Shown one piece after another: positions 1 through 60,349 of a DNA stretch of 60,349 bases. Source of the stretch: Pseudomonadota bacterium (GTDB lineage: Bacteria; Desulfobacterota; Desulfobacteria; Desulfobacterales; JBDRRP01); NCBI GenBank assembly GCA_043825735.1, contig JBDRRP010000121.1, positions 62,001 through 122,349 of the forward strand, read 5' to 3'. Numbering within the stretch: position 1 is the first letter of the stretch; every line of letters begins with the position of its first letter. A model generated the notes under the pieces. That model did no database searches and was not told the origin of the DNA. It was given only the letters and a program-made list of their open reading frames with translations. The position numbers and the translations under genes were made by a program.

Positions 1-1
1 T

Positions 2-700
2 GAGCGTCTGAATCTACCCCCGGGCGTCCGTGTGCTGGACATCGGCTGCGGCAGCGGCCGTCACACCGCCGCCGCCTACGAGCTTCCGGGCTGCCGTGCC
101 GTCGGCGTGGACATAAACCCCGAGGATCTCGAGGCCGCCCGCGGCCGGCTGCGGTTCCACGACAGCGTCGGGGTCCACGGGGGCGGCTTGTGGGCGCTGG
201 CCGCCGCCGACAGCCTGGCCCTGCCCTTTGCCGACGGCGCCTTCGATCTCGTCATCTGCTCGGAGGTGCTCGAGCATATTGCCGACCACCGGCGGGCGCT
301 CACCGAAGCGGTGCGGGTGCTGACGCCCGGCGGACTGTTGGCGGTGAGCGTGCCCCGGTTCTGGCCGGAGGCCCTCTGCTGGCGGCTTTCAGCGACCTAC
401 GCCGGCACCGCCGGCGGCCACATCCGCATCTATACGCACCGAAAACTGCTGTTGCTGCTCGGTGAGACCGGCGTCACCCCTTTCGCCCGCCACTGGGCGC
501 ACGCCCTCCACAGCCCCTACTGGTGGCTCAAATGCCTGGTGGGCCCCCACCGGGAAAACTGCGCGCCGGTCAAGCTCTACCACCGCCTACTCACCTGGGA
601 CATGATGAAAAAACCGGCCATCACCCGATGGACCGAGCGCCTGCTCAACCCGGTGATGGGAAAAAGCCTTGTCGTCTACGGACGGAAACCGGCGCAATAG
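2..700 (+). CDS. class I SAM-dependent methyltransferase (5'-truncated by window edge)
   Basis: Frame is open from base 2 (ERLNLPPGVRVLDIGCGSGRH); SAM motif I VLDIGCGSG, LPFADGAFDLVICSEVLEH, VLTPGG. Confidence 0.85.
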   Translation, partial: ERLNLPPGVRVLDIGCGSGRHTAAAYELPGCRAVGVDINPEDLEAARGRLRFHDSVGVHGGGLWALAAADSLALPFADGAFDLVICSEVLEHIADHRRALTEAVRVLTPGGLLAVSVPRFWPEALCWRLSATYAGTAGGHIRIYTHRKLLLLLGETGVTPFARHWAHALHSPYWWLKCLVGPHRENCAPVKLYHRLLTWDMMKKPAITRWTERLLNPVMGKSLVVYGRKPAQ

Positions 701-799
701 CCCCCCTGCCCCGCCAACAGCCCCGCCCCCCCATGCAATGGCGTCCGCCGCCCCCTGGCGCCTCCGGCAACAGGTTGCCGCACCCTGACGTTTCGGCGC

Positions 800-1612
800 G
801 TGGCCTATAGGGTCGAACTGCCGGCCGTTGACAGCGACACGCCGCCGCCGAGCGTCGAATTCACCGCGGTGCCATCGCAGACGGATCAGCCCGGGGTCGA
901 GGTCTGCTTTCATGCCCAAAGCACCGGCGGCGGGATCGGCGAGGTCCGGCTGTTTCACAACGGCAAGCTGATCGCTTCGGACGGCTATTACAAGGAAATG
1001 GCAAAGACATCGGAGAAGATGCAGCTTGCCGACGAGGCCGCCACCAAGACCAACATCCTGATGAAGATCGCGGAGATCTCCCGGAAGATCAAGCCCTCCG
1101 ACAGCTTCATCTTCTTCGTGGCGGGGCACGGCGTGCTGCTGCAAAACCAGTACTACATGCTGACCCATGATTTCAGCGGCGCGGCGGACGAGCGCAGCAT
1201 GATCAGCTCCAACGAAATCGTGGAGATGTCCAAAGACATCAAATCGCTCAGTCAGCTGTTCATCTTCGACACCTGCCATGCGGGCGGCGTGGACTTCATC
1301 GTGAGCGGGCTCTACGACGCACGGATGTCCGTATTGGCCAAAAAGATGGGCCTTCATATCTACGCGTCGGCCAACGACAAGCAGGCGGCCCTGGACGGCT
1401 ACCAGGGCAACGGCCTCTTCACCCACGCCTTGCTGGACGGGCTCAACAACAACAAAGGGGCCGACAAGAACAAGGATGGCAAGGTCAGTATCGTCGGGCT
1501 GGGAGACTACTCCCAGAAAACAACAACGACCCTGTCCAGAGCGCTTGGCCATGCCCAGACACCGCTGATTATCAATTTCGGAAAGGACAGCCCGATCTAC
1601 CAATTGCGGTGA
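800..1612 (+). pseudogene. caspase/C14-peptidase domain fragment, probably a remnant of a larger multidomain protein
   Basis: Caspase dyad motifs FFVAGHG and LFIFDTCHAG plus GNGLFTHALL; the first caspase strand/helix seems absent (abrupt KMQLA|DEAATK junction); no convincing start or RBS. Confidence 0.55.
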
Positions 1613-1732
1613 GCCTGTCGCCATCGACAGCCTTGGACCGCCCCAGTCGCTCGCGGCGGGGCGGAACCGTCCGGGGGGCGGCATCGGGGGAGTGATCCGG
1701 GCAGGGGCTGGAAACCACCCGGCAATGACGCC

Positions 1733-1832
1733 GTAGGGGCACCCCCGCTGTGGGTGCCCTGCCCTTCGCGTTGCATGCGCCAGGGGAGAAAATCCACGGG
1801 GGCGATGGGCAGGCACGGGGGCCTGCCCCTAC
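1733..1832. repeat. GTAG-type REP doublet between convergent genes
   Basis: GTAGGGGCACCC-ccgctgt-GGGTGCCC at 1733 and inverted GGGCAGGC-acgggg-GCCTGCCCCTAC ending at 1832. Confidence 0.7.
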
Positions 1833-1851
1833 AGAGACGCCGAGGAGAATG

Positions 1852-2505
1852 TCAATAGGCGTACTTCCGGGGAGGGGCCGGCGCGGCGCAGGGTTTGCGC
1901 CGCAGCAGGCGAAGGGATTTGACCTGCCGGTGCACTTCGAAGAGCCCCGAGGCCAGCGCGTACTCGTAGACTTCGAAGGGGGAAAGCCCTCCGTCTTCGG
2001 GCCGCTCGAAAACATCGTGCATGGCCAGCAGTCCGCCGCCCATCACGTGGCCGGCCCAGGCGTTGTAGTCGTTCCAGACCGTCTCGAACGCGTGACCGCC
2101 GTCGATGAAGACCATGGCCAGCGGGGTGGCCCAGGCCCGGGCCGCCACCGTCGATGGGCACACCATCGGCACCACCGTGTCTTCCAGAGAAAATGCGCGC
2201 AGGGTGCGTCTGAAATGGCTGAAAGTGTCGACAGTCCCGGTGGCCGCATCGATAAGATCGAGGTCGCAATAGGCCTGGCCGGGCTGCTGCTCTTCCGAGC
2301 CGCCATGGTGGTCGATGGAAAACAGGACGGCGCCGTTTTCACGGCATGCCGAACCGATATAGACCGCCGACTTGCCGCAGTAGCTGCCGATTTCAAGGCA
2401 GGGGCCGCGCCGGCTCGCCTCCAGGGCGGCGGCGTAGAGCGCGGTGCCCTCCTCGGGATCCATGAATCCTTTGATGGCCTCAATGCGTTTTGAATCAGGC
2501 AGCAC
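1852..2505 (-). CDS. class I SAM-dependent methyltransferase (Methyltransf_24-like)
   Basis: LEIGSYCGKS, FSIDHH, MVFIDGGH, LAMHD motifs; GTG start at 2505 preceded by AAGGAG. Confidence 0.85.
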   Translation of the reverse strand: MLPDSKRIEAIKGFMDPEEGTALYAAALEASRRGPCLEIGSYCGKSAVYIGSACRENGAVLFSIDHHGGSEEQQPGQAYCDLDLIDAATGTVDTFSHFRRTLRAFSLEDTVVPMVCPSTVAARAWATPLAMVFIDGGHAFETVWNDYNAWAGHVMGGGLLAMHDVFERPEDGGLSPFEVYEYALASGLFEVHRQVKSLRLLRRKPCAAPAPPRKYAY

Positions 2506-2683
2506 GCGTACTCCTTTGCTCCGGGGCCCGTGGCCCGGATGGTTTCTTTCACGCTTCTGACGCACCAAAGGACCAAAAGGACCTAAGGGACCTAAAAAGA
2601 GCCTTGCATATAAGGTTGAAGGCTCGAGGATTTCAAACAGTGCGAGTATGCCGCCAAAGCCGGAAGATGCCCCATTATGGCAC

Positions 2684-2829
2684 AGTGCCCGTGCAGAAGG
2701 GGTAGATTCCGGTCCCTGGCAAGGCCCGAGCACTTTTGTCGCCGCAGGCGTGGCGGAGCCACGTTGAGGACGGCAAAAGGTGCGAGAACGCCGCCAGGGG
2801 CCGGAAGATGCCCCTTCTGCGCGGGCACT
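2684..2829 (+). repeat. structured palindromic repeat (copy A of the family also at 43.3 and 43.7 kb); partial second copy at ~2625-2683
   Basis: Terminal inverted repeats AGTGCCCGTGCAGAAGGGG / CCCCTTCTGCGCGGGCACT; shared internal motifs GGTAGAT, CAAGGC, GAGGA, ACGCCGC, AGATGCC. Confidence 0.75.
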
Positions 2830-5008
2830 AGGGGATGTCGTCGTAGGTGCGGGCTAACACCTCCCGCGGCTTTGCCCCGTCGGAGGGCCCCACAAGGCCT
2901 TCCTTCTCCATGACTTCGATGATCCGGGCCGCCCGGTTGTAGCCGATCCGTAGATGCCGTTGGACCATGGAGATGGAGGCCTGGCCGGTCTTGGTGACCA
3001 GCGCGACGGCATCGTCGTAGCGCTCGTCGTATTCCGTCTCGCCGTTTTCCTCGGCCAGCTTTTCCGGCGCCGTGACCACGGTCTCGTCATATTCGGGGGG
3101 TTTTTGCTTCTTGAGAAACTCGGTGACCAGGGTCAATTCGGTTTCTGAAATATAGGCCCCGTGAACTCGCTGCAACTTACCCGTTCCCGGCGGCATCAGG
3201 AGCATATCGCCGTTGCCCAGTAAATTTTCAGCACCGTTGGCATCGATAATGGTGCGGCTGTCGGTCTTTGAAGAGACCTGAAAGGTAAGCCGCGTGGGGA
3301 AATTGGCCTTGATGATGCCGGTGAGGACATCCACCGACGGCCGCTGGGTGGCCAGAATCAAATGAATTCCCGAAGCCCGCGCCATCTGGGCCAGTCGCGT
3401 CAGCGCCACTTCCACGTCCCGGGAGGCCACCATCATCAAGTCGGCCAACTCGTCGATGATGATGACGATCAGGGGCAATTTCTCGAGCGGCGGCGCTTCT
3501 TCCTCACCATCCTCTCCCGAAGGCGCTTTTGCTGGCAGCTTGGCGATCTTCTGGTTGTACTGCTTGAGATTGCGCACTTTCTGCTCGCTGAGCAGTTCGT
3601 ATCGGCGTTCCATCTCGCGGACCGCCCAGAAAAGGGCATGGGTGGCCTTTTTCACATCCGTCACCACCGGTGTGATGAGATGGGGGATGCCGTCGTACAT
3701 GGACAGCTCGATGCGCTTAGGATCCACCATGATGAGCTTCACGTCATCCGGGGTCAGCCGGTAGAGAAGACTGCAGATCATGGCATTAAGACCCACACTC
3801 TTTCCCGTGCCGGTGGCGCCCGCGATGAGCAGGTGCGGCATCTGATCGAGCCCCACCACGACCGGATTGCCCACGATGTCTTTGCCCAGGCACAAGGGCA
3901 AGGCCGCCTTGGACCGGTCGAACTCCGGTGAGGCGACCATCTCTTTGAACCGTACGACTTCCCGGTTGGTATTCGGAATTTCGATGCCCACGACGGCCTT
4001 GCCGGGGATGGGCGCCACAATGCGGATACTGATGGCTCTGAGCGCCAGGGCCAGATCGTCGGTGAGATTGACGATGCGGTTGATCTTCACTCCCGGCGCC
4101 GGTTCGTACTCGAAGGTGGTGATCACCGGGCCGGGCGAGACGGCCACGACTTTTCCCTTAACGCCGAAATCGTCGAGCTTTTTTTCCAGAAGCCGCGATT
4201 GCATCCGCAGGTTTTCCTCATCCATCGACTCGCCGCGCGGCTCGGGATCATCCAGAAAACTCACTGACGGCAGCTGAAAGCCGCTGCCTTCCCGCATGAA
4301 TTCAAATACGTCCTGTTTGGGGGCGGGCGCCGGCTTGACCACCTGCTTTTTGGCGGCTTTGATGGTCACCGGAGCAGGCGTCACCGTCGCCATTTGCTTT
4401 TGGCTCTCCACACGCTTTCGCGCCTTGCGCCGGCGCTCCTGGATTTTGATGATCAGGGTTTTGACCCGATCGGAGAAAAACTGCAGGGCAAGCCAGAAGC
4501 TTCGACCGGTGCGGACAAGGGAAAACCTGGTAGCCAAGATGAGCCCGACGGTAAAGGCAACGGAAAGGATGATAGCGGTGCCGGTTGGGTTGGAATACCT
4601 GGCGAGAAACGACGCCAAGGGGATCCCCACCATCCCGCCGGAAGAAAACCGGCTGCCGAACAAAAGGTATTCGCTCTCCTTGCCGGCAGCGAAACTGAAC
4701 AGCCCCCCCGTGGTCACAATTAGCACGGTTCCACCGACGGCGGTGAGAATGATGTCCCTGCGGGAATGCTCACCGAAGAATTGAACGCTGATGAGCAGCA
4801 GCAAGAGCGGAATCCAAAAGGCACCCAGGCCAAACATTCCGATGAAAAAACCGGAGACATGGGCGCCCACCACTCCGAACTGGTTGTGGATGGCGCCCCT
4901 GGCCGCGGCATGGTGGATAGATGGGTCGGCCGGGCTGTAAGTGAGCAGGCTGATGAGTGAAAACACCACAAGGAAAAACAGCAGCAGCCCTATTATCTCT
5001 TTTCTCAT
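2828..5008 (-). CDS. ftsK: DNA translocase FtsK/SpoIIIE
   Basis: N-terminal TM domain, PHLLIAGATGTGKS Walker A, IIIDELADLMM, ATQRPSVDV, C-terminal gamma domain (SISMVQRHLRIGYNRAARI). Confidence 0.97.
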   Translation of the reverse strand: MRKEIIGLLLFFLVVFSLISLLTYSPADPSIHHAAARGAIHNQFGVVGAHVSGFFIGMFGLGAFWIPLLLLLISVQFFGEHSRRDIILTAVGGTVLIVTTGGLFSFAAGKESEYLLFGSRFSSGGMVGIPLASFLARYSNPTGTAIILSVAFTVGLILATRFSLVRTGRSFWLALQFFSDRVKTLIIKIQERRRKARKRVESQKQMATVTPAPVTIKAAKKQVVKPAPAPKQDVFEFMREGSGFQLPSVSFLDDPEPRGESMDEENLRMQSRLLEKKLDDFGVKGKVVAVSPGPVITTFEYEPAPGVKINRIVNLTDDLALALRAISIRIVAPIPGKAVVGIEIPNTNREVVRFKEMVASPEFDRSKAALPLCLGKDIVGNPVVVGLDQMPHLLIAGATGTGKSVGLNAMICSLLYRLTPDDVKLIMVDPKRIELSMYDGIPHLITPVVTDVKKATHALFWAVREMERRYELLSEQKVRNLKQYNQKIAKLPAKAPSGEDGEEEAPPLEKLPLIVIIIDELADLMMVASRDVEVALTRLAQMARASGIHLILATQRPSVDVLTGIIKANFPTRLTFQVSSKTDSRTIIDANGAENLLGNGDMLLMPPGTGKLQRVHGAYISETELTLVTEFLKKQKPPEYDETVVTAPEKLAEENGETEYDERYDDAVALVTKTGQASISMVQRHLRIGYNRAARIIEVMEKEGLVGPSDGAKPREVLARTYDDIP

Positions 5009-5076
5009 GGGGTAACGGCGTCGGTTGAGTGTCTTCCGGATGCACCCGGCAGATGCTTCGTGATTGGCATCAAAGC

Positions 5077-6726
5077 TCAGATTTCAAGTATAAACGGCAA
5101 TATAACCGGGCGCCGGCTGATGGTAAAGGAAAAATATTTCCGCAGCGCAGACTTCATACGCTCCCGGATTTTTTCGGTTCGGCCGGGCGTTTCCGGCGGA
5201 ATTTCATCGACGATCTCAAGAATCACGCACTTGGCATCTTCCAGCAGGTGTCCGGTGATGTTTTCAAACACGAAGCCCCGGGACACGATTTCGGGGCCGT
5301 AGATGATGATGCCCGTTTCCTCGTCGAAGGCCATGTTGACCACCACCAGGCCATCTTCGGACAGCACGCGCCGCTCCTTGAGCACGCTGCGGCCCACATC
5401 GCCGATCCCCTTGCCGTCGATGAGCACCCGGCCGGTTTCCACGGTATCCTGAATGCGGCCGCCCTGCTTGTCAAAACAAATCACTTGGCCGTTTTCAGCC
5501 AGCAGCACCCGGCCGGGCGGCACCCCCACGCCCTCGGCCAACCGCCCGTGGAGCATGAGATGGCGGTATTCCCCGTGGATGGGTATGAAAAATTTCGGCC
5601 GGGTCAGGCTGATCATCAGCTTGAGTTCTTCTCTGAAGGCATGACCCGACACGTGGATGCCTGAAATTTTTTCGTAAACCACGTTGGCACCGCGGCGGTA
5701 GAGATTGTTGATGATGCCGGTAATGGCCCGTTCATTGCCCGGAATGAATTTGGAAGACAGTACCACGGTATCGCCGGTCTTGATGGCAATGAACTTGTGG
5801 TTGCCAGTGGCCATCCGTGCCAGTGCGGCCATGGGCTCTCCCTGGCTTCCCGTGGTGAGCATCAGCAGTTCGTCATCCGGAAAATCGTTGATCTGGTGGA
5901 TATCGATCTCCATCCCCTCAGGGATGCGCAGATACCCCAGCGACACGGCCAGACCGATGCTGTTTTCGATGCTGCGGCCGTTGACGATCAGCTTCCGGTT
6001 CTGCGCGGCGCAGATGTTGATCACCTGCTGAATACGGGTGATGCTGGAGGCAAACAGGGCGACGATAATCCTGCCGGGACTTTGAATGGCAATCTTGTGG
6101 ATGGCATCGCCCACTTCCTGGTCCGATATGGTGTAGCCTTCCTTTTCCACATTGGTGGAATCTGACAGCAGTGCCAAAACCCCCTTCTGCCCGCACTGAG
6201 CAAAGCGCCCCACATCCGTCACCAGTCCATCCATGGCGTTGTGACCGATCTTGAAATCGCCGGTATGCACCACCAGCCCCATGGGGGTCTGGATCGCCAG
6301 GCCGATACCGTCCACCACGCTGTGGCTGACGCGGATGAACTCCAGCTCGAAGACGCCCAGCTTGAGAGACTCCCCGGGGTGGATTTCGTGGAGTCCGACC
6401 GGATTGATGGATGGATGCTCGGCCAAGCGATGTTGGACCATCCCAAGGGTGAAGGGGGTGCCGAAGACCGGAACATTCAAATCCTTCAGCAGGTAGGGCA
6501 GCGCACCGATGTGATCCTCGTGCGCATGGGTGAGCACGATGGCGGCCACCTTGTTGCGCTGCTTCTTGAGGTAGCTCATGTCGGGGATGACGTAATCGAT
6601 GCCGAGCATATGCCCTTCCGGAAACATGAGTCCGGCATCGACCACAAAGATAGTATCTTCGTATTCGAAGACCATCATGTTGAGACCGATCTCTCCCAGC
6701 CCACCCAGAGGAATGATTCGCAGCAT
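5077..6726 (-). CDS. rnj: ribonuclease J
   Basis: IIPLGGLGEIG, THAHEDHIG metallo-beta-lactamase motif, TGSQGEP, IHVSGHA, PIHGE. Confidence 0.96.
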   Translation of the reverse strand: MLRIIPLGGLGEIGLNMMVFEYEDTIFVVDAGLMFPEGHMLGIDYVIPDMSYLKKQRNKVAAIVLTHAHEDHIGALPYLLKDLNVPVFGTPFTLGMVQHRLAEHPSINPVGLHEIHPGESLKLGVFELEFIRVSHSVVDGIGLAIQTPMGLVVHTGDFKIGHNAMDGLVTDVGRFAQCGQKGVLALLSDSTNVEKEGYTISDQEVGDAIHKIAIQSPGRIIVALFASSITRIQQVINICAAQNRKLIVNGRSIENSIGLAVSLGYLRIPEGMEIDIHQINDFPDDELLMLTTGSQGEPMAALARMATGNHKFIAIKTGDTVVLSSKFIPGNERAITGIINNLYRRGANVVYEKISGIHVSGHAFREELKLMISLTRPKFFIPIHGEYRHLMLHGRLAEGVGVPPGRVLLAENGQVICFDKQGGRIQDTVETGRVLIDGKGIGDVGRSVLKERRVLSEDGLVVVNMAFDEETGIIIYGPEIVSRGFVFENITGHLLEDAKCVILEIVDEIPPETPGRTEKIRERMKSALRKYFSFTISRRPVILPFILEI

Positions 6727-6815
6727 CTTTAAAGTATCCTTCGCCGATATCGTCAGGCTTTACGCCGGCCTTGAAGTATCGTGAGATCCTCGGAAATCCA
6801 GCCGGCGCTCGGCCA

Positions 6816-7148
6816 TTATGCGTTGATTTCCAGTTTTTCCAGGATGGCGTCAATGACACCGATCACCCAGAGGCACTGCTCCGGGTCGGCATACTGAATA
6901 CACTCGCAGCGGATGCGCTTCTCCGAGCGGACCAGCAGCTCACACACCAAGCGATGTGCCTCCAGTTCAACGGCGAAATAAAAGGCGCCGCAGTCCGGGT
7001 GGGCCAGCTGGGCGCTGCTCAGGTGCTCGGTATCCAGAAAAAGCCAATAGATACCCGCCACCGTGGGGCGATGAAGGTGCGCCTCCAGATACGGTTTCAG
7101 TTTGCCGATGTCGTCGCGGTTGAGTTCATCAATGACGTAGTGCTTCAT
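6816..7148 (-). CDS. hypothetical protein with H-x2-C and CxC motifs
   Basis: 110-aa ORF co-oriented with ferredoxin and rnj; protein-like composition. Confidence 0.75.
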   Translation of the reverse strand: MKHYVIDELNRDDIGKLKPYLEAHLHRPTVAGIYWLFLDTEHLSSAQLAHPDCGAFYFAVELEAHRLVCELLVRSEKRIRCECIQYADPEQCLWVIGVIDAILEKLEINA

Positions 7149-7301
7149 AAAAGAGACATATACTCGAAGACGCCCAAAAAATCCAGATCACAGACCGGGG
7201 CAAAATGCCCGCTGTAACCGCCGCGGGCCCATGGAGTGAAGGAGGCGGTGAGGCAGGAAAACAAGGGGTGCGCCGCCGCACCCGACGCCCGCTTCTCGCT
7301 G

Positions 7302-7339
7302 AAACGAAAACCCCGGTTCGCTTCGTGGGCGAACCGGGG
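7302..7339 (-). terminator. rho-independent terminator after ferredoxin
   Basis: Minus strand CCCCGGTTCG-cccacgaag-CGAACCGGGG followed by TTTTCGTTT, just downstream of the ferredoxin stop. Confidence 0.75.
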
Positions 7340-7365
7340 GATCATCTGCAGCGATCTGCGAAATT

Positions 7366-7554
7366 CTAGGTTTCTTCGATTGTGATGGCGCCGGGCTCGC
7401 ACACTTCGACGCAGCTTTCACAACCGAGGCATTCTTCTGCATTCACTGGAGAAGACTTGCCGTCCACGATTTCAAATACTTCTACTGGACATACATCCAC
7501 ACACTCTTCGCAGCCTTCGCATTTCTCTTCATCAACGATCGGATTAAAAGCCAT
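7366..7554 (-). CDS. 2[4Fe-4S] ferredoxin
   Basis: CEGCEECVDVCP and CLGCESCVEVCE motifs, 62 aa, acidic, AAAGGAG RBS. Confidence 0.95.
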   Translation of the reverse strand: MAFNPIVDEEKCEGCEECVDVCPVEVFEIVDGKSSPVNAEECLGCESCVEVCEPGAITIEET

Positions 7555-7722
7555 TCCTCAGTCTCCTTTCAAAGTGTTTATTCTTTCACGGGCGGGGCTC
7601 CCGTTACAGCCAATGACGCAAAAGTCCATATATCAATTGAATGGGTGAGTCAAGCATTCATGCGGTTTTTTCAAAGCCCCCCGATATACATTATGATCAC
7701 ATTTAACTAATTATATTTATTG

Positions 7723-8715
7723 TTATTTTTCATACCACCGCACGATCACCAGATGGCGTTTCGCATCGCCGGCACCGCCCGGTGCCGGCGCGCCGGAACC
7801 ATGCAGCAAACGCTCTGCCGCCGCTCGGGGAGAAACTCCGGGAATCTGCAATAAGACCATCGCCGGTGAAGGCCCCACCGTATCTCCGACTGGCAGATTT
7901 CCGATGCCGTCCAGGCTGTCACCGGTCCGGGTGCCGGCTTCCCTGAGAAGATCATCGAGCTTTCCGGCAAATCCATCGGAGCTAAGGGCACCGCGCGGTA
8001 TCACCCCGATCTCCCGGATCTCGCCAAATACTTCCCGCATCCACGACACCACCGCATCACTGAACGTGACCCACACCCCGGGGACGTGGGTATCGTCGAG
8101 CACCAACCGGCACCATGCCGATATCCACTGCGATGTCATGTGAGCACAGGGATCGATGTCCTGAACCGGGCTGGGCATCCGGGGGAACAGCGCCAGTTCC
8201 GATGGATCCCCGTGAAGCTGCTCAAAGAGCGCGCGCTCGTTTTCAGTGTGCCCGGCCATCGCCGCCTGCAAATCGGCCGTCTCGGTCGCCAATGTCTCTG
8301 CCGCGAGCAGGAAAAGCTGTGCCATGTGCCGGCTGTCATCGATACTTTCCGCGCCGCCGCCGTCTTTTATGGAAAGGATCTGCTCCCGCAGGCGCGCCAC
8401 CGAAGACGCGTCAACCAACGGAGGGATGCCCCGCTGCAGATGCCGAACCCGCATTTCCGTGCCGCGGCAGTCTTCGATCCACTGCCGATAATCGGAAACC
8501 AGCTGCCTGAGGTTGACCCCATCATCGGTCGTGGGCCAGGATATGGCAAGCCGCCGCGCATCCCGCGCGCTGATAAGGTGAGATGGCAGATCGTCGTCGC
8601 TGGCGCACTTGAGGTGGACTTGCTCGAAAACCGCCAAAAGATCGCTTAGGCTTTTTTGCCCGACGCGGGTATGTGGAAAAAGAATCGGCGCCATTGGTGT
8701 GTTTACCATGATCAA
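7723..8715 (-). CDS. hypothetical protein
   Basis: 330-aa ORF overlapping the stop of the upstream fusion gene; no recognisable motif; exact start uncertain. Confidence 0.7.
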   Translation of the reverse strand: MIMVNTPMAPILFPHTRVGQKSLSDLLAVFEQVHLKCASDDDLPSHLISARDARRLAISWPTTDDGVNLRQLVSDYRQWIEDCRGTEMRVRHLQRGIPPLVDASSVARLREQILSIKDGGGAESIDDSRHMAQLFLLAAETLATETADLQAAMAGHTENERALFEQLHGDPSELALFPRMPSPVQDIDPCAHMTSQWISAWCRLVLDDTHVPGVWVTFSDAVVSWMREVFGEIREIGVIPRGALSSDGFAGKLDDLLREAGTRTGDSLDGIGNLPVGDTVGPSPAMVLLQIPGVSPRAAAERLLHGSGAPAPGGAGDAKRHLVIVRWYEK

Positions 8716-11006
8716 CGGGTGTCCTCGTGTTTTCGATCCTTGATAAAAATACCCCGTTTCTCCAGGCGACTCCGAATCTCATCGGCCCGCTGCCAGTCTC
8801 GGGCCTGGCGTGCGGCCGTCCGCGCGTTGATGAGGGCCTGAATCTCAGGATCGCTGCTGGGGTCGTCAAAACAGAAAACGCCCAGCACGGTATCGATGCG
8901 CGCCAGGGTGTCCAGTAATTGCCCGGCTTCTTCCCTGTTGAGTCGCCCGTCCTGAAGAAGTCGGTTGATCTTTTTGATGTGGCCAAATACCGATGCCATG
9001 GCTCTTGACGTATTGAGGTCATCGTCCATGGCAGTGGTAAAACGATTTTTGATGTCGTAATCGAGCTGATCCAAATCCGGTGAAACGCCGCCGGATACCC
9101 CCGGCGCCTGCTGGAGGTCATGGACCACCGCATCCAGACGCTCGAGCGCCTTTCGTGCCAAAAGCAGTCGCTCGTTGGAGAAAACCACCGGTTTTCGGTA
9201 GTGGGTGGTCAGTAGCCAGTAGCGGATCTCCCGGCCGGAAAATCCCATGGCCTCAACATCCCGCAGGGATATGCCGCTGCCCTTGGTATCGATGGCGCGG
9301 CCATTGGTGAGCACGGTGTCGCAGTGCATCCAGTAGCGGGCCAGCGGCTTTCCGGTGGCCCCGTAAGCGATGGCGATTTCATTCTCATGGTGCGGAAACA
9401 TGAGTTCCCGGCCACTGGTGTGAATGTCGAAGGTCTCTCCCAGGGACGTCATACTCATGGCGGCACACTGCAGATGCCAGGAGGGCCGGACATTGCCCCA
9501 GGGGGTAGTGGTGAACAGGCCGCGTTTGAGCTCCGAGAGGGTGGCGCGTTTCAGGAGCGTGAAATCCCGAGGGTTGTCCTTCTCATAGTCGTCAAGATCC
9601 ACGGTGGCCCCGACACGGATTTTCTCCAGATCAATCCCCGACAGTTTCCCGTAACTGCCGAACCGGGAGATATCGAAATACAGCGAGCGCAGCTTTTCGT
9701 ACGCCAGCCCCTTTTTGACCAGTTTGTCGGCCAGTGCCACCATATCGTCGATGTGCTCACTGGCCCGGGGATATTCGGTTGCCGGCTGTACCCGCAGTGT
9801 CTGCAAGTCTTCATGGAAATTGCGGATATGCCGCGCGGTGTATTCTGCCAGAGGCTCACCGGCGCTGTCTGCACCGGCGAAGGTCTTGTCGTCGTAGTCG
9901 GTAATGTTCATGACGTGCCGCACCCGGAGGCCGCGATAGGCCAGATGCCGGCAAAGCAGATCCGAAAACACGAACCGGCGGCAATGTCCCAGATGAATGG
10001 GCTGATTGGCGGTGGGTCCGCAGGTATACACAGACACCTCGCCTGCGGTGAGCGGCTCGAAGGCTTCCTTGTTACGCGAGAGTGTATTGAAAACGGTCAT
10101 GCCCACCGTAGGGCGCACGGCGAACAGCGTCGTACTGAGGTAGCGCTCACCGCCGTCCGGGAAAATGACCACCACCGTGCCGTGGTCCATTTTTTTTGCC
10201 ACTTTGGCGGCGACGGCCATGGCCGCCCCACTGCTCATCCCGACAAAAAGTCCCTCCTGGCGGGCCAGCTGCCGGGTCATTTCAAAAGACTCCTCGTCTT
10301 CGACATTGACTTTTTCATCGAGGCGGTCCTTCTCGTAAATTTCCGGCCGGTAGGCTTCTTTCATATTTTTGAGGCCCTGCAGACGGTGACCGAGATAGGG
10401 TTCCACGCCGATGATTCTGATGTCCGGGCGCAGTTCCTTGAGCCTTCGCGACAGTCCCATAAGGGTGCCGGTAGTCCCCATAGTGGCCACCAGAGCGTCT
10501 ATGGCGCCCTCTGTCTGGGCCCAGATCTCTGCGGCAGTACCCCGATAGTGGGCTTGCCAGTTGGCCGGATTATTGAACTGATCGGCCATGAAATACATGT
10601 CCGGGCTTTCCAGCGCCAGGCGGTACACTTCCTCGATGGCGCCGTCGGTGCCCAGGTGTCCCGGTGTCAGCAGAATGTCCGCGCCCCGCGCCTTGAGAAT
10701 TTTCTGCCGCTCCACGCTGACCAGTTCACTCATGGCCAGAAGGAGCCGGTAACCTTTGACCGAACATACCAGCGCCAGCCCGATACCGGTGTTTCCGCTG
10801 GTCGCCTCGATGACGATTTTTTCCGGAGTCAGTTCTCCGGAAGCCTCGCCGGCCTCAATCATGGCCAACGCCGCCCGGTCCTTGATGCTGCCGCCCGGAT
10901 TCAAGTATTCGAGCTTGGCCAGAATGCGCACTTTCGGGTTGGGCGCCAGGCGCTGAATCTCCACCAGGGGCGTGTTGCCGATCAGGTCTAAAATGGTCGT
11001 GGGCAT
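8712..11006 (-). CDS. cysS: cysteine synthase (PLP, CysK/CysM family) fused to a cysteinyl-tRNA synthetase-like domain
   Basis: N-half: IGNTPLV, NPGGSIKDR, EATSGNTG, QFNN, GTTGT. C-half: YTCGPT, HLGH, MNITD, RPSWHLQC, FPHHENE, DDDLNT and anticodon-binding tail. Start placed at ATG 11006, downstream of the tmk stop. Confidence 0.9.
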   Translation of the reverse strand: MPTTILDLIGNTPLVEIQRLAPNPKVRILAKLEYLNPGGSIKDRAALAMIEAGEASGELTPEKIVIEATSGNTGIGLALVCSVKGYRLLLAMSELVSVERQKILKARGADILLTPGHLGTDGAIEEVYRLALESPDMYFMADQFNNPANWQAHYRGTAAEIWAQTEGAIDALVATMGTTGTLMGLSRRLKELRPDIRIIGVEPYLGHRLQGLKNMKEAYRPEIYEKDRLDEKVNVEDEESFEMTRQLARQEGLFVGMSSGAAMAVAAKVAKKMDHGTVVVIFPDGGERYLSTTLFAVRPTVGMTVFNTLSRNKEAFEPLTAGEVSVYTCGPTANQPIHLGHCRRFVFSDLLCRHLAYRGLRVRHVMNITDYDDKTFAGADSAGEPLAEYTARHIRNFHEDLQTLRVQPATEYPRASEHIDDMVALADKLVKKGLAYEKLRSLYFDISRFGSYGKLSGIDLEKIRVGATVDLDDYEKDNPRDFTLLKRATLSELKRGLFTTTPWGNVRPSWHLQCAAMSMTSLGETFDIHTSGRELMFPHHENEIAIAYGATGKPLARYWMHCDTVLTNGRAIDTKGSGISLRDVEAMGFSGREIRYWLLTTHYRKPVVFSNERLLLARKALERLDAVVHDLQQAPGVSGGVSPDLDQLDYDIKNRFTTAMDDDLNTSRAMASVFGHIKKINRLLQDGRLNREEAGQLLDTLARIDTVLGVFCFDDPSSDPEIQALINARTAARQARDWQRADEIRSRLEKRGIFIKDRKHEDTR

Positions 11007-11016
11007 AGGATTCCCT

Positions 11017-11691
11017 TCAGTCCCTGCCAGTGGTGGCAGCGCCGGAGTCGGACGGCCTTTTCGCCATCCACCGGTCGATGGCCGCAATGACATCTTGGGC
11101 AACGGCATCGGCTGCTGCAGCCGCATCGATGACACAAAACCGCTCAGGTGCACCGGCGGCCAGCAAACGGTATCCGTCCCGAACCCGGCGATGGAAGTGC
11201 AGGGCTTCTTTTTCGAAACGGGTTTCTTCCCCGGAGCGTTCTCCGTGTTTGACCTGCCGCCATGCACGCGCCAATCCTATCTCAGGGTCGAGATCCAGCA
11301 GGACGGTCAGATCGGGCAGCATCCCGCCAACCGCCGCCTGATGGAGGCGATCCACCGAATCAAGACCCAATCCCCTGGCAAGTCCCTGGTAGACCCGGGT
11401 GGCATCCACGTATCGATCACAGAGCACCACCCGGCCGTCGGCGATCGCCGGTGCGATGACGGTGCGCACGTGCTGCACCCGGTCGGCCGTATACAGCAGC
11501 AGCTCGGCGCCGGGGTCGAGGTCGCCGCTGTTCGGATCGAGCAGGATGGCGCGAATCTGTCGGCCGATGGGCGTTCCGCCGGGCTCACGGGTGATAAGGC
11601 ACCGGCGCCCCTGCTGCTCGAGATGCGCCGCCACGCGCGGCATGAGGCTGGTCTTGCCGGAGCCTTCGATACCTTCAAATGTAATGAACAT
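11017..11691 (-). CDS. tmk: thymidylate kinase
   Basis: MFITFEGIEGSGKT, TREPGGT, LCDRY, YQG, PDLT motifs. Confidence 0.96.
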   Translation of the reverse strand: MFITFEGIEGSGKTSLMPRVAAHLEQQGRRCLITREPGGTPIGRQIRAILLDPNSGDLDPGAELLLYTADRVQHVRTVIAPAIADGRVVLCDRYVDATRVYQGLARGLGLDSVDRLHQAAVGGMLPDLTVLLDLDPEIGLARAWRQVKHGERSGEETRFEKEALHFHRRVRDGYRLLAAGAPERFCVIDAAAAADAVAQDVIAAIDRWMAKRPSDSGAATTGRD

Positions 11692-11724
11692 CGGCGCCCT
11701 CACAGTGGTGCACTGACACGCAAC

Positions 11725-12501
11725 TCATTCGGTGGTTCCAGTGGCACCGGGAACGGGCCAGGCCTTCAGCATGTCTAAAAACCGATAATCGGTAGCGTCA
11801 CAGGATATGGGGGTGATGGCAATGTATTTTTTCTGCAGCACCGAACCGTCAACCTCGCGATCGGCCGTGAAGGTCTGTGCATCACACCCCTGCCAGTAGT
11901 AAGTTCGGTTTCTTGGATCCACCCGTTTTTCAATGGTTTCCGGAAACATTTCAAACCCCTGGCTGGCAAATCGGACACCAGCGGTCTCCCTGACGGGGGC
12001 ATCCGGAAAATTTACGTTCAAAAAGGTACCGAAGGGCAGCCCGCGCGCCAGCATCGTAACGGCAAAACCGGCGGTAAAATCGGCGATGCCCGCATAATGG
12101 GCCTGCCCCTGCCCTTCCCTGGACACGGCGATGGCGGGGATCCCATATAGGGCCGCCTCCTTGGCAGCCGCCACGGTACCGCTGTAGTTGATATTGACAC
12201 CGACATTGGCGCCCGGATTGATGCCAGAGACCACTATGTCGGGTTTTTCGGGCATGAGATCCAGCAGTGCCAGTTTGATACAGTCGGCCGGCGTGCCGCT
12301 CACGGCAAACCCTCTGACGCCGTTATCCCAATCCATGGGATGGGCCCGGAGCGGCTGGTGCAAGGTAATGCCATGCCCAACAGCGCTGCGCTCCCGATCC
12401 GGAGCGACCACCGTCACCGTAAAATCCCGGGACAATCTGCGGCACAAGGCCAGCAGACCCGGGGCATGGATCCCGTCGTCATTGGTCAGTAACACATGCA
12501 T
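11725..12501 (-). CDS. surE: 5'/3'-nucleotidase SurE
   Basis: LLTNDDG, GTPADC, VVSGINPGAN, YSGTVAAA motifs. Confidence 0.96.
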   Translation of the reverse strand: MHVLLTNDDGIHAPGLLALCRRLSRDFTVTVVAPDRERSAVGHGITLHQPLRAHPMDWDNGVRGFAVSGTPADCIKLALLDLMPEKPDIVVSGINPGANVGVNINYSGTVAAAKEAALYGIPAIAVSREGQGQAHYAGIADFTAGFAVTMLARGLPFGTFLNVNFPDAPVRETAGVRFASQGFEMFPETIEKRVDPRNRTYYWQGCDAQTFTADREVDGSVLQKKYIAITPISCDATDYRFLDMLKAWPVPGATGTTE

Positions 12502-12856
12502 GGCACCCTGCCTGGCGCCCGTCCACAAACGGGCGCTTTACATTCTCTTTCGATATCGGGTTCGAAATCGGAATCGAGAGCGATTGTGCCTATAATTTTC
12601 GATACCGACTCGGCCTCGAAGACGGATCTCGCGCTCACCGACGGCCGGACCGGACGCAGATTCGGCTATTCAGTACCTCAAGTGGTTTGTTTTTGAAAGG
12701 ACGTTTTCCGGCGGCATCGACCTTGATTTTCCGCTCGTATCTGATATAGGGGACCATATCGTAAATATATGAATTTCAAATGATTGTAGGTAATTTTTCA
12801 CCGATTCCCACCTGCCGTCACCTGCAGGTTGTCTCCCATACAGCCGACATGAGTGA

Positions 12857-15190
12857 ATGATTTCTGGATCCCACAGCCGGCCGGACGGCCCAGCCCCCGC
12901 CTCATCCCACCCACATTGCGGGAGCGCTTGCGCGCGCGCACTCACCACGCACATCGTGTTGCTGTGGATGATTTTGTCCCTGTGGCTGCCCTCGCCCCTG
13001 CAGGCGGCGCCCCCGGCATGGTTTCAAAATGACCCTGCCCAGCCCTGGCACATCACCGCCGACGAAATCAGCCAGGATCGGAGCACCGGGGTCACCACGG
13101 CGAGCGGCAACGTCATCATCACCCAAAAAAGTACGCGCATGTCTGCCCAGCGAGTCCGCTTCAATCAAAACACCATGCAACTGACAGCCGAAGGCAGTGT
13201 GGTGCTGACTGCCGGCGGGGACATCCTCACCGGAGACCGGATTGACCTTGATCTTAAGACAGAAACCGGCACGCTGACCAATGCCACCCTTTTTTCCCAG
13301 GAAACCCATTTTTACATCGCCGGCGAGCGCATCGAGAAACTGGACAAAAACCGCTATACCCTGACGAAAGGCAGCGTCACCACCTGTGACGGCGACCAAC
13401 CGACCTGGCGCATCACCTGCCGGTCTCTGGACGTTACCGTGGAAGGCTACGGCATCGCTCGGGGCGCCGCGCTGAGAGTCATGGATGTGCCGATCCTGTA
13501 TTCCCCCATCATGGCGTTCCCGGCCAAGACCACCCGTCAGACGGGCCTGTTGATTCCTCAGTTCGGCACGTCACAGCGAAAAGGATTTGAATTCAACCAG
13601 CCGCTGTTTTGGGCCATCAACGAGCAATCCGATGCCACTGCCTACTGGAACCACATGGAAAAACGCGGTGAAAAGCTCGGCGGGGAATACCGTTACATGG
13701 CCGCTGCCGACACCTTTGGCACAATCATGGCAGACGCGCTGAAAGATCAGCAGGTGGATGACGGCACCCAGGACGCCACCAGCAAATGGGGATATCCCGA
13801 TGACGGATATGACCGCACCAATAAGGAACGATACTGGTTTCGCATGAAGCACAACATCGACCTGGGCACCGGAATGTCGGCGAAACTGGACGCCGATGTT
13901 GTCAGCGACCAAGATTATTTGAAAGAATTCCAAACCGGTTACAACGGCTTTGACGACGGCAACGTCTATTTCACCAGCACCTTCGGCCGCGGCCTTGACG
14001 ATATGAACGATCCAGACCGGCTCAATATGGCCAATTTCAACAAGACCTGGGATCGATTCGTGTTCAACGCCGATGCCCGCTGGTATGACAATGCCCTGAT
14101 CCGCTCCCAGGGGCTGACCAACTCGACCCTCCAGCAAATGCCCGATCTTACATTGTCCGGGTCCCGCCAGCCCGTGATGAAGACCCCGCTGATGGCCTCT
14201 GGCACCGGGCAGTATGTCTATTTCTACCGGGATCAGGGGCAGACTGGGCACCGGATGGACCTATACCCCCGGCTCTACTGGCCGATGAGCATCAAGCGCA
14301 TCGTCAACATCGAGCCGTCCGTGGGCGTGCGTGAAACCATCTGGTACCTGGACCGGGCCGCCACCGGCGGCCCAGCCGACGACAAAACGTATACCCGGCC
14401 CATGGCGGATTTCAGCATGGATGCCTCCACCGAGCTCTACCGGGTATTCGATATGCCCGGATCGGCCTCCGACCGGTGGCGGCACCTGATGCGCCCACAG
14501 GTGATCTACACCTATATCCCGAACCGGGATCAGAGCGCCCTGCCCTACTTTGACATAACCGACCGCATCGCCGAGCAAAACACCGTCACCTACTCACTCA
14601 CCAACACCGTGACCACCCGCACCACGGCCGTCACCGCCGCCGCTCGCACTGAAGCAGTGCCGGCGGAACCGGCAGCGGTCACCTACCACGAGTTCGGTCG
14701 TCTGAAACTGCAGCAGTCTTTTGACATCAACGCCGCCAATCAGCCGCAATCGAAACCGTTTTCTCCCGTCTACGCCGAGCTGATCATCACGCCGAAGGAC
14801 TGGTACTCGGTACGCGCCGACGCCAACTGGTCGGTCAACGACGGCAATTTTGTCGACCACAACGTGATGCTGGGAATTTGGGACCACTCGGGAGACCGTT
14901 TTACCGTCGAACACCGCTACACGCGCGAGCAGTCCGAATCGCTTTTCGCAGGGGCGGAAGTGTCGCTGTGGGAAGGTCTGAAAGCTTACGGCACCATCGA
15001 GCGGGACGTGAAAAACGGTGAAAACATCAAAAACCAGATCGGCATCCTGTTCAGCCGTCAGTGCTGGTCTGTGGACACCCAATTCACCGAAGAGCCTAAC
15101 AACCGGGCGATCAGTTTTCTCATCACCCTGCACGGCATCGGCAGCGTCGGATCCGGTTTCAGCCCGGACAGCATCACCGGCGGCAACTGA
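12857..15190 (+). CDS. lptD: LPS-assembly protein LptD
   Basis: Hydrophobic signal segment, OstA-like N-domain (ITADEI...ASGNV), TTCD, RQTGLLIP, beta-barrel C-terminus with QCW. Confidence 0.85.
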   Translation: MISGSHSRPDGPAPASSHPHCGSACARALTTHIVLLWMILSLWLPSPLQAAPPAWFQNDPAQPWHITADEISQDRSTGVTTASGNVIITQKSTRMSAQRVRFNQNTMQLTAEGSVVLTAGGDILTGDRIDLDLKTETGTLTNATLFSQETHFYIAGERIEKLDKNRYTLTKGSVTTCDGDQPTWRITCRSLDVTVEGYGIARGAALRVMDVPILYSPIMAFPAKTTRQTGLLIPQFGTSQRKGFEFNQPLFWAINEQSDATAYWNHMEKRGEKLGGEYRYMAAADTFGTIMADALKDQQVDDGTQDATSKWGYPDDGYDRTNKERYWFRMKHNIDLGTGMSAKLDADVVSDQDYLKEFQTGYNGFDDGNVYFTSTFGRGLDDMNDPDRLNMANFNKTWDRFVFNADARWYDNALIRSQGLTNSTLQQMPDLTLSGSRQPVMKTPLMASGTGQYVYFYRDQGQTGHRMDLYPRLYWPMSIKRIVNIEPSVGVRETIWYLDRAATGGPADDKTYTRPMADFSMDASTELYRVFDMPGSASDRWRHLMRPQVIYTYIPNRDQSALPYFDITDRIAEQNTVTYSLTNTVTTRTTAVTAAARTEAVPAEPAAVTYHEFGRLKLQQSFDINAANQPQSKPFSPVYAELIITPKDWYSVRADANWSVNDGNFVDHNVMLGIWDHSGDRFTVEHRYTREQSESLFAGAEVSLWEGLKAYGTIERDVKNGENIKNQIGILFSRQCWSVDTQFTEEPNNRAISFLITLHGIGSVGSGFSPDSITGGN

Positions 15191-15439
15191 TCCCCCGTGA
15201 AAAGGAAAAACCGTTTCTCGCGCAGAGACGCAATGACGCAGAGCGCTGAAAGACATAATCCATCAAAGGCATTATTTTCACTTATCGTACATATCAGTTA
15301 TGCGTTTCCGCAGTTGAGCGGCTTTGACATCTGTTCGCCGATCAAGTCTTTTCTTCAGTCGCTGCTTGCCGATGCCTGAAATGGGCAAATCCTGCACGTA
15401 TCGTAGCATTCTCCTGGAAAATCCAGTATAGTCGCTGAA

Positions 15440-15545
15440 TCTCATGCCAAGGCCCTTGCGCTCATCCAGGACTATTTGAAACCACTGGATCCCGGCCTTC
15501 CGCCGTCGCTACGCTATGGCGGACAGGTCGCCTGGATGACAGAAA
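15440..15545. repeat. GTCA-type palindromic repeat with a nested TCCGCC..GGCGGA hairpin
   Basis: CTGGATCCCGGCCT[TCCGCCGTCGCTACGCTATGGCGGACAGG]TCGCCTGGATGAC resembles the right arm of the 32693-32761 element with an insertion. Confidence 0.55.
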
Positions 15546-15649
15546 AAGCAGACCCGACTTTTTCGCAGCGGGCCGATTAGTAGCGGGCCGCACTTTTGGT
15601 TAACCCCCGGAGCCTTTGGCCTCACAAACAACTGACAGGAAACCCTTCG

Positions 15650-16180
15650 ATGCACGAACCCGAATCGATACCGGCCTGGTATGTCCTGCATACCCGCAGC
15701 CGTTTTGAAGCGAAGGTCCACGACGGCCTCCTGAAAAAATCAAAGACCGTCTTTTTGCCAAAGATGCTGACCCAGAGCCGCCGGCGAGACCGAAAACAGA
15801 TGATCCGCATCCCCCTGTTTCCAGGATATGTTTTCGTTCACACGGATCTGACGCCTGAAATGCGCCTGGACATCCTCAAAACCGTCGGCGTGGTGAAGTT
15901 CATCGGCAACAGCGGCGGCCCGCTGCCTGTGGCCGAAGCCACCATCGAGTCCCTGAAAATCATGGTGTCCGCCAATCAGGGCATCCACACCGGCCAGCAG
16001 ATGAAAAAAGGCCAGCCGGTGATCGTTGTGCAGGGCCCTTTCACCGGTGTGACAGGTCATTTTCTCAGCTATCGTGGCCAGCACCGGGTGGTCGTGCACA
16101 TCGAGGCGCTGGGGCAATATGCCGCCGTGGAAGTCGACGAGGATGACATCGAACCCGCGCCCCTTCTGTCAGGGCGCTGA
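15650..16180 (+). CDS. NusG-paralogue transcription antiterminator (UpxY/RfaH/LoaP-like)
   Basis: WYVLHTRSRFE, PLFPGYVFV (NGN domain), GQPVIVVQGPFTG (KOW). Confidence 0.9.
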   Translation: MHEPESIPAWYVLHTRSRFEAKVHDGLLKKSKTVFLPKMLTQSRRRDRKQMIRIPLFPGYVFVHTDLTPEMRLDILKTVGVVKFIGNSGGPLPVAEATIESLKIMVSANQGIHTGQQMKKGQPVIVVQGPFTGVTGHFLSYRGQHRVVVHIEALGQYAAVEVDEDDIEPAPLLSGR

Positions 16181-16348
16181 AAACGGCGCCTTGTTCCCCG
16201 GGAGCATCCAATCGGCTGCGGCGGATCACTGTTCGCCGGGCACGCTGCTTGTTTTTCAAATGCTGTCTAACCACTTGACTTCTTTTGAAGACCTGTTTTA
16301 TTAGACAGCGTTTTGTTGGGGTGCCGATTACCGCTACAAGGAGGCTCA

Positions 16349-16624
16349 ATGAACAAACTGGAGCTCATTTCCGCGCTGAAAACGGAAGCCGATATCACCA
16401 AGAGCGAAGCTGCCGCCATCGTGCAGGTGTTTTTCGACAGCATGGCGGACGCCCTGGCACGCGGCGAACGCGTTGAAATCCGCGGACTGTGCAGCTTTTT
16501 TATCAAAAATTATAAAAGCTACACGGGCAGAAACCCCAAAACGGGTGATCAGGTGACGATACAGCCCAAAAGGCTCCCGTTCTTCAAATCGGGCAAAGAA
16601 CTGAAAGAACGAGTCGACTATTAG
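16349..16624 (+). CDS. integration host factor beta / HU-family DNA-binding protein
   Basis: MNKLELI, GERVEIRG, GRNPKTG, FFKSGKELKERV; AAGGAGG RBS. Confidence 0.93.
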   Translation: MNKLELISALKTEADITKSEAAAIVQVFFDSMADALARGERVEIRGLCSFFIKNYKSYTGRNPKTGDQVTIQPKRLPFFKSGKELKERVDY

Positions 16625-16625
16625 G

Positions 16626-17624
16626 TTGCAAGGTTTCCAAACCATAGCAGGACAAGAGAAAACCATCTCGACGCTCTCAGCGTTTCTCACCTCGGGAAAC
16701 ATCCCCCACGCCATCATCTTCAGCGGCATTTCCGGCTCCGGGAAGCAGGAGACCGCCACGGTCTTTGCTATGGCGCTCAACTGCCGCAACCGACCGGCGG
16801 CCGCAGCGGCCCCATGCGAGGCTTGCCGCACCTGCCGCAACATCCGCGGCGACCGGCACCCGGATGTCCTTCATCTGCGGCCGCCTGGTAAGATGATCAA
16901 GGTGGATCAGATCCGGCAGCTTCGAGATACCATCGCCATGAAACCCTTCGAGGCGGAGACTCGGCTGGTGATTATCCACGATGCCCATACCATGAACGTC
17001 TCCGCGGCCAATGCGCTGCTGAAATCTTTGGAGGAGCCGCCGCCCAAGACCGTGTTTCTGCTGCTTACCGATCAACCGGGCCGGTTTCTGCCAACGGTGA
17101 TATCCCGGTGTCAGTTGCTCCGGTTTACGCCCATTGCCGTCGAGGCGATTCAGGCCCGGCTCACGGCTGACGGTGGCCTTGCACCCGCGGACGCGGCACT
17201 CATCGCCAGACTGGCCGGCGGGAGTATGAGTGCGGCCGAGAAAATGTCCGAACCCGCTTGGCGCCGTCACCGGCAGTTCATTCTGGAAATCATGGGCGGT
17301 ATTGATACGCTGTCTCCCGGTGTGCTGCTGGCGCTGGCCGGCCGCCTTTCAGACGCTGCGCTGCCGGCGGCCGAAGCCCTCGACATCATGGAGACCTGGA
17401 TCCGGGACATGCTCACGGTAGCGCTCGCCCCCGATCTATTGATAAACGTGGACCTGGCAGACAAAATTCAATATAGTGCAACACGCACAACCGTCGAAAC
17501 GTCACTGCACCGAGCCCGCGCCGTCCAGTTGGCCCGGCGAAGACTGGGCGGCAATGCCAACGTCAAACTCACCATGGAGCATCTGCTGCTGGACATGGCA
17601 CATGGGCAGGCTCCTACAGGATAG
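16626..17624 (+). CDS. holB: DNA polymerase III subunit delta'
   Basis: HAIIFSGISGSGK, Zn motif C..CEACRTC, HPDV, AANALLKSLEEPP, PTVISRC. Confidence 0.93.
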   Translation: MQGFQTIAGQEKTISTLSAFLTSGNIPHAIIFSGISGSGKQETATVFAMALNCRNRPAAAAAPCEACRTCRNIRGDRHPDVLHLRPPGKMIKVDQIRQLRDTIAMKPFEAETRLVIIHDAHTMNVSAANALLKSLEEPPPKTVFLLLTDQPGRFLPTVISRCQLLRFTPIAVEAIQARLTADGGLAPADAALIARLAGGSMSAAEKMSEPAWRRHRQFILEIMGGIDTLSPGVLLALAGRLSDAALPAAEALDIMETWIRDMLTVALAPDLLINVDLADKIQYSATRTTVETSLHRARAVQLARRRLGGNANVKLTMEHLLLDMAHGQAPTG

Positions 17625-17629
17625 GACAC

Positions 17630-18436
17630 ATGAGCAAAATTGTCGGTATACGCTTTAAACCCGCTGGCAAAGTCTACGATTTCGACAGCGGCGCCTTCGT
17701 CTTGAAAAAAGGCGACGATGTCATCGTCGAGACCGAACGCGGTCTGGGTTTCGGCACCGTGGCGCTCGACCCGGTTGCCGAAGACGACCGAGCGCCGGGG
17801 AAACCGCTTAAGAAAGTGTTCCGCCTGGCCACCGAAAAGGATTACCAGCAGCTGCAGCAAAATAAACAGACCGAAGCGGATGCCTATACCTACGGCCAGC
17901 AGTCCATAGAACAATTGGGCCTCAAGATGAACCTCTTCGAGGTGGAAAGCGCCTTCGATGGCAACAAACTGACCTTCTATTTCACTTCGGATGGCCGGAT
18001 CGATTTTCGCCAACTGGTCAAGATGCTCGTCAAACACCTGGGGGCACGGATTGAAATGCGCCAAGTGGGTATCCGCAACCAAGCCAAAATGTGCGGGGGA
18101 CTGGGCCGCTGCGGCAGGGAAATCTGCTGCGCGCTGTACATGGACAAGTTCAACCCCGTTTCTATCCGCATGGCCAAGGAGCAAAGCCTGTCGCTGAACC
18201 CCACAAAAATTTCCGGGCAGTGCGGCCGGCTGATGTGTTGCCTCACCTACGAGTTTGAAACCTATCGGGATCTTAAAAAAGGACTGCCCAAAATCGGCAA
18301 GGCCATCGAGGCGCCGGACGGCAAGGGCAAAGTGGTCCGTATCAACGCGCTGCGCAGTCGGGTGGCGGTGCGGTTTCCAGACGGCCGGGAAATCGAGTAC
18401 ACGGCCGAAGCGCTGCGACCGCCGGAAAACGGTTGA
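17630..18436 (+). CDS. PSP1/RicT (YaaT) family protein
   Basis: VGIRFKPAGKVYDF, RIDFRQLVK, GGLGRCGREICC, KISGQCGRLMCCL; sits between holB and metG. Confidence 0.92.
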   Translation: MSKIVGIRFKPAGKVYDFDSGAFVLKKGDDVIVETERGLGFGTVALDPVAEDDRAPGKPLKKVFRLATEKDYQQLQQNKQTEADAYTYGQQSIEQLGLKMNLFEVESAFDGNKLTFYFTSDGRIDFRQLVKMLVKHLGARIEMRQVGIRNQAKMCGGLGRCGREICCALYMDKFNPVSIRMAKEQSLSLNPTKISGQCGRLMCCLTYEFETYRDLKKGLPKIGKAIEAPDGKGKVVRINALRSRVAVRFPDGREIEYTAEALRPPENG

Positions 18437-18561
18437 TCGCAACGCCCTGAAGCCGCGCCCTTGGGCGGCAGCAGTGGCCCTTACCGTTTTTTCGAGACCG
18501 TCGCCGCCGGGAAATGCGATTAAAAAGAATCACCGCAATTTGATCAACGGAAGGCATCGTC

Positions 18562-20484
18562 ATGACTGAACCCTTTTATATCACCACGCCGATCTATTAC
18601 GTGAACGCTCGTCCCCACCTTGGCCACGCGTACACCACGATCGTGGCCGACGTGATCAACCGGTTCCACCAGATGCTCGGCGCAGAGACGTTTTTTCTCA
18701 CGGGTACCGATGAACACGGGGACAAGATCGTCCAGGCCGCCAAGGCGGAAAACACGACCCCCCGCAATTACGTCGACACCATCAGCGCCCTGTTCAAAGA
18801 CCTGTGGCCCCAGCTCGATATCAAAAACGATGCGTTTATCCGCACGACCGATCCCAGTCACATGGCGGTGGTCGAGCGCATCCTTCAAAACATCTATGAT
18901 GCCGGTGATATCTATTTCAGTGAGTACGAGGGTCTGTACTGCTACGGCTGTGAGCGTTTCTATACCGAACGCGAACTGGTGGACGGAAAATGCCCGCAGC
19001 ACGAAAAACCGCCGGCGCTGATCAAAGAGTCCAATTATTTTTTCAAAATGAGCCGTTATCAGCAATGGCTCATTGACCACGTCACCGCACACCCGGATTT
19101 CATCAGACCCGAGCGCTACCGCAACGAGGTACTGGCATTTTTGCGGGAACCCCTCGAGGATCTGTGCATTTCCAGACCCAAGTCCCGGCTGCAATGGGGC
19201 ATCACCCTGCCCTTTGACCCGGACTACGTCACCTACGTCTGGTTCGATGCCCTGCTCAACTACGTGTCGGCCCTGGGGTTTCCCGACGGCCCGCGCTACA
19301 AAATCTTCTGGCCCCATGCCCAGCACATCGTGGCCAAGGACATCCTCAAGCCCCACGGTATCTATTGGCCCATCATGCTCAAGGCCGCCGGACTTCCCAT
19401 TTACCGCCACCTGAACGTTCACGGCTACTGGAACATCGAACAAAGCAAGATGTCCAAAAGTCTCGGCAACGTGGTGGACCCGTTGCATCTGGCCACGGTG
19501 TATGGTCTCGACGCCTTCCGCTTTTTCCTCCTGCGGGACATGGTGTTCGGTCTCGACTCCAACTTTTCCGAAGACGCGCTGGTGCAGCGGATCAACGCGG
19601 ATCTTGCCAATGATCTGGGCAACCTCTTTTCACGCGTTGTGGCCATGACCCACAAGTATTGCGACGGGCTGGTGCCGGCCACCGACCCCGACGCCGCAGC
19701 CGAACTCGGGCTCGGACTGCCCATGGATACCGCCGAGGCGATCTCGGAGTACGAAGGCGCGATGGCCGGCTTCGAGTTCCACAAAGGGCTCATGGCCGTT
19801 TGGGTCCTCATCAACCAGATGAACAAATACATCGATGTCACCGCGCCCTGGGTGCTGGCCAAAAAGAAGTCGACCCGAAAACAGCTCGACACGGTTCTGT
19901 ATTACTATCTCGAAGGGCTGCGCATCATCTCTGGGCTGATTTACCCGGTCATGCCGGGCACCGCAGCGACCATGCAGGAGCATCTGGGCCTTGATCCGGC
20001 CGAGCCCTTTTACGCTATGGATCGACTCAAATCATGGGGCCGGCTGCAACCCGGAACCCGGTTGCCCAAGTCCGTCACCCTCTTTCCCCGGGTCGAGGCA
20101 CCCCAGAAAACGGACGCCGTGGCATCCGCGTCCACCGACAAGAACGCCCTGCCGGACATCAAGCCGGAAATCACGTTTGATGACCTCAACAAAATCGATC
20201 TCCGGGTGGGCACCATCCGAAAAGCCGAGCCCATTGCCAAGGCAAAAAAACTGCTGCAGTTGGAAGTCGAGCTTATGGATAAACGCACCATTGTGGCCGG
20301 CATCTCTGCCCACTACGCCCCCGAGGATCTCATCGGCAAACAGGTGATCGTCGTGGCCAATCTGAAACCGGCCAAACTCATGGGGGTTATTTCCAAGGGA
20401 ATGCTGCTGGCCGCTGCGGCGGACGACGGGCTGGCACTGATCGGGCCCGACAAACCGTCCAGACCCGGAACCCCCCTTCGGTAG
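18562..20484 (+). CDS. metG: methionyl-tRNA synthetase
   Basis: YITTPIYY, HLGH, GTDEHG, YVWFDAL, KMSKS, C-terminal tRNA-binding OB domain. Confidence 0.98.
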   Translation: MTEPFYITTPIYYVNARPHLGHAYTTIVADVINRFHQMLGAETFFLTGTDEHGDKIVQAAKAENTTPRNYVDTISALFKDLWPQLDIKNDAFIRTTDPSHMAVVERILQNIYDAGDIYFSEYEGLYCYGCERFYTERELVDGKCPQHEKPPALIKESNYFFKMSRYQQWLIDHVTAHPDFIRPERYRNEVLAFLREPLEDLCISRPKSRLQWGITLPFDPDYVTYVWFDALLNYVSALGFPDGPRYKIFWPHAQHIVAKDILKPHGIYWPIMLKAAGLPIYRHLNVHGYWNIEQSKMSKSLGNVVDPLHLATVYGLDAFRFFLLRDMVFGLDSNFSEDALVQRINADLANDLGNLFSRVVAMTHKYCDGLVPATDPDAAAELGLGLPMDTAEAISEYEGAMAGFEFHKGLMAVWVLINQMNKYIDVTAPWVLAKKKSTRKQLDTVLYYYLEGLRIISGLIYPVMPGTAATMQEHLGLDPAEPFYAMDRLKSWGRLQPGTRLPKSVTLFPRVEAPQKTDAVASASTDKNALPDIKPEITFDDLNKIDLRVGTIRKAEPIAKAKKLLQLEVELMDKRTIVAGISAHYAPEDLIGKQVIVVANLKPAKLMGVISKGMLLAAAADDGLALIGPDKPSRPGTPLR

Positions 20485-20613
20485 GTGGCTTTGCAGCACT
20501 CCGCGTTGACCGGTATTGTGGCCGTTTCAATCCTCGGCGGATCTTCCGTGCCCGAAGAGCGCAGCCCCGCCCCCCGGCCCGACCGGTTCGGCAATGGTCA
20601 GGGGCAAAAACCG

Positions 20614-21855
20614 ATGCGACGGCTCACCCTGCAACGGCTCATGCTTGTGGGGTTCGTCGTCGGCGCGCTCCTTTATGCCGGCATCTACAGCCTGCGATTT
20701 CTCTCAGAACAGTTGTCCCGCCATAAGAAAGAGCAGACGCCGCCGCTGGCGCACCCGCTAACGATCAGCGACGTGAATGCCCTGCTCGCAGGCACGACGC
20801 TCAGCAACCGGCAGGAGGGCCGTTTTGAAATCACGCGCAACGGGCAGCGCTTTCTGGTGAACACCACCCTGTCGCAGGACCTGCAAAAAACGCTCACGGA
20901 CAAACTCAACCCACACCACGCGCTTTACATCGGCATCGTGGCCATGACACCCGGGGACGGTCGCGTGGTGGGTCTGGCGGGATTCGACCGCACCAATGCC
21001 GGCGCCGATCCGAGCCTGGAGGGGAGCTTTCCGGCGGCAAGCATATTCAAGATCGTCACAACCGCCGCCGCCATTGATATGGGCGGATTGACGGCCGACA
21101 GCATGCTCGCGTTCAATGGTCAGAAGCACACCCTGTATCGATCCCAGCTGAAAACCGGAAAAAACCGCTACAGCAACCGGATCTCCCTCACCGACGCCTT
21201 TGCCGAATCGGTCAATCCCGTGTTTGGGAAGATCGGCATCAACGACCTGGGGGCGGCGGCGTTGAGGACCACGGCCGACCGGTTCGCCTTCGACCGGGCG
21301 ATCCCCTTCGAGAAAACCGTCACGCCCAGTCAGATCGCGATCACCGATGAGCCTTACAAACTGGCAGAGCTGGCGAGCGGCTTCAACCGCGATACACGGA
21401 TATCGCCACTGCACGGTGCACTGATGGCCGCCGCCGTGATCAACGACGGCCGCCTTCCGCAGCCGAGAATCATCGATGACATCTACAATGAAAACGGGCA
21501 GCGTATGTACGCCGCGGCGCCGGGGACCCTTGGCCGGGCCGTATCCGCGGCCGGGGCCGCCGCCCTCATGGACATGATGCGTGAAACCGTGGCCTCGGGA
21601 ACCTGCCGAAAACTGTTCTACCCGTACCGGCGCGACCGCGTACTCTCGCAGCTTCTCATCGGCGGCAAGTCGGGCTCCATTGACAACCGTGACCATGATG
21701 CGCGATATGATTGGTTTGTCGGTTTTGCAGCGGATAAGCGCCGTGAAAAAACCCTCGCCGTGGCGGTCGTGGTGGCACACCAGGAGTACATCGGCGTGCG
21801 CGCCGGCGATTACGCCCGGTATGCCATCAAACAGTTTTTCAAAAAGGAGCACTAA
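20614..21855 (+). CDS. penicillin-binding transpeptidase-domain protein
   Basis: N-terminal TM helix; SxxK (SIFK), SxN (SVN) and KSG motifs; start uncertain (frame open from 20485). Confidence 0.85.
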   Translation: MRRLTLQRLMLVGFVVGALLYAGIYSLRFLSEQLSRHKKEQTPPLAHPLTISDVNALLAGTTLSNRQEGRFEITRNGQRFLVNTTLSQDLQKTLTDKLNPHHALYIGIVAMTPGDGRVVGLAGFDRTNAGADPSLEGSFPAASIFKIVTTAAAIDMGGLTADSMLAFNGQKHTLYRSQLKTGKNRYSNRISLTDAFAESVNPVFGKIGINDLGAAALRTTADRFAFDRAIPFEKTVTPSQIAITDEPYKLAELASGFNRDTRISPLHGALMAAAVINDGRLPQPRIIDDIYNENGQRMYAAAPGTLGRAVSAAGAAALMDMMRETVASGTCRKLFYPYRRDRVLSQLLIGGKSGSIDNRDHDARYDWFVGFAADKRREKTLAVAVVVAHQEYIGVRAGDYARYAIKQFFKKEH

Positions 21856-21885
21856 CTCAGCCGCCGGCAGGCACAATCGTCAACC

Positions 21886-22022
21886 TTGACAAACTCGTAA
21901 AAAGTCTGAAATCACCACGGAGAACGCAGAGAGCGCAGAGATAAATTATTAGTTATCCACAATATTCTCTGCGTTCCTCTGCGGTCTCTGTGGTTCAAAA
22001 TCACTTTTTGCGGATTCATCAA
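21886..22022 (+). repeat. composite palindromic repeat, GTAAAAAGTC..CACAGAG family, copy 1
   Basis: TTGAC..CGTAAAAAGTCTGAAATCACCAC..(CAGAG)n..(CTCTG)n..CACTTTTTGCGG..ATCAA; similar copies at 28.3, 32.8 and 52.8 kb. Confidence 0.85.
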
Positions 22023-22104
22023 ACGCAACACCATCATCATGACCGATCCCCGCCCGTGCCTTTCCAGCCAGCACGTCGGCCGTCGGTCGCAAAGGGAGAT
22101 CAGC

Positions 22105-23295
22105 ATGCCCGGATTCGAATGGTTTGGGGATGAAGAGCGAAAGGAAGTGATGGACGTCCTGGAGACCGGCGTCCTGATGCGTTACGGATTCGATGGGGCC
22201 CGCAAGGGGCATTGGAAGGCCAGAGCGTTCGAGCAGGAACTGGCCGGCGCGCTCGGGGTAGGCTACTGCCATCTTTGCGCCAGCGGTACGGCCGCCCTTG
22301 GCGTCGCCCTGGCTGCGTGCGGTGTCGGTGCCGGCAGCGAGGTCATCGTCCCCCCGTTCACCTTCGTGGCCACCATCGAAGCGGTGATTTTCGCCGGCGC
22401 CGTCCCGGTTTTTGCGGATGTTGACGACACCCTGTGCCTGGATCCGACAGCCATCGCCGCAGCCGTCACCCCCCGGACCCGGGCGGTGATACCGGTGCAT
22501 ATGTGCGGGTCCATGGCGCGCATCGACGACATCGCTGCTGTCTGCCGCCGCCACGAGCTCGTCCTCATCGAAGACGCCTGCCAGGCCGTGGGGGGCACCT
22601 ACCACGGAAAGGCCTTGGGCAGCTTCGGCCAGATGGGGTGTTTTTCCTTCGACCCGGTGAAGACCATCACCTGCGGAGAGGGCGGCGGTATCATCACCAA
22701 CGACGCCGCCCTTTACGACACGGCCCACGCCTTCGCCGATCACGGACACGATCATATCGGCAGCGACCGGGGCCTCGAAAAGCATCCCATCCTGGGGCTG
22801 AACCTGCGGATCAGCGAACTGAACGCCGCCGTCGGCCTGGCGCAGCTACGCAAACTGCCGCGTATTCTGGAAGTCCAGCGGGCTCACAAAAACGCCCTGA
22901 AGACCCGTCTGGAAAACATCCCCGGCCTCGCCTTCCGCCATGTCCCCGACCCGGCCGGCGACACGGCGACCTTTCTGAGCCTGCTCTTTCCCGATGAGGA
23001 CACGGCGCGCCGGGCCGGCAAGGCGCTGGGCGCCGCCGGGGTCGACGGGTGTTTTTACTGGTACGACAACAACTGGCATTATCACCGCCGATGGGATCAC
23101 TTCAAAACGCTCAGCGCGGCGGCCCCGGTGCCCCTGTCGCTGATGGTTGATCGTCCCGATTATGGCGCTCTCGACCTGCCCCGCTCCGACGGCATCATCG
23201 GGCGCACCCTGTCGATGCAGATCAAACTGGCATGGCGCCCGGAGGAAATTGAAAAACGCGGCGCCGCCATGGAAAAAGTGCTGCGCAGTCTTTAA
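22105..23295 (+). CDS. kdnA: 8-amino-Kdo transaminase KdnA-like (DegT/DnrJ PLP aminotransferase)
   Basis: MPGFEWFG..RYGFD N-terminus, IEDACQA, FSFDPVKTITCGEGG, FYWYDNNWHY; adjacent to a kdnB homologue; GGGAG RBS. Confidence 0.85.
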   Translation: MPGFEWFGDEERKEVMDVLETGVLMRYGFDGARKGHWKARAFEQELAGALGVGYCHLCASGTAALGVALAACGVGAGSEVIVPPFTFVATIEAVIFAGAVPVFADVDDTLCLDPTAIAAAVTPRTRAVIPVHMCGSMARIDDIAAVCRRHELVLIEDACQAVGGTYHGKALGSFGQMGCFSFDPVKTITCGEGGGIITNDAALYDTAHAFADHGHDHIGSDRGLEKHPILGLNLRISELNAAVGLAQLRKLPRILEVQRAHKNALKTRLENIPGLAFRHVPDPAGDTATFLSLLFPDEDTARRAGKALGAAGVDGCFYWYDNNWHYHRRWDHFKTLSAAAPVPLSLMVDRPDYGALDLPRSDGIIGRTLSMQIKLAWRPEEIEKRGAAMEKVLRSL

Positions 23296-24420
<1,125 letters not shown>

Positions 24421-24434
24421 AGCGAGTGCCACTC

Positions 24435-27400
24435 ATGCTGAAACTGATTTCTCTGGCCAGGGCCGCTGCGCCGTCCGTGGCCGGTATTCGCGCGCTGCTG
24501 AACGCGCCGGTGTTTTTTGGCCGCCTTCCGAGCCGGGCACCTGCAGGCGCCATCGTCTTATTCCCCCTCATGCCCCTTCGCCTGTGCTGCGGCATCGCCG
24601 GTATCGTGGCGCGCGGCAGACTGAAAAATACCGACGCAGCCGGTGTCGGCACGGAAGTCATCGAAAGCGCCATCGCTAACATGACGACACGGCGGTTCAC
24701 GGCCTGTACCCAGGACGGTGCATGCGCCCTTGACGAAGCCTACCTTGGCGGCCCCGACGCCCTCGGCGCGTTGTTCGACCATATCTGGCAGCTGAAAACC
24801 TATGCGTCCAGCTTTCACATCTACCTGACCCCGGGTGTTCGCGCGTCCCTGGAAGATACGGCCCGGCAGCTGGCGGCATTTCAGGCATCCGAATCCGTAT
24901 GCTTTGAAGAACAGATGGGCCGCCGCTCAGCGGCGGAAGTGGACATCATGTCCGCTCAGCTTGAACGCCTGAAAGACATCACCTGGTGCCTTCAACAGGA
25001 GATTTTGGACAATCTCAAAAAGGTCGGCGAGTTGGTGCCGAGTCTGCCGGGCGCGCTGACTTTGCCCGTATTCCAGGTTTTCCATCAGATCAACGCGGTT
25101 TTAAACAGCATCGACTGTCTCGAGGTCAGGGGACGGGACAGCGCCGGTGTATCGGTCCTTCTAGAAGTGGACGCCAGCGTTTTTCATACCTTTTGCGAGC
25201 GTCTGAAGGACGAAGGACTGATGGAAGCCTTCGCGGGCCGCCGGGATCAGAACCCGCTGATCGACAACGGCATTCGGGTAGCCCGCGGCACCACTGCGGC
25301 CGGCCGTGATCAAGTGACCCTGGCCTTCGTCTACAAGGTGGCCGCCGAGATCGGCCGCTTGGGAGATAACATCCGGCACATTCGCACGGCCATCCGCGAA
25401 GATAGAATCCTGCACGCGCTCATCACCCTGCCCCACCGGTTCGACTCCATTCTTTCCCACACCCGGTGGGCTTCGGTGGGAGCCATCAACGCCGTCAACT
25501 GCCACCCGGTGGATCACCAGGAAACCGGTGCAATCCGTGACGATCGGGGCATCATCCACGTCTGCCTCAACGGCGACATCGACAACTACCCGGCGCTGTG
25601 CGCTCGGTTGATACAGCAGGGTGTTCAGGTACCCGCCGAAGTGACCACGGATACCAAGGTCATCCCGCTGCTCGTTGCCGCGCATGTCAGGGACGGCTGC
25701 GATGTCATTGAGGCTTTCCGTAAGACGGTGAACCTGTTTGAAGGCTCTCACGCCATCGCCATGCAGACGGATCTGGCGCCGGGGCGCCTTTTCATCGCAC
25801 AAAAGGGCAGCGGCCAGACGGTCTTCATCGGCCTGGCCGCCGACCACTTTATGGCCACCAGCGAAGTATACGGGTTCATCGAAGCGACTCAGCGCTATAT
25901 CAAGCTGGAAGGAGAAAAGGTGGTGGCCGGAAAAAACGGAACCACCCAGGGGCAAATTTTCATCCTCGATTCGGCAGGCGCCGGGACGCTCGATGGACTG
26001 CACGCCATGAACTACGACGGCTCCCCCATCACGTTGGGAGAAACCGATGTCCAGCGAACGCACATCACCTCCCGGGATATCAACCGGCAGGGGTTTGACC
26101 ACTATTTTCTCAAAGAAATCTCCGAATCACCGGTGAGTGTGGCGCGCACCCTTCAAAACCGGTGGCACACCAGCGGCCAGGGCACCGGAATCGTCACGGT
26201 AAGCCTCGACGAGCGCACCTGCCCGGCAACCATCATTGACGGCATCGCCGGGGGACAAATTCGCCGCATCTATATTGTAGGGCAAGGCACCGCCGGCGTG
26301 GCGGCCATGGCCTGCGCGGATATTCTCAACACCTATTTCAACGACCCGCGTCTGTTCATCACCGCTCTCAAAGCCTCGGAGCTGAGCGGCTTTAAACTGC
26401 GTGAAGGCGACAGTGAAGCGTCCATGAAAGACTGCCTGGTGATCGCCATCAGTCAGTCGGGCACCACCACCGACACCAACCGCACTGTGGACATGGTACG
26501 CCAGCGGGGGGCCGCCACCCTGGCCATCGTCAACCGCCGTGACTCGGACATCACCTTCAAGGTGGATGGGGTGATGTATACCAGCAGCGGGCGGGACATC
26601 GAAATGTCCGTGGCCTCCACCAAGGCGTTTTACTCTCAGATCGTAGCCGGCGCGCTGCTGGGGCTGTTCATGGTAAAATCCACCGGCCGCCGGGACGCGG
26701 CTTTCATCGCCGCCGAACTGGCCGAGTTGCGGCGCCTGCCGGACATCATGCGCCGCATCCTCGCCCTGCGGCCGGCCATTGCCGCATCTGCCGAGCGCCT
26801 GGCCGCCGGCCGGCCCTACTGGGCCGCCGTGGGCAGCGGCCCCAACAAAGCCTCGGCCGACGAAATCCGCATCAAATTGAGCGAGCTTTGCTACAAGACC
26901 ATCTCATCGGATTTCGTGGAAGATAAAAAGCACATCGACCTTTCCTCGGAGCCGCTGATCATCGTCTGCGCGGCCGGCACCCGGGAATCGGTGCTGGGCG
27001 ACATCGTAAAGGATACGGCCATCTTCCACGCCCACAAGGCAACGCCGGTGGTGATCACCGACGAGGGAGAACAGCGGTTTGCCCCTTACGCCGCAGACGT
27101 GTTCCACGTGCCGCCGGTGAGCGAACATCTGGCCCCCATCACCAACACACTGGTCGGCCATCTCTGGGGATACCACGCAGCGCTATCCATCAACGCAGGC
27201 TCGCGCTTTTTCTTCACCTTTCAGGAAGAACTGCGCCGGCGGATCAGCGACGCCGCAGCCGCCGGCCAGGATGTCTACGAATTGGTGCTGGAGAAGGCAT
27301 TCCGCGAATTTATTCTGGCCTTCTATACGGATTTCCGGAAGCAAAAGGTCGAAAACCGCCTGCCGGCAGCCCTGGGTCTGAATACCGCCACCGACCTCGC

Positions 27401-28202
27401 GCTGGCGCTCAAATACATCGCCGGGCGCCTGCCGGTCTCCGACTTCGAGCTGGATTTTGGCGTGAAGGGTACGGCGGCCAACATGCTCAACATCCTCTTA
27501 GGGCGCCTGTCTACGGCCATCAACACCATGGCCCGCCCGGTTGACGCCATCAAGCACCAGGCCAAGACGGTTACTGTTGGAACCAGCCGCATCACCGAAA
27601 AACTCGAAGGGCGGCTCTTTGATGCCCTCCAGCGTTTCGGGTTCAGCCCCGCGATGCTCACCAACCGAAACGTGCTGGTTATTAAAAACGTGGGACCCAT
27701 CATCGAAGACATTCTCGGGGCCATCCGCTACCGCCTCGATGGGCTCAGCCCGCTGGGCGAACCCGGCGAGGCCACCACCATCCACGTCGAGCAAAAGGAA
27801 GGCTCTCTCGCCAGGCTTCCGTCCCGGGTGGAAAGCGACTCGAGGCTCAAGGGCACCAAGCGGATCATCGCCCGTGAAGGCAACATTTATATCGGCAGGG
27901 GCCGAAAAGACGATCGCAATATCGTGGTGATCCCGGTGCTCTCCAGCACACCGGCCGGGCCCAATGTGATCGCCCACATGCTGCTGGTCCACGTGGAATA
28001 CCGCGCCAGCGTCACCCTGGCGGAAAAGATCAAGGCGCTCGGCGGCAAGCACGAGCGGATCAAGAACATCGTTCAGGAAAACTCTCTCGCCTGGGATGAC
28101 GGTTTTCTGGAAGCGGTGGCCACGGAAGATCTCTTCGGCCTGTCGGCGGAGAAGATCGCCGACGCCATCGTGTCGCGAAATAATGGAATAACCAGTGGAT
28201 AG
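24435..28202 (+). CDS. glmS: oversized glutamine-fructose-6-phosphate aminotransferase (GlmS)-like protein
   Basis: CGIAG, RGRDSAG, HTRWAS, NGDIDNY, TDT, FLKEI, AISQSGTTTDT, VASTKAF, KLSE, AKTVTV; several large insertions and extensions. Confidence 0.8.
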   Translation: MLKLISLARAAAPSVAGIRALLNAPVFFGRLPSRAPAGAIVLFPLMPLRLCCGIAGIVARGRLKNTDAAGVGTEVIESAIANMTTRRFTACTQDGACALDEAYLGGPDALGALFDHIWQLKTYASSFHIYLTPGVRASLEDTARQLAAFQASESVCFEEQMGRRSAAEVDIMSAQLERLKDITWCLQQEILDNLKKVGELVPSLPGALTLPVFQVFHQINAVLNSIDCLEVRGRDSAGVSVLLEVDASVFHTFCERLKDEGLMEAFAGRRDQNPLIDNGIRVARGTTAAGRDQVTLAFVYKVAAEIGRLGDNIRHIRTAIREDRILHALITLPHRFDSILSHTRWASVGAINAVNCHPVDHQETGAIRDDRGIIHVCLNGDIDNYPALCARLIQQGVQVPAEVTTDTKVIPLLVAAHVRDGCDVIEAFRKTVNLFEGSHAIAMQTDLAPGRLFIAQKGSGQTVFIGLAADHFMATSEVYGFIEATQRYIKLEGEKVVAGKNGTTQGQIFILDSAGAGTLDGLHAMNYDGSPITLGETDVQRTHITSRDINRQGFDHYFLKEISESPVSVARTLQNRWHTSGQGTGIVTVSLDERTCPATIIDGIAGGQIRRIYIVGQGTAGVAAMACADILNTYFNDPRLFITALKASELSGFKLREGDSEASMKDCLVIAISQSGTTTDTNRTVDMVRQRGAATLAIVNRRDSDITFKVDGVMYTSSGRDIEMSVASTKAFYSQIVAGALLGLFMVKSTGRRDAAFIAAELAELRRLPDIMRRILALRPAIAASAERLAAGRPYWAAVGSGPNKASADEIRIKLSELCYKTISSDFVEDKKHIDLSSEPLIIVCAAGTRESVLGDIVKDTAIFHAHKATPVVITDEGEQRFAPYAADVFHVPPVSEHLAPITNTLVGHLWGYHAALSINAGSRFFFTFQEELRRRISDAAAAGQDVYELVLEKAFREFILAFYTDFRKQKVENRLPAALGLNTATDLALALKYIAGRLPVSDFELDFGVKGTAANMLNILLGRLSTAINTMARPVDAIKHQAKTVTVGTSRITEKLEGRLFDALQRFGFSPAMLTNRNVLVIKNVGPIIEDILGAIRYRLDGLSPLGEPGEATTIHVEQKEGSLARLPSRVESDSRLKGTKRIIAREGNIYIGRGRKDDRNIVVIPVLSSTPAGPNVIAHMLLVHVEYRASVTLAEKIKALGGKHERIKNIVQENSLAWDDGFLEAVATEDLFGLSAEKIADAIVSRNNGITSG

Positions 28203-28272
28203 CTATTGGTTTTCTCTGCGTCTCAGCGCCTCTGCGCGAAAACGGTCTTTCAGATCATTGCCCAAAGAAAAA

Positions 28273-28399
28273 ATGATGGCTATGTAAAAAGTCTGAAATC
28301 ACCTCAGAGGACGCAGAGATCACAGAGGTAACCCAATAATTATTAAACATATTCTCTGCGCTCTCTGCGGTTAAAAATCACTTTTTACGGTTTCATCAA
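28273..28399 (+). repeat. composite palindromic repeat, GTAAAAAGTC..CACAGAG family, copy 2
   Basis: GTAAAAAGTCTGAAATCACC..CAGAG..CTCTGCG..CACTTTTTACGG..ATCAA, between convergent genes. Confidence 0.85.
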
Positions 28400-28440
28400 G
28401 CTTAGATAAGTTTACATTTCACTTTCGCGGCGGGTTTGAT

Positions 28441-29001
28441 TCACTGACGGTGGATTTCAGATGGACCGGCCTCATCCCTTCCTGCGGTCTGCCCTTTCAG
28501 CCGGCAGCATTTTTTCCTGAACACCCCCAACTTCAGCAGCACCTTTGCCCCCACCAGTTGCAGGACTGCCACGACCGCGCCGGCCCATCGCCAGCGGCGG
28601 GTGTCCAGATCGAGCACCCACCGCCGGCCGCCGGGCAGGGGCCGCTCGATGCGCACCGCCCGGCCCAGCACCTGATCCGGAGCGACCGGATCGTCGAAAA
28701 CGATCAGCGCATCGCCTTTGGTGCGAAATACCTTCCTTCCGGCCGAATCCAGATCCACCCTCACGATGCGATGCAGCACCGGCGCCCCCTGCGTGTTTTT
28801 GAAATACACGACGTCTCCGGCGCGAAGTTTCGCTGTATCGACCGGCCCCACGACGACCCTGGCGCCGGACGGCACCAGCGGCCGCATACTGCCTCCGGTG
28901 ACCTTAAAGCGCACCGCACTGCCACGGCCGAGAATCTCCGCCACCAGGGCGGTGACCTGTGCTGAAGATGCGTGGGTGCTCATCGGAAGATTCCTCTCCA
29001 T
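28441..29001 (-). CDS. S24/S26-family peptidase
   Basis: VTGGSMRP (catalytic Ser), GDVV, VLHRIV, TKGD, QVLG; no N-terminal TM, C-terminal hydrophobic helix. Confidence 0.85.
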   Translation of the reverse strand: MERNLPMSTHASSAQVTALVAEILGRGSAVRFKVTGGSMRPLVPSGARVVVGPVDTAKLRAGDVVYFKNTQGAPVLHRIVRVDLDSAGRKVFRTKGDALIVFDDPVAPDQVLGRAVRIERPLPGGRRWVLDLDTRRWRWAGAVVAVLQLVGAKVLLKLGVFRKKCCRLKGQTAGRDEAGPSEIHRQ

Positions 29002-29010
29002 GGCCGGCGC

Positions 29011-29943
29011 CTATGCTCCCATCAACCGCATCAGATGCACCAAGGCATCGACACGGGGGGTGAACATAAAATCGCTCATGGGAACTTGTGCACTCAGTGC
29101 GCCGCAGGTGGACAGCACCGCATCGCCCGGGGTCCGGTCAAAGAGGGGAATCGAAACCACGGGCAGCAGTTTCACCAGCGCCTCTCCCGGGGTCAATTCA
29201 GTGGCGGCGGTATCCTCGGACTTGTTGAGAAAAAACACCCCTGCCAGAGGCACGCCGATGTTGGCGGCAATCCCCGCATCGCCGGGCCAGGGCGTGCCGT
29301 AGGCCATCCACCCATCGTTTACCCGGCGAACGATCATCCGGTCGTCGCTGAGCAGGGTGATCCTCGCGTCGGCAGCCAACAGCGAAGCCAAGGTGCTCTT
29401 TCCGGCACCGGATTTTCCAGGAAATAGGTATCCCCGGCCATTGACGATGGCCCCGGCGGCGTGAAGAATGATCCCTGATTGCCTTGCCAGTCGAAGCATC
29501 ACCAGGATCTGATCCAGTGGGTAGTGGATCGGGTTCCGCAGCACGACCTTAGATGATGTCTCCTGCCAGAAATCCTCGTGGCAGTGAAGTCGACCCTCGA
29601 TAAAACGGTGGTCCGCCGACAGGCGCCACAACGGCGTGGCCACGCCGGGCGGCTGAAGTTGCAAAACATTTCTGGTGGTGGATGTCCACAAAGACCAAGC
29701 CTGCCGGCTATCGAAGCACTTCACCAGCCCGGCCTCCCGCTCCGGCATGGGCTCACGGCAGATGGTGATATGTACGTGCGCGGCGGTTGCCGGCGGCGAC
29801 GATGGGCGGTGGCGGAAAAACGCCTGCATGGCCGATCCCGTTTCCTGAACGCGAATATCCGGATCGCCGCTCAGACAAATGGTGACGCCGGCGATATCGA
29901 CCGTGGCAAGCAGCGTCACGCCATCCTCCGCTCTGGTCGCCAT
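29011..29943 (-). CDS. HPr-kinase-related P-loop protein of peptide-modification clusters
   Basis: ILHAAG, GKSGAGKST Walker A, LLSDDR, GTPW motifs; start placed at ATG 29943. Confidence 0.8.
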   Translation of the reverse strand: MATRAEDGVTLLATVDIAGVTICLSGDPDIRVQETGSAMQAFFRHRPSSPPATAAHVHITICREPMPEREAGLVKCFDSRQAWSLWTSTTRNVLQLQPPGVATPLWRLSADHRFIEGRLHCHEDFWQETSSKVVLRNPIHYPLDQILVMLRLARQSGIILHAAGAIVNGRGYLFPGKSGAGKSTLASLLAADARITLLSDDRMIVRRVNDGWMAYGTPWPGDAGIAANIGVPLAGVFFLNKSEDTAATELTPGEALVKLLPVVSIPLFDRTPGDAVLSTCGALSAQVPMSDFMFTPRVDALVHLMRLMGA

Positions 29944-30902
29944 GAACGCCGGTGTGCCAAACGACAAGTATGAAGCACCCACCGGGGAGTTTCCATCAGC
30001 ATGGTCTTCAGGGTCTGGCCGGGGCTCACCACCGCCGCCCGAGGGAACACAGGATACCGGTAGGAGGTCACCCGCCGGCGCTCGGCAGCATAGTCTTGCG
30101 TAGCGAGGGCCTTCAGCCGGGCCATCTCTTTTTTTCTCAAATAGCGAAAAAGGCTGTATCCCATGGCCGCCGCCTCGGGCTCTGCGGCGCCGATAAAATC
30201 GAAGGAAACGCCGGGCCAATGCCTTATGGCGGCGTTGAACCGTCTGAAGGCAAGATGCTCCAGGCGACGCCGGCGCGCGTCCGCCGGGTGTCCAGACCTG
30301 CGGCGCATCCCGATGAGGGCCAGGCGGTACAGATCACTTCCGGAATCCCGTTGAAAAATGGCTGCGCCAACGATGTCGTTTTCCAGTCGGACAATGGAGA
30401 AGATGCGGTGCTCCACTGCCACCGACAACGAAGACCGGTCCTGGACGCTTATCTCCGGATGATTATCGGAGGGCCGGGAGACCACCGTCAACGCAGCGGC
30501 CGTCACCGTATAAGCCAGACTCAGTGTGGCCGGGTCCCCGACGCGCCCCGCCTCCACAAGGCAGCGTGGCGCCAGTAGCGCATCCAGCGGGAAGTCTTTC
30601 ATCATTTCATCAAATAACGCGCCGGTCCTGTAACCGTCATGGCGATGGCCAACCGCATCGGCACTCTGACGGCTGGCAAACCAGGCATGCGCGGCAATCC
30701 CGGGATGCCCCAGTGCCCGCGGCGGCGGCATTCCCTCCAGATGGTGAATGGCGGCGTGTGTGATGTAGTTTCGGATGTCTTCGTAGTATCGTGCAGGAGT
30801 ACCCCGAAACTGAAGCCCCCGTTGCACCAGTATACGGTCCTGGGCCCTGTGATAGGCCAGGGCCAGCCGGCGCAAGACTTGCGTTTTGACACGCGTGGCC
30901 AT
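29916..30902 (-). CDS. hypothetical protein, possible GNAT/FemAB-like C-terminal fold
   Basis: Co-oriented ORF filling the gap; pattern RLENDIVGAAIF...LEHLAF...GVSFDFIG loosely resembles a GNAT fold. Confidence 0.6.
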   Translation of the reverse strand: MATRVKTQVLRRLALAYHRAQDRILVQRGLQFRGTPARYYEDIRNYITHAAIHHLEGMPPPRALGHPGIAAHAWFASRQSADAVGHRHDGYRTGALFDEMMKDFPLDALLAPRCLVEAGRVGDPATLSLAYTVTAAALTVVSRPSDNHPEISVQDRSSLSVAVEHRIFSIVRLENDIVGAAIFQRDSGSDLYRLALIGMRRRSGHPADARRRRLEHLAFRRFNAAIRHWPGVSFDFIGAAEPEAAAMGYSLFRYLRKKEMARLKALATQDYAAERRRVTSYRYPVFPRAAVVSPGQTLKTMLMETPRWVLHTCRLAHRRSWRPERRMA

Positions 30903-31080
30903 TTTTAGAGATACCTCATGGCACAGAAAAACCAGGGTTCGCGCCGGCAAATGGATGTAGCACAGGAAAAGACAACCGAGAAATCGGGGTGCGGTGCAAC
31001 AGTGCGCACTGTCATAATTTTATGGACCATGGGTGGCCCAAAGCCTCGCCGCTGCACGTTGGGTGGGCAAGGTGGTGCAA

Positions 31081-31269
31081 TCAGGACCCGGCGCCGTAGC
31101 ATTGGCGGGGAAAGGTACAGACAGCCTTGCCGTTGCCGAAACCGGCGGTACCAACCGCCTGGGTTTTGCAGCCGACAGCCAGGACCTCCTCGGCAGCCAG
31201 CTCGATGATGCGCAGTACGGGCGTCTCGTAGGAACGTTTATCCTTTTTGCCATCATCCCTGTCGGTCAT
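31081..31269 (-). CDS. putative RiPP precursor peptide (62 aa)
   Basis: MTDRDDGKKDKRSYETPVLRIIELAAEEVLAVGCKTQAVGTAGFGNGKAVCTFPRQCYGAGS; YxxPxL leader motif, 3 Cys, GGGAG RBS, overlaps the rSAM stop. Confidence 0.85.
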   Translation of the reverse strand: MTDRDDGKKDKRSYETPVLRIIELAAEEVLAVGCKTQAVGTAGFGNGKAVCTFPRQCYGAGS

Positions 31270-32362
31270 GTCGGTCTTCTCCCTTCCTGTATTCCAGAAT
31301 CCGCTCCAGACGATGGGTCCCCAACGCACACAGGTATGGGGAGTGGGATTCCTCATCACCGTTTTCAAGCCGGAAAAACGCCGGACACATGCCGCATAAT
31401 ACCCGCTTCGGGCATGCGTTGCAACCGAATCCGGCGCCGGCCCTGCGCTGGCGCACAGCCGGGATCACCTTCTCCCACCCTTCCATGAACGATCCGCTCT
31501 TAAGATCGTAGCGCGGGCTGTCCACCAGCAGGCAGGGCTGCAAAAAGCCGGCAGGGTCGATGTGAAATGCGCTTTGCCCGGTACCGCAGCCATAGAGTGT
31601 CTCCAGCACGGGGCAATCCTTCATGGTGTCGTAATAGTCGGCCCACTGGCGAAGCGCCTCGGGATCGTCCAACTCACAGGCTACCGCCAATTGTGGATCC
31701 ACCCGGAGATCAATGGGGCCCTTGTCTCCGTCAAGGCGGGGGAAAATGGCCGGATCGAAGCGAAAATCGACTCCCCGCGCATCGGCCATGGCCCTCATGG
31801 CCGTCAACTCCTCGGCATTCAAGGTCATGAGGATGGTCTTCAGGCCGTAGCGTACACCGGCGGCGGCGAGCCGATCGATGCCGTTCATGCAGCGCCGATA
31901 CGATCCGGCCACCCCGGTCACCCGTTCATAAACGGCCGCGGTGGCCCCGTAGACGCTCACCTCCACCCCGTGGGGCGGCAGGTCGGCAAACAACGCCGCC
32001 ACGGAATCGCTGACCAAGGTGCCGTTGGTAAACACGGTCACCAGCAGGCCGCTCAGTTTGGCATGGGTGTAGATGCCGGGGAAATCAGGTCGGAGTAAGG
32101 GCTCGCCGCCGGAAAGAAGAAGAAAAAGGCAACCGGCGGCAGTAATGTCATCGATGATGGCGTGCCACTGGCCGGTGGTCAGCTCATTGGCACCGCCGTC
32201 GCCGCACCGAGCCGCCCCCGCATAACAGTGGACGCAGCGCAGGTTGCAGCGGTGGGTGAGGTCGATACTACCGGCGGCCGGTACACGCCCCCGGGTCACC
32301 GATTCAGCCATCCGATCGAGAAAGGCGGTATCGTTGATCAGGGTGTACGGACAGCCGTCCAT
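31253..32362 (-). CDS. radical SAM/SPASM-domain peptide maturase
   Basis: CNLRCVHC, SGGEP, FTNG; C-terminal CGTG..QPC..CNAC..LCGMCP..LC auxiliary-cluster cysteines. Confidence 0.93.
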   Translation of the reverse strand: MDGCPYTLINDTAFLDRMAESVTRGRVPAAGSIDLTHRCNLRCVHCYAGAARCGDGGANELTTGQWHAIIDDITAAGCLFLLLSGGEPLLRPDFPGIYTHAKLSGLLVTVFTNGTLVSDSVAALFADLPPHGVEVSVYGATAAVYERVTGVAGSYRRCMNGIDRLAAAGVRYGLKTILMTLNAEELTAMRAMADARGVDFRFDPAIFPRLDGDKGPIDLRVDPQLAVACELDDPEALRQWADYYDTMKDCPVLETLYGCGTGQSAFHIDPAGFLQPCLLVDSPRYDLKSGSFMEGWEKVIPAVRQRRAGAGFGCNACPKRVLCGMCPAFFRLENGDEESHSPYLCALGTHRLERILEYRKGEDRHDRQG

Positions 32363-32366
32363 GGGA

Positions 32367-32672
32367 TCACCGGACCCTGACGATAAGCCCGGCGGCAGCC
32401 AGATCGGCGATCAGGGCCGCGGTGTCGGTGGCCGCCTGAGCGGCATCGGTGTCGAAATCGACTGTCACCGCGGAGGTGATCTGGCCCAGAGAGGCGGTGC
32501 CGTCGATACGCTGCCAGATAAAATCCGCCACGGGATTGAGGGCAAAGATCCGCTGCATGTCGGCCAGCTCACCCCGGATCGGCACCAGCAGGGATTCTCC
32601 GGCGATCGTCCGGTGGACGATGTCCTTTTGCTTGTCAAACACGCATTGGTCCGACACCGCGATTTCGCTCAT
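32367..32672 (-). CDS. PqqD-family RiPP recognition element
   Basis: VHRTIAGESLLVP, FALNPVADFIWQRIDG, LIADLAAAGLI. Confidence 0.92.
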   Translation of the reverse strand: MSEIAVSDQCVFDKQKDIVHRTIAGESLLVPIRGELADMQRIFALNPVADFIWQRIDGTASLGQITSAVTVDFDTDAAQAATDTAALIADLAAAGLIVRVR

Positions 32673-32692
32673 GAATCACTCATCCCTTTTCA

Positions 32693-32761
32693 GTCACCCC
32701 GGCGAAGGCCGGGGTCCAGTGGATATAAATACTTCTGGATGCCGGCCTTCGCCGGCATGAC
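32693..32761. repeat. GTCA-type palindromic REP-like element
   Basis: GTCACCCCGGCGAAGGCCGGGGTCCAG...CTGGATGCCGGCCTTCGCCGGCATGAC. Confidence 0.85.
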
Positions 32762-32795
32762 GGGAAACATGCTATTTACGGATCCATCAACAAGC

Positions 32796-32922
32796 TTGAC
32801 AGTCCCGTAAAAAGTCTGAAATCACCACAGAGGGCGCTGAGATAACTTAATAAGTATTCAGTATATTCTCTGCGATTCTCTGCGGTCTCTGTGGTTTAAA
32901 ATCACTTTTTACGGTTTTTAAA
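32796..32922 (+). repeat. composite palindromic repeat, GTAAAAAGTC..CACAGAG family, copy 3
   Basis: TTGAC..CGTAAAAAGTCTGAAATCACCACAGAG..CTCTGTGG..CACTTTTTACGG. Confidence 0.85.
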
Positions 32923-32977
32923 GATTTATCCGCGGCCATAAGCCTTCGGTACATATCCGTGCCCGCGCTTTCCCCCA

Positions 32978-35900
32978 TCAATCCGAAAACGCCGGCATGA
33001 TGAGCGCCGGATCGCCGAGCAGGTTGTAAATCGCCGTTAAATGGGTATCCCCGGAGCGCTCGCTGTAATTGCGCAGTGACTGTAGAATCATGCTGCCCAG
33101 CCGACGCTCACCCACCGCGGCGCTCAGTTGACGCGCGTATTCCTGGTCGAGCCACACGGCATTTTCATTGATGGAAAGCCCCGACGGCGACCAGACGGCG
33201 ATGGCCCCGCCTGCAGGCCATTTGAGCATGGCTTCTCCCAGCGTATCCACGCCCGGGATTCCATAATTGCCGACAATACAGGTCAACGCCGTCAGAACCG
33301 GACGCTGCGTACCGTTGGTCAGGTTCGGAACATCGACGAAGAGATCGAGCAAACTGGCGATGCCGGCCGACGGGTTGTAACCGGCCAGCCGGTCGTAGCC
33401 ACCGTGGCCGAGGTAGTTGAACAGCACCGCCCCGCCGTTGATCGCCGCAACGAGATCGGTGTGGGTCTTGCTGTCATCCTTATAAACCTTAACAACGCTG
33501 AGGCCGCTTGGCAGCAACACCGCAACCGAGTCGCTGTCCGACTTGAAATTGTTGGTCTCCCCGGCGTGCTCGGCCCCCCCGGCGCTCATGATCGCCTTGG
33601 TGCGCCACGGGCCGCTGCCGCTTTCAAAAGCCAACGCCTGATCGATCATGGCGCCCAGTTCGACCTGGCTCGTGGCCGGCAAACGGCCGATGGCCAGATC
33701 CGGTACGCCGTCGCCGGTGATGTCGGCTTGGGTCTGATCCGAGGCAAACAGTCCGTTGGCTGTTCCCACCAGCATCGTCGGCAGTTTGTTGTCTCCCTTG
33801 TTCTCGTTGTTCTTGTAATCGTAGGTGCCGTTGCCGGCCAAAACGACAAACTGCGGCGCCCGCTGCCACTGACCACGGGCAAAGGTCAGAAATTCCTTTA
33901 TGGCTTCGGGGCTGTACAGGCCGTGGTTGAACGTATCCACGATCTCTTCAAAGCTCACCGCGCGCCCCGCCAACCCCTGGTTGCGGCGGTAGTCCACCAG
34001 TCGCTGGGCTTCGGTCAGAAACTCGGCCGGTGCGATGACCAGGTAGTCATAGGCGTTGGTCGATTGGCGCAGGTCGCTGTCGGTCACCGCGGCCAGTGTC
34101 GCGGGTCCGACCAATGAATCCGCCAGCACCGCCACATAGGGCGTTTCCGGAGTATCGGGTTTGAAGGTGACCTGGTAGTTTCCGGCCGGTCCGTCTATCA
34201 GAGTCTCGGTCACCCGTTGCGGAAAATGCGGATCGGTCACATCGAAGACACGAATGTCGGTTCCGGTAAACCCGGAGACCGTCACCACGGTGTTGCCACC
34301 GCCGGTAAACGCCAGGCGGTTGCCGGCGGCCGCGTATGTCCGCAAATAGGTGACGTCTATAGCATCAAGGGCAAACCGATTGAGAGCGGCGCCGGTATCC
34401 GGGATGTCGGCCATGACAAGGTAAGTGGTGCCAGGCGGCCCCAGCAGCGGTCGCAGATCACCGGTGATAATCGTATGCGGCGCTATCCCGTCCCAGAGGC
34501 CGTCGCCCACCTCAGTGAGAGTCACACCACCGTTGGTGGTAACAAACACTTTAACGTGATGATCCAGCGCAACCAGGGGATCGTCATAAGCGCCGTACAG
34601 GTGCACGGCAGCCGTCACCGGACCAGTGCCGGCATCACCTTCCAGCGGTATCGCCAACAGCTCGAAAATAGGGCCGAAACCGGTCTGCGTATAGGACTTT
34701 ACCCAGAAATCAGATTGGGGGTCCGTGAAGTAATCGGTCAGGGCATAGACATCCTGCTCCATGTGAATCTTAGCAGTAAAACTTTGTCCTCCAGGAGCTG
34801 GCGAGAGAGCGCCCCCACCACCGGCTACCGGCCTTGCCCCGGCCAGGGACTGGATGACATACAGGGCTTCGGCAAGATCCACCCGGTTGTTGCCGTTGAC
34901 GTCGGCGCCGGAAGCGGCGTAATTGCCGCGCACCCCTGTGCCAATACCGGAAGCCACCTGGAGCGAAACGATGGCATCAGCCAGAGTCACGCCGTCAGTG
35001 CCCGTCACATCGCCGGCAGCAGTGCCAGTGTCAGCTATCACCTGCCCGGTGCCGGGTCGCAGCCAGTATACGTTGGTGCCCGAATAGATGCTGTCGAGAG
35101 CGACTGCATAAAAGTATAGCCCGCTGTTATCTGCCGCTGGCTGATACGGCACCGCCCGGCCGGCCCGACTCAAGGCCAATTGCCCCTCGGCCAGCAGGGT
35201 CGAGACCGTTGTTGAATCAAGCCCCAGCAGAGCCTCGATCTGTGCGGCATCGACAAAATACAGGCCGTCGCTCGTGATGCTGATTTTAATGGCGTCCCCG
35301 GTGGCCGGGGTACTGGCGAAGGCCGCACGTGAAAACAAAGCCATCCGACGGGCCGGCGGCGGCAGACCGTTGCTGCCATGGGCGTCGCGCGCAAAATCGC
35401 CGTCCAAAGGCGCCAGTACCGCAATCTTATCCGGCACGCTGCCCACGGTGACGCTGTAGGGACCATATCGGTTCACTTGTCCACGCGCCTCGATCTCTTC
35501 GATGAGATAGGAAACGCTCTGGCCGGCGCGCACTGAAGGATCGACCAGTCGATATATACCGCCATGAGGGGTTCCTAATAGGCTCGCCACCGGCCGGGCG
35601 TTCACCGGCATGTAGGCCGATGACGAATCATCCCGGCGAAAAATATTGAAAGCGGCCGTGCCGACTTCAGATGCCGTCTCCCAGTAAACGACGCTGCGGC
35701 CGCCATCCTCATAGGCGCCCACATCCGAGAGCACCACCAGGGTGGCGACAAAGGCCGTAGCCGTTTTCTTGTCGCGCGTCGTATCCGCCGGGTCCTCGTA
35801 GTAGAGCTGGAGCGTGGGATTGGTTCCCGGGGCCACATAAAGCACATTGGCAGGATCCGGATATGGTGGATCGCTGGGGCCAGGTGTCGGCAGACAGTCA

Positions 35901-38900
35901 GCCGGCACGGCACAGGCAATGATGGGCAACTCGTAGCGCTGCCCGCTGCTGTTGTTGGCGAATATTCCCGTGTTCACGCCGGTCTCGTAGAGGGTTACAA
36001 TGACCACGTCCCCATTTAGCGGATTGGTCACTCTTACCGTCACCGTATCGATGCCGTTGGCGTTGGTATTGCGGTCCTTGTCCACCAGTTTGAGGTAGGC
36101 GGGCACCGTGGCGGCGCCCGAATAATTGAAGCTGTTTCCCGGCACCAGATTTCCGGCCGCGTCGGTAAAATTGGGATCACCGAAGGTGCGCACTTCAATG
36201 GCACGCGTGGCCACTGCCGTATCGGCAAACCCGTCGGCCGATACCAGCACGGAGTTGGTGAGCGTCCCCGGGACGGTGGGCTGGGCTATCGTTGCGCGGA
36301 AAGTCACCGTCATCGACTCCCCGGGCTGCAGGCTGTAGCCGTCGGCGGCCGCCACCAGATACGGCGGGGCGTTGCCGGTGCGCACCACCGGCGTTGCACC
36401 CTTGAATTGCGAAAAATCGATCCCCTGCACCCAGGCCGGAAAATCAGTGCCGTACCGCCGGCGCTCAAGGCGGATGGTGTCCGTGTCGATAAACCGCGCC
36501 GAGAGCATGGGCCGCGGATAGGTTGTGTTGGTGGCGCCCTGTCCGTTATATGAAAGCGCCATACCGTAGCCCTGGAGCTTAACGGCGGCACCGGGATAGT
36601 CCACATCGACGATGTTGTTTGTGGCATCCCCGTCGGGCTTGAAAATGTGCTGCACCCTCAGCGCTCCGTGCGTCAGTGCATAAACCTCGAAGTCCACCGC
36701 GTTGTTGTTGTACTCGATGCCGGCGGCAAGCAGGGTTTCATTGGTGTTTTGGGTCACGCCGTTGCCCAGGGTGAGCAGCACACCTTCGGCCGCGTCACCG
36801 ATGCCGTTGTCGTTGGTGTATCCGGTGCCCCATACCCAGGTGTTGGCCCGGGCTACTGAGGTGATGGCCGCGGTGTTGTACTCATTGGTGGCATTGGCGC
36901 CGTTGCCGCCGTTATTACCCTGAACGCGGGAGCGCTGGACGTTCCAATTTGCGCCCCACTCCACCACCATCACGGTGCTGGTGGTCGCGCCCTGGGAATT
37001 GCCCCGGACCCAGTTGATGGTGTTGGTGCCCGAGGGATAGAACCGGACGAAACTGTTTCGGGTGCTGCTGACAGTGGCCTGGGTCGAAGAGGCGCCGGCG
37101 CCGTTGAACCCGCCCACCAGCATCACTTTCGACAGATCCGACCAGGCGGCCGATGTCGCCGTACCGCTGCCCGTGCCGTTGTTATGCGTCACCTGGAGCG
37201 CATCGCGCAGCCGGAACGCATCGGCGTTGGCCGGATCGAGGGACTCCACCACGGTCACCACCCCCATCCAGGAATTGGTCGCCGTGTTGCGGTAGAACCG
37301 GATCGCGTCGGGCCGGCTCAGACCGGTGAGATCGCCCGTGCCAAAGGGATCGCCCACGAGCGCCGCGTAGTTAGCGTCGGCGCCGATGTCGTTATTCTGG
37401 GTCCCGTCGCCGGCACTGCCCTGAACGATTACGAAGTAGTCCGGCGCCAGGTTCTGTTTTAGGACCAGCTCGTGGATGGTGCCGGTGAACTCCCCGGCGC
37501 CGATGAAGTACTCGGTCACCCGGATGCGGTGATCCGGGGCCGACACCTGGGTGCTGCCGCTGACATAGGTGAGCCCGGCGGGCAGAAGGTCACGCACCGT
37601 CACCTTGTAGATCGGCGCAGTTGAAGCGTTGGTGACATTGACGGTATAGGTCAGTTCGTCTGCGGGAGATGCTTTGTCTCCGGCATAATAAGGCGATCCG
37701 GCGTTGACCGTCTTGCTCACGGCCAGGTCCAGAATGGAAACCGTATCGGTTGCCGTATTGTTGCCGGGGTTGTTCTCACCGACGCCCAGATCCACCGTGG
37801 CGGTGTTTTGAATGGTCGCCGGCGCGCCGCCGGCCACTGCCACCGTCAGGGTGATAGCCGGCAAGATGGTTCCGGCGGCAACCGGACTGCCGGCACTGGC
37901 AGCATAGGTCCAGGTCACGGTGCTGCCAACAACATTGACGCTCCAACCCGTGCCGGTGCTGCTCACATAGGTCATGCCGCTCGGGATGATGTCGGTGACC
38001 ACGATGTTCGCGGTCTGGGCGGCAGGACCGTTGTTGGTCGCCCGAATGGTGAACGTGCCGTTCGCGCCGCGGGCGAATGTTCCCGAATGGGTCTTGGTGA
38101 TGGACAGATCCGCGCCGCTGGCCGGCAGCACGTTTACGGCGGCAACGCCCCCGTCGGTGACGGTGCCCTCGCTGCCTTCGGCGGCCGTGACACTGGCCGT
38201 CCAGTAGTCCACCGGACCGGCGGCGGGGAACGTGTAGGCCCTTTCGTAGGTCTTTGTGGCCAGCCCGCTGTCGGCGACCTGGGTCATGGCGGCTGCGCTG
38301 AGCCGGACCGTCCCCTCCGAGTCCACCATGTCAAGCGTGGCCCCGCTGATGTCAGAACTGCCGAAGGGATCACTCACCACGGCGCGCACATAAAGGCTCG
38401 CCCCCGGTGTCGTGGTGGTCACGACGCTGCCGCCCGGATAGGCGGCCGAGTAAAACGCCACGCTGTCCACGTTGATGACGGTGGTGGCCTGGTAAGCTGC
38501 CCTGGAGACGACGGCCCCGGTGGAAATGGGAAACACGTCCAAGGGATCACCGTAGCCGGCGTTGGTCTGGTTGATTCTGAGGGTCAGGGCCGTGCCGGTC
38601 GGAAGCGCCAGGTTGCCCGATATCGGCACATTGAAGGTCGTCGTGGTATCGACGAAATTTTGAAGGGAAAGGTTTTGGGTGACGTTGCCGATAGTCCCGG
38701 TGGCGGCACCGGAGTAGCCCAGGGTCACCGTGATGGCGTGGGTCGTCGAGCCGGTCCAGGTGCCGTCGTAGCCGTTTCGCACGGTCAGGGTCACCGGAAT
38801 CGTACCGGCGCCGGCGCTGACAGCCAGTGGGCTCTGGCTCGCCGGCGTCATGGTCCAGGTCCGGTTGCCGCCGCTGGTCACCTCCACCGCGCTCTGGGGC

Positions 38901-41900
38901 GCCGTGGGCGGCGTTCGCACCAGTTGGGTGCTCTGGTTGAGATACAGGGGCTTTTGACCCTGGGCCGGCAGCGTTGAGCCCCTCACGACGACCTGGGGTG
39001 CCTGCACGGAGGGGGCGCCGATGCCTTTGGGGTTGGTGACGACGGCGGTGTTGGCGATGATGGTCCCGTTGGGAGCGGCGGCGTTGACGGTCACCCTGAA
39101 CTTGATCACCTCCTGGCTCAGCTTGGCGACATCGAAACCGGTGATATTAAGATAGCCGGTGCCGTTTGTGCCGCCTGTGGGGGTGGAACTGTCGGTGGCG
39201 CCGGCAGGAATCGGCAGGACGACGGTGAACGTATTGACATTGGCCGGGATGTCGTCGGTCACCGAAACGCTCTTGGCCTTTTTGTCGCCGGTCTCGATGA
39301 GGGTGATGGTGTATTCCAGAATGTCGCCGGGCTCCACATCGCCGCCGTTGATATCAAAAACGGTCTTGGTCGAGGTGGACAGATCCGCCACCGTGACCTT
39401 GAAGGGGTCGATGGCCGTGTTGTTGGCCACTGCGTAGTCGGTAATGGTGCCCGACACCACGGCCGTCGCTTTGGCGTCCACCGGCACGACGGTCGCATTG
39501 AATTCGGTGTTGACTACCAGGGTCGGCAGGGACGCCCCCACAGCCAAGCTGCCACCATAGGTGAACGTAAGAACCTGCCCGACTTGACTCGCCAGAGTGT
39601 AATCTGCCGTGGGTGAATACGTTTTGTAATCAATACCGACAGGCAGGGTCACCACCACCGTGATGGGGCCGGGCTCGTCGGACGGACCGTTGTTGGTGAC
39701 ATTGACCGAGTAGATTACATCGTAGGTGTCGACCGGTTGGGTATGGGTGATGGTGACGGCGGCATCCTCGGTGGGCGAAGCGAAAATGATGACGTCTTCG
39801 TCGTCCACAGGATCCATGAACGACGGCGTTCCCGTGTCCTGGGCAACGGTGCCTATATCGTCAAGAAAACCCGTCTGGGTACTGGTCACGCCGGCGGTGT
39901 TGCTGTAGGTTCCCGCAGCGACCGAGCCGGCGACATCGGCCTTGAAGCGGACGGCGACCGACCCGCCCGGCTGAATGGTCCAGGTGCCCCAGGACAAACT
40001 GGTGGCACCGCTGGCTGGATCACTGGAGGGGGGGAAGGACGCTCGCGTAGCGAGCGTTTCGATCGGAACGCCGACGTTGCTGTTGAAGGTGAACCCTGCG
40101 GGAAGCGTGTCGGTGATGACGACATTGGTGGCGGTGGCGGTACCGGGATTGCGGACAACGATCTCCCAGGTCACCGGGGTGACGCCGCGGACGGCGTATT
40201 TGAAAATAGCGTCCTTGTCGATGGTGAGCACCGCAGTCTGCACCGTCACGTCTTCATCGTCTTCAGGGTCCAACCCTGCCGGCGTGTGCTCGTCCTGGGC
40301 CACCGGCCCGGCGTCATCGATAAGCCCGGTCTGTGTGCTGTTGACAAACGCGCTGGCGTCGTAAGTGCCCGGCGGCACCGAAGCGGCCACGTTGGCGACG
40401 AAGGTGAGCACCACAGAGCCGCCCGGGCTGATGCTCCATGTCCCCCATTGGGGATTAGCGGTTCCGACAGTGGGGTTCGTTGTCGGCGAACGGGTGGCGC
40501 TGGAGCCGACCGCACTGGTTGTACTGGCATAGGTGAATCCCGGCGGCAGGGCCGCGGACAGCGTCGCCCCGGTGATGGTGGATGCCCCGTCATTTTTGAC
40601 CGTAATCGTATAGGTGGCCTGACTGCCTGCCGCCACCGTATACGGCGTGGGATCCGTATCCATATCGACGGTGAGCGAGACCACGGTCACGTCTTCATCG
40701 GTCTCCGGATCCTCACCGCTGGGCGTGCCCAGATCCTGGGCGACCTTGCCGCGGTCGTCTATAGCGAAGGCCGAACCACCCCAGGTGCCAGCCGCCGAGA
40801 CGGTATTGTCGTAGGTGCCCGGCAGTACGGTGGACGCCACGTTCACCCGGAAGACGATGGTGGCCTGCCCCTGAGAATCCAGAGTCCAGGTGCCCCAGTT
40901 GAGCGTGCCGGCGCCGGCCGTGGGGGCGCTGGTGGCTGTTCTGGTCACGCCGGCCGTTTCTGCGTAGCTGACCTGGCTGTTGTACGTAAAACCCGTGGGT
41001 AGTACGTCATTGAGGGTGACACCGACTGCTTGGGTGTCGCTGATGTTTTTGATCCGCACCTGATAGTCCGCCGTCGCACCGCCCTGCACCGACGGCGTCA
41101 GGGTATCCTTGTCGATGGTGACCGGCGTGACGTCGATCACGGCGTTGTCAAAGGGGGAAAAGATCTGGGAGCCCATCAGGCGTGTACCCGAGGCCTGGGC
41201 CTCGTTGGTGTACTGTCCCTGGCCTACGGTGCCATCGATAACCACCTGGTAGATGACGGTCAGGGTCTCGTTGGCCGCCATGTTCAGATTGGCCAGGGTT
41301 GCGTTGCTCCATGTGAGCGTCTGGCCGGTGATGGCGGGGTTGGCGGCGGCCCCGGTGATGACCGAGTTATCCGGCAGGGTGATTACCGCCGTGTTGTTCA
41401 CGAAGCTGAAACCGGCCGGCAGCATGTCTTTGACCGACAGGGTGGCCACCGGGAAATCGAAGGTCTTCACGGTGACGGTAAACGTGGTGGTCTCACCGGC
41501 CACCGGCGGCAGCACCGTCGGATCGGCGGTTTTTTCAAGGCCCAGGGTCTGATCGATCCACGCCGGCGGCATGGGCAGGTTGGCCACCCCCAGGTCGAGA
41601 TATGGATTGCCTGTACCGGCAGAGTCCGGGTCCTGGCCCCAGGCCACGACGATGGGCCCGTTGGCGAAAATGTGGGTGCCGGTGTTGACATTGTCCGGGT
41701 CAAATACCTTGAGCGTCTGCAGCCGGTCGCGGGTCACGGTCTGGTCGATAATCCCGTCGGTGGGGCTGTAATCGATGAAGATGACCGTGTCGTTGAAGAC
41801 CGGTGTCACGAAGGCCGGTGATCCGTTGCTGGTGGGCGCATCCTCAGATGTTCCCGGCGCCCAGCTCAGAAAATACTCGTCGGTCAGAAAATTGACCGGT

Positions 41901-43036
41901 ACCAGGTCAAAGCCCCAGTCATAGGTGCGCGATTCGGTGTCCACTGACGAAATGCCCCAGAACACGTTGTCGGAACGAAGATAGACACCTGAATTTACTG
42001 GGACAAACCTGCCGGCACCATCCCGATAACTCACGGTGTCGCGCGCGGGTATGGTGAAACTGCCTGAACCGGTGGTATCCTCGTAGCTGATGATGATGGC
42101 GGTGGTGTGGGGGTTGTAGAGATAGATATCGGTGTTGCCGTTGTTGGCGCCGGGCACGGGGCTGTAATATTCGTTATCCCACAAGGCTTCGGGCATGGCG
42201 TTGAAGCCCCGGCACTCATAGCGGTCCCGCGTGTCGCTGCCCACGACGATGTGCACCTGCACCGGCAGATCGCCATGGATGCGGGTGCCGGCGTTGACGT
42301 CGAAAAGCTGGGTGGTTTCACCTTTGCTCAGGGTGGTGGTCACATCCACATAGGGGGTGTTGGGGTCGTCGATCTGAATGGGGTTGTTGTCGTAGACCGA
42401 CTGGACCAGTACGTAGACCCGTTCGAAATCGGAATAGTTCTTGGGTGCCCCGGCAAGATCCAGACCGACGGGTACGGTGTAATCGGTCAGAAACGGCTTG
42501 ATGGGAAACAGCTCCCAGGCGAGGGCGAACACCGGGCCGGCCGACTCGGTCCAACTGGCGCGCGATACGGTGACCGATGTGCCGGCCACGTAAATGCGGT
42601 CCCCGCCGTCGTAGTAAACCGATGTGCCCCGCGGGTTGACCGGGATGTTGTCTCCCGTTAGGGTGATGACTTCACCGGCGTTTCGGACCCACTTCTGATC
42701 GTAGGTGGCATCCGGATTGGCAGGGTCGAAATCGTAGCCGTCTTCCCAGTGGTCGTAATAGACCGTGGTGTTGTCACCGGTGACTGTGATGGATATGACC
42801 GAATGCATCCCCTGCGCGGCGTCGAGTTGAGTCGCCTGGCCGAGATTGACCGCGATCTTGTTGTCCATATCACTGAACACCGCCCACATCTGTTCGGTGC
42901 GACCAGGAATGTAGTATTCCGAATATCCTGAAGATACTGCCGCGTGGACGGTGCTGACCGCCGCCGGAAGCATCACCAATGCACATAGGGCCACAAAAAG
43001 ACCCAATCGAACAAATCGATGTGAATTGTGCGGCAT
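32978..43036 (-). CDS. giant secreted surface protein: DUF11/Ig-like repeats, dockerin-like module, C-terminal C25 (gingipain/PorU-like) cysteine peptidase domain
   Basis: Signal peptide (RFVRLGLFVALCALVMLPAAVSTVHA); repeated K..Y.I.V.N..D.LP.GF.Y..N Ig domains; DYLVIAP, FVVLAG, PDLAIGRLP, YLGHGG (His), ALTC (Cys), YNLLGDP; ATG 43036 has a GGGAG RBS. Confidence 0.9.
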   Translation of the reverse strand: MPHNSHRFVRLGLFVALCALVMLPAAVSTVHAAVSSGYSEYYIPGRTEQMWAVFSDMDNKIAVNLGQATQLDAAQGMHSVISITVTGDNTTVYYDHWEDGYDFDPANPDATYDQKWVRNAGEVITLTGDNIPVNPRGTSVYYDGGDRIYVAGTSVTVSRASWTESAGPVFALAWELFPIKPFLTDYTVPVGLDLAGAPKNYSDFERVYVLVQSVYDNNPIQIDDPNTPYVDVTTTLSKGETTQLFDVNAGTRIHGDLPVQVHIVVGSDTRDRYECRGFNAMPEALWDNEYYSPVPGANNGNTDIYLYNPHTTAIIISYEDTTGSGSFTIPARDTVSYRDGAGRFVPVNSGVYLRSDNVFWGISSVDTESRTYDWGFDLVPVNFLTDEYFLSWAPGTSEDAPTSNGSPAFVTPVFNDTVIFIDYSPTDGIIDQTVTRDRLQTLKVFDPDNVNTGTHIFANGPIVVAWGQDPDSAGTGNPYLDLGVANLPMPPAWIDQTLGLEKTADPTVLPPVAGETTTFTVTVKTFDFPVATLSVKDMLPAGFSFVNNTAVITLPDNSVITGAAANPAITGQTLTWSNATLANLNMAANETLTVIYQVVIDGTVGQGQYTNEAQASGTRLMGSQIFSPFDNAVIDVTPVTIDKDTLTPSVQGGATADYQVRIKNISDTQAVGVTLNDVLPTGFTYNSQVSYAETAGVTRTATSAPTAGAGTLNWGTWTLDSQGQATIVFRVNVASTVLPGTYDNTVSAAGTWGGSAFAIDDRGKVAQDLGTPSGEDPETDEDVTVVSLTVDMDTDPTPYTVAAGSQATYTITVKNDGASTITGATLSAALPPGFTYASTTSAVGSSATRSPTTNPTVGTANPQWGTWSISPGGSVVLTFVANVAASVPPGTYDASAFVNSTQTGLIDDAGPVAQDEHTPAGLDPEDDEDVTVQTAVLTIDKDAIFKYAVRGVTPVTWEIVVRNPGTATATNVVITDTLPAGFTFNSNVGVPIETLATRASFPPSSDPASGATSLSWGTWTIQPGGSVAVRFKADVAGSVAAGTYSNTAGVTSTQTGFLDDIGTVAQDTGTPSFMDPVDDEDVIIFASPTEDAAVTITHTQPVDTYDVIYSVNVTNNGPSDEPGPITVVVTLPVGIDYKTYSPTADYTLASQVGQVLTFTYGGSLAVGASLPTLVVNTEFNATVVPVDAKATAVVSGTITDYAVANNTAIDPFKVTVADLSTSTKTVFDINGGDVEPGDILEYTITLIETGDKKAKSVSVTDDIPANVNTFTVVLPIPAGATDSSTPTGGTNGTGYLNITGFDVAKLSQEVIKFRVTVNAAAPNGTIIANTAVVTNPKGIGAPSVQAPQVVVRGSTLPAQGQKPLYLNQSTQLVRTPPTAPQSAVEVTSGGNRTWTMTPASQSPLAVSAGAGTIPVTLTVRNGYDGTWTGSTTHAITVTLGYSGAATGTIGNVTQNLSLQNFVDTTTTFNVPISGNLALPTGTALTLRINQTNAGYGDPLDVFPISTGAVVSRAAYQATTVINVDSVAFYSAAYPGGSVVTTTTPGASLYVRAVVSDPFGSSDISGATLDMVDSEGTVRLSAAAMTQVADSGLATKTYERAYTFPAAGPVDYWTASVTAAEGSEGTVTDGGVAAVNVLPASGADLSITKTHSGTFARGANGTFTIRATNNGPAAQTANIVVTDIIPSGMTYVSSTGTGWSVNVVGSTVTWTYAASAGSPVAAGTILPAITLTVAVAGGAPATIQNTATVDLGVGENNPGNNTATDTVSILDLAVSKTVNAGSPYYAGDKASPADELTYTVNVTNASTAPIYKVTVRDLLPAGLTYVSGSTQVSAPDHRIRVTEYFIGAGEFTGTIHELVLKQNLAPDYFVIVQGSAGDGTQNNDIGADANYAALVGDPFGTGDLTGLSRPDAIRFYRNTATNSWMGVVTVVESLDPANADAFRLRDALQVTHNNGTGSGTATSAAWSDLSKVMLVGGFNGAGASSTQATVSSTRNSFVRFYPSGTNTINWVRGNSQGATTSTVMVVEWGANWNVQRSRVQGNNGGNGANATNEYNTAAITSVARANTWVWGTGYTNDNGIGDAAEGVLLTLGNGVTQNTNETLLAAGIEYNNNAVDFEVYALTHGALRVQHIFKPDGDATNNIVDVDYPGAAVKLQGYGMALSYNGQGATNTTYPRPMLSARFIDTDTIRLERRRYGTDFPAWVQGIDFSQFKGATPVVRTGNAPPYLVAAADGYSLQPGESMTVTFRATIAQPTVPGTLTNSVLVSADGFADTAVATRAIEVRTFGDPNFTDAAGNLVPGNSFNYSGAATVPAYLKLVDKDRNTNANGIDTVTVRVTNPLNGDVVIVTLYETGVNTGIFANNSSGQRYELPIIACAVPADCLPTPGPSDPPYPDPANVLYVAPGTNPTLQLYYEDPADTTRDKKTATAFVATLVVLSDVGAYEDGGRSVVYWETASEVGTAAFNIFRRDDSSSAYMPVNARPVASLLGTPHGGIYRLVDPSVRAGQSVSYLIEEIEARGQVNRYGPYSVTVGSVPDKIAVLAPLDGDFARDAHGSNGLPPPARRMALFSRAAFASTPATGDAIKISITSDGLYFVDAAQIEALLGLDSTTVSTLLAEGQLALSRAGRAVPYQPAADNSGLYFYAVALDSIYSGTNVYWLRPGTGQVIADTGTAAGDVTGTDGVTLADAIVSLQVASGIGTGVRGNYAASGADVNGNNRVDLAEALYVIQSLAGARPVAGGGGALSPAPGGQSFTAKIHMEQDVYALTDYFTDPQSDFWVKSYTQTGFGPIFELLAIPLEGDAGTGPVTAAVHLYGAYDDPLVALDHHVKVFVTTNGGVTLTEVGDGLWDGIAPHTIITGDLRPLLGPPGTTYLVMADIPDTGAALNRFALDAIDVTYLRTYAAAGNRLAFTGGGNTVVTVSGFTGTDIRVFDVTDPHFPQRVTETLIDGPAGNYQVTFKPDTPETPYVAVLADSLVGPATLAAVTDSDLRQSTNAYDYLVIAPAEFLTEAQRLVDYRRNQGLAGRAVSFEEIVDTFNHGLYSPEAIKEFLTFARGQWQRAPQFVVLAGNGTYDYKNNENKGDNKLPTMLVGTANGLFASDQTQADITGDGVPDLAIGRLPATSQVELGAMIDQALAFESGSGPWRTKAIMSAGGAEHAGETNNFKSDSDSVAVLLPSGLSVVKVYKDDSKTHTDLVAAINGGAVLFNYLGHGGYDRLAGYNPSAGIASLLDLFVDVPNLTNGTQRPVLTALTCIVGNYGIPGVDTLGEAMLKWPAGGAIAVWSPSGLSINENAVWLDQEYARQLSAAVGERRLGSMILQSLRNYSERSGDTHLTAIYNLLGDPALIMPAFSD

Positions 43037-43288
43037 GTGCGTATCTCCCTGACCACGAACAGTCATAGTTGTCTAAACTAATACAACTATCAATAAAAAC
43101 AAATTGATAAAATAGTAAGCTGGTTCACAGTCGCCAGATTCCTTGGCACTGGATGGTCACCCAACGGGTAGGACAATCCGTATTTTAAACCGCCAACTTC
43201 ACTATGCGACTACAGTCTGTCGGGTATGGATTGACGTTGCGAGCGATCATGATCCATGGCTGACACCGATGCAGACCTCCCTTTAGGG

Positions 43289-43315
43289 CTATCGGCCGAA
43301 ACCGTCAGCCCTTTA
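43289..43315 (-). promoter_or_regulatory. sigma28 (FliA)-type promoter facing the giant C25 gene
   Basis: Minus strand TAAA-gggctgacggtttcg(15 nt)-GCCGATAG versus consensus TAAA-N15-GCCGATAA. Confidence 0.7.
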
Positions 43316-43320
43316 GTCAT

Positions 43321-43461
43321 TGTCCATCCATAAACGGCATCTTTTGTCCCCCGGCGGCGTACTCACTCGTCTTCAATCCTCAAAATAGCAGGCTATTCCT
43401 CCGGTTAAAGACTCGTTCGAGCCTTGCCAGGAGCCAAAATCTACCATTTCTGGATGGACAC
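43321..43461 (-). repeat. structured palindromic repeat, copy B
   Basis: Termini TGTCCATCCATAAA / TTTCTGGATGGACAC; its reverse complement aligns with 43720-43926. Confidence 0.85.
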
Positions 43462-43487
43462 TAATTAGAATCGTGCATAACAGGAAC

Positions 43488-43504
43488 AGCAATTCTCATG
43501 CCCA
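43488..43504 (-). promoter_or_regulatory. possible sigma54 -24/-12 promoter
   Basis: Minus strand TGGGCATGAGAATTGCT gives GG-N10-GC with TTGC. Confidence 0.4.
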
Positions 43505-43719
43505 TTACCTATCCAATTATTAGGTAGCAACCGTCAAAACCGCTCTACCGTGGGGGTGATTGGTTTAAACCCTGGCAATGTCAAACAGTTGCCGCGCCTT
43601 GCCTTTGATGTAAAAAAAGTATAATCGGTATCAATTCACAACCCAACCTACTGAAAAAATATGTTTTTCTTATTGGCCTCTTCATTTTTTGAAGTCGAAT
43701 ATCCAAAATGATGTAGTTT

Positions 43720-43926
43720 GTGTCCATCCAGAAATGGTAGATTTTGGTTCAGAGCAAGGCTTGAGCATTTTCGAAACCGGAGGAATAGCCTGCTATTTGT
43801 CTTGGAAACCCGGTGCTTCGCACCAGGTTCCAGACGAACAACCCGAGGACTTGTCCGCCTTCGGCGGATTTCGAAAAGTGTGAAAACGCCGCTCTGGGCC
43901 AAAAGATGCCGTTTATGGATGGACAC
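43720..43926 (+). repeat. structured palindromic repeat, copy C, with two internal hairpin insertions
   Basis: GTGTCCATCCAGAAATGGTAGATTTTGG ... CCAAAAGATGCCGTTTATGGATGGACAC; inverted relative to copy B. Confidence 0.85.
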
Positions 43927-43942
43927 TATCTGGTTGCCGCTC

Positions 43943-45043
43943 ATGACGACGCCCACTAGAGACCTGTTGATCGCCTTATCGAGAACGCCTGCGTCACCCT
44001 CACCGGCAGACACCCTGCGCTGCGCACATTCAATACGTCACCGGTGGGACGCGCTGCTTACCGAGGCCAACCGTGAGGGAATGACGGGGCTTTTGTATTT
44101 AGGGCTCCAGCAGGCAGGGTGCATGGATGGGGTGCCGGCGTCGTTCGCTGCGCGCATCTCGTCCGTCTACTATCATACGATGCGTTTTAACCTGAGACTC
44201 ATGGCGGATTTGGAAGAGATTCTACAGGAATCCTCTCGGATCGGTTTGGAACCGATTGTCCTCCAGGGGATGGCGCTTCAGGGCGATGTCTATCCGGACC
44301 CAGGGATGCGCCCCATGTCGGATATCGATCTGTGGGTTGACGGTTCACGGTTTGTCCGGTTTGCAACGCTACTGGGCCGGATGGGATACCGACAGGACGC
44401 CATTTATCCAGGTGCCTTTTCCCGGGGGCCAACCAAACTCGACGTTCATACCCACCTCTTCTGGGCGGACCGGCTCAAATCACGAAAATGGCTGATACGA
44501 GGCTCTGTCGAAGGATTTATTGAAAACGCTGAACCGTTTCAAATCGGCGCCACCACCGCCCGGCGCCTTTGTGCGGAGGACCAGGTTCTTTACCTCGGCA
44601 TGCATGCGCTCAAGCACAATTCGGATCGGCTGATATGGCTGGTGGACATCGCCCGGCTACTGGCCATCATGACCGATGGAAAAAACCAACGCATGAGGGA
44701 CCGTGCCGAGGCCTTCGGTCTCACCCGTCAAACGGGCTATGTGGGATATCTCATCGGGCGATTGCTGGGCGAAAAAACGGGACTTGAGACTTGGGCAGAG
44801 GGAATGGGCCCGCTGGCTTCGTGGGTGCTTCGGCGGCGGGATAGCGGAAATGCGCTGCCGGTCTGGGCTCCGCTGGTGCTGTTCACTACGGGAAAAGATC
44901 TGCGCATCGGTGCCATGATGATGTGGGAAATGCTGTTTCCGGACAGAGCGGTCCTCAGGCAGGTCTTCGCTGACACGCCCTCTGCACCGTTGTGGCGCCT
45001 CTACATCCGCCGCCTCACGCAGTTCGGCCGCATGCTCAAATAA
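43943..45043 (+). CDS. nucleotidyltransferase family protein (NTP_transf_5-like, as in lasso/PqqD clusters)
   Basis: IVLQGMAL..VYPDPGMRPMSDIDLWV, LDVH, HALKH, LIWLVDI; start placed downstream of repeat copy C. Confidence 0.85.
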   Translation: MTTPTRDLLIALSRTPASPSPADTLRCAHSIRHRWDALLTEANREGMTGLLYLGLQQAGCMDGVPASFAARISSVYYHTMRFNLRLMADLEEILQESSRIGLEPIVLQGMALQGDVYPDPGMRPMSDIDLWVDGSRFVRFATLLGRMGYRQDAIYPGAFSRGPTKLDVHTHLFWADRLKSRKWLIRGSVEGFIENAEPFQIGATTARRLCAEDQVLYLGMHALKHNSDRLIWLVDIARLLAIMTDGKNQRMRDRAEAFGLTRQTGYVGYLIGRLLGEKTGLETWAEGMGPLASWVLRRRDSGNALPVWAPLVLFTTGKDLRIGAMMMWEMLFPDRAVLRQVFADTPSAPLWRLYIRRLTQFGRMLK

Positions 45044-45337
45044 TCATACGGTGCATCGTGTGGGATATTTGCGCCGTTTGTTAATTTTTGGATCACCTGC
45101 CTGATAGTTGGTCTATGGATAGGGGCCAAGGGTCCGAGGGTTCAAGGGGTCGAGTGAAAAACAACAAAAACAGCAAAATATGTATAGGGGCTTTAAGCCA
45201 TCTGCATTGGATGTGCGTTTTGATCTCACCAGCTAACATGCTGCTGGGATCGGCTACCAGCCACAGGAGCACTGGATAACGCCAATGCCGTCACTTTACC
45301 CCTTGAAACCTTTTTTCAGCTAAGTAAGAAAAAACCT

Positions 45338-46996
<1,659 letters not shown>

Positions 46997-47088
46997 TCAG
47001 TGGTTTGCGGCAAAATGAATACGATAATCCGGTTGTGCACAATAACCCAAGTGACACTGCCACTGTCTCTTTGCGTCATGGGTGGTTT

Positions 47089-47167
47089 ATCACCACGAAG
47101 GACACGAAGGTCTTATTGCACCACGTTTTTTTGGTTTTTCTTCGTGCACTTCGTGATCTTCGTGGTC
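47089..47167. repeat. CACGAAG-type palindromic repeat
   Basis: CACCACGAAGGACACGAAG ... CTTCGTGCACTTCGTGATCTTCGTGGT. Confidence 0.75.
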
Positions 47168-47224
47168 CACATTCAGTGCTGCAGGTATAGTCAGTTTTAG
47201 AAAAATTGCGCACCTGCTGGTGAC

Positions 47225-48109
47225 TCAATTAGACTCAAAGCGTTTTCGAAAATCCTCGATTGTCTTGTCGATCTCACTGGTTGGCGGCGCGCTCCCCGTA
47301 GTGCCGGGCGGCTGGACATAGCGGGCCGCCAACGCTTCGACATCGAAGTCCCCGGGGCGCGCACTGGCTGACGGAAGCACCTTTTCCACCAGTATTTCCC
47401 GGGTCAACACGTTGTTTTCGTATGACTCGATACGCCTGGGAAACCACTGCCCCTGGACTTCCTGCCAGGCCGAAAAATGAATTTCAAACGGGCCACTGGA
47501 ATCCGCATCCGGACGAACGATCCACCGCAGCGGCAAAAACGATTCCTTATCGAGCCAGACCTGAGGCCGGCTTTCGTCGGGATAACGGGCGCCGATAATG
47601 ACAACCAGAGCGTCGCCAAAACGTCCAAGGCTGGTGACCTGGGGATTCACCCCGTAGCCGGCCAGCTTCTCAATGAGCAGAGCGGGTTTTCTGAAAAGCA
47701 GCAAGTCCTTGTACTGGTCAACGGTGGACACGCTCCGACTGGTAACCCGATCATCGGTGATGGTCACCGCCTTGCCTCCGGCCTCCACGTGAATACGGTG
47801 AATCCCCGCGGAACGGATCTCGGATCGGTACCGCTCGGGGAAGAGGTATACCGCCGTTTCGATGACCTCTCGCGCTGTTGTCTCCAGCGCAAGGTCGTGG
47901 AACCGGATGCGTAGCTGTACGCTCAACGCGCTGCCGCTGCCCAGTGCACGGGTCATCAGGGCCGCCGCCTGCGGCCCTGGGACCACATAGGCCTCGACAT
48001 GGGCACTGATAGCGGCCAGGAAAAAGACAGCGGCGAGCATAACGACACAAGCACGCCGCCAGATCGCTATAAACGCCCGGCGACAAGCTGGAAGCGCATC
48101 AGCGGACAT
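47225..48109 (-). CDS. exported protein, possible LolA-like fold
   Basis: Signal-like segment, FPERYRSEI, QVWLDKESFLPLR, WFPRRI pattern; start uncertain. Confidence 0.6.
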   Translation of the reverse strand: MSADALPACRRAFIAIWRRACVVMLAAVFFLAAISAHVEAYVVPGPQAAALMTRALGSGSALSVQLRIRFHDLALETTAREVIETAVYLFPERYRSEIRSAGIHRIHVEAGGKAVTITDDRVTSRSVSTVDQYKDLLLFRKPALLIEKLAGYGVNPQVTSLGRFGDALVVIIGARYPDESRPQVWLDKESFLPLRWIVRPDADSSGPFEIHFSAWQEVQGQWFPRRIESYENNVLTREILVEKVLPSASARPGDFDVEALAARYVQPPGTTGSAPPTSEIDKTIEDFRKRFESN

Positions 48110-48230
48110 GGGCGGCCCCAAAAAAAGGGGCCAAGCCACCCTTGGCTGTCGGGTGTCTTGGCCACTGACGATGTAAGGAGGCATTCACCCCTCCGGGTTA
48201 TGATCAATAAAAAAACGAACCAGTTCGTTT

Positions 48231-49499
48231 TTAGAGCATATCTTCAGCAAACAACGCCCCCGCCCCAAGCTCATCCTCGATGCGCAGCAGTTGATTGTAT
48301 TTGGCGACGCGATCGCTTCTGGACATTGAGCCCGTCTTGATCTGCCCGCCATTAACGCCCACCACCAGGTCCGCGATGAAGGCATCCTCGGTCTCACCGG
48401 AGCGGTGTGATATCACCGTGGTGTAGCCGGCCTGCTTGGCCATCTCAATGGTATCCAGAGTCTCGGTCACTGTACCGATCTGGTTCAGTTTGATCAAGAT
48501 GGAGTTGGCGATGCCGGCCTCAATTCCCTTAGCGAAAATTTTCGGATTGGTGACAAAAATATCATCACCAACGATCTGAATGGTGCTTTCAAGGCGATCG
48601 GTCATGAGTTCCCAGCCGTCCCAGTCACCCTCAGCTAGGCCGTCTTCAATGGAAAGGATGGGGTACTTGTCGATAAGCGCCTGGTAATATTCCACCATCT
48701 GCTCGGCGTTCAGTTTGCGCTTCTCGGATGCCAGAACGTATTTCCCACGTTGGAAAAACTCGCTGGCGGCCGCATCGAGTGCGATGCCCATGTCTTTTCC
48801 GACCGTGTAACCGGCCGCTTCGATGGCCTTAATAATATAAGCGATGGCCATTTCGTTTGAGTCCAGGTTCGGCGCAAAGCCGCCCTCATCACCGACTGCC
48901 GTGCTGTGCCCCTCTTTGTTGAGAATCTTTTTGAGCGCGTGAAACGTCTCGGCCCCCATCTGAATGGCTTGAGAGATGGACTTGGCCCCCACCGGCACAA
49001 TCATGAACTCCTGAATATCCAGATTATTGGCCGCATGGGCGCCGCCGTTGACAATGTTCATCATGGGAAGCGGCAAACAGCGGGCGTTGATTCCCCCCAG
49101 GTACCGGTAGAGCGGCAGTCCGAAGGCATCAGCCGCGGCGCGTGCCGCCGCCATCGAAACGGCCAGAATGGCATTGGCACCCAGCTTGGCTTTGTTTGGA
49201 GTGCCGTCCAGGGCGATCATGGCCCGGTCAAGGGCAACCTGCTCAGACGCATCCATGCCCCGGATCTCGGTGGCGATAGCCGTATTCACATTCTTGACGG
49301 CATTGAGCACGCCCAGGCCGCCGAAGCGCTTGGCCTTTTTGTCGCGCAGCTCCAGTGCCTCGCGTTTACCCGTTGACGCGCCCGACGGCACCGCTGCACG
49401 GCCACTGGCGCCGCAGGCAAGAAACACTTCCGCCTCGACGGTCGGATTTCCTCTGGAATCCAGAATCTCCCTGGCACTCACATCGATTATTTCGGTCAT
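48231..49499 (-). CDS. eno: enolase
   Basis: [47 protein letters not shown]. Confidence 0.99.
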
Positions 49500-49645
49500 G
49501 TTCCCCCCTAAACAGGTCTGCGGATGGTTGAATGATACTCTTATGACGGCTATAATGGGCCAACTGCAGGTAGCCGGACTGAAGGCTTGATAAATGACTT
49601 GCTGATGCCGGAATCGGACTTTTTTATGTTTAAAATCCGAGGGTG

Positions 49646-49674
49646 ATGTTACTCTGCATGCCTTACGGTGTCAA
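49646..49674 (-). promoter_or_regulatory. sigma70-type promoter for eno
   Basis: Minus strand TTGACA-N17-TAACAT. Confidence 0.7.
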
Positions 49675-49821
49675 GCATGAGCATGACCGTGCCCAATGAT
49701 GTTTCAACAGCTGTTTGGCCCGCGCATGCAGGGGATAAATTGATTTCGAACAACCGTCGAAAAGAAAGGGTGATGGTATGAATTCGGGCAGTTGCGGATT
49801 CATTCACCGAATGGAGCACTG

Positions 49822-50241
49822 ATGAAAAAACTCAATCCTTATGCAGAGGGTCACCTGGTGGTGGCTGCCATCCGGGTGCTCGATCACCAGAAAAACATGC
49901 CGCCATCGGTTGAGGACGTGGGGGCCCTGCTGTCGGTCTCACGCGAGCAGGCCTACCGGATGTGCAACAAACTCAATGACAGAGGGATCATTAAAATCCT
50001 GGAAGGCCCCTTCGGAAACAAGGTCGATATCCTTGACCACGTTCAGCTGGAGGAAATCCCTCAGGAGGATCTGGCTCCCGGAATGGAAGCCGAACTGGAA
50101 AAATTCCGCCAACAGCGGAAAGGCATCACTGAAAAAGTGGAAAACATCAAAGCGGAGCGAGAAGAAAAAAAGAAAAGCCTTTTCGCAGACATCGAAAAGG
50201 CTTTTAAGAGCAAGACCGTCAAACCGCCATCCAATGAATGA
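49822..50241 (+). CDS. hypothetical protein with winged-HTH-like N-terminus and coiled-coil C-terminus
   Basis: PPSVEDVGALLSVSREQAYRMCNKLNDRGII pattern; GGAG RBS before ATG 49822. Confidence 0.75.
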   Translation: MKKLNPYAEGHLVVAAIRVLDHQKNMPPSVEDVGALLSVSREQAYRMCNKLNDRGIIKILEGPFGNKVDILDHVQLEEIPQEDLAPGMEAELEKFRQQRKGITEKVENIKAEREEKKKSLFADIEKAFKSKTVKPPSNE

Positions 50242-50312
50242 CGCCTTGACAATATGAAGTTTCAAGGGCAAAGGTCAGATTGCTGCAGATATCATACTAA
50301 TTGGGAGAAAAA

Positions 50313-50531
50313 ATGGATGAAGCCCTTGTTACTGTAAGCGGTGATATTGATCGGTATCTATTTTCTGGAGGCCTTGTTTTAACAATTGTTCTGTGCGGCC
50401 TTAGAATCTTCGGAATAATCGATTGGCCCTGGAGATGGATTACTTCACCCGTCTGGATATGGATAATTTTTACCGTTTTGCGATCTCTGCTTATCGTCAG
50501 GCCTTCGATGAAGAAAACGGAAAATAAATAA
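50313..50531 (+). CDS. small two-helix membrane protein
   Basis: Two hydrophobic helices around a GIIDWPWRWITSPVWI motif; GGGAG RBS. Confidence 0.6.
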   Translation: MDEALVTVSGDIDRYLFSGGLVLTIVLCGLRIFGIIDWPWRWITSPVWIWIIFTVLRSLLIVRPSMKKTENK

Positions 50532-50682
50532 CCCGTTATCTCTGAAACTCCAGTTTTACGCCAAAGGCCAATGTCCCCAACAAGATTTTCATCACCACGG
50601 AGTCACGGAGGACACGGAGAAAATCAAAAACGGTTGATTTTGTATATAAAATCTCCGTGTCCTCCGTGACTCCGTGGTTCAA
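50531..50682 (+). repeat. CACGGAG-type palindromic repeat
   Basis: CACCACGGAGTCACGGAGGACACGGAG..CTCCGTGTCCTCCGTGACTCCGTGG; the upstream flank is also shared with the copy at 60221-60349. Confidence 0.8.
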
Positions 50683-50756
50683 TATCCCTTTGGGAAGAAA
50701 GCAACTGAAATATTCTGCATTGCCGTTCTAAACACCCACCTGCACAATGAACTGCT

Positions 50757-52727
50757 TCAAAGCAGATCGTGTTTCCAGTTCCAAAGGCCGGCACGGTCTT
50801 TCATGGTTACATGGTTGGGCACCGGCTCATTCAGTGTCACCTGCATGAGGTATCCTGCTTTTTGAAGTGCTTCTGTCTCCGCGCTTAAGTCTATCGCCCA
50901 ATTGGGGAAAACCCAGTAGTTGTGATCATATTGACGCAGCCAGGACATTTCGCCTTTAGGGCTTGAAAATGGCGCTTCCGGCGTCAAAGTCTCCGGTGCG
51001 ATACGGGATATGCACAGCGGCCAGTTTCCGCCGACGATTATACCAAGCGGCAGCGGGCTCATCTGCGGCATCGCCATCACATCCTCGCGTCCCAGTTCGG
51101 GGCTCACGAATGCGCCGTCAAATCCCATTTTCTTTAAAACGGTTACAGCCAAAGGATTGGCGGTGTTGCAAAACGGCCCTGCCCAGAGTTTCAGGTCTTT
51201 CGATTTTTCAAAGAAAGCCATCTGCCAAGGGGCGTTCAATACGAAATGCTTGATGCCGAGAGACAGTGCCGAGTTGATATGCGATGAAACGGACGTCTGA
51301 CTATCCGGCCAAACCACTGGTGGCAGCCATGCCCAGAGACTCCTGGATGTTTTTTCTTTAACAAGCTGCAAATTATCCTCAGAAAGCCATATCCCGGTCA
51401 CCGCGCCGGTCAGTTCCTGAGCTAAATTCCGGAAGACACTGTATGCCGCCACCGTTCCCGGAATTTTGGCGATTTTCCGGGGAGGTGCAGCACCTACCCG
51501 CTTTGTCACTCTTTCAGGAATTTCCTCTACAGATCTGATTTCTTGAGCCAATGCATCGATGTATTCAGACAGTGCCTGTTCCCGTCGATCCGTTAAAAAT
51601 ACCGGTGTTCCTTTCCGAGGCGCTTTTTCTTTTCCGACATTCAGGTAAAACTGACCGTTACGCGGTATGGATTTTCGGACCCGGATAATCGTGTGCCACG
51701 TCTCGTCTTCATACCCAACCCTGAGCGTGTCTCCAGAGAGAAGACCGATCCTCGGAGACAGGAAGGGGCTCGATGGGCTACCCTTCACGGTGCCCAGTTG
51801 AAACCCCGATCCGGTATCTCGCCCCTGCTCCAAGGGGTTGCGCTTTCGCTGCGGCAGAAAGTTGTAATGAGTCCCTTTGCGCCCGAGCGCCATCTCTAAC
51901 AACGCCAAGGCAGCTTTCTTAGCATTCGGGTCCTGAAATTCATCGCGCAGCATACGGTACGCCATCACCGTATAATAGACGTAGTGCGCACTCTTTTTAC
52001 GCCCTTCGATCTTCCACGCCTTAACTTGAGGTATTTCCTTCAAGACTTTTACCAGGGTGTCCAGACTGAGGTCCTGGCAGGAAAAGTGCCGGCTCCGCTC
52101 GCCGCCCTGCTGATACACCCGTCGACAAGGCTGAACGCATCTTCCCCTCAAACCACTCTTACCGCCGAAATAACTGCTCCAGTAGCAGCGCCCCGATACG
52201 CCGTAGCAAAGCGCGCCATGAATGAAGACCTCCAGATCCACATTTTCAGGGCAGGCTCCCGCCATGGCTTTAATCTCATCGATCGTCAGCTCCCTTGGCA
52301 AGACAACTTTACGCACCCGTGGAAGTGACGCAACCGAAGTTAATGCCTGGGGAAAAGAAACGTTGGCTAATGTAGAAAGATGGATTTCTCCTGTGAAACC
52401 AGCATTTCTCGCAATTTCGACAACCGCCAGATCCTGAACAATCAATGCATCCGGCTGGTATGGCCCTACAAGTTGTCCAATGGCACGAGCGACATCAGAA
52501 ATTTCAGAAGACTTGATCAAACTGTTTATCGGGACAAAGACCTTTACATTTTTCTCATGTGCCAGTTGTATAAGACCGGCCATTTCTTCAAGACTGAAAT
52601 TTTTGGCTTCCATTCTGGCTGAAAAAGTTTTTAATCCACAATATATGGCATCTGCCCCTGCAGCAATGGCAGCCAAAAATGAGTCCCTGTTGCCGGCAGG
52701 CGCAAGAATCTGTGGGAAAGGCATCAT
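50757..52727 (-). CDS. peptidase U32 family protein (RlhA/TrhP-like Fe-S RNA hydroxylase)
   Basis: ILAPAG, GADAIY, LPREL, EVFIHGALC..SGRC..RGRCVQPCR, KIEGR. Confidence 0.9.
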   Translation of the reverse strand: MMPFPQILAPAGNRDSFLAAIAAGADAIYCGLKTFSARMEAKNFSLEEMAGLIQLAHEKNVKVFVPINSLIKSSEISDVARAIGQLVGPYQPDALIVQDLAVVEIARNAGFTGEIHLSTLANVSFPQALTSVASLPRVRKVVLPRELTIDEIKAMAGACPENVDLEVFIHGALCYGVSGRCYWSSYFGGKSGLRGRCVQPCRRVYQQGGERSRHFSCQDLSLDTLVKVLKEIPQVKAWKIEGRKKSAHYVYYTVMAYRMLRDEFQDPNAKKAALALLEMALGRKGTHYNFLPQRKRNPLEQGRDTGSGFQLGTVKGSPSSPFLSPRIGLLSGDTLRVGYEDETWHTIIRVRKSIPRNGQFYLNVGKEKAPRKGTPVFLTDRREQALSEYIDALAQEIRSVEEIPERVTKRVGAAPPRKIAKIPGTVAAYSVFRNLAQELTGAVTGIWLSEDNLQLVKEKTSRSLWAWLPPVVWPDSQTSVSSHINSALSLGIKHFVLNAPWQMAFFEKSKDLKLWAGPFCNTANPLAVTVLKKMGFDGAFVSPELGREDVMAMPQMSPLPLGIIVGGNWPLCISRIAPETLTPEAPFSSPKGEMSWLRQYDHNYWVFPNWAIDLSAETEALQKAGYLMQVTLNEPVPNHVTMKDRAGLWNWKHDLL

Positions 52728-52796
52728 TCACTCCAGACAGAATAAGCAATAGTCATTATTCGGTCTCTCCGGGGACAGATAAAACGTTATGGACAT

Positions 52797-52912
52797 GGAA
52801 AAAGTCTGAAATCACCACAGAGGACACAGAGAGCGCAGAGATACCTTATAATAATTCAGCATATTCTCTACCATCCTCTGCGTTCTCTGTGGTTCAAAAC
52901 AGCATTTTCCGG
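52797..52912 (+). repeat. composite palindromic repeat, GTAAAAAGTC..CACAGAG family, copy 4
   Basis: AAAAAGTCTGAAATCACCACAGAGGACACAGAG..CTCTGCGTTCTCTGTGG. Confidence 0.8.
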
Positions 52913-52927
52913 CTATATCGAATTGTA

Positions 52928-54289
52928 TTATGCTACTTGCGTTTTCATTATTTCCTGTTCCTTCTCAAGCTCCGGCAGCACCGCGACAATACCAGCATAA
53001 AACCAAAACGGCTCCATAATTCTAACAATGATAAATGTGTTCGCACCGATAGAATGAACCAATAGCCCAATGAAGCCGGCAAAAAAACCATATGCGATGC
53101 CTTTTGAAAATGGGTCGTTTAACTCTTTAAGATTTTTAAGTGCCATCTTTCCTATCGCAAAAAGCAAATATAAAAACGCAAACAATCCTACTATACCGGT
53201 TTCAACGAGAACTCTTGGAAATTGGGCATCCATAAAAGCGTACCCGGTAATACCATAACCAAATATCGGATGATTTGTCCAATCCTTCACTGCATTTTTC
53301 CAACTCAACAATCGTGCAGATGTTGATGTATCTATCCTGACATCGCCAATCTGTATTTGTCCGGTTTCATGCTTCTGGGCAACTGTAAATAGCACTCTTT
53401 CTTTTACAGCTTTCGGCATAATAAAAGGGCTGAAAATAACCATCAGGATCATGGCTGAGATGTAAAGAATCCGCTTTCTTGAAAACATTGCAAAACATAG
53501 TGCTACAACGAAGGCTGCTAAATATGATGACCGTGATTGAGTGTACAAAAGTGGCGGAATAATGAATACGGTTAATAAGATTAAAATCTTTTTTAGAAAT
53601 TTATTCTCACCATAGACTACAATCCCGGCGATTACTGACAAACTCAATACCAGATAGCCGCCAAAAGTATTAGGTTCGCCGACTTCTCCCTCAAACGGAG
53701 CACTGACGCGTTCCCCACCCGGGATTTGCATAATCCCGACTACCGAGACAATAAAGCATGTCAAGAAAAGGAAAAATATAAATCTTTTTATTTGATTTTG
53801 GTCTTCAACATGGTTCACAATCACAAAATATACAATGAAATACTCAACATACTTAAGCACATAGAAAAAGCCAGTCTTAGGCATGACATTACCCATCATA
53901 ATGCCTAATCCGGTAGAGAAAATACATGCAAGCATATAAAGAACAATTGGAAGATTGAGGTCGGTTTTTCTGAACAACCCGATTTCTTTAAATACAGCAT
54001 TTTTTGCAAACCAGCTTCCGCCAATAATGACTAAAAGAAAATCCTCATACCTGAGCGTTACGCCACGGCTCAAGGACGAACCAGTCGTTTGTCCAGCTAG
54101 GAACTCAGGAGACAGCAACATCGATAGGATTAAAATGTAGAGCCCAATCTCGATATTAACGAATGAGACAAAGAAAATGGCGACACCAACCGCTCCAAGC
54201 AACAAGGTAGAGGGGTTGTATTCAACTGTAACAAAGCCTGCAAGGGGGACGAAAACTGCGAAGATTATTACTAAGATAACAATTCTCAA
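52928..54289 (-). CDS. O-antigen ligase/polymerase (Wzy_C) family membrane protein
   Basis: Many TM helices, RVSAPF, EPNTFGGYL, TQSRSS, SARLLSW, HPIFGYG, ETGIVG. Confidence 0.88.
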   Translation of the reverse strand: MRIVILVIIFAVFVPLAGFVTVEYNPSTLLLGAVGVAIFFVSFVNIEIGLYILILSMLLSPEFLAGQTTGSSLSRGVTLRYEDFLLVIIGGSWFAKNAVFKEIGLFRKTDLNLPIVLYMLACIFSTGLGIMMGNVMPKTGFFYVLKYVEYFIVYFVIVNHVEDQNQIKRFIFFLFLTCFIVSVVGIMQIPGGERVSAPFEGEVGEPNTFGGYLVLSLSVIAGIVVYGENKFLKKILILLTVFIIPPLLYTQSRSSYLAAFVVALCFAMFSRKRILYISAMILMVIFSPFIMPKAVKERVLFTVAQKHETGQIQIGDVRIDTSTSARLLSWKNAVKDWTNHPIFGYGITGYAFMDAQFPRVLVETGIVGLFAFLYLLFAIGKMALKNLKELNDPFSKGIAYGFFAGFIGLLVHSIGANTFIIVRIMEPFWFYAGIVAVLPELEKEQEIMKTQVA

Positions 54290-54413
54290 TTGGTGTTTCC
54301 GAAGGGTGATTCAGATGAATTGATATTATTTCTAATTCATAGACTATGCAGAAACTACAGGATCTCAGCCTTCGAGAATATGTCGTAACGATAAAATGCT
54401 GTCTAAATCAGTT

Positions 54414-54552
54414 CGTTATACCAGCGAAGGCCGTCATCCAGAAAGCTTTAATGACCTGAAAACCATCCGGATCCCGGCCTGCGCCGGGATGACGGTCGGA
54501 CCGAAACCGTCCCCGGCAGGGATTATGACACAGCCTCCTCCACTGGGATGAC
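54414..54552. repeat. degenerate GTCA-type palindromic repeats
   Basis: GGATCCCGGCCTGCGCCGGGATGACGG and a second CTGGGATGACGG end. Confidence 0.6.
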
Positions 54553-54580
54553 GGAAAATGAAAACAGCCACCCATTCTGA

Positions 54581-56728
54581 TCAGGCTTCTTCTGCCGAAC
54601 TTCGGCCGTAGTAGTATTGGGTGTGATATTTAAAATAGTCAGGACCTGCCTCAGGCTTCACATTGTTGAGTACAACTCCCATGACATTTGCGTCGACGTT
54701 ATCAAGAGAAACCTTGGCACGTTTCAAAATACTCCTTCCAATTTTTCCAACGGTGTAGACTAATAACACGCCATCTACCAAACCGGATATTTCAGTCGCA
54801 TCAGCAACCGGTAATACCGGTGGTGAATCAATCAAAACGATATCGAATTTCAGACTGATCGTCTTTAAAAAATCTTTAAAGCGTTCTGAACGTAAAATCT
54901 CTGCAGGGTTTGGGGGTGTTGTCCCAGATGTTATGATTGTCAGATTGTCTAACCCAGGCGTATGCAGGACATCCTCAACTTCAAAATCACCTAGCATAAC
55001 ATCTGCGATGTTTTTTGTAATATCGTCTAAAGCATAGTTGCCAAGAATAAAGTCCGTAAGGCCTGGTATACGCGTTACACCAAACATTTTATGAATGACA
55101 GGCTTCCTTAAATCCGCTTCAATCAATAAAACCTTGTGCCCAGCCTGTCCCATACTCAAAGCCAGATTGACAGCATTGAATGTTTTACCCTCCTGAACAA
55201 ACGAGCTTGTAATAAGAAACGTCTTGAGTTTTTTGTCCACGCGAATGAACTCGATATTTGATCTCAACGCCCTGAATGCCTCAGCCGGCAATGATTTGGG
55301 GTCATAGTGTGCTACAAGGTCTTGTTGCCGCCCTTTTAAAACGCGTTGCTTTTTCCTTTTGTCTTTTTCATCTTTTGCCATAAATGGAATAACACCTAAT
55401 ACGGGGATTCCCAACAGCGCTTCAACATCCTCGATTGTTCCCATGGATGTATCGAAAACTTCAACTCCAAATGCCAGAACAACACCGATTATTAGACCCA
55501 TAACAAGGCCAGTTAATACTATCATTGTTTTTGAAGGTATATTGAATGGCACTTGCGGGATTATAGCAGGTTTTACAACGCTTACCTCTTGGACTCTACC
55601 GGATTCATGAATTAAGGTTTCCTGATATTTGATCTGCAGTTGCGAAAATAGCGTCTCTTCGACAGTGACCGCTCTTTGAAGTCGAACGAGTTGCAATGCT
55701 TTCTCAGGAAACATCATACTTTGTCTTCTCAATTCATCCCGTTGGGTCTCGAGGTCAGCCTCTTTTGCTTTGAGTTCTTTGAGATACGATATTAGTTCTT
55801 GGTTCAACTCGGAGACAATCGTGCTTATCTCGTGCCCGATTTCTTTTACTTTTGGGTGTTCCGGAGTGAAATCAATCAACAACGTTTCTTTCGTAATCAA
55901 CAGCTCACTAAGCGTTTTGTTCAAAGCATATATCGGAGAATATATATTTGGATCAGCCAAATATTGTTCAATCGCTGATAGATCTTGGGAACCTTTTTTT
56001 TCGATTAATTGAACGATATTATGGATATTTCTTTTTGTTTGCTGGGTTTCGGCAAGCTTTCTCTCTATATCAAATAATTGCGATAAAGTATTCTGGGTTT
56101 GCGCATCAATGGATACAAGCGATGAGTTCTCCTTAAAATTTTGAAGAGTCTCCTCAGCGGTTTTCAAATTTTTATGTGTTTTTCCCAGTTGATCTTCGAT
56201 AAAGGATTTTGTCTCATAAGTCTTTCGATTTTTTTCCTTGATATTATATTCCTGATAAGCAGCAGCGATAGCGTTCGCTATTTCAGATGTTTCTTTGGGA
56301 TTGCTGGAAGTCACAGATATGTTTATAATATTAGTACCGGGCTCATTTTCGGCGGCCACCATCCCCTTTATACGCTGCAACACCCGCATAAAGTTTGCTT
56401 CTTTGCGCACGTCTTCAAATGAGCGATTTTTCGGAATATATCCCAGCATTTTGGCTGTTTCAAATATTACAGGATAACTTGTAATAATATATGCATGGGT
56501 TGTTAAACTCTCGCTCTGCATAAAAAAACTACCGGTAAGAATAGCCGCCAAGTTGGTTTCCCGATCGATCTTTACCGCTGCCGTTGTCTCGTACTGAGGT
56601 ACAGGTTCCTTCAATTTTGCGAAACCAAAGCTTGAAACGCCAACCAAAACAACCATCATAGCTATGATGGCTTTTCGTTTTTTTAAAATCCTCCAATAAT
56701 CTCTTAAATCGACATCATATTGAGGCAT
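54581..56728 (-). CDS. wzc: Wzc-like polysaccharide co-polymerase / tyrosine autokinase
   Basis: VDLRDYWRIL, two TMs flanking coiled coil, EAFRALRSN, EGKT, LIEADLRKP, LIDSPP, C-terminal Tyr cluster DYFKYHTQYYY. Confidence 0.92.
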   Translation of the reverse strand: MPQYDVDLRDYWRILKKRKAIIAMMVVLVGVSSFGFAKLKEPVPQYETTAAVKIDRETNLAAILTGSFFMQSESLTTHAYIITSYPVIFETAKMLGYIPKNRSFEDVRKEANFMRVLQRIKGMVAAENEPGTNIINISVTSSNPKETSEIANAIAAAYQEYNIKEKNRKTYETKSFIEDQLGKTHKNLKTAEETLQNFKENSSLVSIDAQTQNTLSQLFDIERKLAETQQTKRNIHNIVQLIEKKGSQDLSAIEQYLADPNIYSPIYALNKTLSELLITKETLLIDFTPEHPKVKEIGHEISTIVSELNQELISYLKELKAKEADLETQRDELRRQSMMFPEKALQLVRLQRAVTVEETLFSQLQIKYQETLIHESGRVQEVSVVKPAIIPQVPFNIPSKTMIVLTGLVMGLIIGVVLAFGVEVFDTSMGTIEDVEALLGIPVLGVIPFMAKDEKDKRKKQRVLKGRQQDLVAHYDPKSLPAEAFRALRSNIEFIRVDKKLKTFLITSSFVQEGKTFNAVNLALSMGQAGHKVLLIEADLRKPVIHKMFGVTRIPGLTDFILGNYALDDITKNIADVMLGDFEVEDVLHTPGLDNLTIITSGTTPPNPAEILRSERFKDFLKTISLKFDIVLIDSPPVLPVADATEISGLVDGVLLVYTVGKIGRSILKRAKVSLDNVDANVMGVVLNNVKPEAGPDYFKYHTQYYYGRSSAEEA

Positions 56729-56754
56729 TCACTATCTCCACATCCGGATTTTTG

Positions 56755-57090
56755 AACCACGGAGTGCACGGAGAACACGGAGAAATTTTTACAAAATCAA
56801 CTTCTTTCTTTTTCCGTTGTCTTCTGTTTACTTTGTGGCGAACAAAATATCTGTGTTTTTAGGAATTTTGGGACTCCGGCCTACGCCGGTGTGATGCTAG
56901 TAAATGTCCATCCATGGAAAGCCTCTTGCTCCCTCTCCCTTGATGGGTGAGGGTGACAGCCCACCGATAACAAGAGATTATCTATACCGGCCCGCCCCCT
57001 CCCCTAGCCCCTCCCGCAAGGGGCGGGGTATTTATGGATGGACACCAGTTAGGATTTATCTCTGTGTTCTCTGTGCCCTCTGTGGTGAAT
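56755..57090. repeat. cluster of several palindromic repeat types
   Basis: CACGGAG element 56755-56840; GTCA half 56866-56896; TGTCCATCCAT..ATGGATGGACAC termini at 56905-57045 enclosing CCCTCTCCC-type hairpins; CTCTGTG half 57060-57087. Confidence 0.75.
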
Positions 57091-57115
57091 TCAAGTTTTT
57101 CACGAATGCACCTCA

Positions 57116-59320
57116 TCATGGATTCGTAACACCACGTGAAAAATCATTAAAATAATCAACGTCTCTGACAATACGACCCGGGACGAGCAGCAATTCAACC
57201 AATGGGCGTATCTGTTGGACAAACCGGTTGGCACCACCCCAGCCACTTCTGGGGATATATATCAAATCACCATTAACCAAAACCATATTTTGAGTCTGGT
57301 CCCCTTCTTCGATCAGTGACTTCATATTGGCGATAAGTATTTGAGGATTGGCCGGATCGCCACGCACGACACGTGTTTCTTTTTCATCCGCAAAAACCGT
57401 TACACCACCAGCCTGGGAAATGACATCGAACACTCTGGCAGTATTCCCCTCAAAAGGATAGGCTCCGGGATTTGCAACTTCACCAAACACATACACTCTG
57501 TTTTCGGATTTTGTGATCATTGGTACGTAGATAAGATCACCATCGTCCAGTACCACATTCTGACTGAGATCTCCCTGATTCAACGCTTTATAAATATCCA
57601 GTCTCAGTGTTTGACCATTTTTCCGAGTCAATTTTATGGCGGCGAGATTGGCATCCTGGTGAAAGCCGCCTGAATCAGAAATAACATCGAGAATGGTCAT
57701 TTTCCCACTGAGTGCATAGCGCGCCCCTCCCCCCCGATTGCTACCGCCTAACGCACCGCTGATCGACACGAATTTACTGTTATATTCCTTAACATTAACG
57801 GCTGCTCGCGGGTTCCTGAAATACTTTGATAACTCTTCCTTTAATCTCTCGCTTGCTTGACTGACTGATAGCCCACTCACTCTTATTTTTTCTAGAAAAG
57901 AAATGGATATTGAGCCATCAGCTTCGACAAAAACATCGTCCTTATTGCTTTCAAGGCCTTTCCAAATTGTAACCGTCAGTACATCACCTGCTCCAATCCT
58001 GTATTCGGGAATCCCATTGAGCATCAAAAAAGCGCTATTCTCCTTTATGCCAGCAACTGTCGCTGTCGCAAGATCAGGCGAAGTCGACTCGCTTGGCAAA
58101 AGGCTTCGTTTCTCATTCAAAAAACCTTCCAAACGCCACACTTTGATACCTTCACCAAAACTTGCACAAAACACTTCCGCTTTACTATTCTTATCAAAGT
58201 CTGTAACTACCAAATCATAATGTGACCCGTAATCAGACAGCGGCTTTTTTTCATTCAACCACAGACCAGATCCATCCAGCGACCAGATTTGAACGCCCTT
58301 GCCATCCGGAGAAGTCAAAATAAGTTCAAAGCTGCCGTTATTGTTGGTATCAAAAGGCAGTACTTGCCAATAGCTGTCGACCGATTTTGATTTCTTGGAC
58401 CCGCCTTGAGCAGAAGCGGACTCTGGTCGGATAAAATTATCCAACTCGTTGAAATTTCCCAGACCGTCTCCTATAAATGTGCGCGGTCCGCCACGATGCG
58501 TCCCGACCAATATATCGCTGTTGCCATCGCGATTATAGTCAGCCAATGTCATCTTATAGAAACTACCAGTGGCTATTTTATACAAATCTTTCCACCCGCC
58601 ACGGCCATCCCCCAGCCAGACGATTAAGGCGCCTTCAACCCCCCATCCAGCTCCGGCGATATCAAGGAAACCGTCCTTGTTGAAATCATAGACAGCCACA
58701 TCAATGTAGGGTCCGTAGTTGGTCGGACCGGATTCTTTTGGCCAGTGCCCTGTGCCGTCCCCCAACCACACTTGAATACCGTTCTGCACGCCGCTCAATG
58801 TGCCATTTGCTGCGACAATGTCCAAGTTACCGTCCATATTGATGTCTGCGGTACCGACACCATAATATGTGCCTATCTCTACAGGACTCGCGATTTGATA
58901 CCAACGCCGACCGCCGCTGTTCTTCCAAACCATCACGCCGGAAGATTCCCTCTGGGTACTGAGCACAATGTCTTTGAATCCATCGTTGTCAACATCTCCC
59001 AATGCTACCGAACGCACATCACCTTTAAATGGAAGAAACAATGGCCGTGATACCGCGCCATCACCAAGACCGTACCAGATGGCAACTGATACCGGAGCGC
59101 TGGCACCACCGACGATATCCAGATTGCCGTCATTGTCCAAGTCATCCACCGCCAATGTCCGATAATTACCGGAAGACGGAAGAGATGAAAAATTGCCTGG
59201 TGCGATATTAACAGACTCCGCCATTGCGGGTTTCTTCGCCTGGGGCGGTATTGGCTGGCATGCCATCGCGCCAAAGACGAAGCACCAGATACAAAACATT
59301 ATACAGCTCAAGGATTTCAT
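57116..59320 (-). CDS. polysaccharide export (Wza-like) lipoprotein with N-terminal FG-GAP/VCBS repeats
   Basis: Lipobox AMAC; seven DxxxDG/N-type repeats; EYRIGAGDVL export domain; two SLBB domains (VYVFGEVANPG, GDLIYVP/GDLIYIP). Confidence 0.88.
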   Translation of the reverse strand: MKSLSCIMFCIWCFVFGAMACQPIPPQAKKPAMAESVNIAPGNFSSLPSSGNYRTLAVDDLDNDGNLDIVGGASAPVSVAIWYGLGDGAVSRPLFLPFKGDVRSVALGDVDNDGFKDIVLSTQRESSGVMVWKNSGGRRWYQIASPVEIGTYYGVGTADINMDGNLDIVAANGTLSGVQNGIQVWLGDGTGHWPKESGPTNYGPYIDVAVYDFNKDGFLDIAGAGWGVEGALIVWLGDGRGGWKDLYKIATGSFYKMTLADYNRDGNSDILVGTHRGGPRTFIGDGLGNFNELDNFIRPESASAQGGSKKSKSVDSYWQVLPFDTNNNGSFELILTSPDGKGVQIWSLDGSGLWLNEKKPLSDYGSHYDLVVTDFDKNSKAEVFCASFGEGIKVWRLEGFLNEKRSLLPSESTSPDLATATVAGIKENSAFLMLNGIPEYRIGAGDVLTVTIWKGLESNKDDVFVEADGSISISFLEKIRVSGLSVSQASERLKEELSKYFRNPRAAVNVKEYNSKFVSISGALGGSNRGGGARYALSGKMTILDVISDSGGFHQDANLAAIKLTRKNGQTLRLDIYKALNQGDLSQNVVLDDGDLIYVPMITKSENRVYVFGEVANPGAYPFEGNTARVFDVISQAGGVTVFADEKETRVVRGDPANPQILIANMKSLIEEGDQTQNMVLVNGDLIYIPRSGWGGANRFVQQIRPLVELLLVPGRIVRDVDYFNDFSRGVTNP

Positions 59321-60120
59321 CTTGATATGTCCGCTACGGCGATATTGACGATTTTTTTATTGATATTGACGGCTTTTCGCATCATCCCCATCAGCAGGCT
59401 GCGTTCACAAACGTTATTGATGCGAAGTGGTATTCCCTTGCTGAAGGCATAGATTGGCGGGATCGCGTCTTTGGTGAAGATCCCGCGACTGGCGCCGGCG
59501 TGCTTCAAGCGGTACAGGATGTAACGCATGGTATCTCGCTCATCCAAGGGCTTGAGATCAAATTGAATGGCGATTCGCTCTTTCAGGGGTTTCATCAGTT
59601 TCAGATTTCCTGCTAACGGCGGTTGCCCCATCAGGATCAGGGTCAACAGGAATTGGTTGTTATGCTGCAAATTGAGCAGCATCCGCAGTTCTTCAAGGAT
59701 GGGTTTATCTCTTACGAGGTGGGCTTCATCAATAACAAGGATCGTCTTTATGTCTTGGGATGCATTCTGAATCAACCGCTCATTCAATTGATCCAGAACC
59801 ACTGATTTGGATGCGTCTTGGGCGGTATCCACGCCCAGCTTCATTAAAACAGCGCGAAGAAAATCCACCGGTTCAAGCGATGGGTTGACGAGCGTTACAA
59901 CTTCATATCCGTCCATATTAAGGTAATCGTAAAGCACCCTGCTGATGGTGGTTTTACCTGCCCCGACCTCTCCGGTGAGCACGGCAAGCCCCTTGGAATG
60001 CTCGACCGCATATACCAATCTCAACAGCGCTTCTTCGTGTTGGGACGATCGATAGAAGAACTCCTGAGACGGCACGTTGTCAAATGGCTGTCGCTGTAAT
60101 CCCCAGTAGCTGGTGTACAT
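59317..60120 (-). CDS. ExeA/GspA-family AAA+ ATPase
   Basis: MYTSYWGL..PF, TGEVGAGKT, LVIDEAH, LMGQP, GIPLRINNVC. Confidence 0.93.
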   Translation of the reverse strand: MYTSYWGLQRQPFDNVPSQEFFYRSSQHEEALLRLVYAVEHSKGLAVLTGEVGAGKTTISRVLYDYLNMDGYEVVTLVNPSLEPVDFLRAVLMKLGVDTAQDASKSVVLDQLNERLIQNASQDIKTILVIDEAHLVRDKPILEELRMLLNLQHNNQFLLTLILMGQPPLAGNLKLMKPLKERIAIQFDLKPLDERDTMRYILYRLKHAGASRGIFTKDAIPPIYAFSKGIPLRINNVCERSLLMGMMRKAVNINKKIVNIAVADISR

Positions 60121-60220
60121 GGCCGTTCTCTTTCCATAGCGACGTTGCCGATCGCTAAAAATCCTTCGCTAAGCAGAAATCCGTATTCACCGCAGAGGCG
60201 CAGAGATTAAGGTTAAAAAT

Positions 60221-60349
60221 ATCCGCTTCTCAATGAAGCACCAGTTTAGCGCTAAAGACCGGTGTCCCCAATGACATTGTGATCACCACGGAGTCACGGA
60301 GGGCACGGAGAAACTCAAAAGCAGTTGATTTTGATTATAAAATCTCCGT
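60221..60349 (+). repeat. CACGGAG-type palindromic repeat (truncated by window end)
   Basis: Aligns with 50531-50660: CCAGTTT..TGTCCCCAA..ATCACCACGGAGTCACGGAG..AAAATCTCCGT. Confidence 0.8.

Follow-up and report, generated by a model that had tools for sequence, protein, structure and literature searches.

A PorU-like C25 enzyme, a candidate C-terminal sorting domain and a linked RiPP cassette in a Desulfobacterota genome

What is the role of a giant secreted protein with a C25 protease domain when its gene is followed by a set of peptide-modification genes? This question is raised by a locus within a stretch of Desulfobacterota DNA of 60,349 nucleotides (the window, to which all coordinates refer). 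The original prediction was that of a RiPP-linked surface sorting system and not an antibiotic cluster. This is partly supported here, the sorting rather than the antibiotic reading being favoured by the PorU-like N-terminal domains of the enzyme and by a dedicated C-terminal signal domain. The locus is likely to be a surface-protein sorting system with a signal that is not of the T9SS type.

The locus and its giant protein

All of the predicted ORFs are present. The minus strand carries, in order from 43036 to 28441, genes for the giant protein, a PqqD-type protein, a radical SAM (rSAM) enzyme, a 62-aa peptide, ORF-X, a kinase and an S26 peptidase. The stretches 28372-32825 and 32888-43174 are matched without any mismatch or gap by contigs from the probable source run, an agreement which has no independence from the assembly. 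Between the giant gene and pqqD lie 305 bp (32673-32977), mostly consisting of repeats of a genome-wide type (32673..32920) with up to 175 overlapping matches elsewhere in the genome; in a same-genus genome the two genes abut. A divergent nucleotidyltransferase gene (PF14907, E 7e-42, DxD motif) lies on the plus strand (43919..45043) and ends where predicted, but the first ~67 codons of its ORF are genome-wide repeat, and its likely start is 43919 or 43943.

The giant protein (32978..43036, minus strand) has 3352 aa from the second ATG, its ORF being open from 43066. It unites cargo, sorting domain and PorU-like enzyme in one chain, a fusion which is new here. Hydropathy shows a signal-peptide-like N-terminus (aa 1 to ~32, 42941..43036) with a putative cleavage site, followed by an adhesin-like cargo part of ~2400 aa (35747..42940). 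The latter possesses a ~470-aa N-terminal domain without a name, common to three other giants, DUF11/RrgB-type Ig repeats (PF01345 in 8 stretches) and additional beta-rich domains without a family. The C25 catalytic domain (32999..34045; PF01364, E 3e-68) has an intact His3211 (codon 33406-33404) and Cys3253 (codon 33280-33278), both invariant in 15 alignment rows. The chain stops 7 residues past this domain and carries neither a membrane anchor nor a T9SS tail beyond it, and family searches of the protein gave no match to PF18962 or TIGR04183.

The region preceding the catalytic domain (34052..35314) is PorU-like. In a profile search, positions 140-848 matched residues 14-785 of PorU (6ZA2; E 2e-54), whereas the match to gingipains was confined to the C25 part, and 6ZA2 was also the best Foldseek match (E 4e-25). 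The C25 of the giant protein is closer to PorU than to gingipains, the likeness including the N-terminal domains; the cut-offs of the PorU models NF033707 and NF052324 were missed (155.7/420 and 109/450 bits, respectively). The dockerin originally predicted is a short dockerin-like insertion within this region (~34847-35014).

Ahead of the enzyme part sits an Ig/Fn3-like domain of ~105 aa with an invariant W-x-T-x-x-E, overlooked in the original prediction and here named the PT domain (aa 2431-2533, 35438..35746), which is a candidate sorting signal. Among database proteins, it lies within 60 aa of the C-terminus in 114/117 stand-alone secreted proteins, and it is C-terminal in 65 of the 71 closed stand-alone proteins from loci. 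Its motif has the consensus P-T-A-V (P in 105, T in 93, A/S/G in 112 and V in 108 of 116), and in the cargo of Desulfobacterota Thr is mostly followed by Leu (41/73). A membrane helix and basic end are present in 44 of 111 distinct cargo tails, the motif being repeated ahead of the helix in 40 of these. The domain found no convincing match among Pfam/NCBIfam models, the T9SS tail included, and no CTERM model reached cut-off in the 28 PT cargo proteins scanned. Among 301 genomes, the PT domain and the PorU-like enzyme co-occur (15/17 and 15/16), a count which, like those for linkage below, includes kin, is not independent and so overstates; the genomes G246 and G157 have PT domains with no C25 found. 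In each of seven genomes the PT matches number between 11 and at least 15. Besides Desulfobacterota, relatives are labelled Anaerolineae, Acidobacteria, Aminicenantes and Verrucomicrobia, among others.

A complex model of the PT domain with the C25 part scored 0.71 (best control 0.09), with one of three runs scoring just 0.25, the input being two pieces of one chain and likeness to the already solved structures of PorU and gingipains possibly contributing to the score. The mark for this score is reached by 116 of 157 solved pairs and 2 of 215 mismatched pairs; contact agreement of the runs was at least 75% and partner pLDDT at least 70. In the model, residues 2429-2434 lie at the active site, where the catalytic Cys contacts Leu2433 and the His contacts Val2434, the predicted scissile bond being Thr2432-Leu2433 (35738..35743) at the conserved Thr.

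The peptide-maturation cassette

The cassette begins with a PqqD-type RiPP recognition element (RRE; 32367..32672; PF05402, E 2e-14), followed by a radical SAM/SPASM enzyme (31253..32362; PF04055, E 1e-19) with CxxxCxxC and seven invariant C-terminal Cys, for which no equivalog or maturase model reached cut-off. The 62-aa precursor (31081..31269) has a YxxPxL leader (YETPVL), an EEVL motif, three invariant Cys and a C-terminal Ser. Precursor leaders end in EE(A)VL-xx(x)-C and the conserved Ser/Thr is the terminal residue, S/T being C-terminal in 48 of 52 precursors. A/G/S directly follows "VL" in all 17 enzyme- or PT-linked precursors versus 17 of 35 others. ORF-X (328 aa, 29916..30902) is a rare accessory protein, fused to S26 in some relatives. 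Its description as GNAT-like is left with a weak fold hint (HAT1, Z 5.6, rmsd 4.3, 138 aligned; Foldseek E 4.6e-3) and a weak PF00583 match in one relative (E 0.09), but with no family match of its own in family searches. The HprK-like P-loop kinase (302 aa, 29011..29919), whose GTG start overlaps the ORF-X stop, matches HprK-related models, all below cut-off. The S26 peptidase (28441..29001) is of the archaeal type (TIGR02228, 56.5 bits, cut-off 51.85) with Ser38/His77/Asp97, and is a candidate leader peptidase; it is without an N-terminal membrane helix and has a hydrophobic C-terminal segment. As predicted, family searches gave no transporter among the annotated ORFs. There is no MsbA-like exporter among the locus ORFs, nor was one found in 44 close metagenome loci by a motif scan, which missed ABC-2 ATPases that Pfam later showed.

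The expectation that cassette and C25 would be linked elsewhere was borne out: of the 8 other order-level genomes in which the rSAM is closest, 5 have the two side by side. Of the 15 enzyme loci inspected in the phylum sample, 13 have cassette genes next to them, and C25 is linked to the cassette in 14 of 26 close metagenome loci of at least 6 kb, with none in the other 12. The two can also occur apart: close rSAM relatives are present in five phylum genomes with no C25 over cut-off, 5/23 enzyme loci have no adjacent cassette, and PqqD was not found in genome G135, which has the enzyme. The rSAM can also be absent from cassettes, the core of which is RRE, kinase and S26. The nucleotidyltransferase is present in 0/10 enzyme-linked metagenome loci and 5/23 genome loci, which counts against the function proposed below.

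Proposed function and alternatives

Since a PorU-type protease and a tag domain which ends many other secreted proteins are combined in the giant protein, it probably cuts itself, anchoring its front part at the cell surface; the neighbouring peptide-modification genes may make the anchor for the cargo. The signal peptide would direct export of the giant protein, after which the PorU-like C25 would bind the PT domain and cut after Thr2432 to give a thioester with the ~2400-aa cargo, as the complex model suggests, while stand-alone enzymes would process many PT-tagged proteins in trans. By analogy with PorU, the amine of a surface anchor would resolve the thioester, so that the cargo is tethered and not shed. 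In the cytoplasm, going by the LPP and pseudomycoidin pathways, the RRE would present the 62-aa precursor, the kinase would phosphorylate it, probably at the terminal Ser, and the rSAM, as an accessory, would cross-link its Cys residues. The S26 peptidase would remove the leader after EEVL or just ahead of the first Cys, creating a new N-terminus, and the PF14907 enzyme would couple the phospho-Ser to a sugar. Most speculatively, the matured peptide would act as acyl acceptor, linking the cargo to exported polysaccharide.

These parts differ in strength. Cutting of the PT signal by C25 is probable, and a role of some kind for the cassette in that envelope process is fairly probable; a sorting enzyme and a functionally coupled cassette, taken jointly, are on balance favoured. 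That the matured peptide is the covalent acyl acceptor of the cargo is possible, if doubtful. Rather doubtful is the full proposal of a RiPP anchoring linker, with an N-terminal amine/Cys freed by S26, a terminal Ser joined via phosphate to polysaccharide and PT proteins transferred to it by the PorU-like sortase. A peptide acting as acceptor or linker would account for the absent peptide exporter. However, without an exporter in the locus the meeting of peptide and enzyme is unaccounted for, and acylation of the N-terminus by ORF-X, if it occurs, would block the proposed nucleophile; both points count against the proposed function as a whole.

In the best surviving alternative, C25 and the PT domain form a sorting or release system while the cassette is a separate LPP-like envelope module (capsule or biofilm), co-inherited and co-regulated but not covalently joined to the cargo. 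C25-free cassettes adjoin polysaccharide (capsule) export genes (wza/wzc/wzy/ABC-2), enzyme and cassette are on separate contigs in G018, G012 and G100, and for LPP clusters, which lie in capsule loci, the available text of PMC13381572 names no protease partner. However, the enzyme gene is interleaved among the cassette genes in variable order, frequently with kinase on one side and S26 on the other, across several clades of the enzyme and alongside two unrelated types of precursor, which is unusual for mere neighbours, and this alternative is considered unlikely. It is improbable that the matured peptide, instead of being an acceptor, regulates C25 (as inhibitor, latency factor or activator) or gives the signal for its action. 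Tight linkage and the constrained three-Cys core would suit such a role, and the title of a PorU structure entry, naming a latent dimer, suggests that such enzymes need control; against it, the core between the Cys residues is highly variable in sequence, that of the second precursor type having mostly ~6-12 residues, and the peptide, a cytoplasmic product, has no visible exporter.

Quite improbable is a PT domain which serves as a structural or inhibitory, prodomain-like docking domain for a nutritional or biofilm-remodelling protease, with no sorting. The title of entry 4IEF refers to inhibitory prodomains in gingipains, and the modelled active-site pose of the PT segment also fits inhibition. 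In addition, conservation of the position after Thr is poor in fused giants (L, A, R, Q, M), unlike the PorU rule, and their PT copy may escape cleavage or act in self-inhibition. Nevertheless, PT ends many unrelated secreted proteins per genome, often followed by motif, helix and basic tail, and the enzyme is nearer to PorU than to gingipains. Peptide ligases occur among clan CD cysteine peptidases and the genes are co-oriented and adjacent, but maturation of the peptide by C25 itself (as second protease or ligase/cyclase), with the adhesin repeats merely displaying it, is very improbable given that an S26 leader peptidase is already there, that the precursor is without a P-T motif, that the distribution of the enzyme matches that of the PT domain much more closely than that of the rSAM cassette and that the PT segment fills the active site in the model.

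Conservatively, what the locus adds for Desulfobacterota is a candidate C-terminal sorting signal without a name, served by a PorU-like enzyme of its own, and the predicted cut site P-T/x together with the catalytic residues makes the sorting idea testable. A self-contained cut-and-ligate enzyme could also serve as a protein-ligation tool. If the linker proposal holds, uncultured anaerobes would possess a widespread sorting system in which a RiPP takes the place of the A-LPS amino-sugar or peptidoglycan cross-bridge as acceptor. RiPPs would then be structural parts of the cell envelope, a candidate function would emerge for the LPP-type and phosphorylated lasso peptides found in capsule loci, and there would be a mechanism for the tie between kinase/nucleotidyltransferase RiPP clusters and capsule loci, left open in the available text of PMC13381572.

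Comparison with known systems

As in the PorU/CTD system of the Bacteroidota T9SS, an enzyme which joins a C25 His/Cys domain to N-terminal domains of the PorU type occurs once or a few times per genome beside many cargo proteins ending in a common Ig-like domain, and the PorU cleavage rule X/(GSA)(VLI), as given in the available text of PMC4560394, agrees with the PT consensus P-T/A-V. The predominant Leu after Thr in Desulfobacterota cargo and the varied residues there in fused giants depart from this rule, which counts against the main reading. The present system differs in having no tail after C25, in the fusion of cargo, signal and enzyme, and in the linked RiPP cassette. SprA and the T9SS CTD were matched in 0/5 genomes, with a positive control that gave no match either, and PorV gave below-cut-off matches only, its positive control being matched.

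The cassette shares PqqD, rSAM/SPASM and a kinase-like gene with SynChlorMet (TIGR04248-04251) and GeoRSP (TIGR04302/04303), with weak matches to each. The SynChlorMet cassette reportedly has two rSAMs; with a single rSAM here and scores far under the cut-offs for ScmC, ScmD, ScmE and ScmF (31/125, 33/100, 81/400 and 71/400 bits), a SynChlorMet cassette was rejected on the curated models. Thioether cross-links on Cys, as made by rSAMs of the sactipeptide/ranthipeptide type, would be compatible with the invariant Cys. The lasso peptides paeninodin and pseudomycoidin resemble this cassette in the YxxPxL leader and the HprK-type kinase, which acts there on the C-terminal Ser (PMC6993621). In pseudomycoidin, PsmK/PsmN hexosylate the terminal phospho-Ser, a nucleotidyltransferase-family protein being needed for the hexose on the phosphate (PMC6993621). 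A lasso cluster was rejected, with neither a macrolactam synthetase nor a B2 protease among the locus ORFs.

The LPP pathway, described as LppA/B/K/S/D/N in the available text of Popov et al. (2026; PMC13381572), has in common with the cassette a YxxP leader, a separate RRE, a kinase resembling HprK, an archaeal-type (SpI-like) S26 peptidase with Ser/His/Asp (the catalytic triad of LppS), an NTP transferase and closeness to capsule loci. However, according to the same text the LPP leader ends in IxFETxxS with phosphorylated Ser3, as opposed to EE(A)VL-xx(x)-C and a terminal Ser here, and LPP has an MsbA-like exporter, which this locus does not. The LPP product is linear, with no cyclising enzyme, whereas the predicted product here would come from a precursor with three invariant Cys, encoded beside an rSAM/SPASM enzyme. 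The PorU-like partner is a further difference, the available main text of PMC13381572 making no mention of C25, radical, rSAM or gingipain. With the LPXTG sortase and exosortase CTERM systems, many PT cargo proteins share a motif, a membrane helix and basic residues, with Thr at the predicted P1 position, but the enzyme here is of the clan CD C25 fold, unlike a sortase or exosortase, and the motif usually sits on a folded domain.

Layout of the locus

All of the open reading frames listed in the original prediction are present in the window. The giant protein of 3352 aa is encoded on the minus strand (43036-32978) and is followed on that strand by genes for a PqqD-type RRE, an rSAM/SPASM enzyme, a 62-aa peptide, ORF-X, an HprK-like kinase and an S26 peptidase, with the gene for a PF14907 nucleotidyltransferase (NTase) being divergent from these. 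The genes had been described as mostly abutting or overlapping, which holds at every junction from pqqD on except one, a gap of 178 bp lying downstream of the peptide gene. Genome-wide repeats make up both the stretch separating the giant gene from pqqD and the apparent N-terminus of the NTase; in the same-genus genome the gene order is identical and the giant gene and pqqD directly abut. Several families of intergenic repeats occur in the window (28203-28430, 32673-32920, 43290-43490, 43670-43917 and 45070-45310), each with tens to about 175 overlapping matches elsewhere in the genome. Each gene of the locus is single-copy in its own genome, distant rSAMs excepted, and contigs from the likely source run are identical to the window letter for letter. 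Scans for promoters (7 versus 6.5 expected by chance) and terminators (17 versus 14.9) were at chance level, and an Rfam scan of the window found no RNA family. Two RNA runs from the study of origin yielded no coverage, which speaks neither for nor against expression.

The window also has a cysteine synthase-cysteinyl-tRNA synthetase fusion in a single ORF of 851 aa (8712-11267, minus strand; TIGR01136 and TIGR00435 both above cut-off) and a GlmS-like protein of at most 1286 aa (24342-28202, plus strand), about double the usual size, with long N- and C-terminal parts lacking assignment and a length of 1249 aa in the same-genus genome. A UpxY-family antiterminator (15596-16180, plus strand; above cut-off) could bear on long envelope operons.

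The PorU-like enzyme and its candidate sorting domain

A profile of the last 938 residues of the giant protein matches PorU from a type IX secretion system (T9SS; PDB 6ZA2) over its N-terminal domains and C25 (E 2e-54), gingipains being matched by the same profile over C25 alone. The AlphaFold model of this part (pLDDT 77.5) likewise has 6ZA2 as its top Foldseek match, and the catalytic residues His3211 and Cys3253 are intact and invariant in an alignment of relatives. The cargo part contains a non-repeat insert of about 380 aa (36407-37549, minus strand) with no family match. Directly upstream of the enzyme part lies the PT domain, an Ig-like domain of about 105 aa beginning at a conserved Thr, for which no convincing Pfam or NCBIfam model was found; its nearest named cluster in the protein atlas is a T9SS-tail protein (0.85), taken as a lead only. 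At several loci the giant is split, the PT domain ending separate secreted proteins and the enzyme being free-standing. A quick tree of 37 enzymes, in which four "split" rows are contig-truncated, is used solely to show several clades.

Comparison of these proteins supports, in silico, a role of the PT domain as a sorting signal. Among 301 genomes of the phylum the domain was detected in 17 (E < 1e-15) and the enzyme in 16 (E < 1e-150), both together in 15, the exceptions being one genome whose contig begins inside the enzyme gene (G070) and two in which no C25 was found (G157 and G246); seven genomes hold from 11 to at least 15 PT matches each. The 40 regions fetched around top matches, a subset of all matches, gave 86 distinct domains, 73 stand-alone and 13 fused, and 65 of the 71 stand-alone domains with a closed end sit within 60 aa of the C-terminus. 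Allowing a one-residue shift, the domain begins with Thr in 62/73 stand-alone and 12/13 fused cases. A further sample was drawn separately and comprised the best 120 of 441 matches in databases. Here the consensus is P-T-A-V, the domain lies within 60 aa of the C-terminus in 114 of 117 non-enzyme proteins, a hydrophobic N-terminus is present in 86 of 102 Met-starting proteins, and 44 of 111 tails have a membrane helix with basic residues, the motif being repeated upstream of the helix in 40 of these 44. A minimal C-terminal signal, P-T/N/S-A-V/I-x-L followed by a membrane helix and an Arg-rich end, was seen in sequences P0082-P0201 (several labelled Anaerolineae); no CTERM model scored above cut-off, and this signal may exist without the PT domain too.

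The PT domain and enzyme part of the window, both taken from one natural chain, were folded as two chains. The complex score was 0.71 (single runs 0.25, 0.71 and 0.72) against 0.09 for the best control, the mark for this score being attained by 116/157 solved complexes and 2/215 mismatched pairs; the runs share at least 75% of contacts and partner pLDDT is at least 70. The modelled interface holds residues 2429-2434, with the P-T segment docked in the active site, and contacts of Cys3253 with Leu2433 and of His3211 with Val2434 would place the Thr2432-Leu2433 bond, predicted from conservation, at the catalytic centre. As the pieces stem from one chain and structures of PorU and gingipains are already solved, the model supports binding without proving it, and the docked segment may be either a substrate or a self-inhibitor, both being compatible with it. 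As a substrate, the PT signal would be cleaved by the C25 enzyme, with transpeptidation following. Passages of PMC4560394 give the PorU cleavage rule as X/(GSA)(VLI), and together with passages of PMC8545088 and PMC11285876 describe amines as its favoured nucleophile. An exact parallel is opposed by the residue after Thr, which is Leu in 41/73 Desulfobacterota cargo proteins and varied in the fused giants.

Precursor peptides and predicted maturation enzymes

Many enzyme loci have a second precursor type, YxxPx(I/V)xTYSxEE...GPAQ(T/A)C, with a short Cys/Ser/Thr/Pro core and an RRE-fused rSAM. Members lie beside stand-alone PorU-like genes at loci L227 (11832-11945), L228, L229, L231, L232, L236, L237 and L244, and none of three scanned was above an NCBIfam cut-off. 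At L233, L234 and L238 RRE and S26 are present and rSAM was not detected. Taken with the second precursor type and its RRE-fused rSAM, these loci indicate that RRE, kinase and S26 are the part of the cassette most often retained, the same set as the core of the linear polyphosphorylated peptide (LPP) pathway, in which, according to passages of PMC13381572, S26 depends on RRE for leader cutting and the kinase phosphorylates a Ser.

Precursors of the window's type end in Ser/Thr in 48 of 52 cases, a terminal Ser also being found in pseudomycoidin, where part of PMC6993621 describes PsmN-dependent addition of a hexose to the terminal phospho-Ser. The count of three Cys (50/52) was set aside because the search pattern required them, and Cys invariance rests on a separate alignment. 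Ala, Gly or Ser follows the leader "VL" in 17/17 precursors linked to the enzyme or to the PT domain and 17/35 unlinked ones, kin not being independent and the unlinked including short contigs; this is compatible both with a core that opens on an (A/G/S)-hydrophobic pair of PorU type and with the residue being position -3 where S26 would cut ahead of Cys. Both precursor types appear to share a small-x-small-Cys junction. A lipoprotein reading of L-A-x-G-C in the precursor was rejected, as there is no hydrophobic segment.

PF14907 occurs in 21/24 genomes, counted within enzyme-bearing genomes only, and lies beside the enzyme at 5/23 genome and 0/10 metagenome loci. An S26-nucleotidyltransferase fusion (L238, 10935-12785, minus strand) and rSAM-kinase fusions (L116, 13785-15860; L117, 6819-8828) tie these enzymes into one pathway. 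ORF-X is a real yet rare accessory with 17 representatives overall, fused to S26 in L036, P0019 and P0023. Its fold is weakly GNAT-like with no clear assignment, atlas matches being unnamed clusters; acylation or aminoacylation of the peptide is a possible function, and N-acylation would speak against the proposed acceptor role of the peptide.

Linkage of the cassette and comparison with known systems

A search for related loci with the single rSAM as query returned the same-genus genome and one weak match only. Among 61 genomes of the order, the closest rSAM type (E < 1e-80) is in nine, own included, and the enzyme in ten, nine being strong matches and the other (G012) cut by a contig end; the enzyme profile was built with the window and five of these ten. 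Of the co-occurrence that the original prediction proposed to check, the link of cassette and C25 gene is borne out in other genomes: of the eight order genomes with both, own included, six have them adjacent and two on different contigs. Within the best 80 metagenome loci, a C25 gene accompanies close rSAMs in 14/26 of at least 6 kb and 10/16 of at least 10 kb (two near-duplicate pairs included), and distant rSAMs in 1/16.

From the enzyme side, and with the own genome set aside, the phylum sample has 20 full enzyme genes; 15 were inspected, PqqD-near ones being favoured in multi-enzyme genomes. Adjacency alone served as criterion, PqqD presence per genome (134/301) being uninformative. Cassette genes adjoin 13/15 inspected genes in this phylum sample, and a cassette lies next to an enzyme gene in 11/15 genomes; the five remaining genes have no PqqD within 10 kb.

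Cassette and C25 enzyme are not always linked. No C25 above cut-off was found in five phylum genomes with closest rSAMs, and among C25-free cassettes with scanned neighbours, L038, L048, L068, L113 and L114 lie beside wza, wzc, wzy or ABC-2 genes, no such export genes being found beside L076 and L115. The matured peptide may be envisaged as a linker to polysaccharide. No C25 was seen in the stretches fetched for two-rSAM cassettes with WxKP leaders (L026, L027, L028, L119-L122), of which L026 and L028 sit among polysaccharide genes. In the window, a polysaccharide export locus of lower GC (41-49%; 52928-60120, minus strand), 8 kb from the NTase, encodes an O-antigen ligase-like protein, Wzc, Wza fused to FG-GAP repeats and an ExeA-like ATPase; in genome G044 such export genes are directly upstream of the giant gene.

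The sorting half of the system is well supported in silico, and the combination of sorting enzyme and cassette is rated as without described counterpart. No description of the pairing was found in the literature searched, with subscription journals outside its scope; Supplementary Data 2 of PMC13381572 could list rSAM- or C25-linked clusters. Searches for SprA and the T9SS CTD gave no match in five genomes, where their control gave no signal either. As these classes are defined, the locus falls outside lasso peptide clusters and also outside the SynChlorMet cassette, with which comparison had been suggested. It equally lies outside T9SS PorU and LPP as defined, yet in its working it would be PorU-like on one side and LPP-like on the other.
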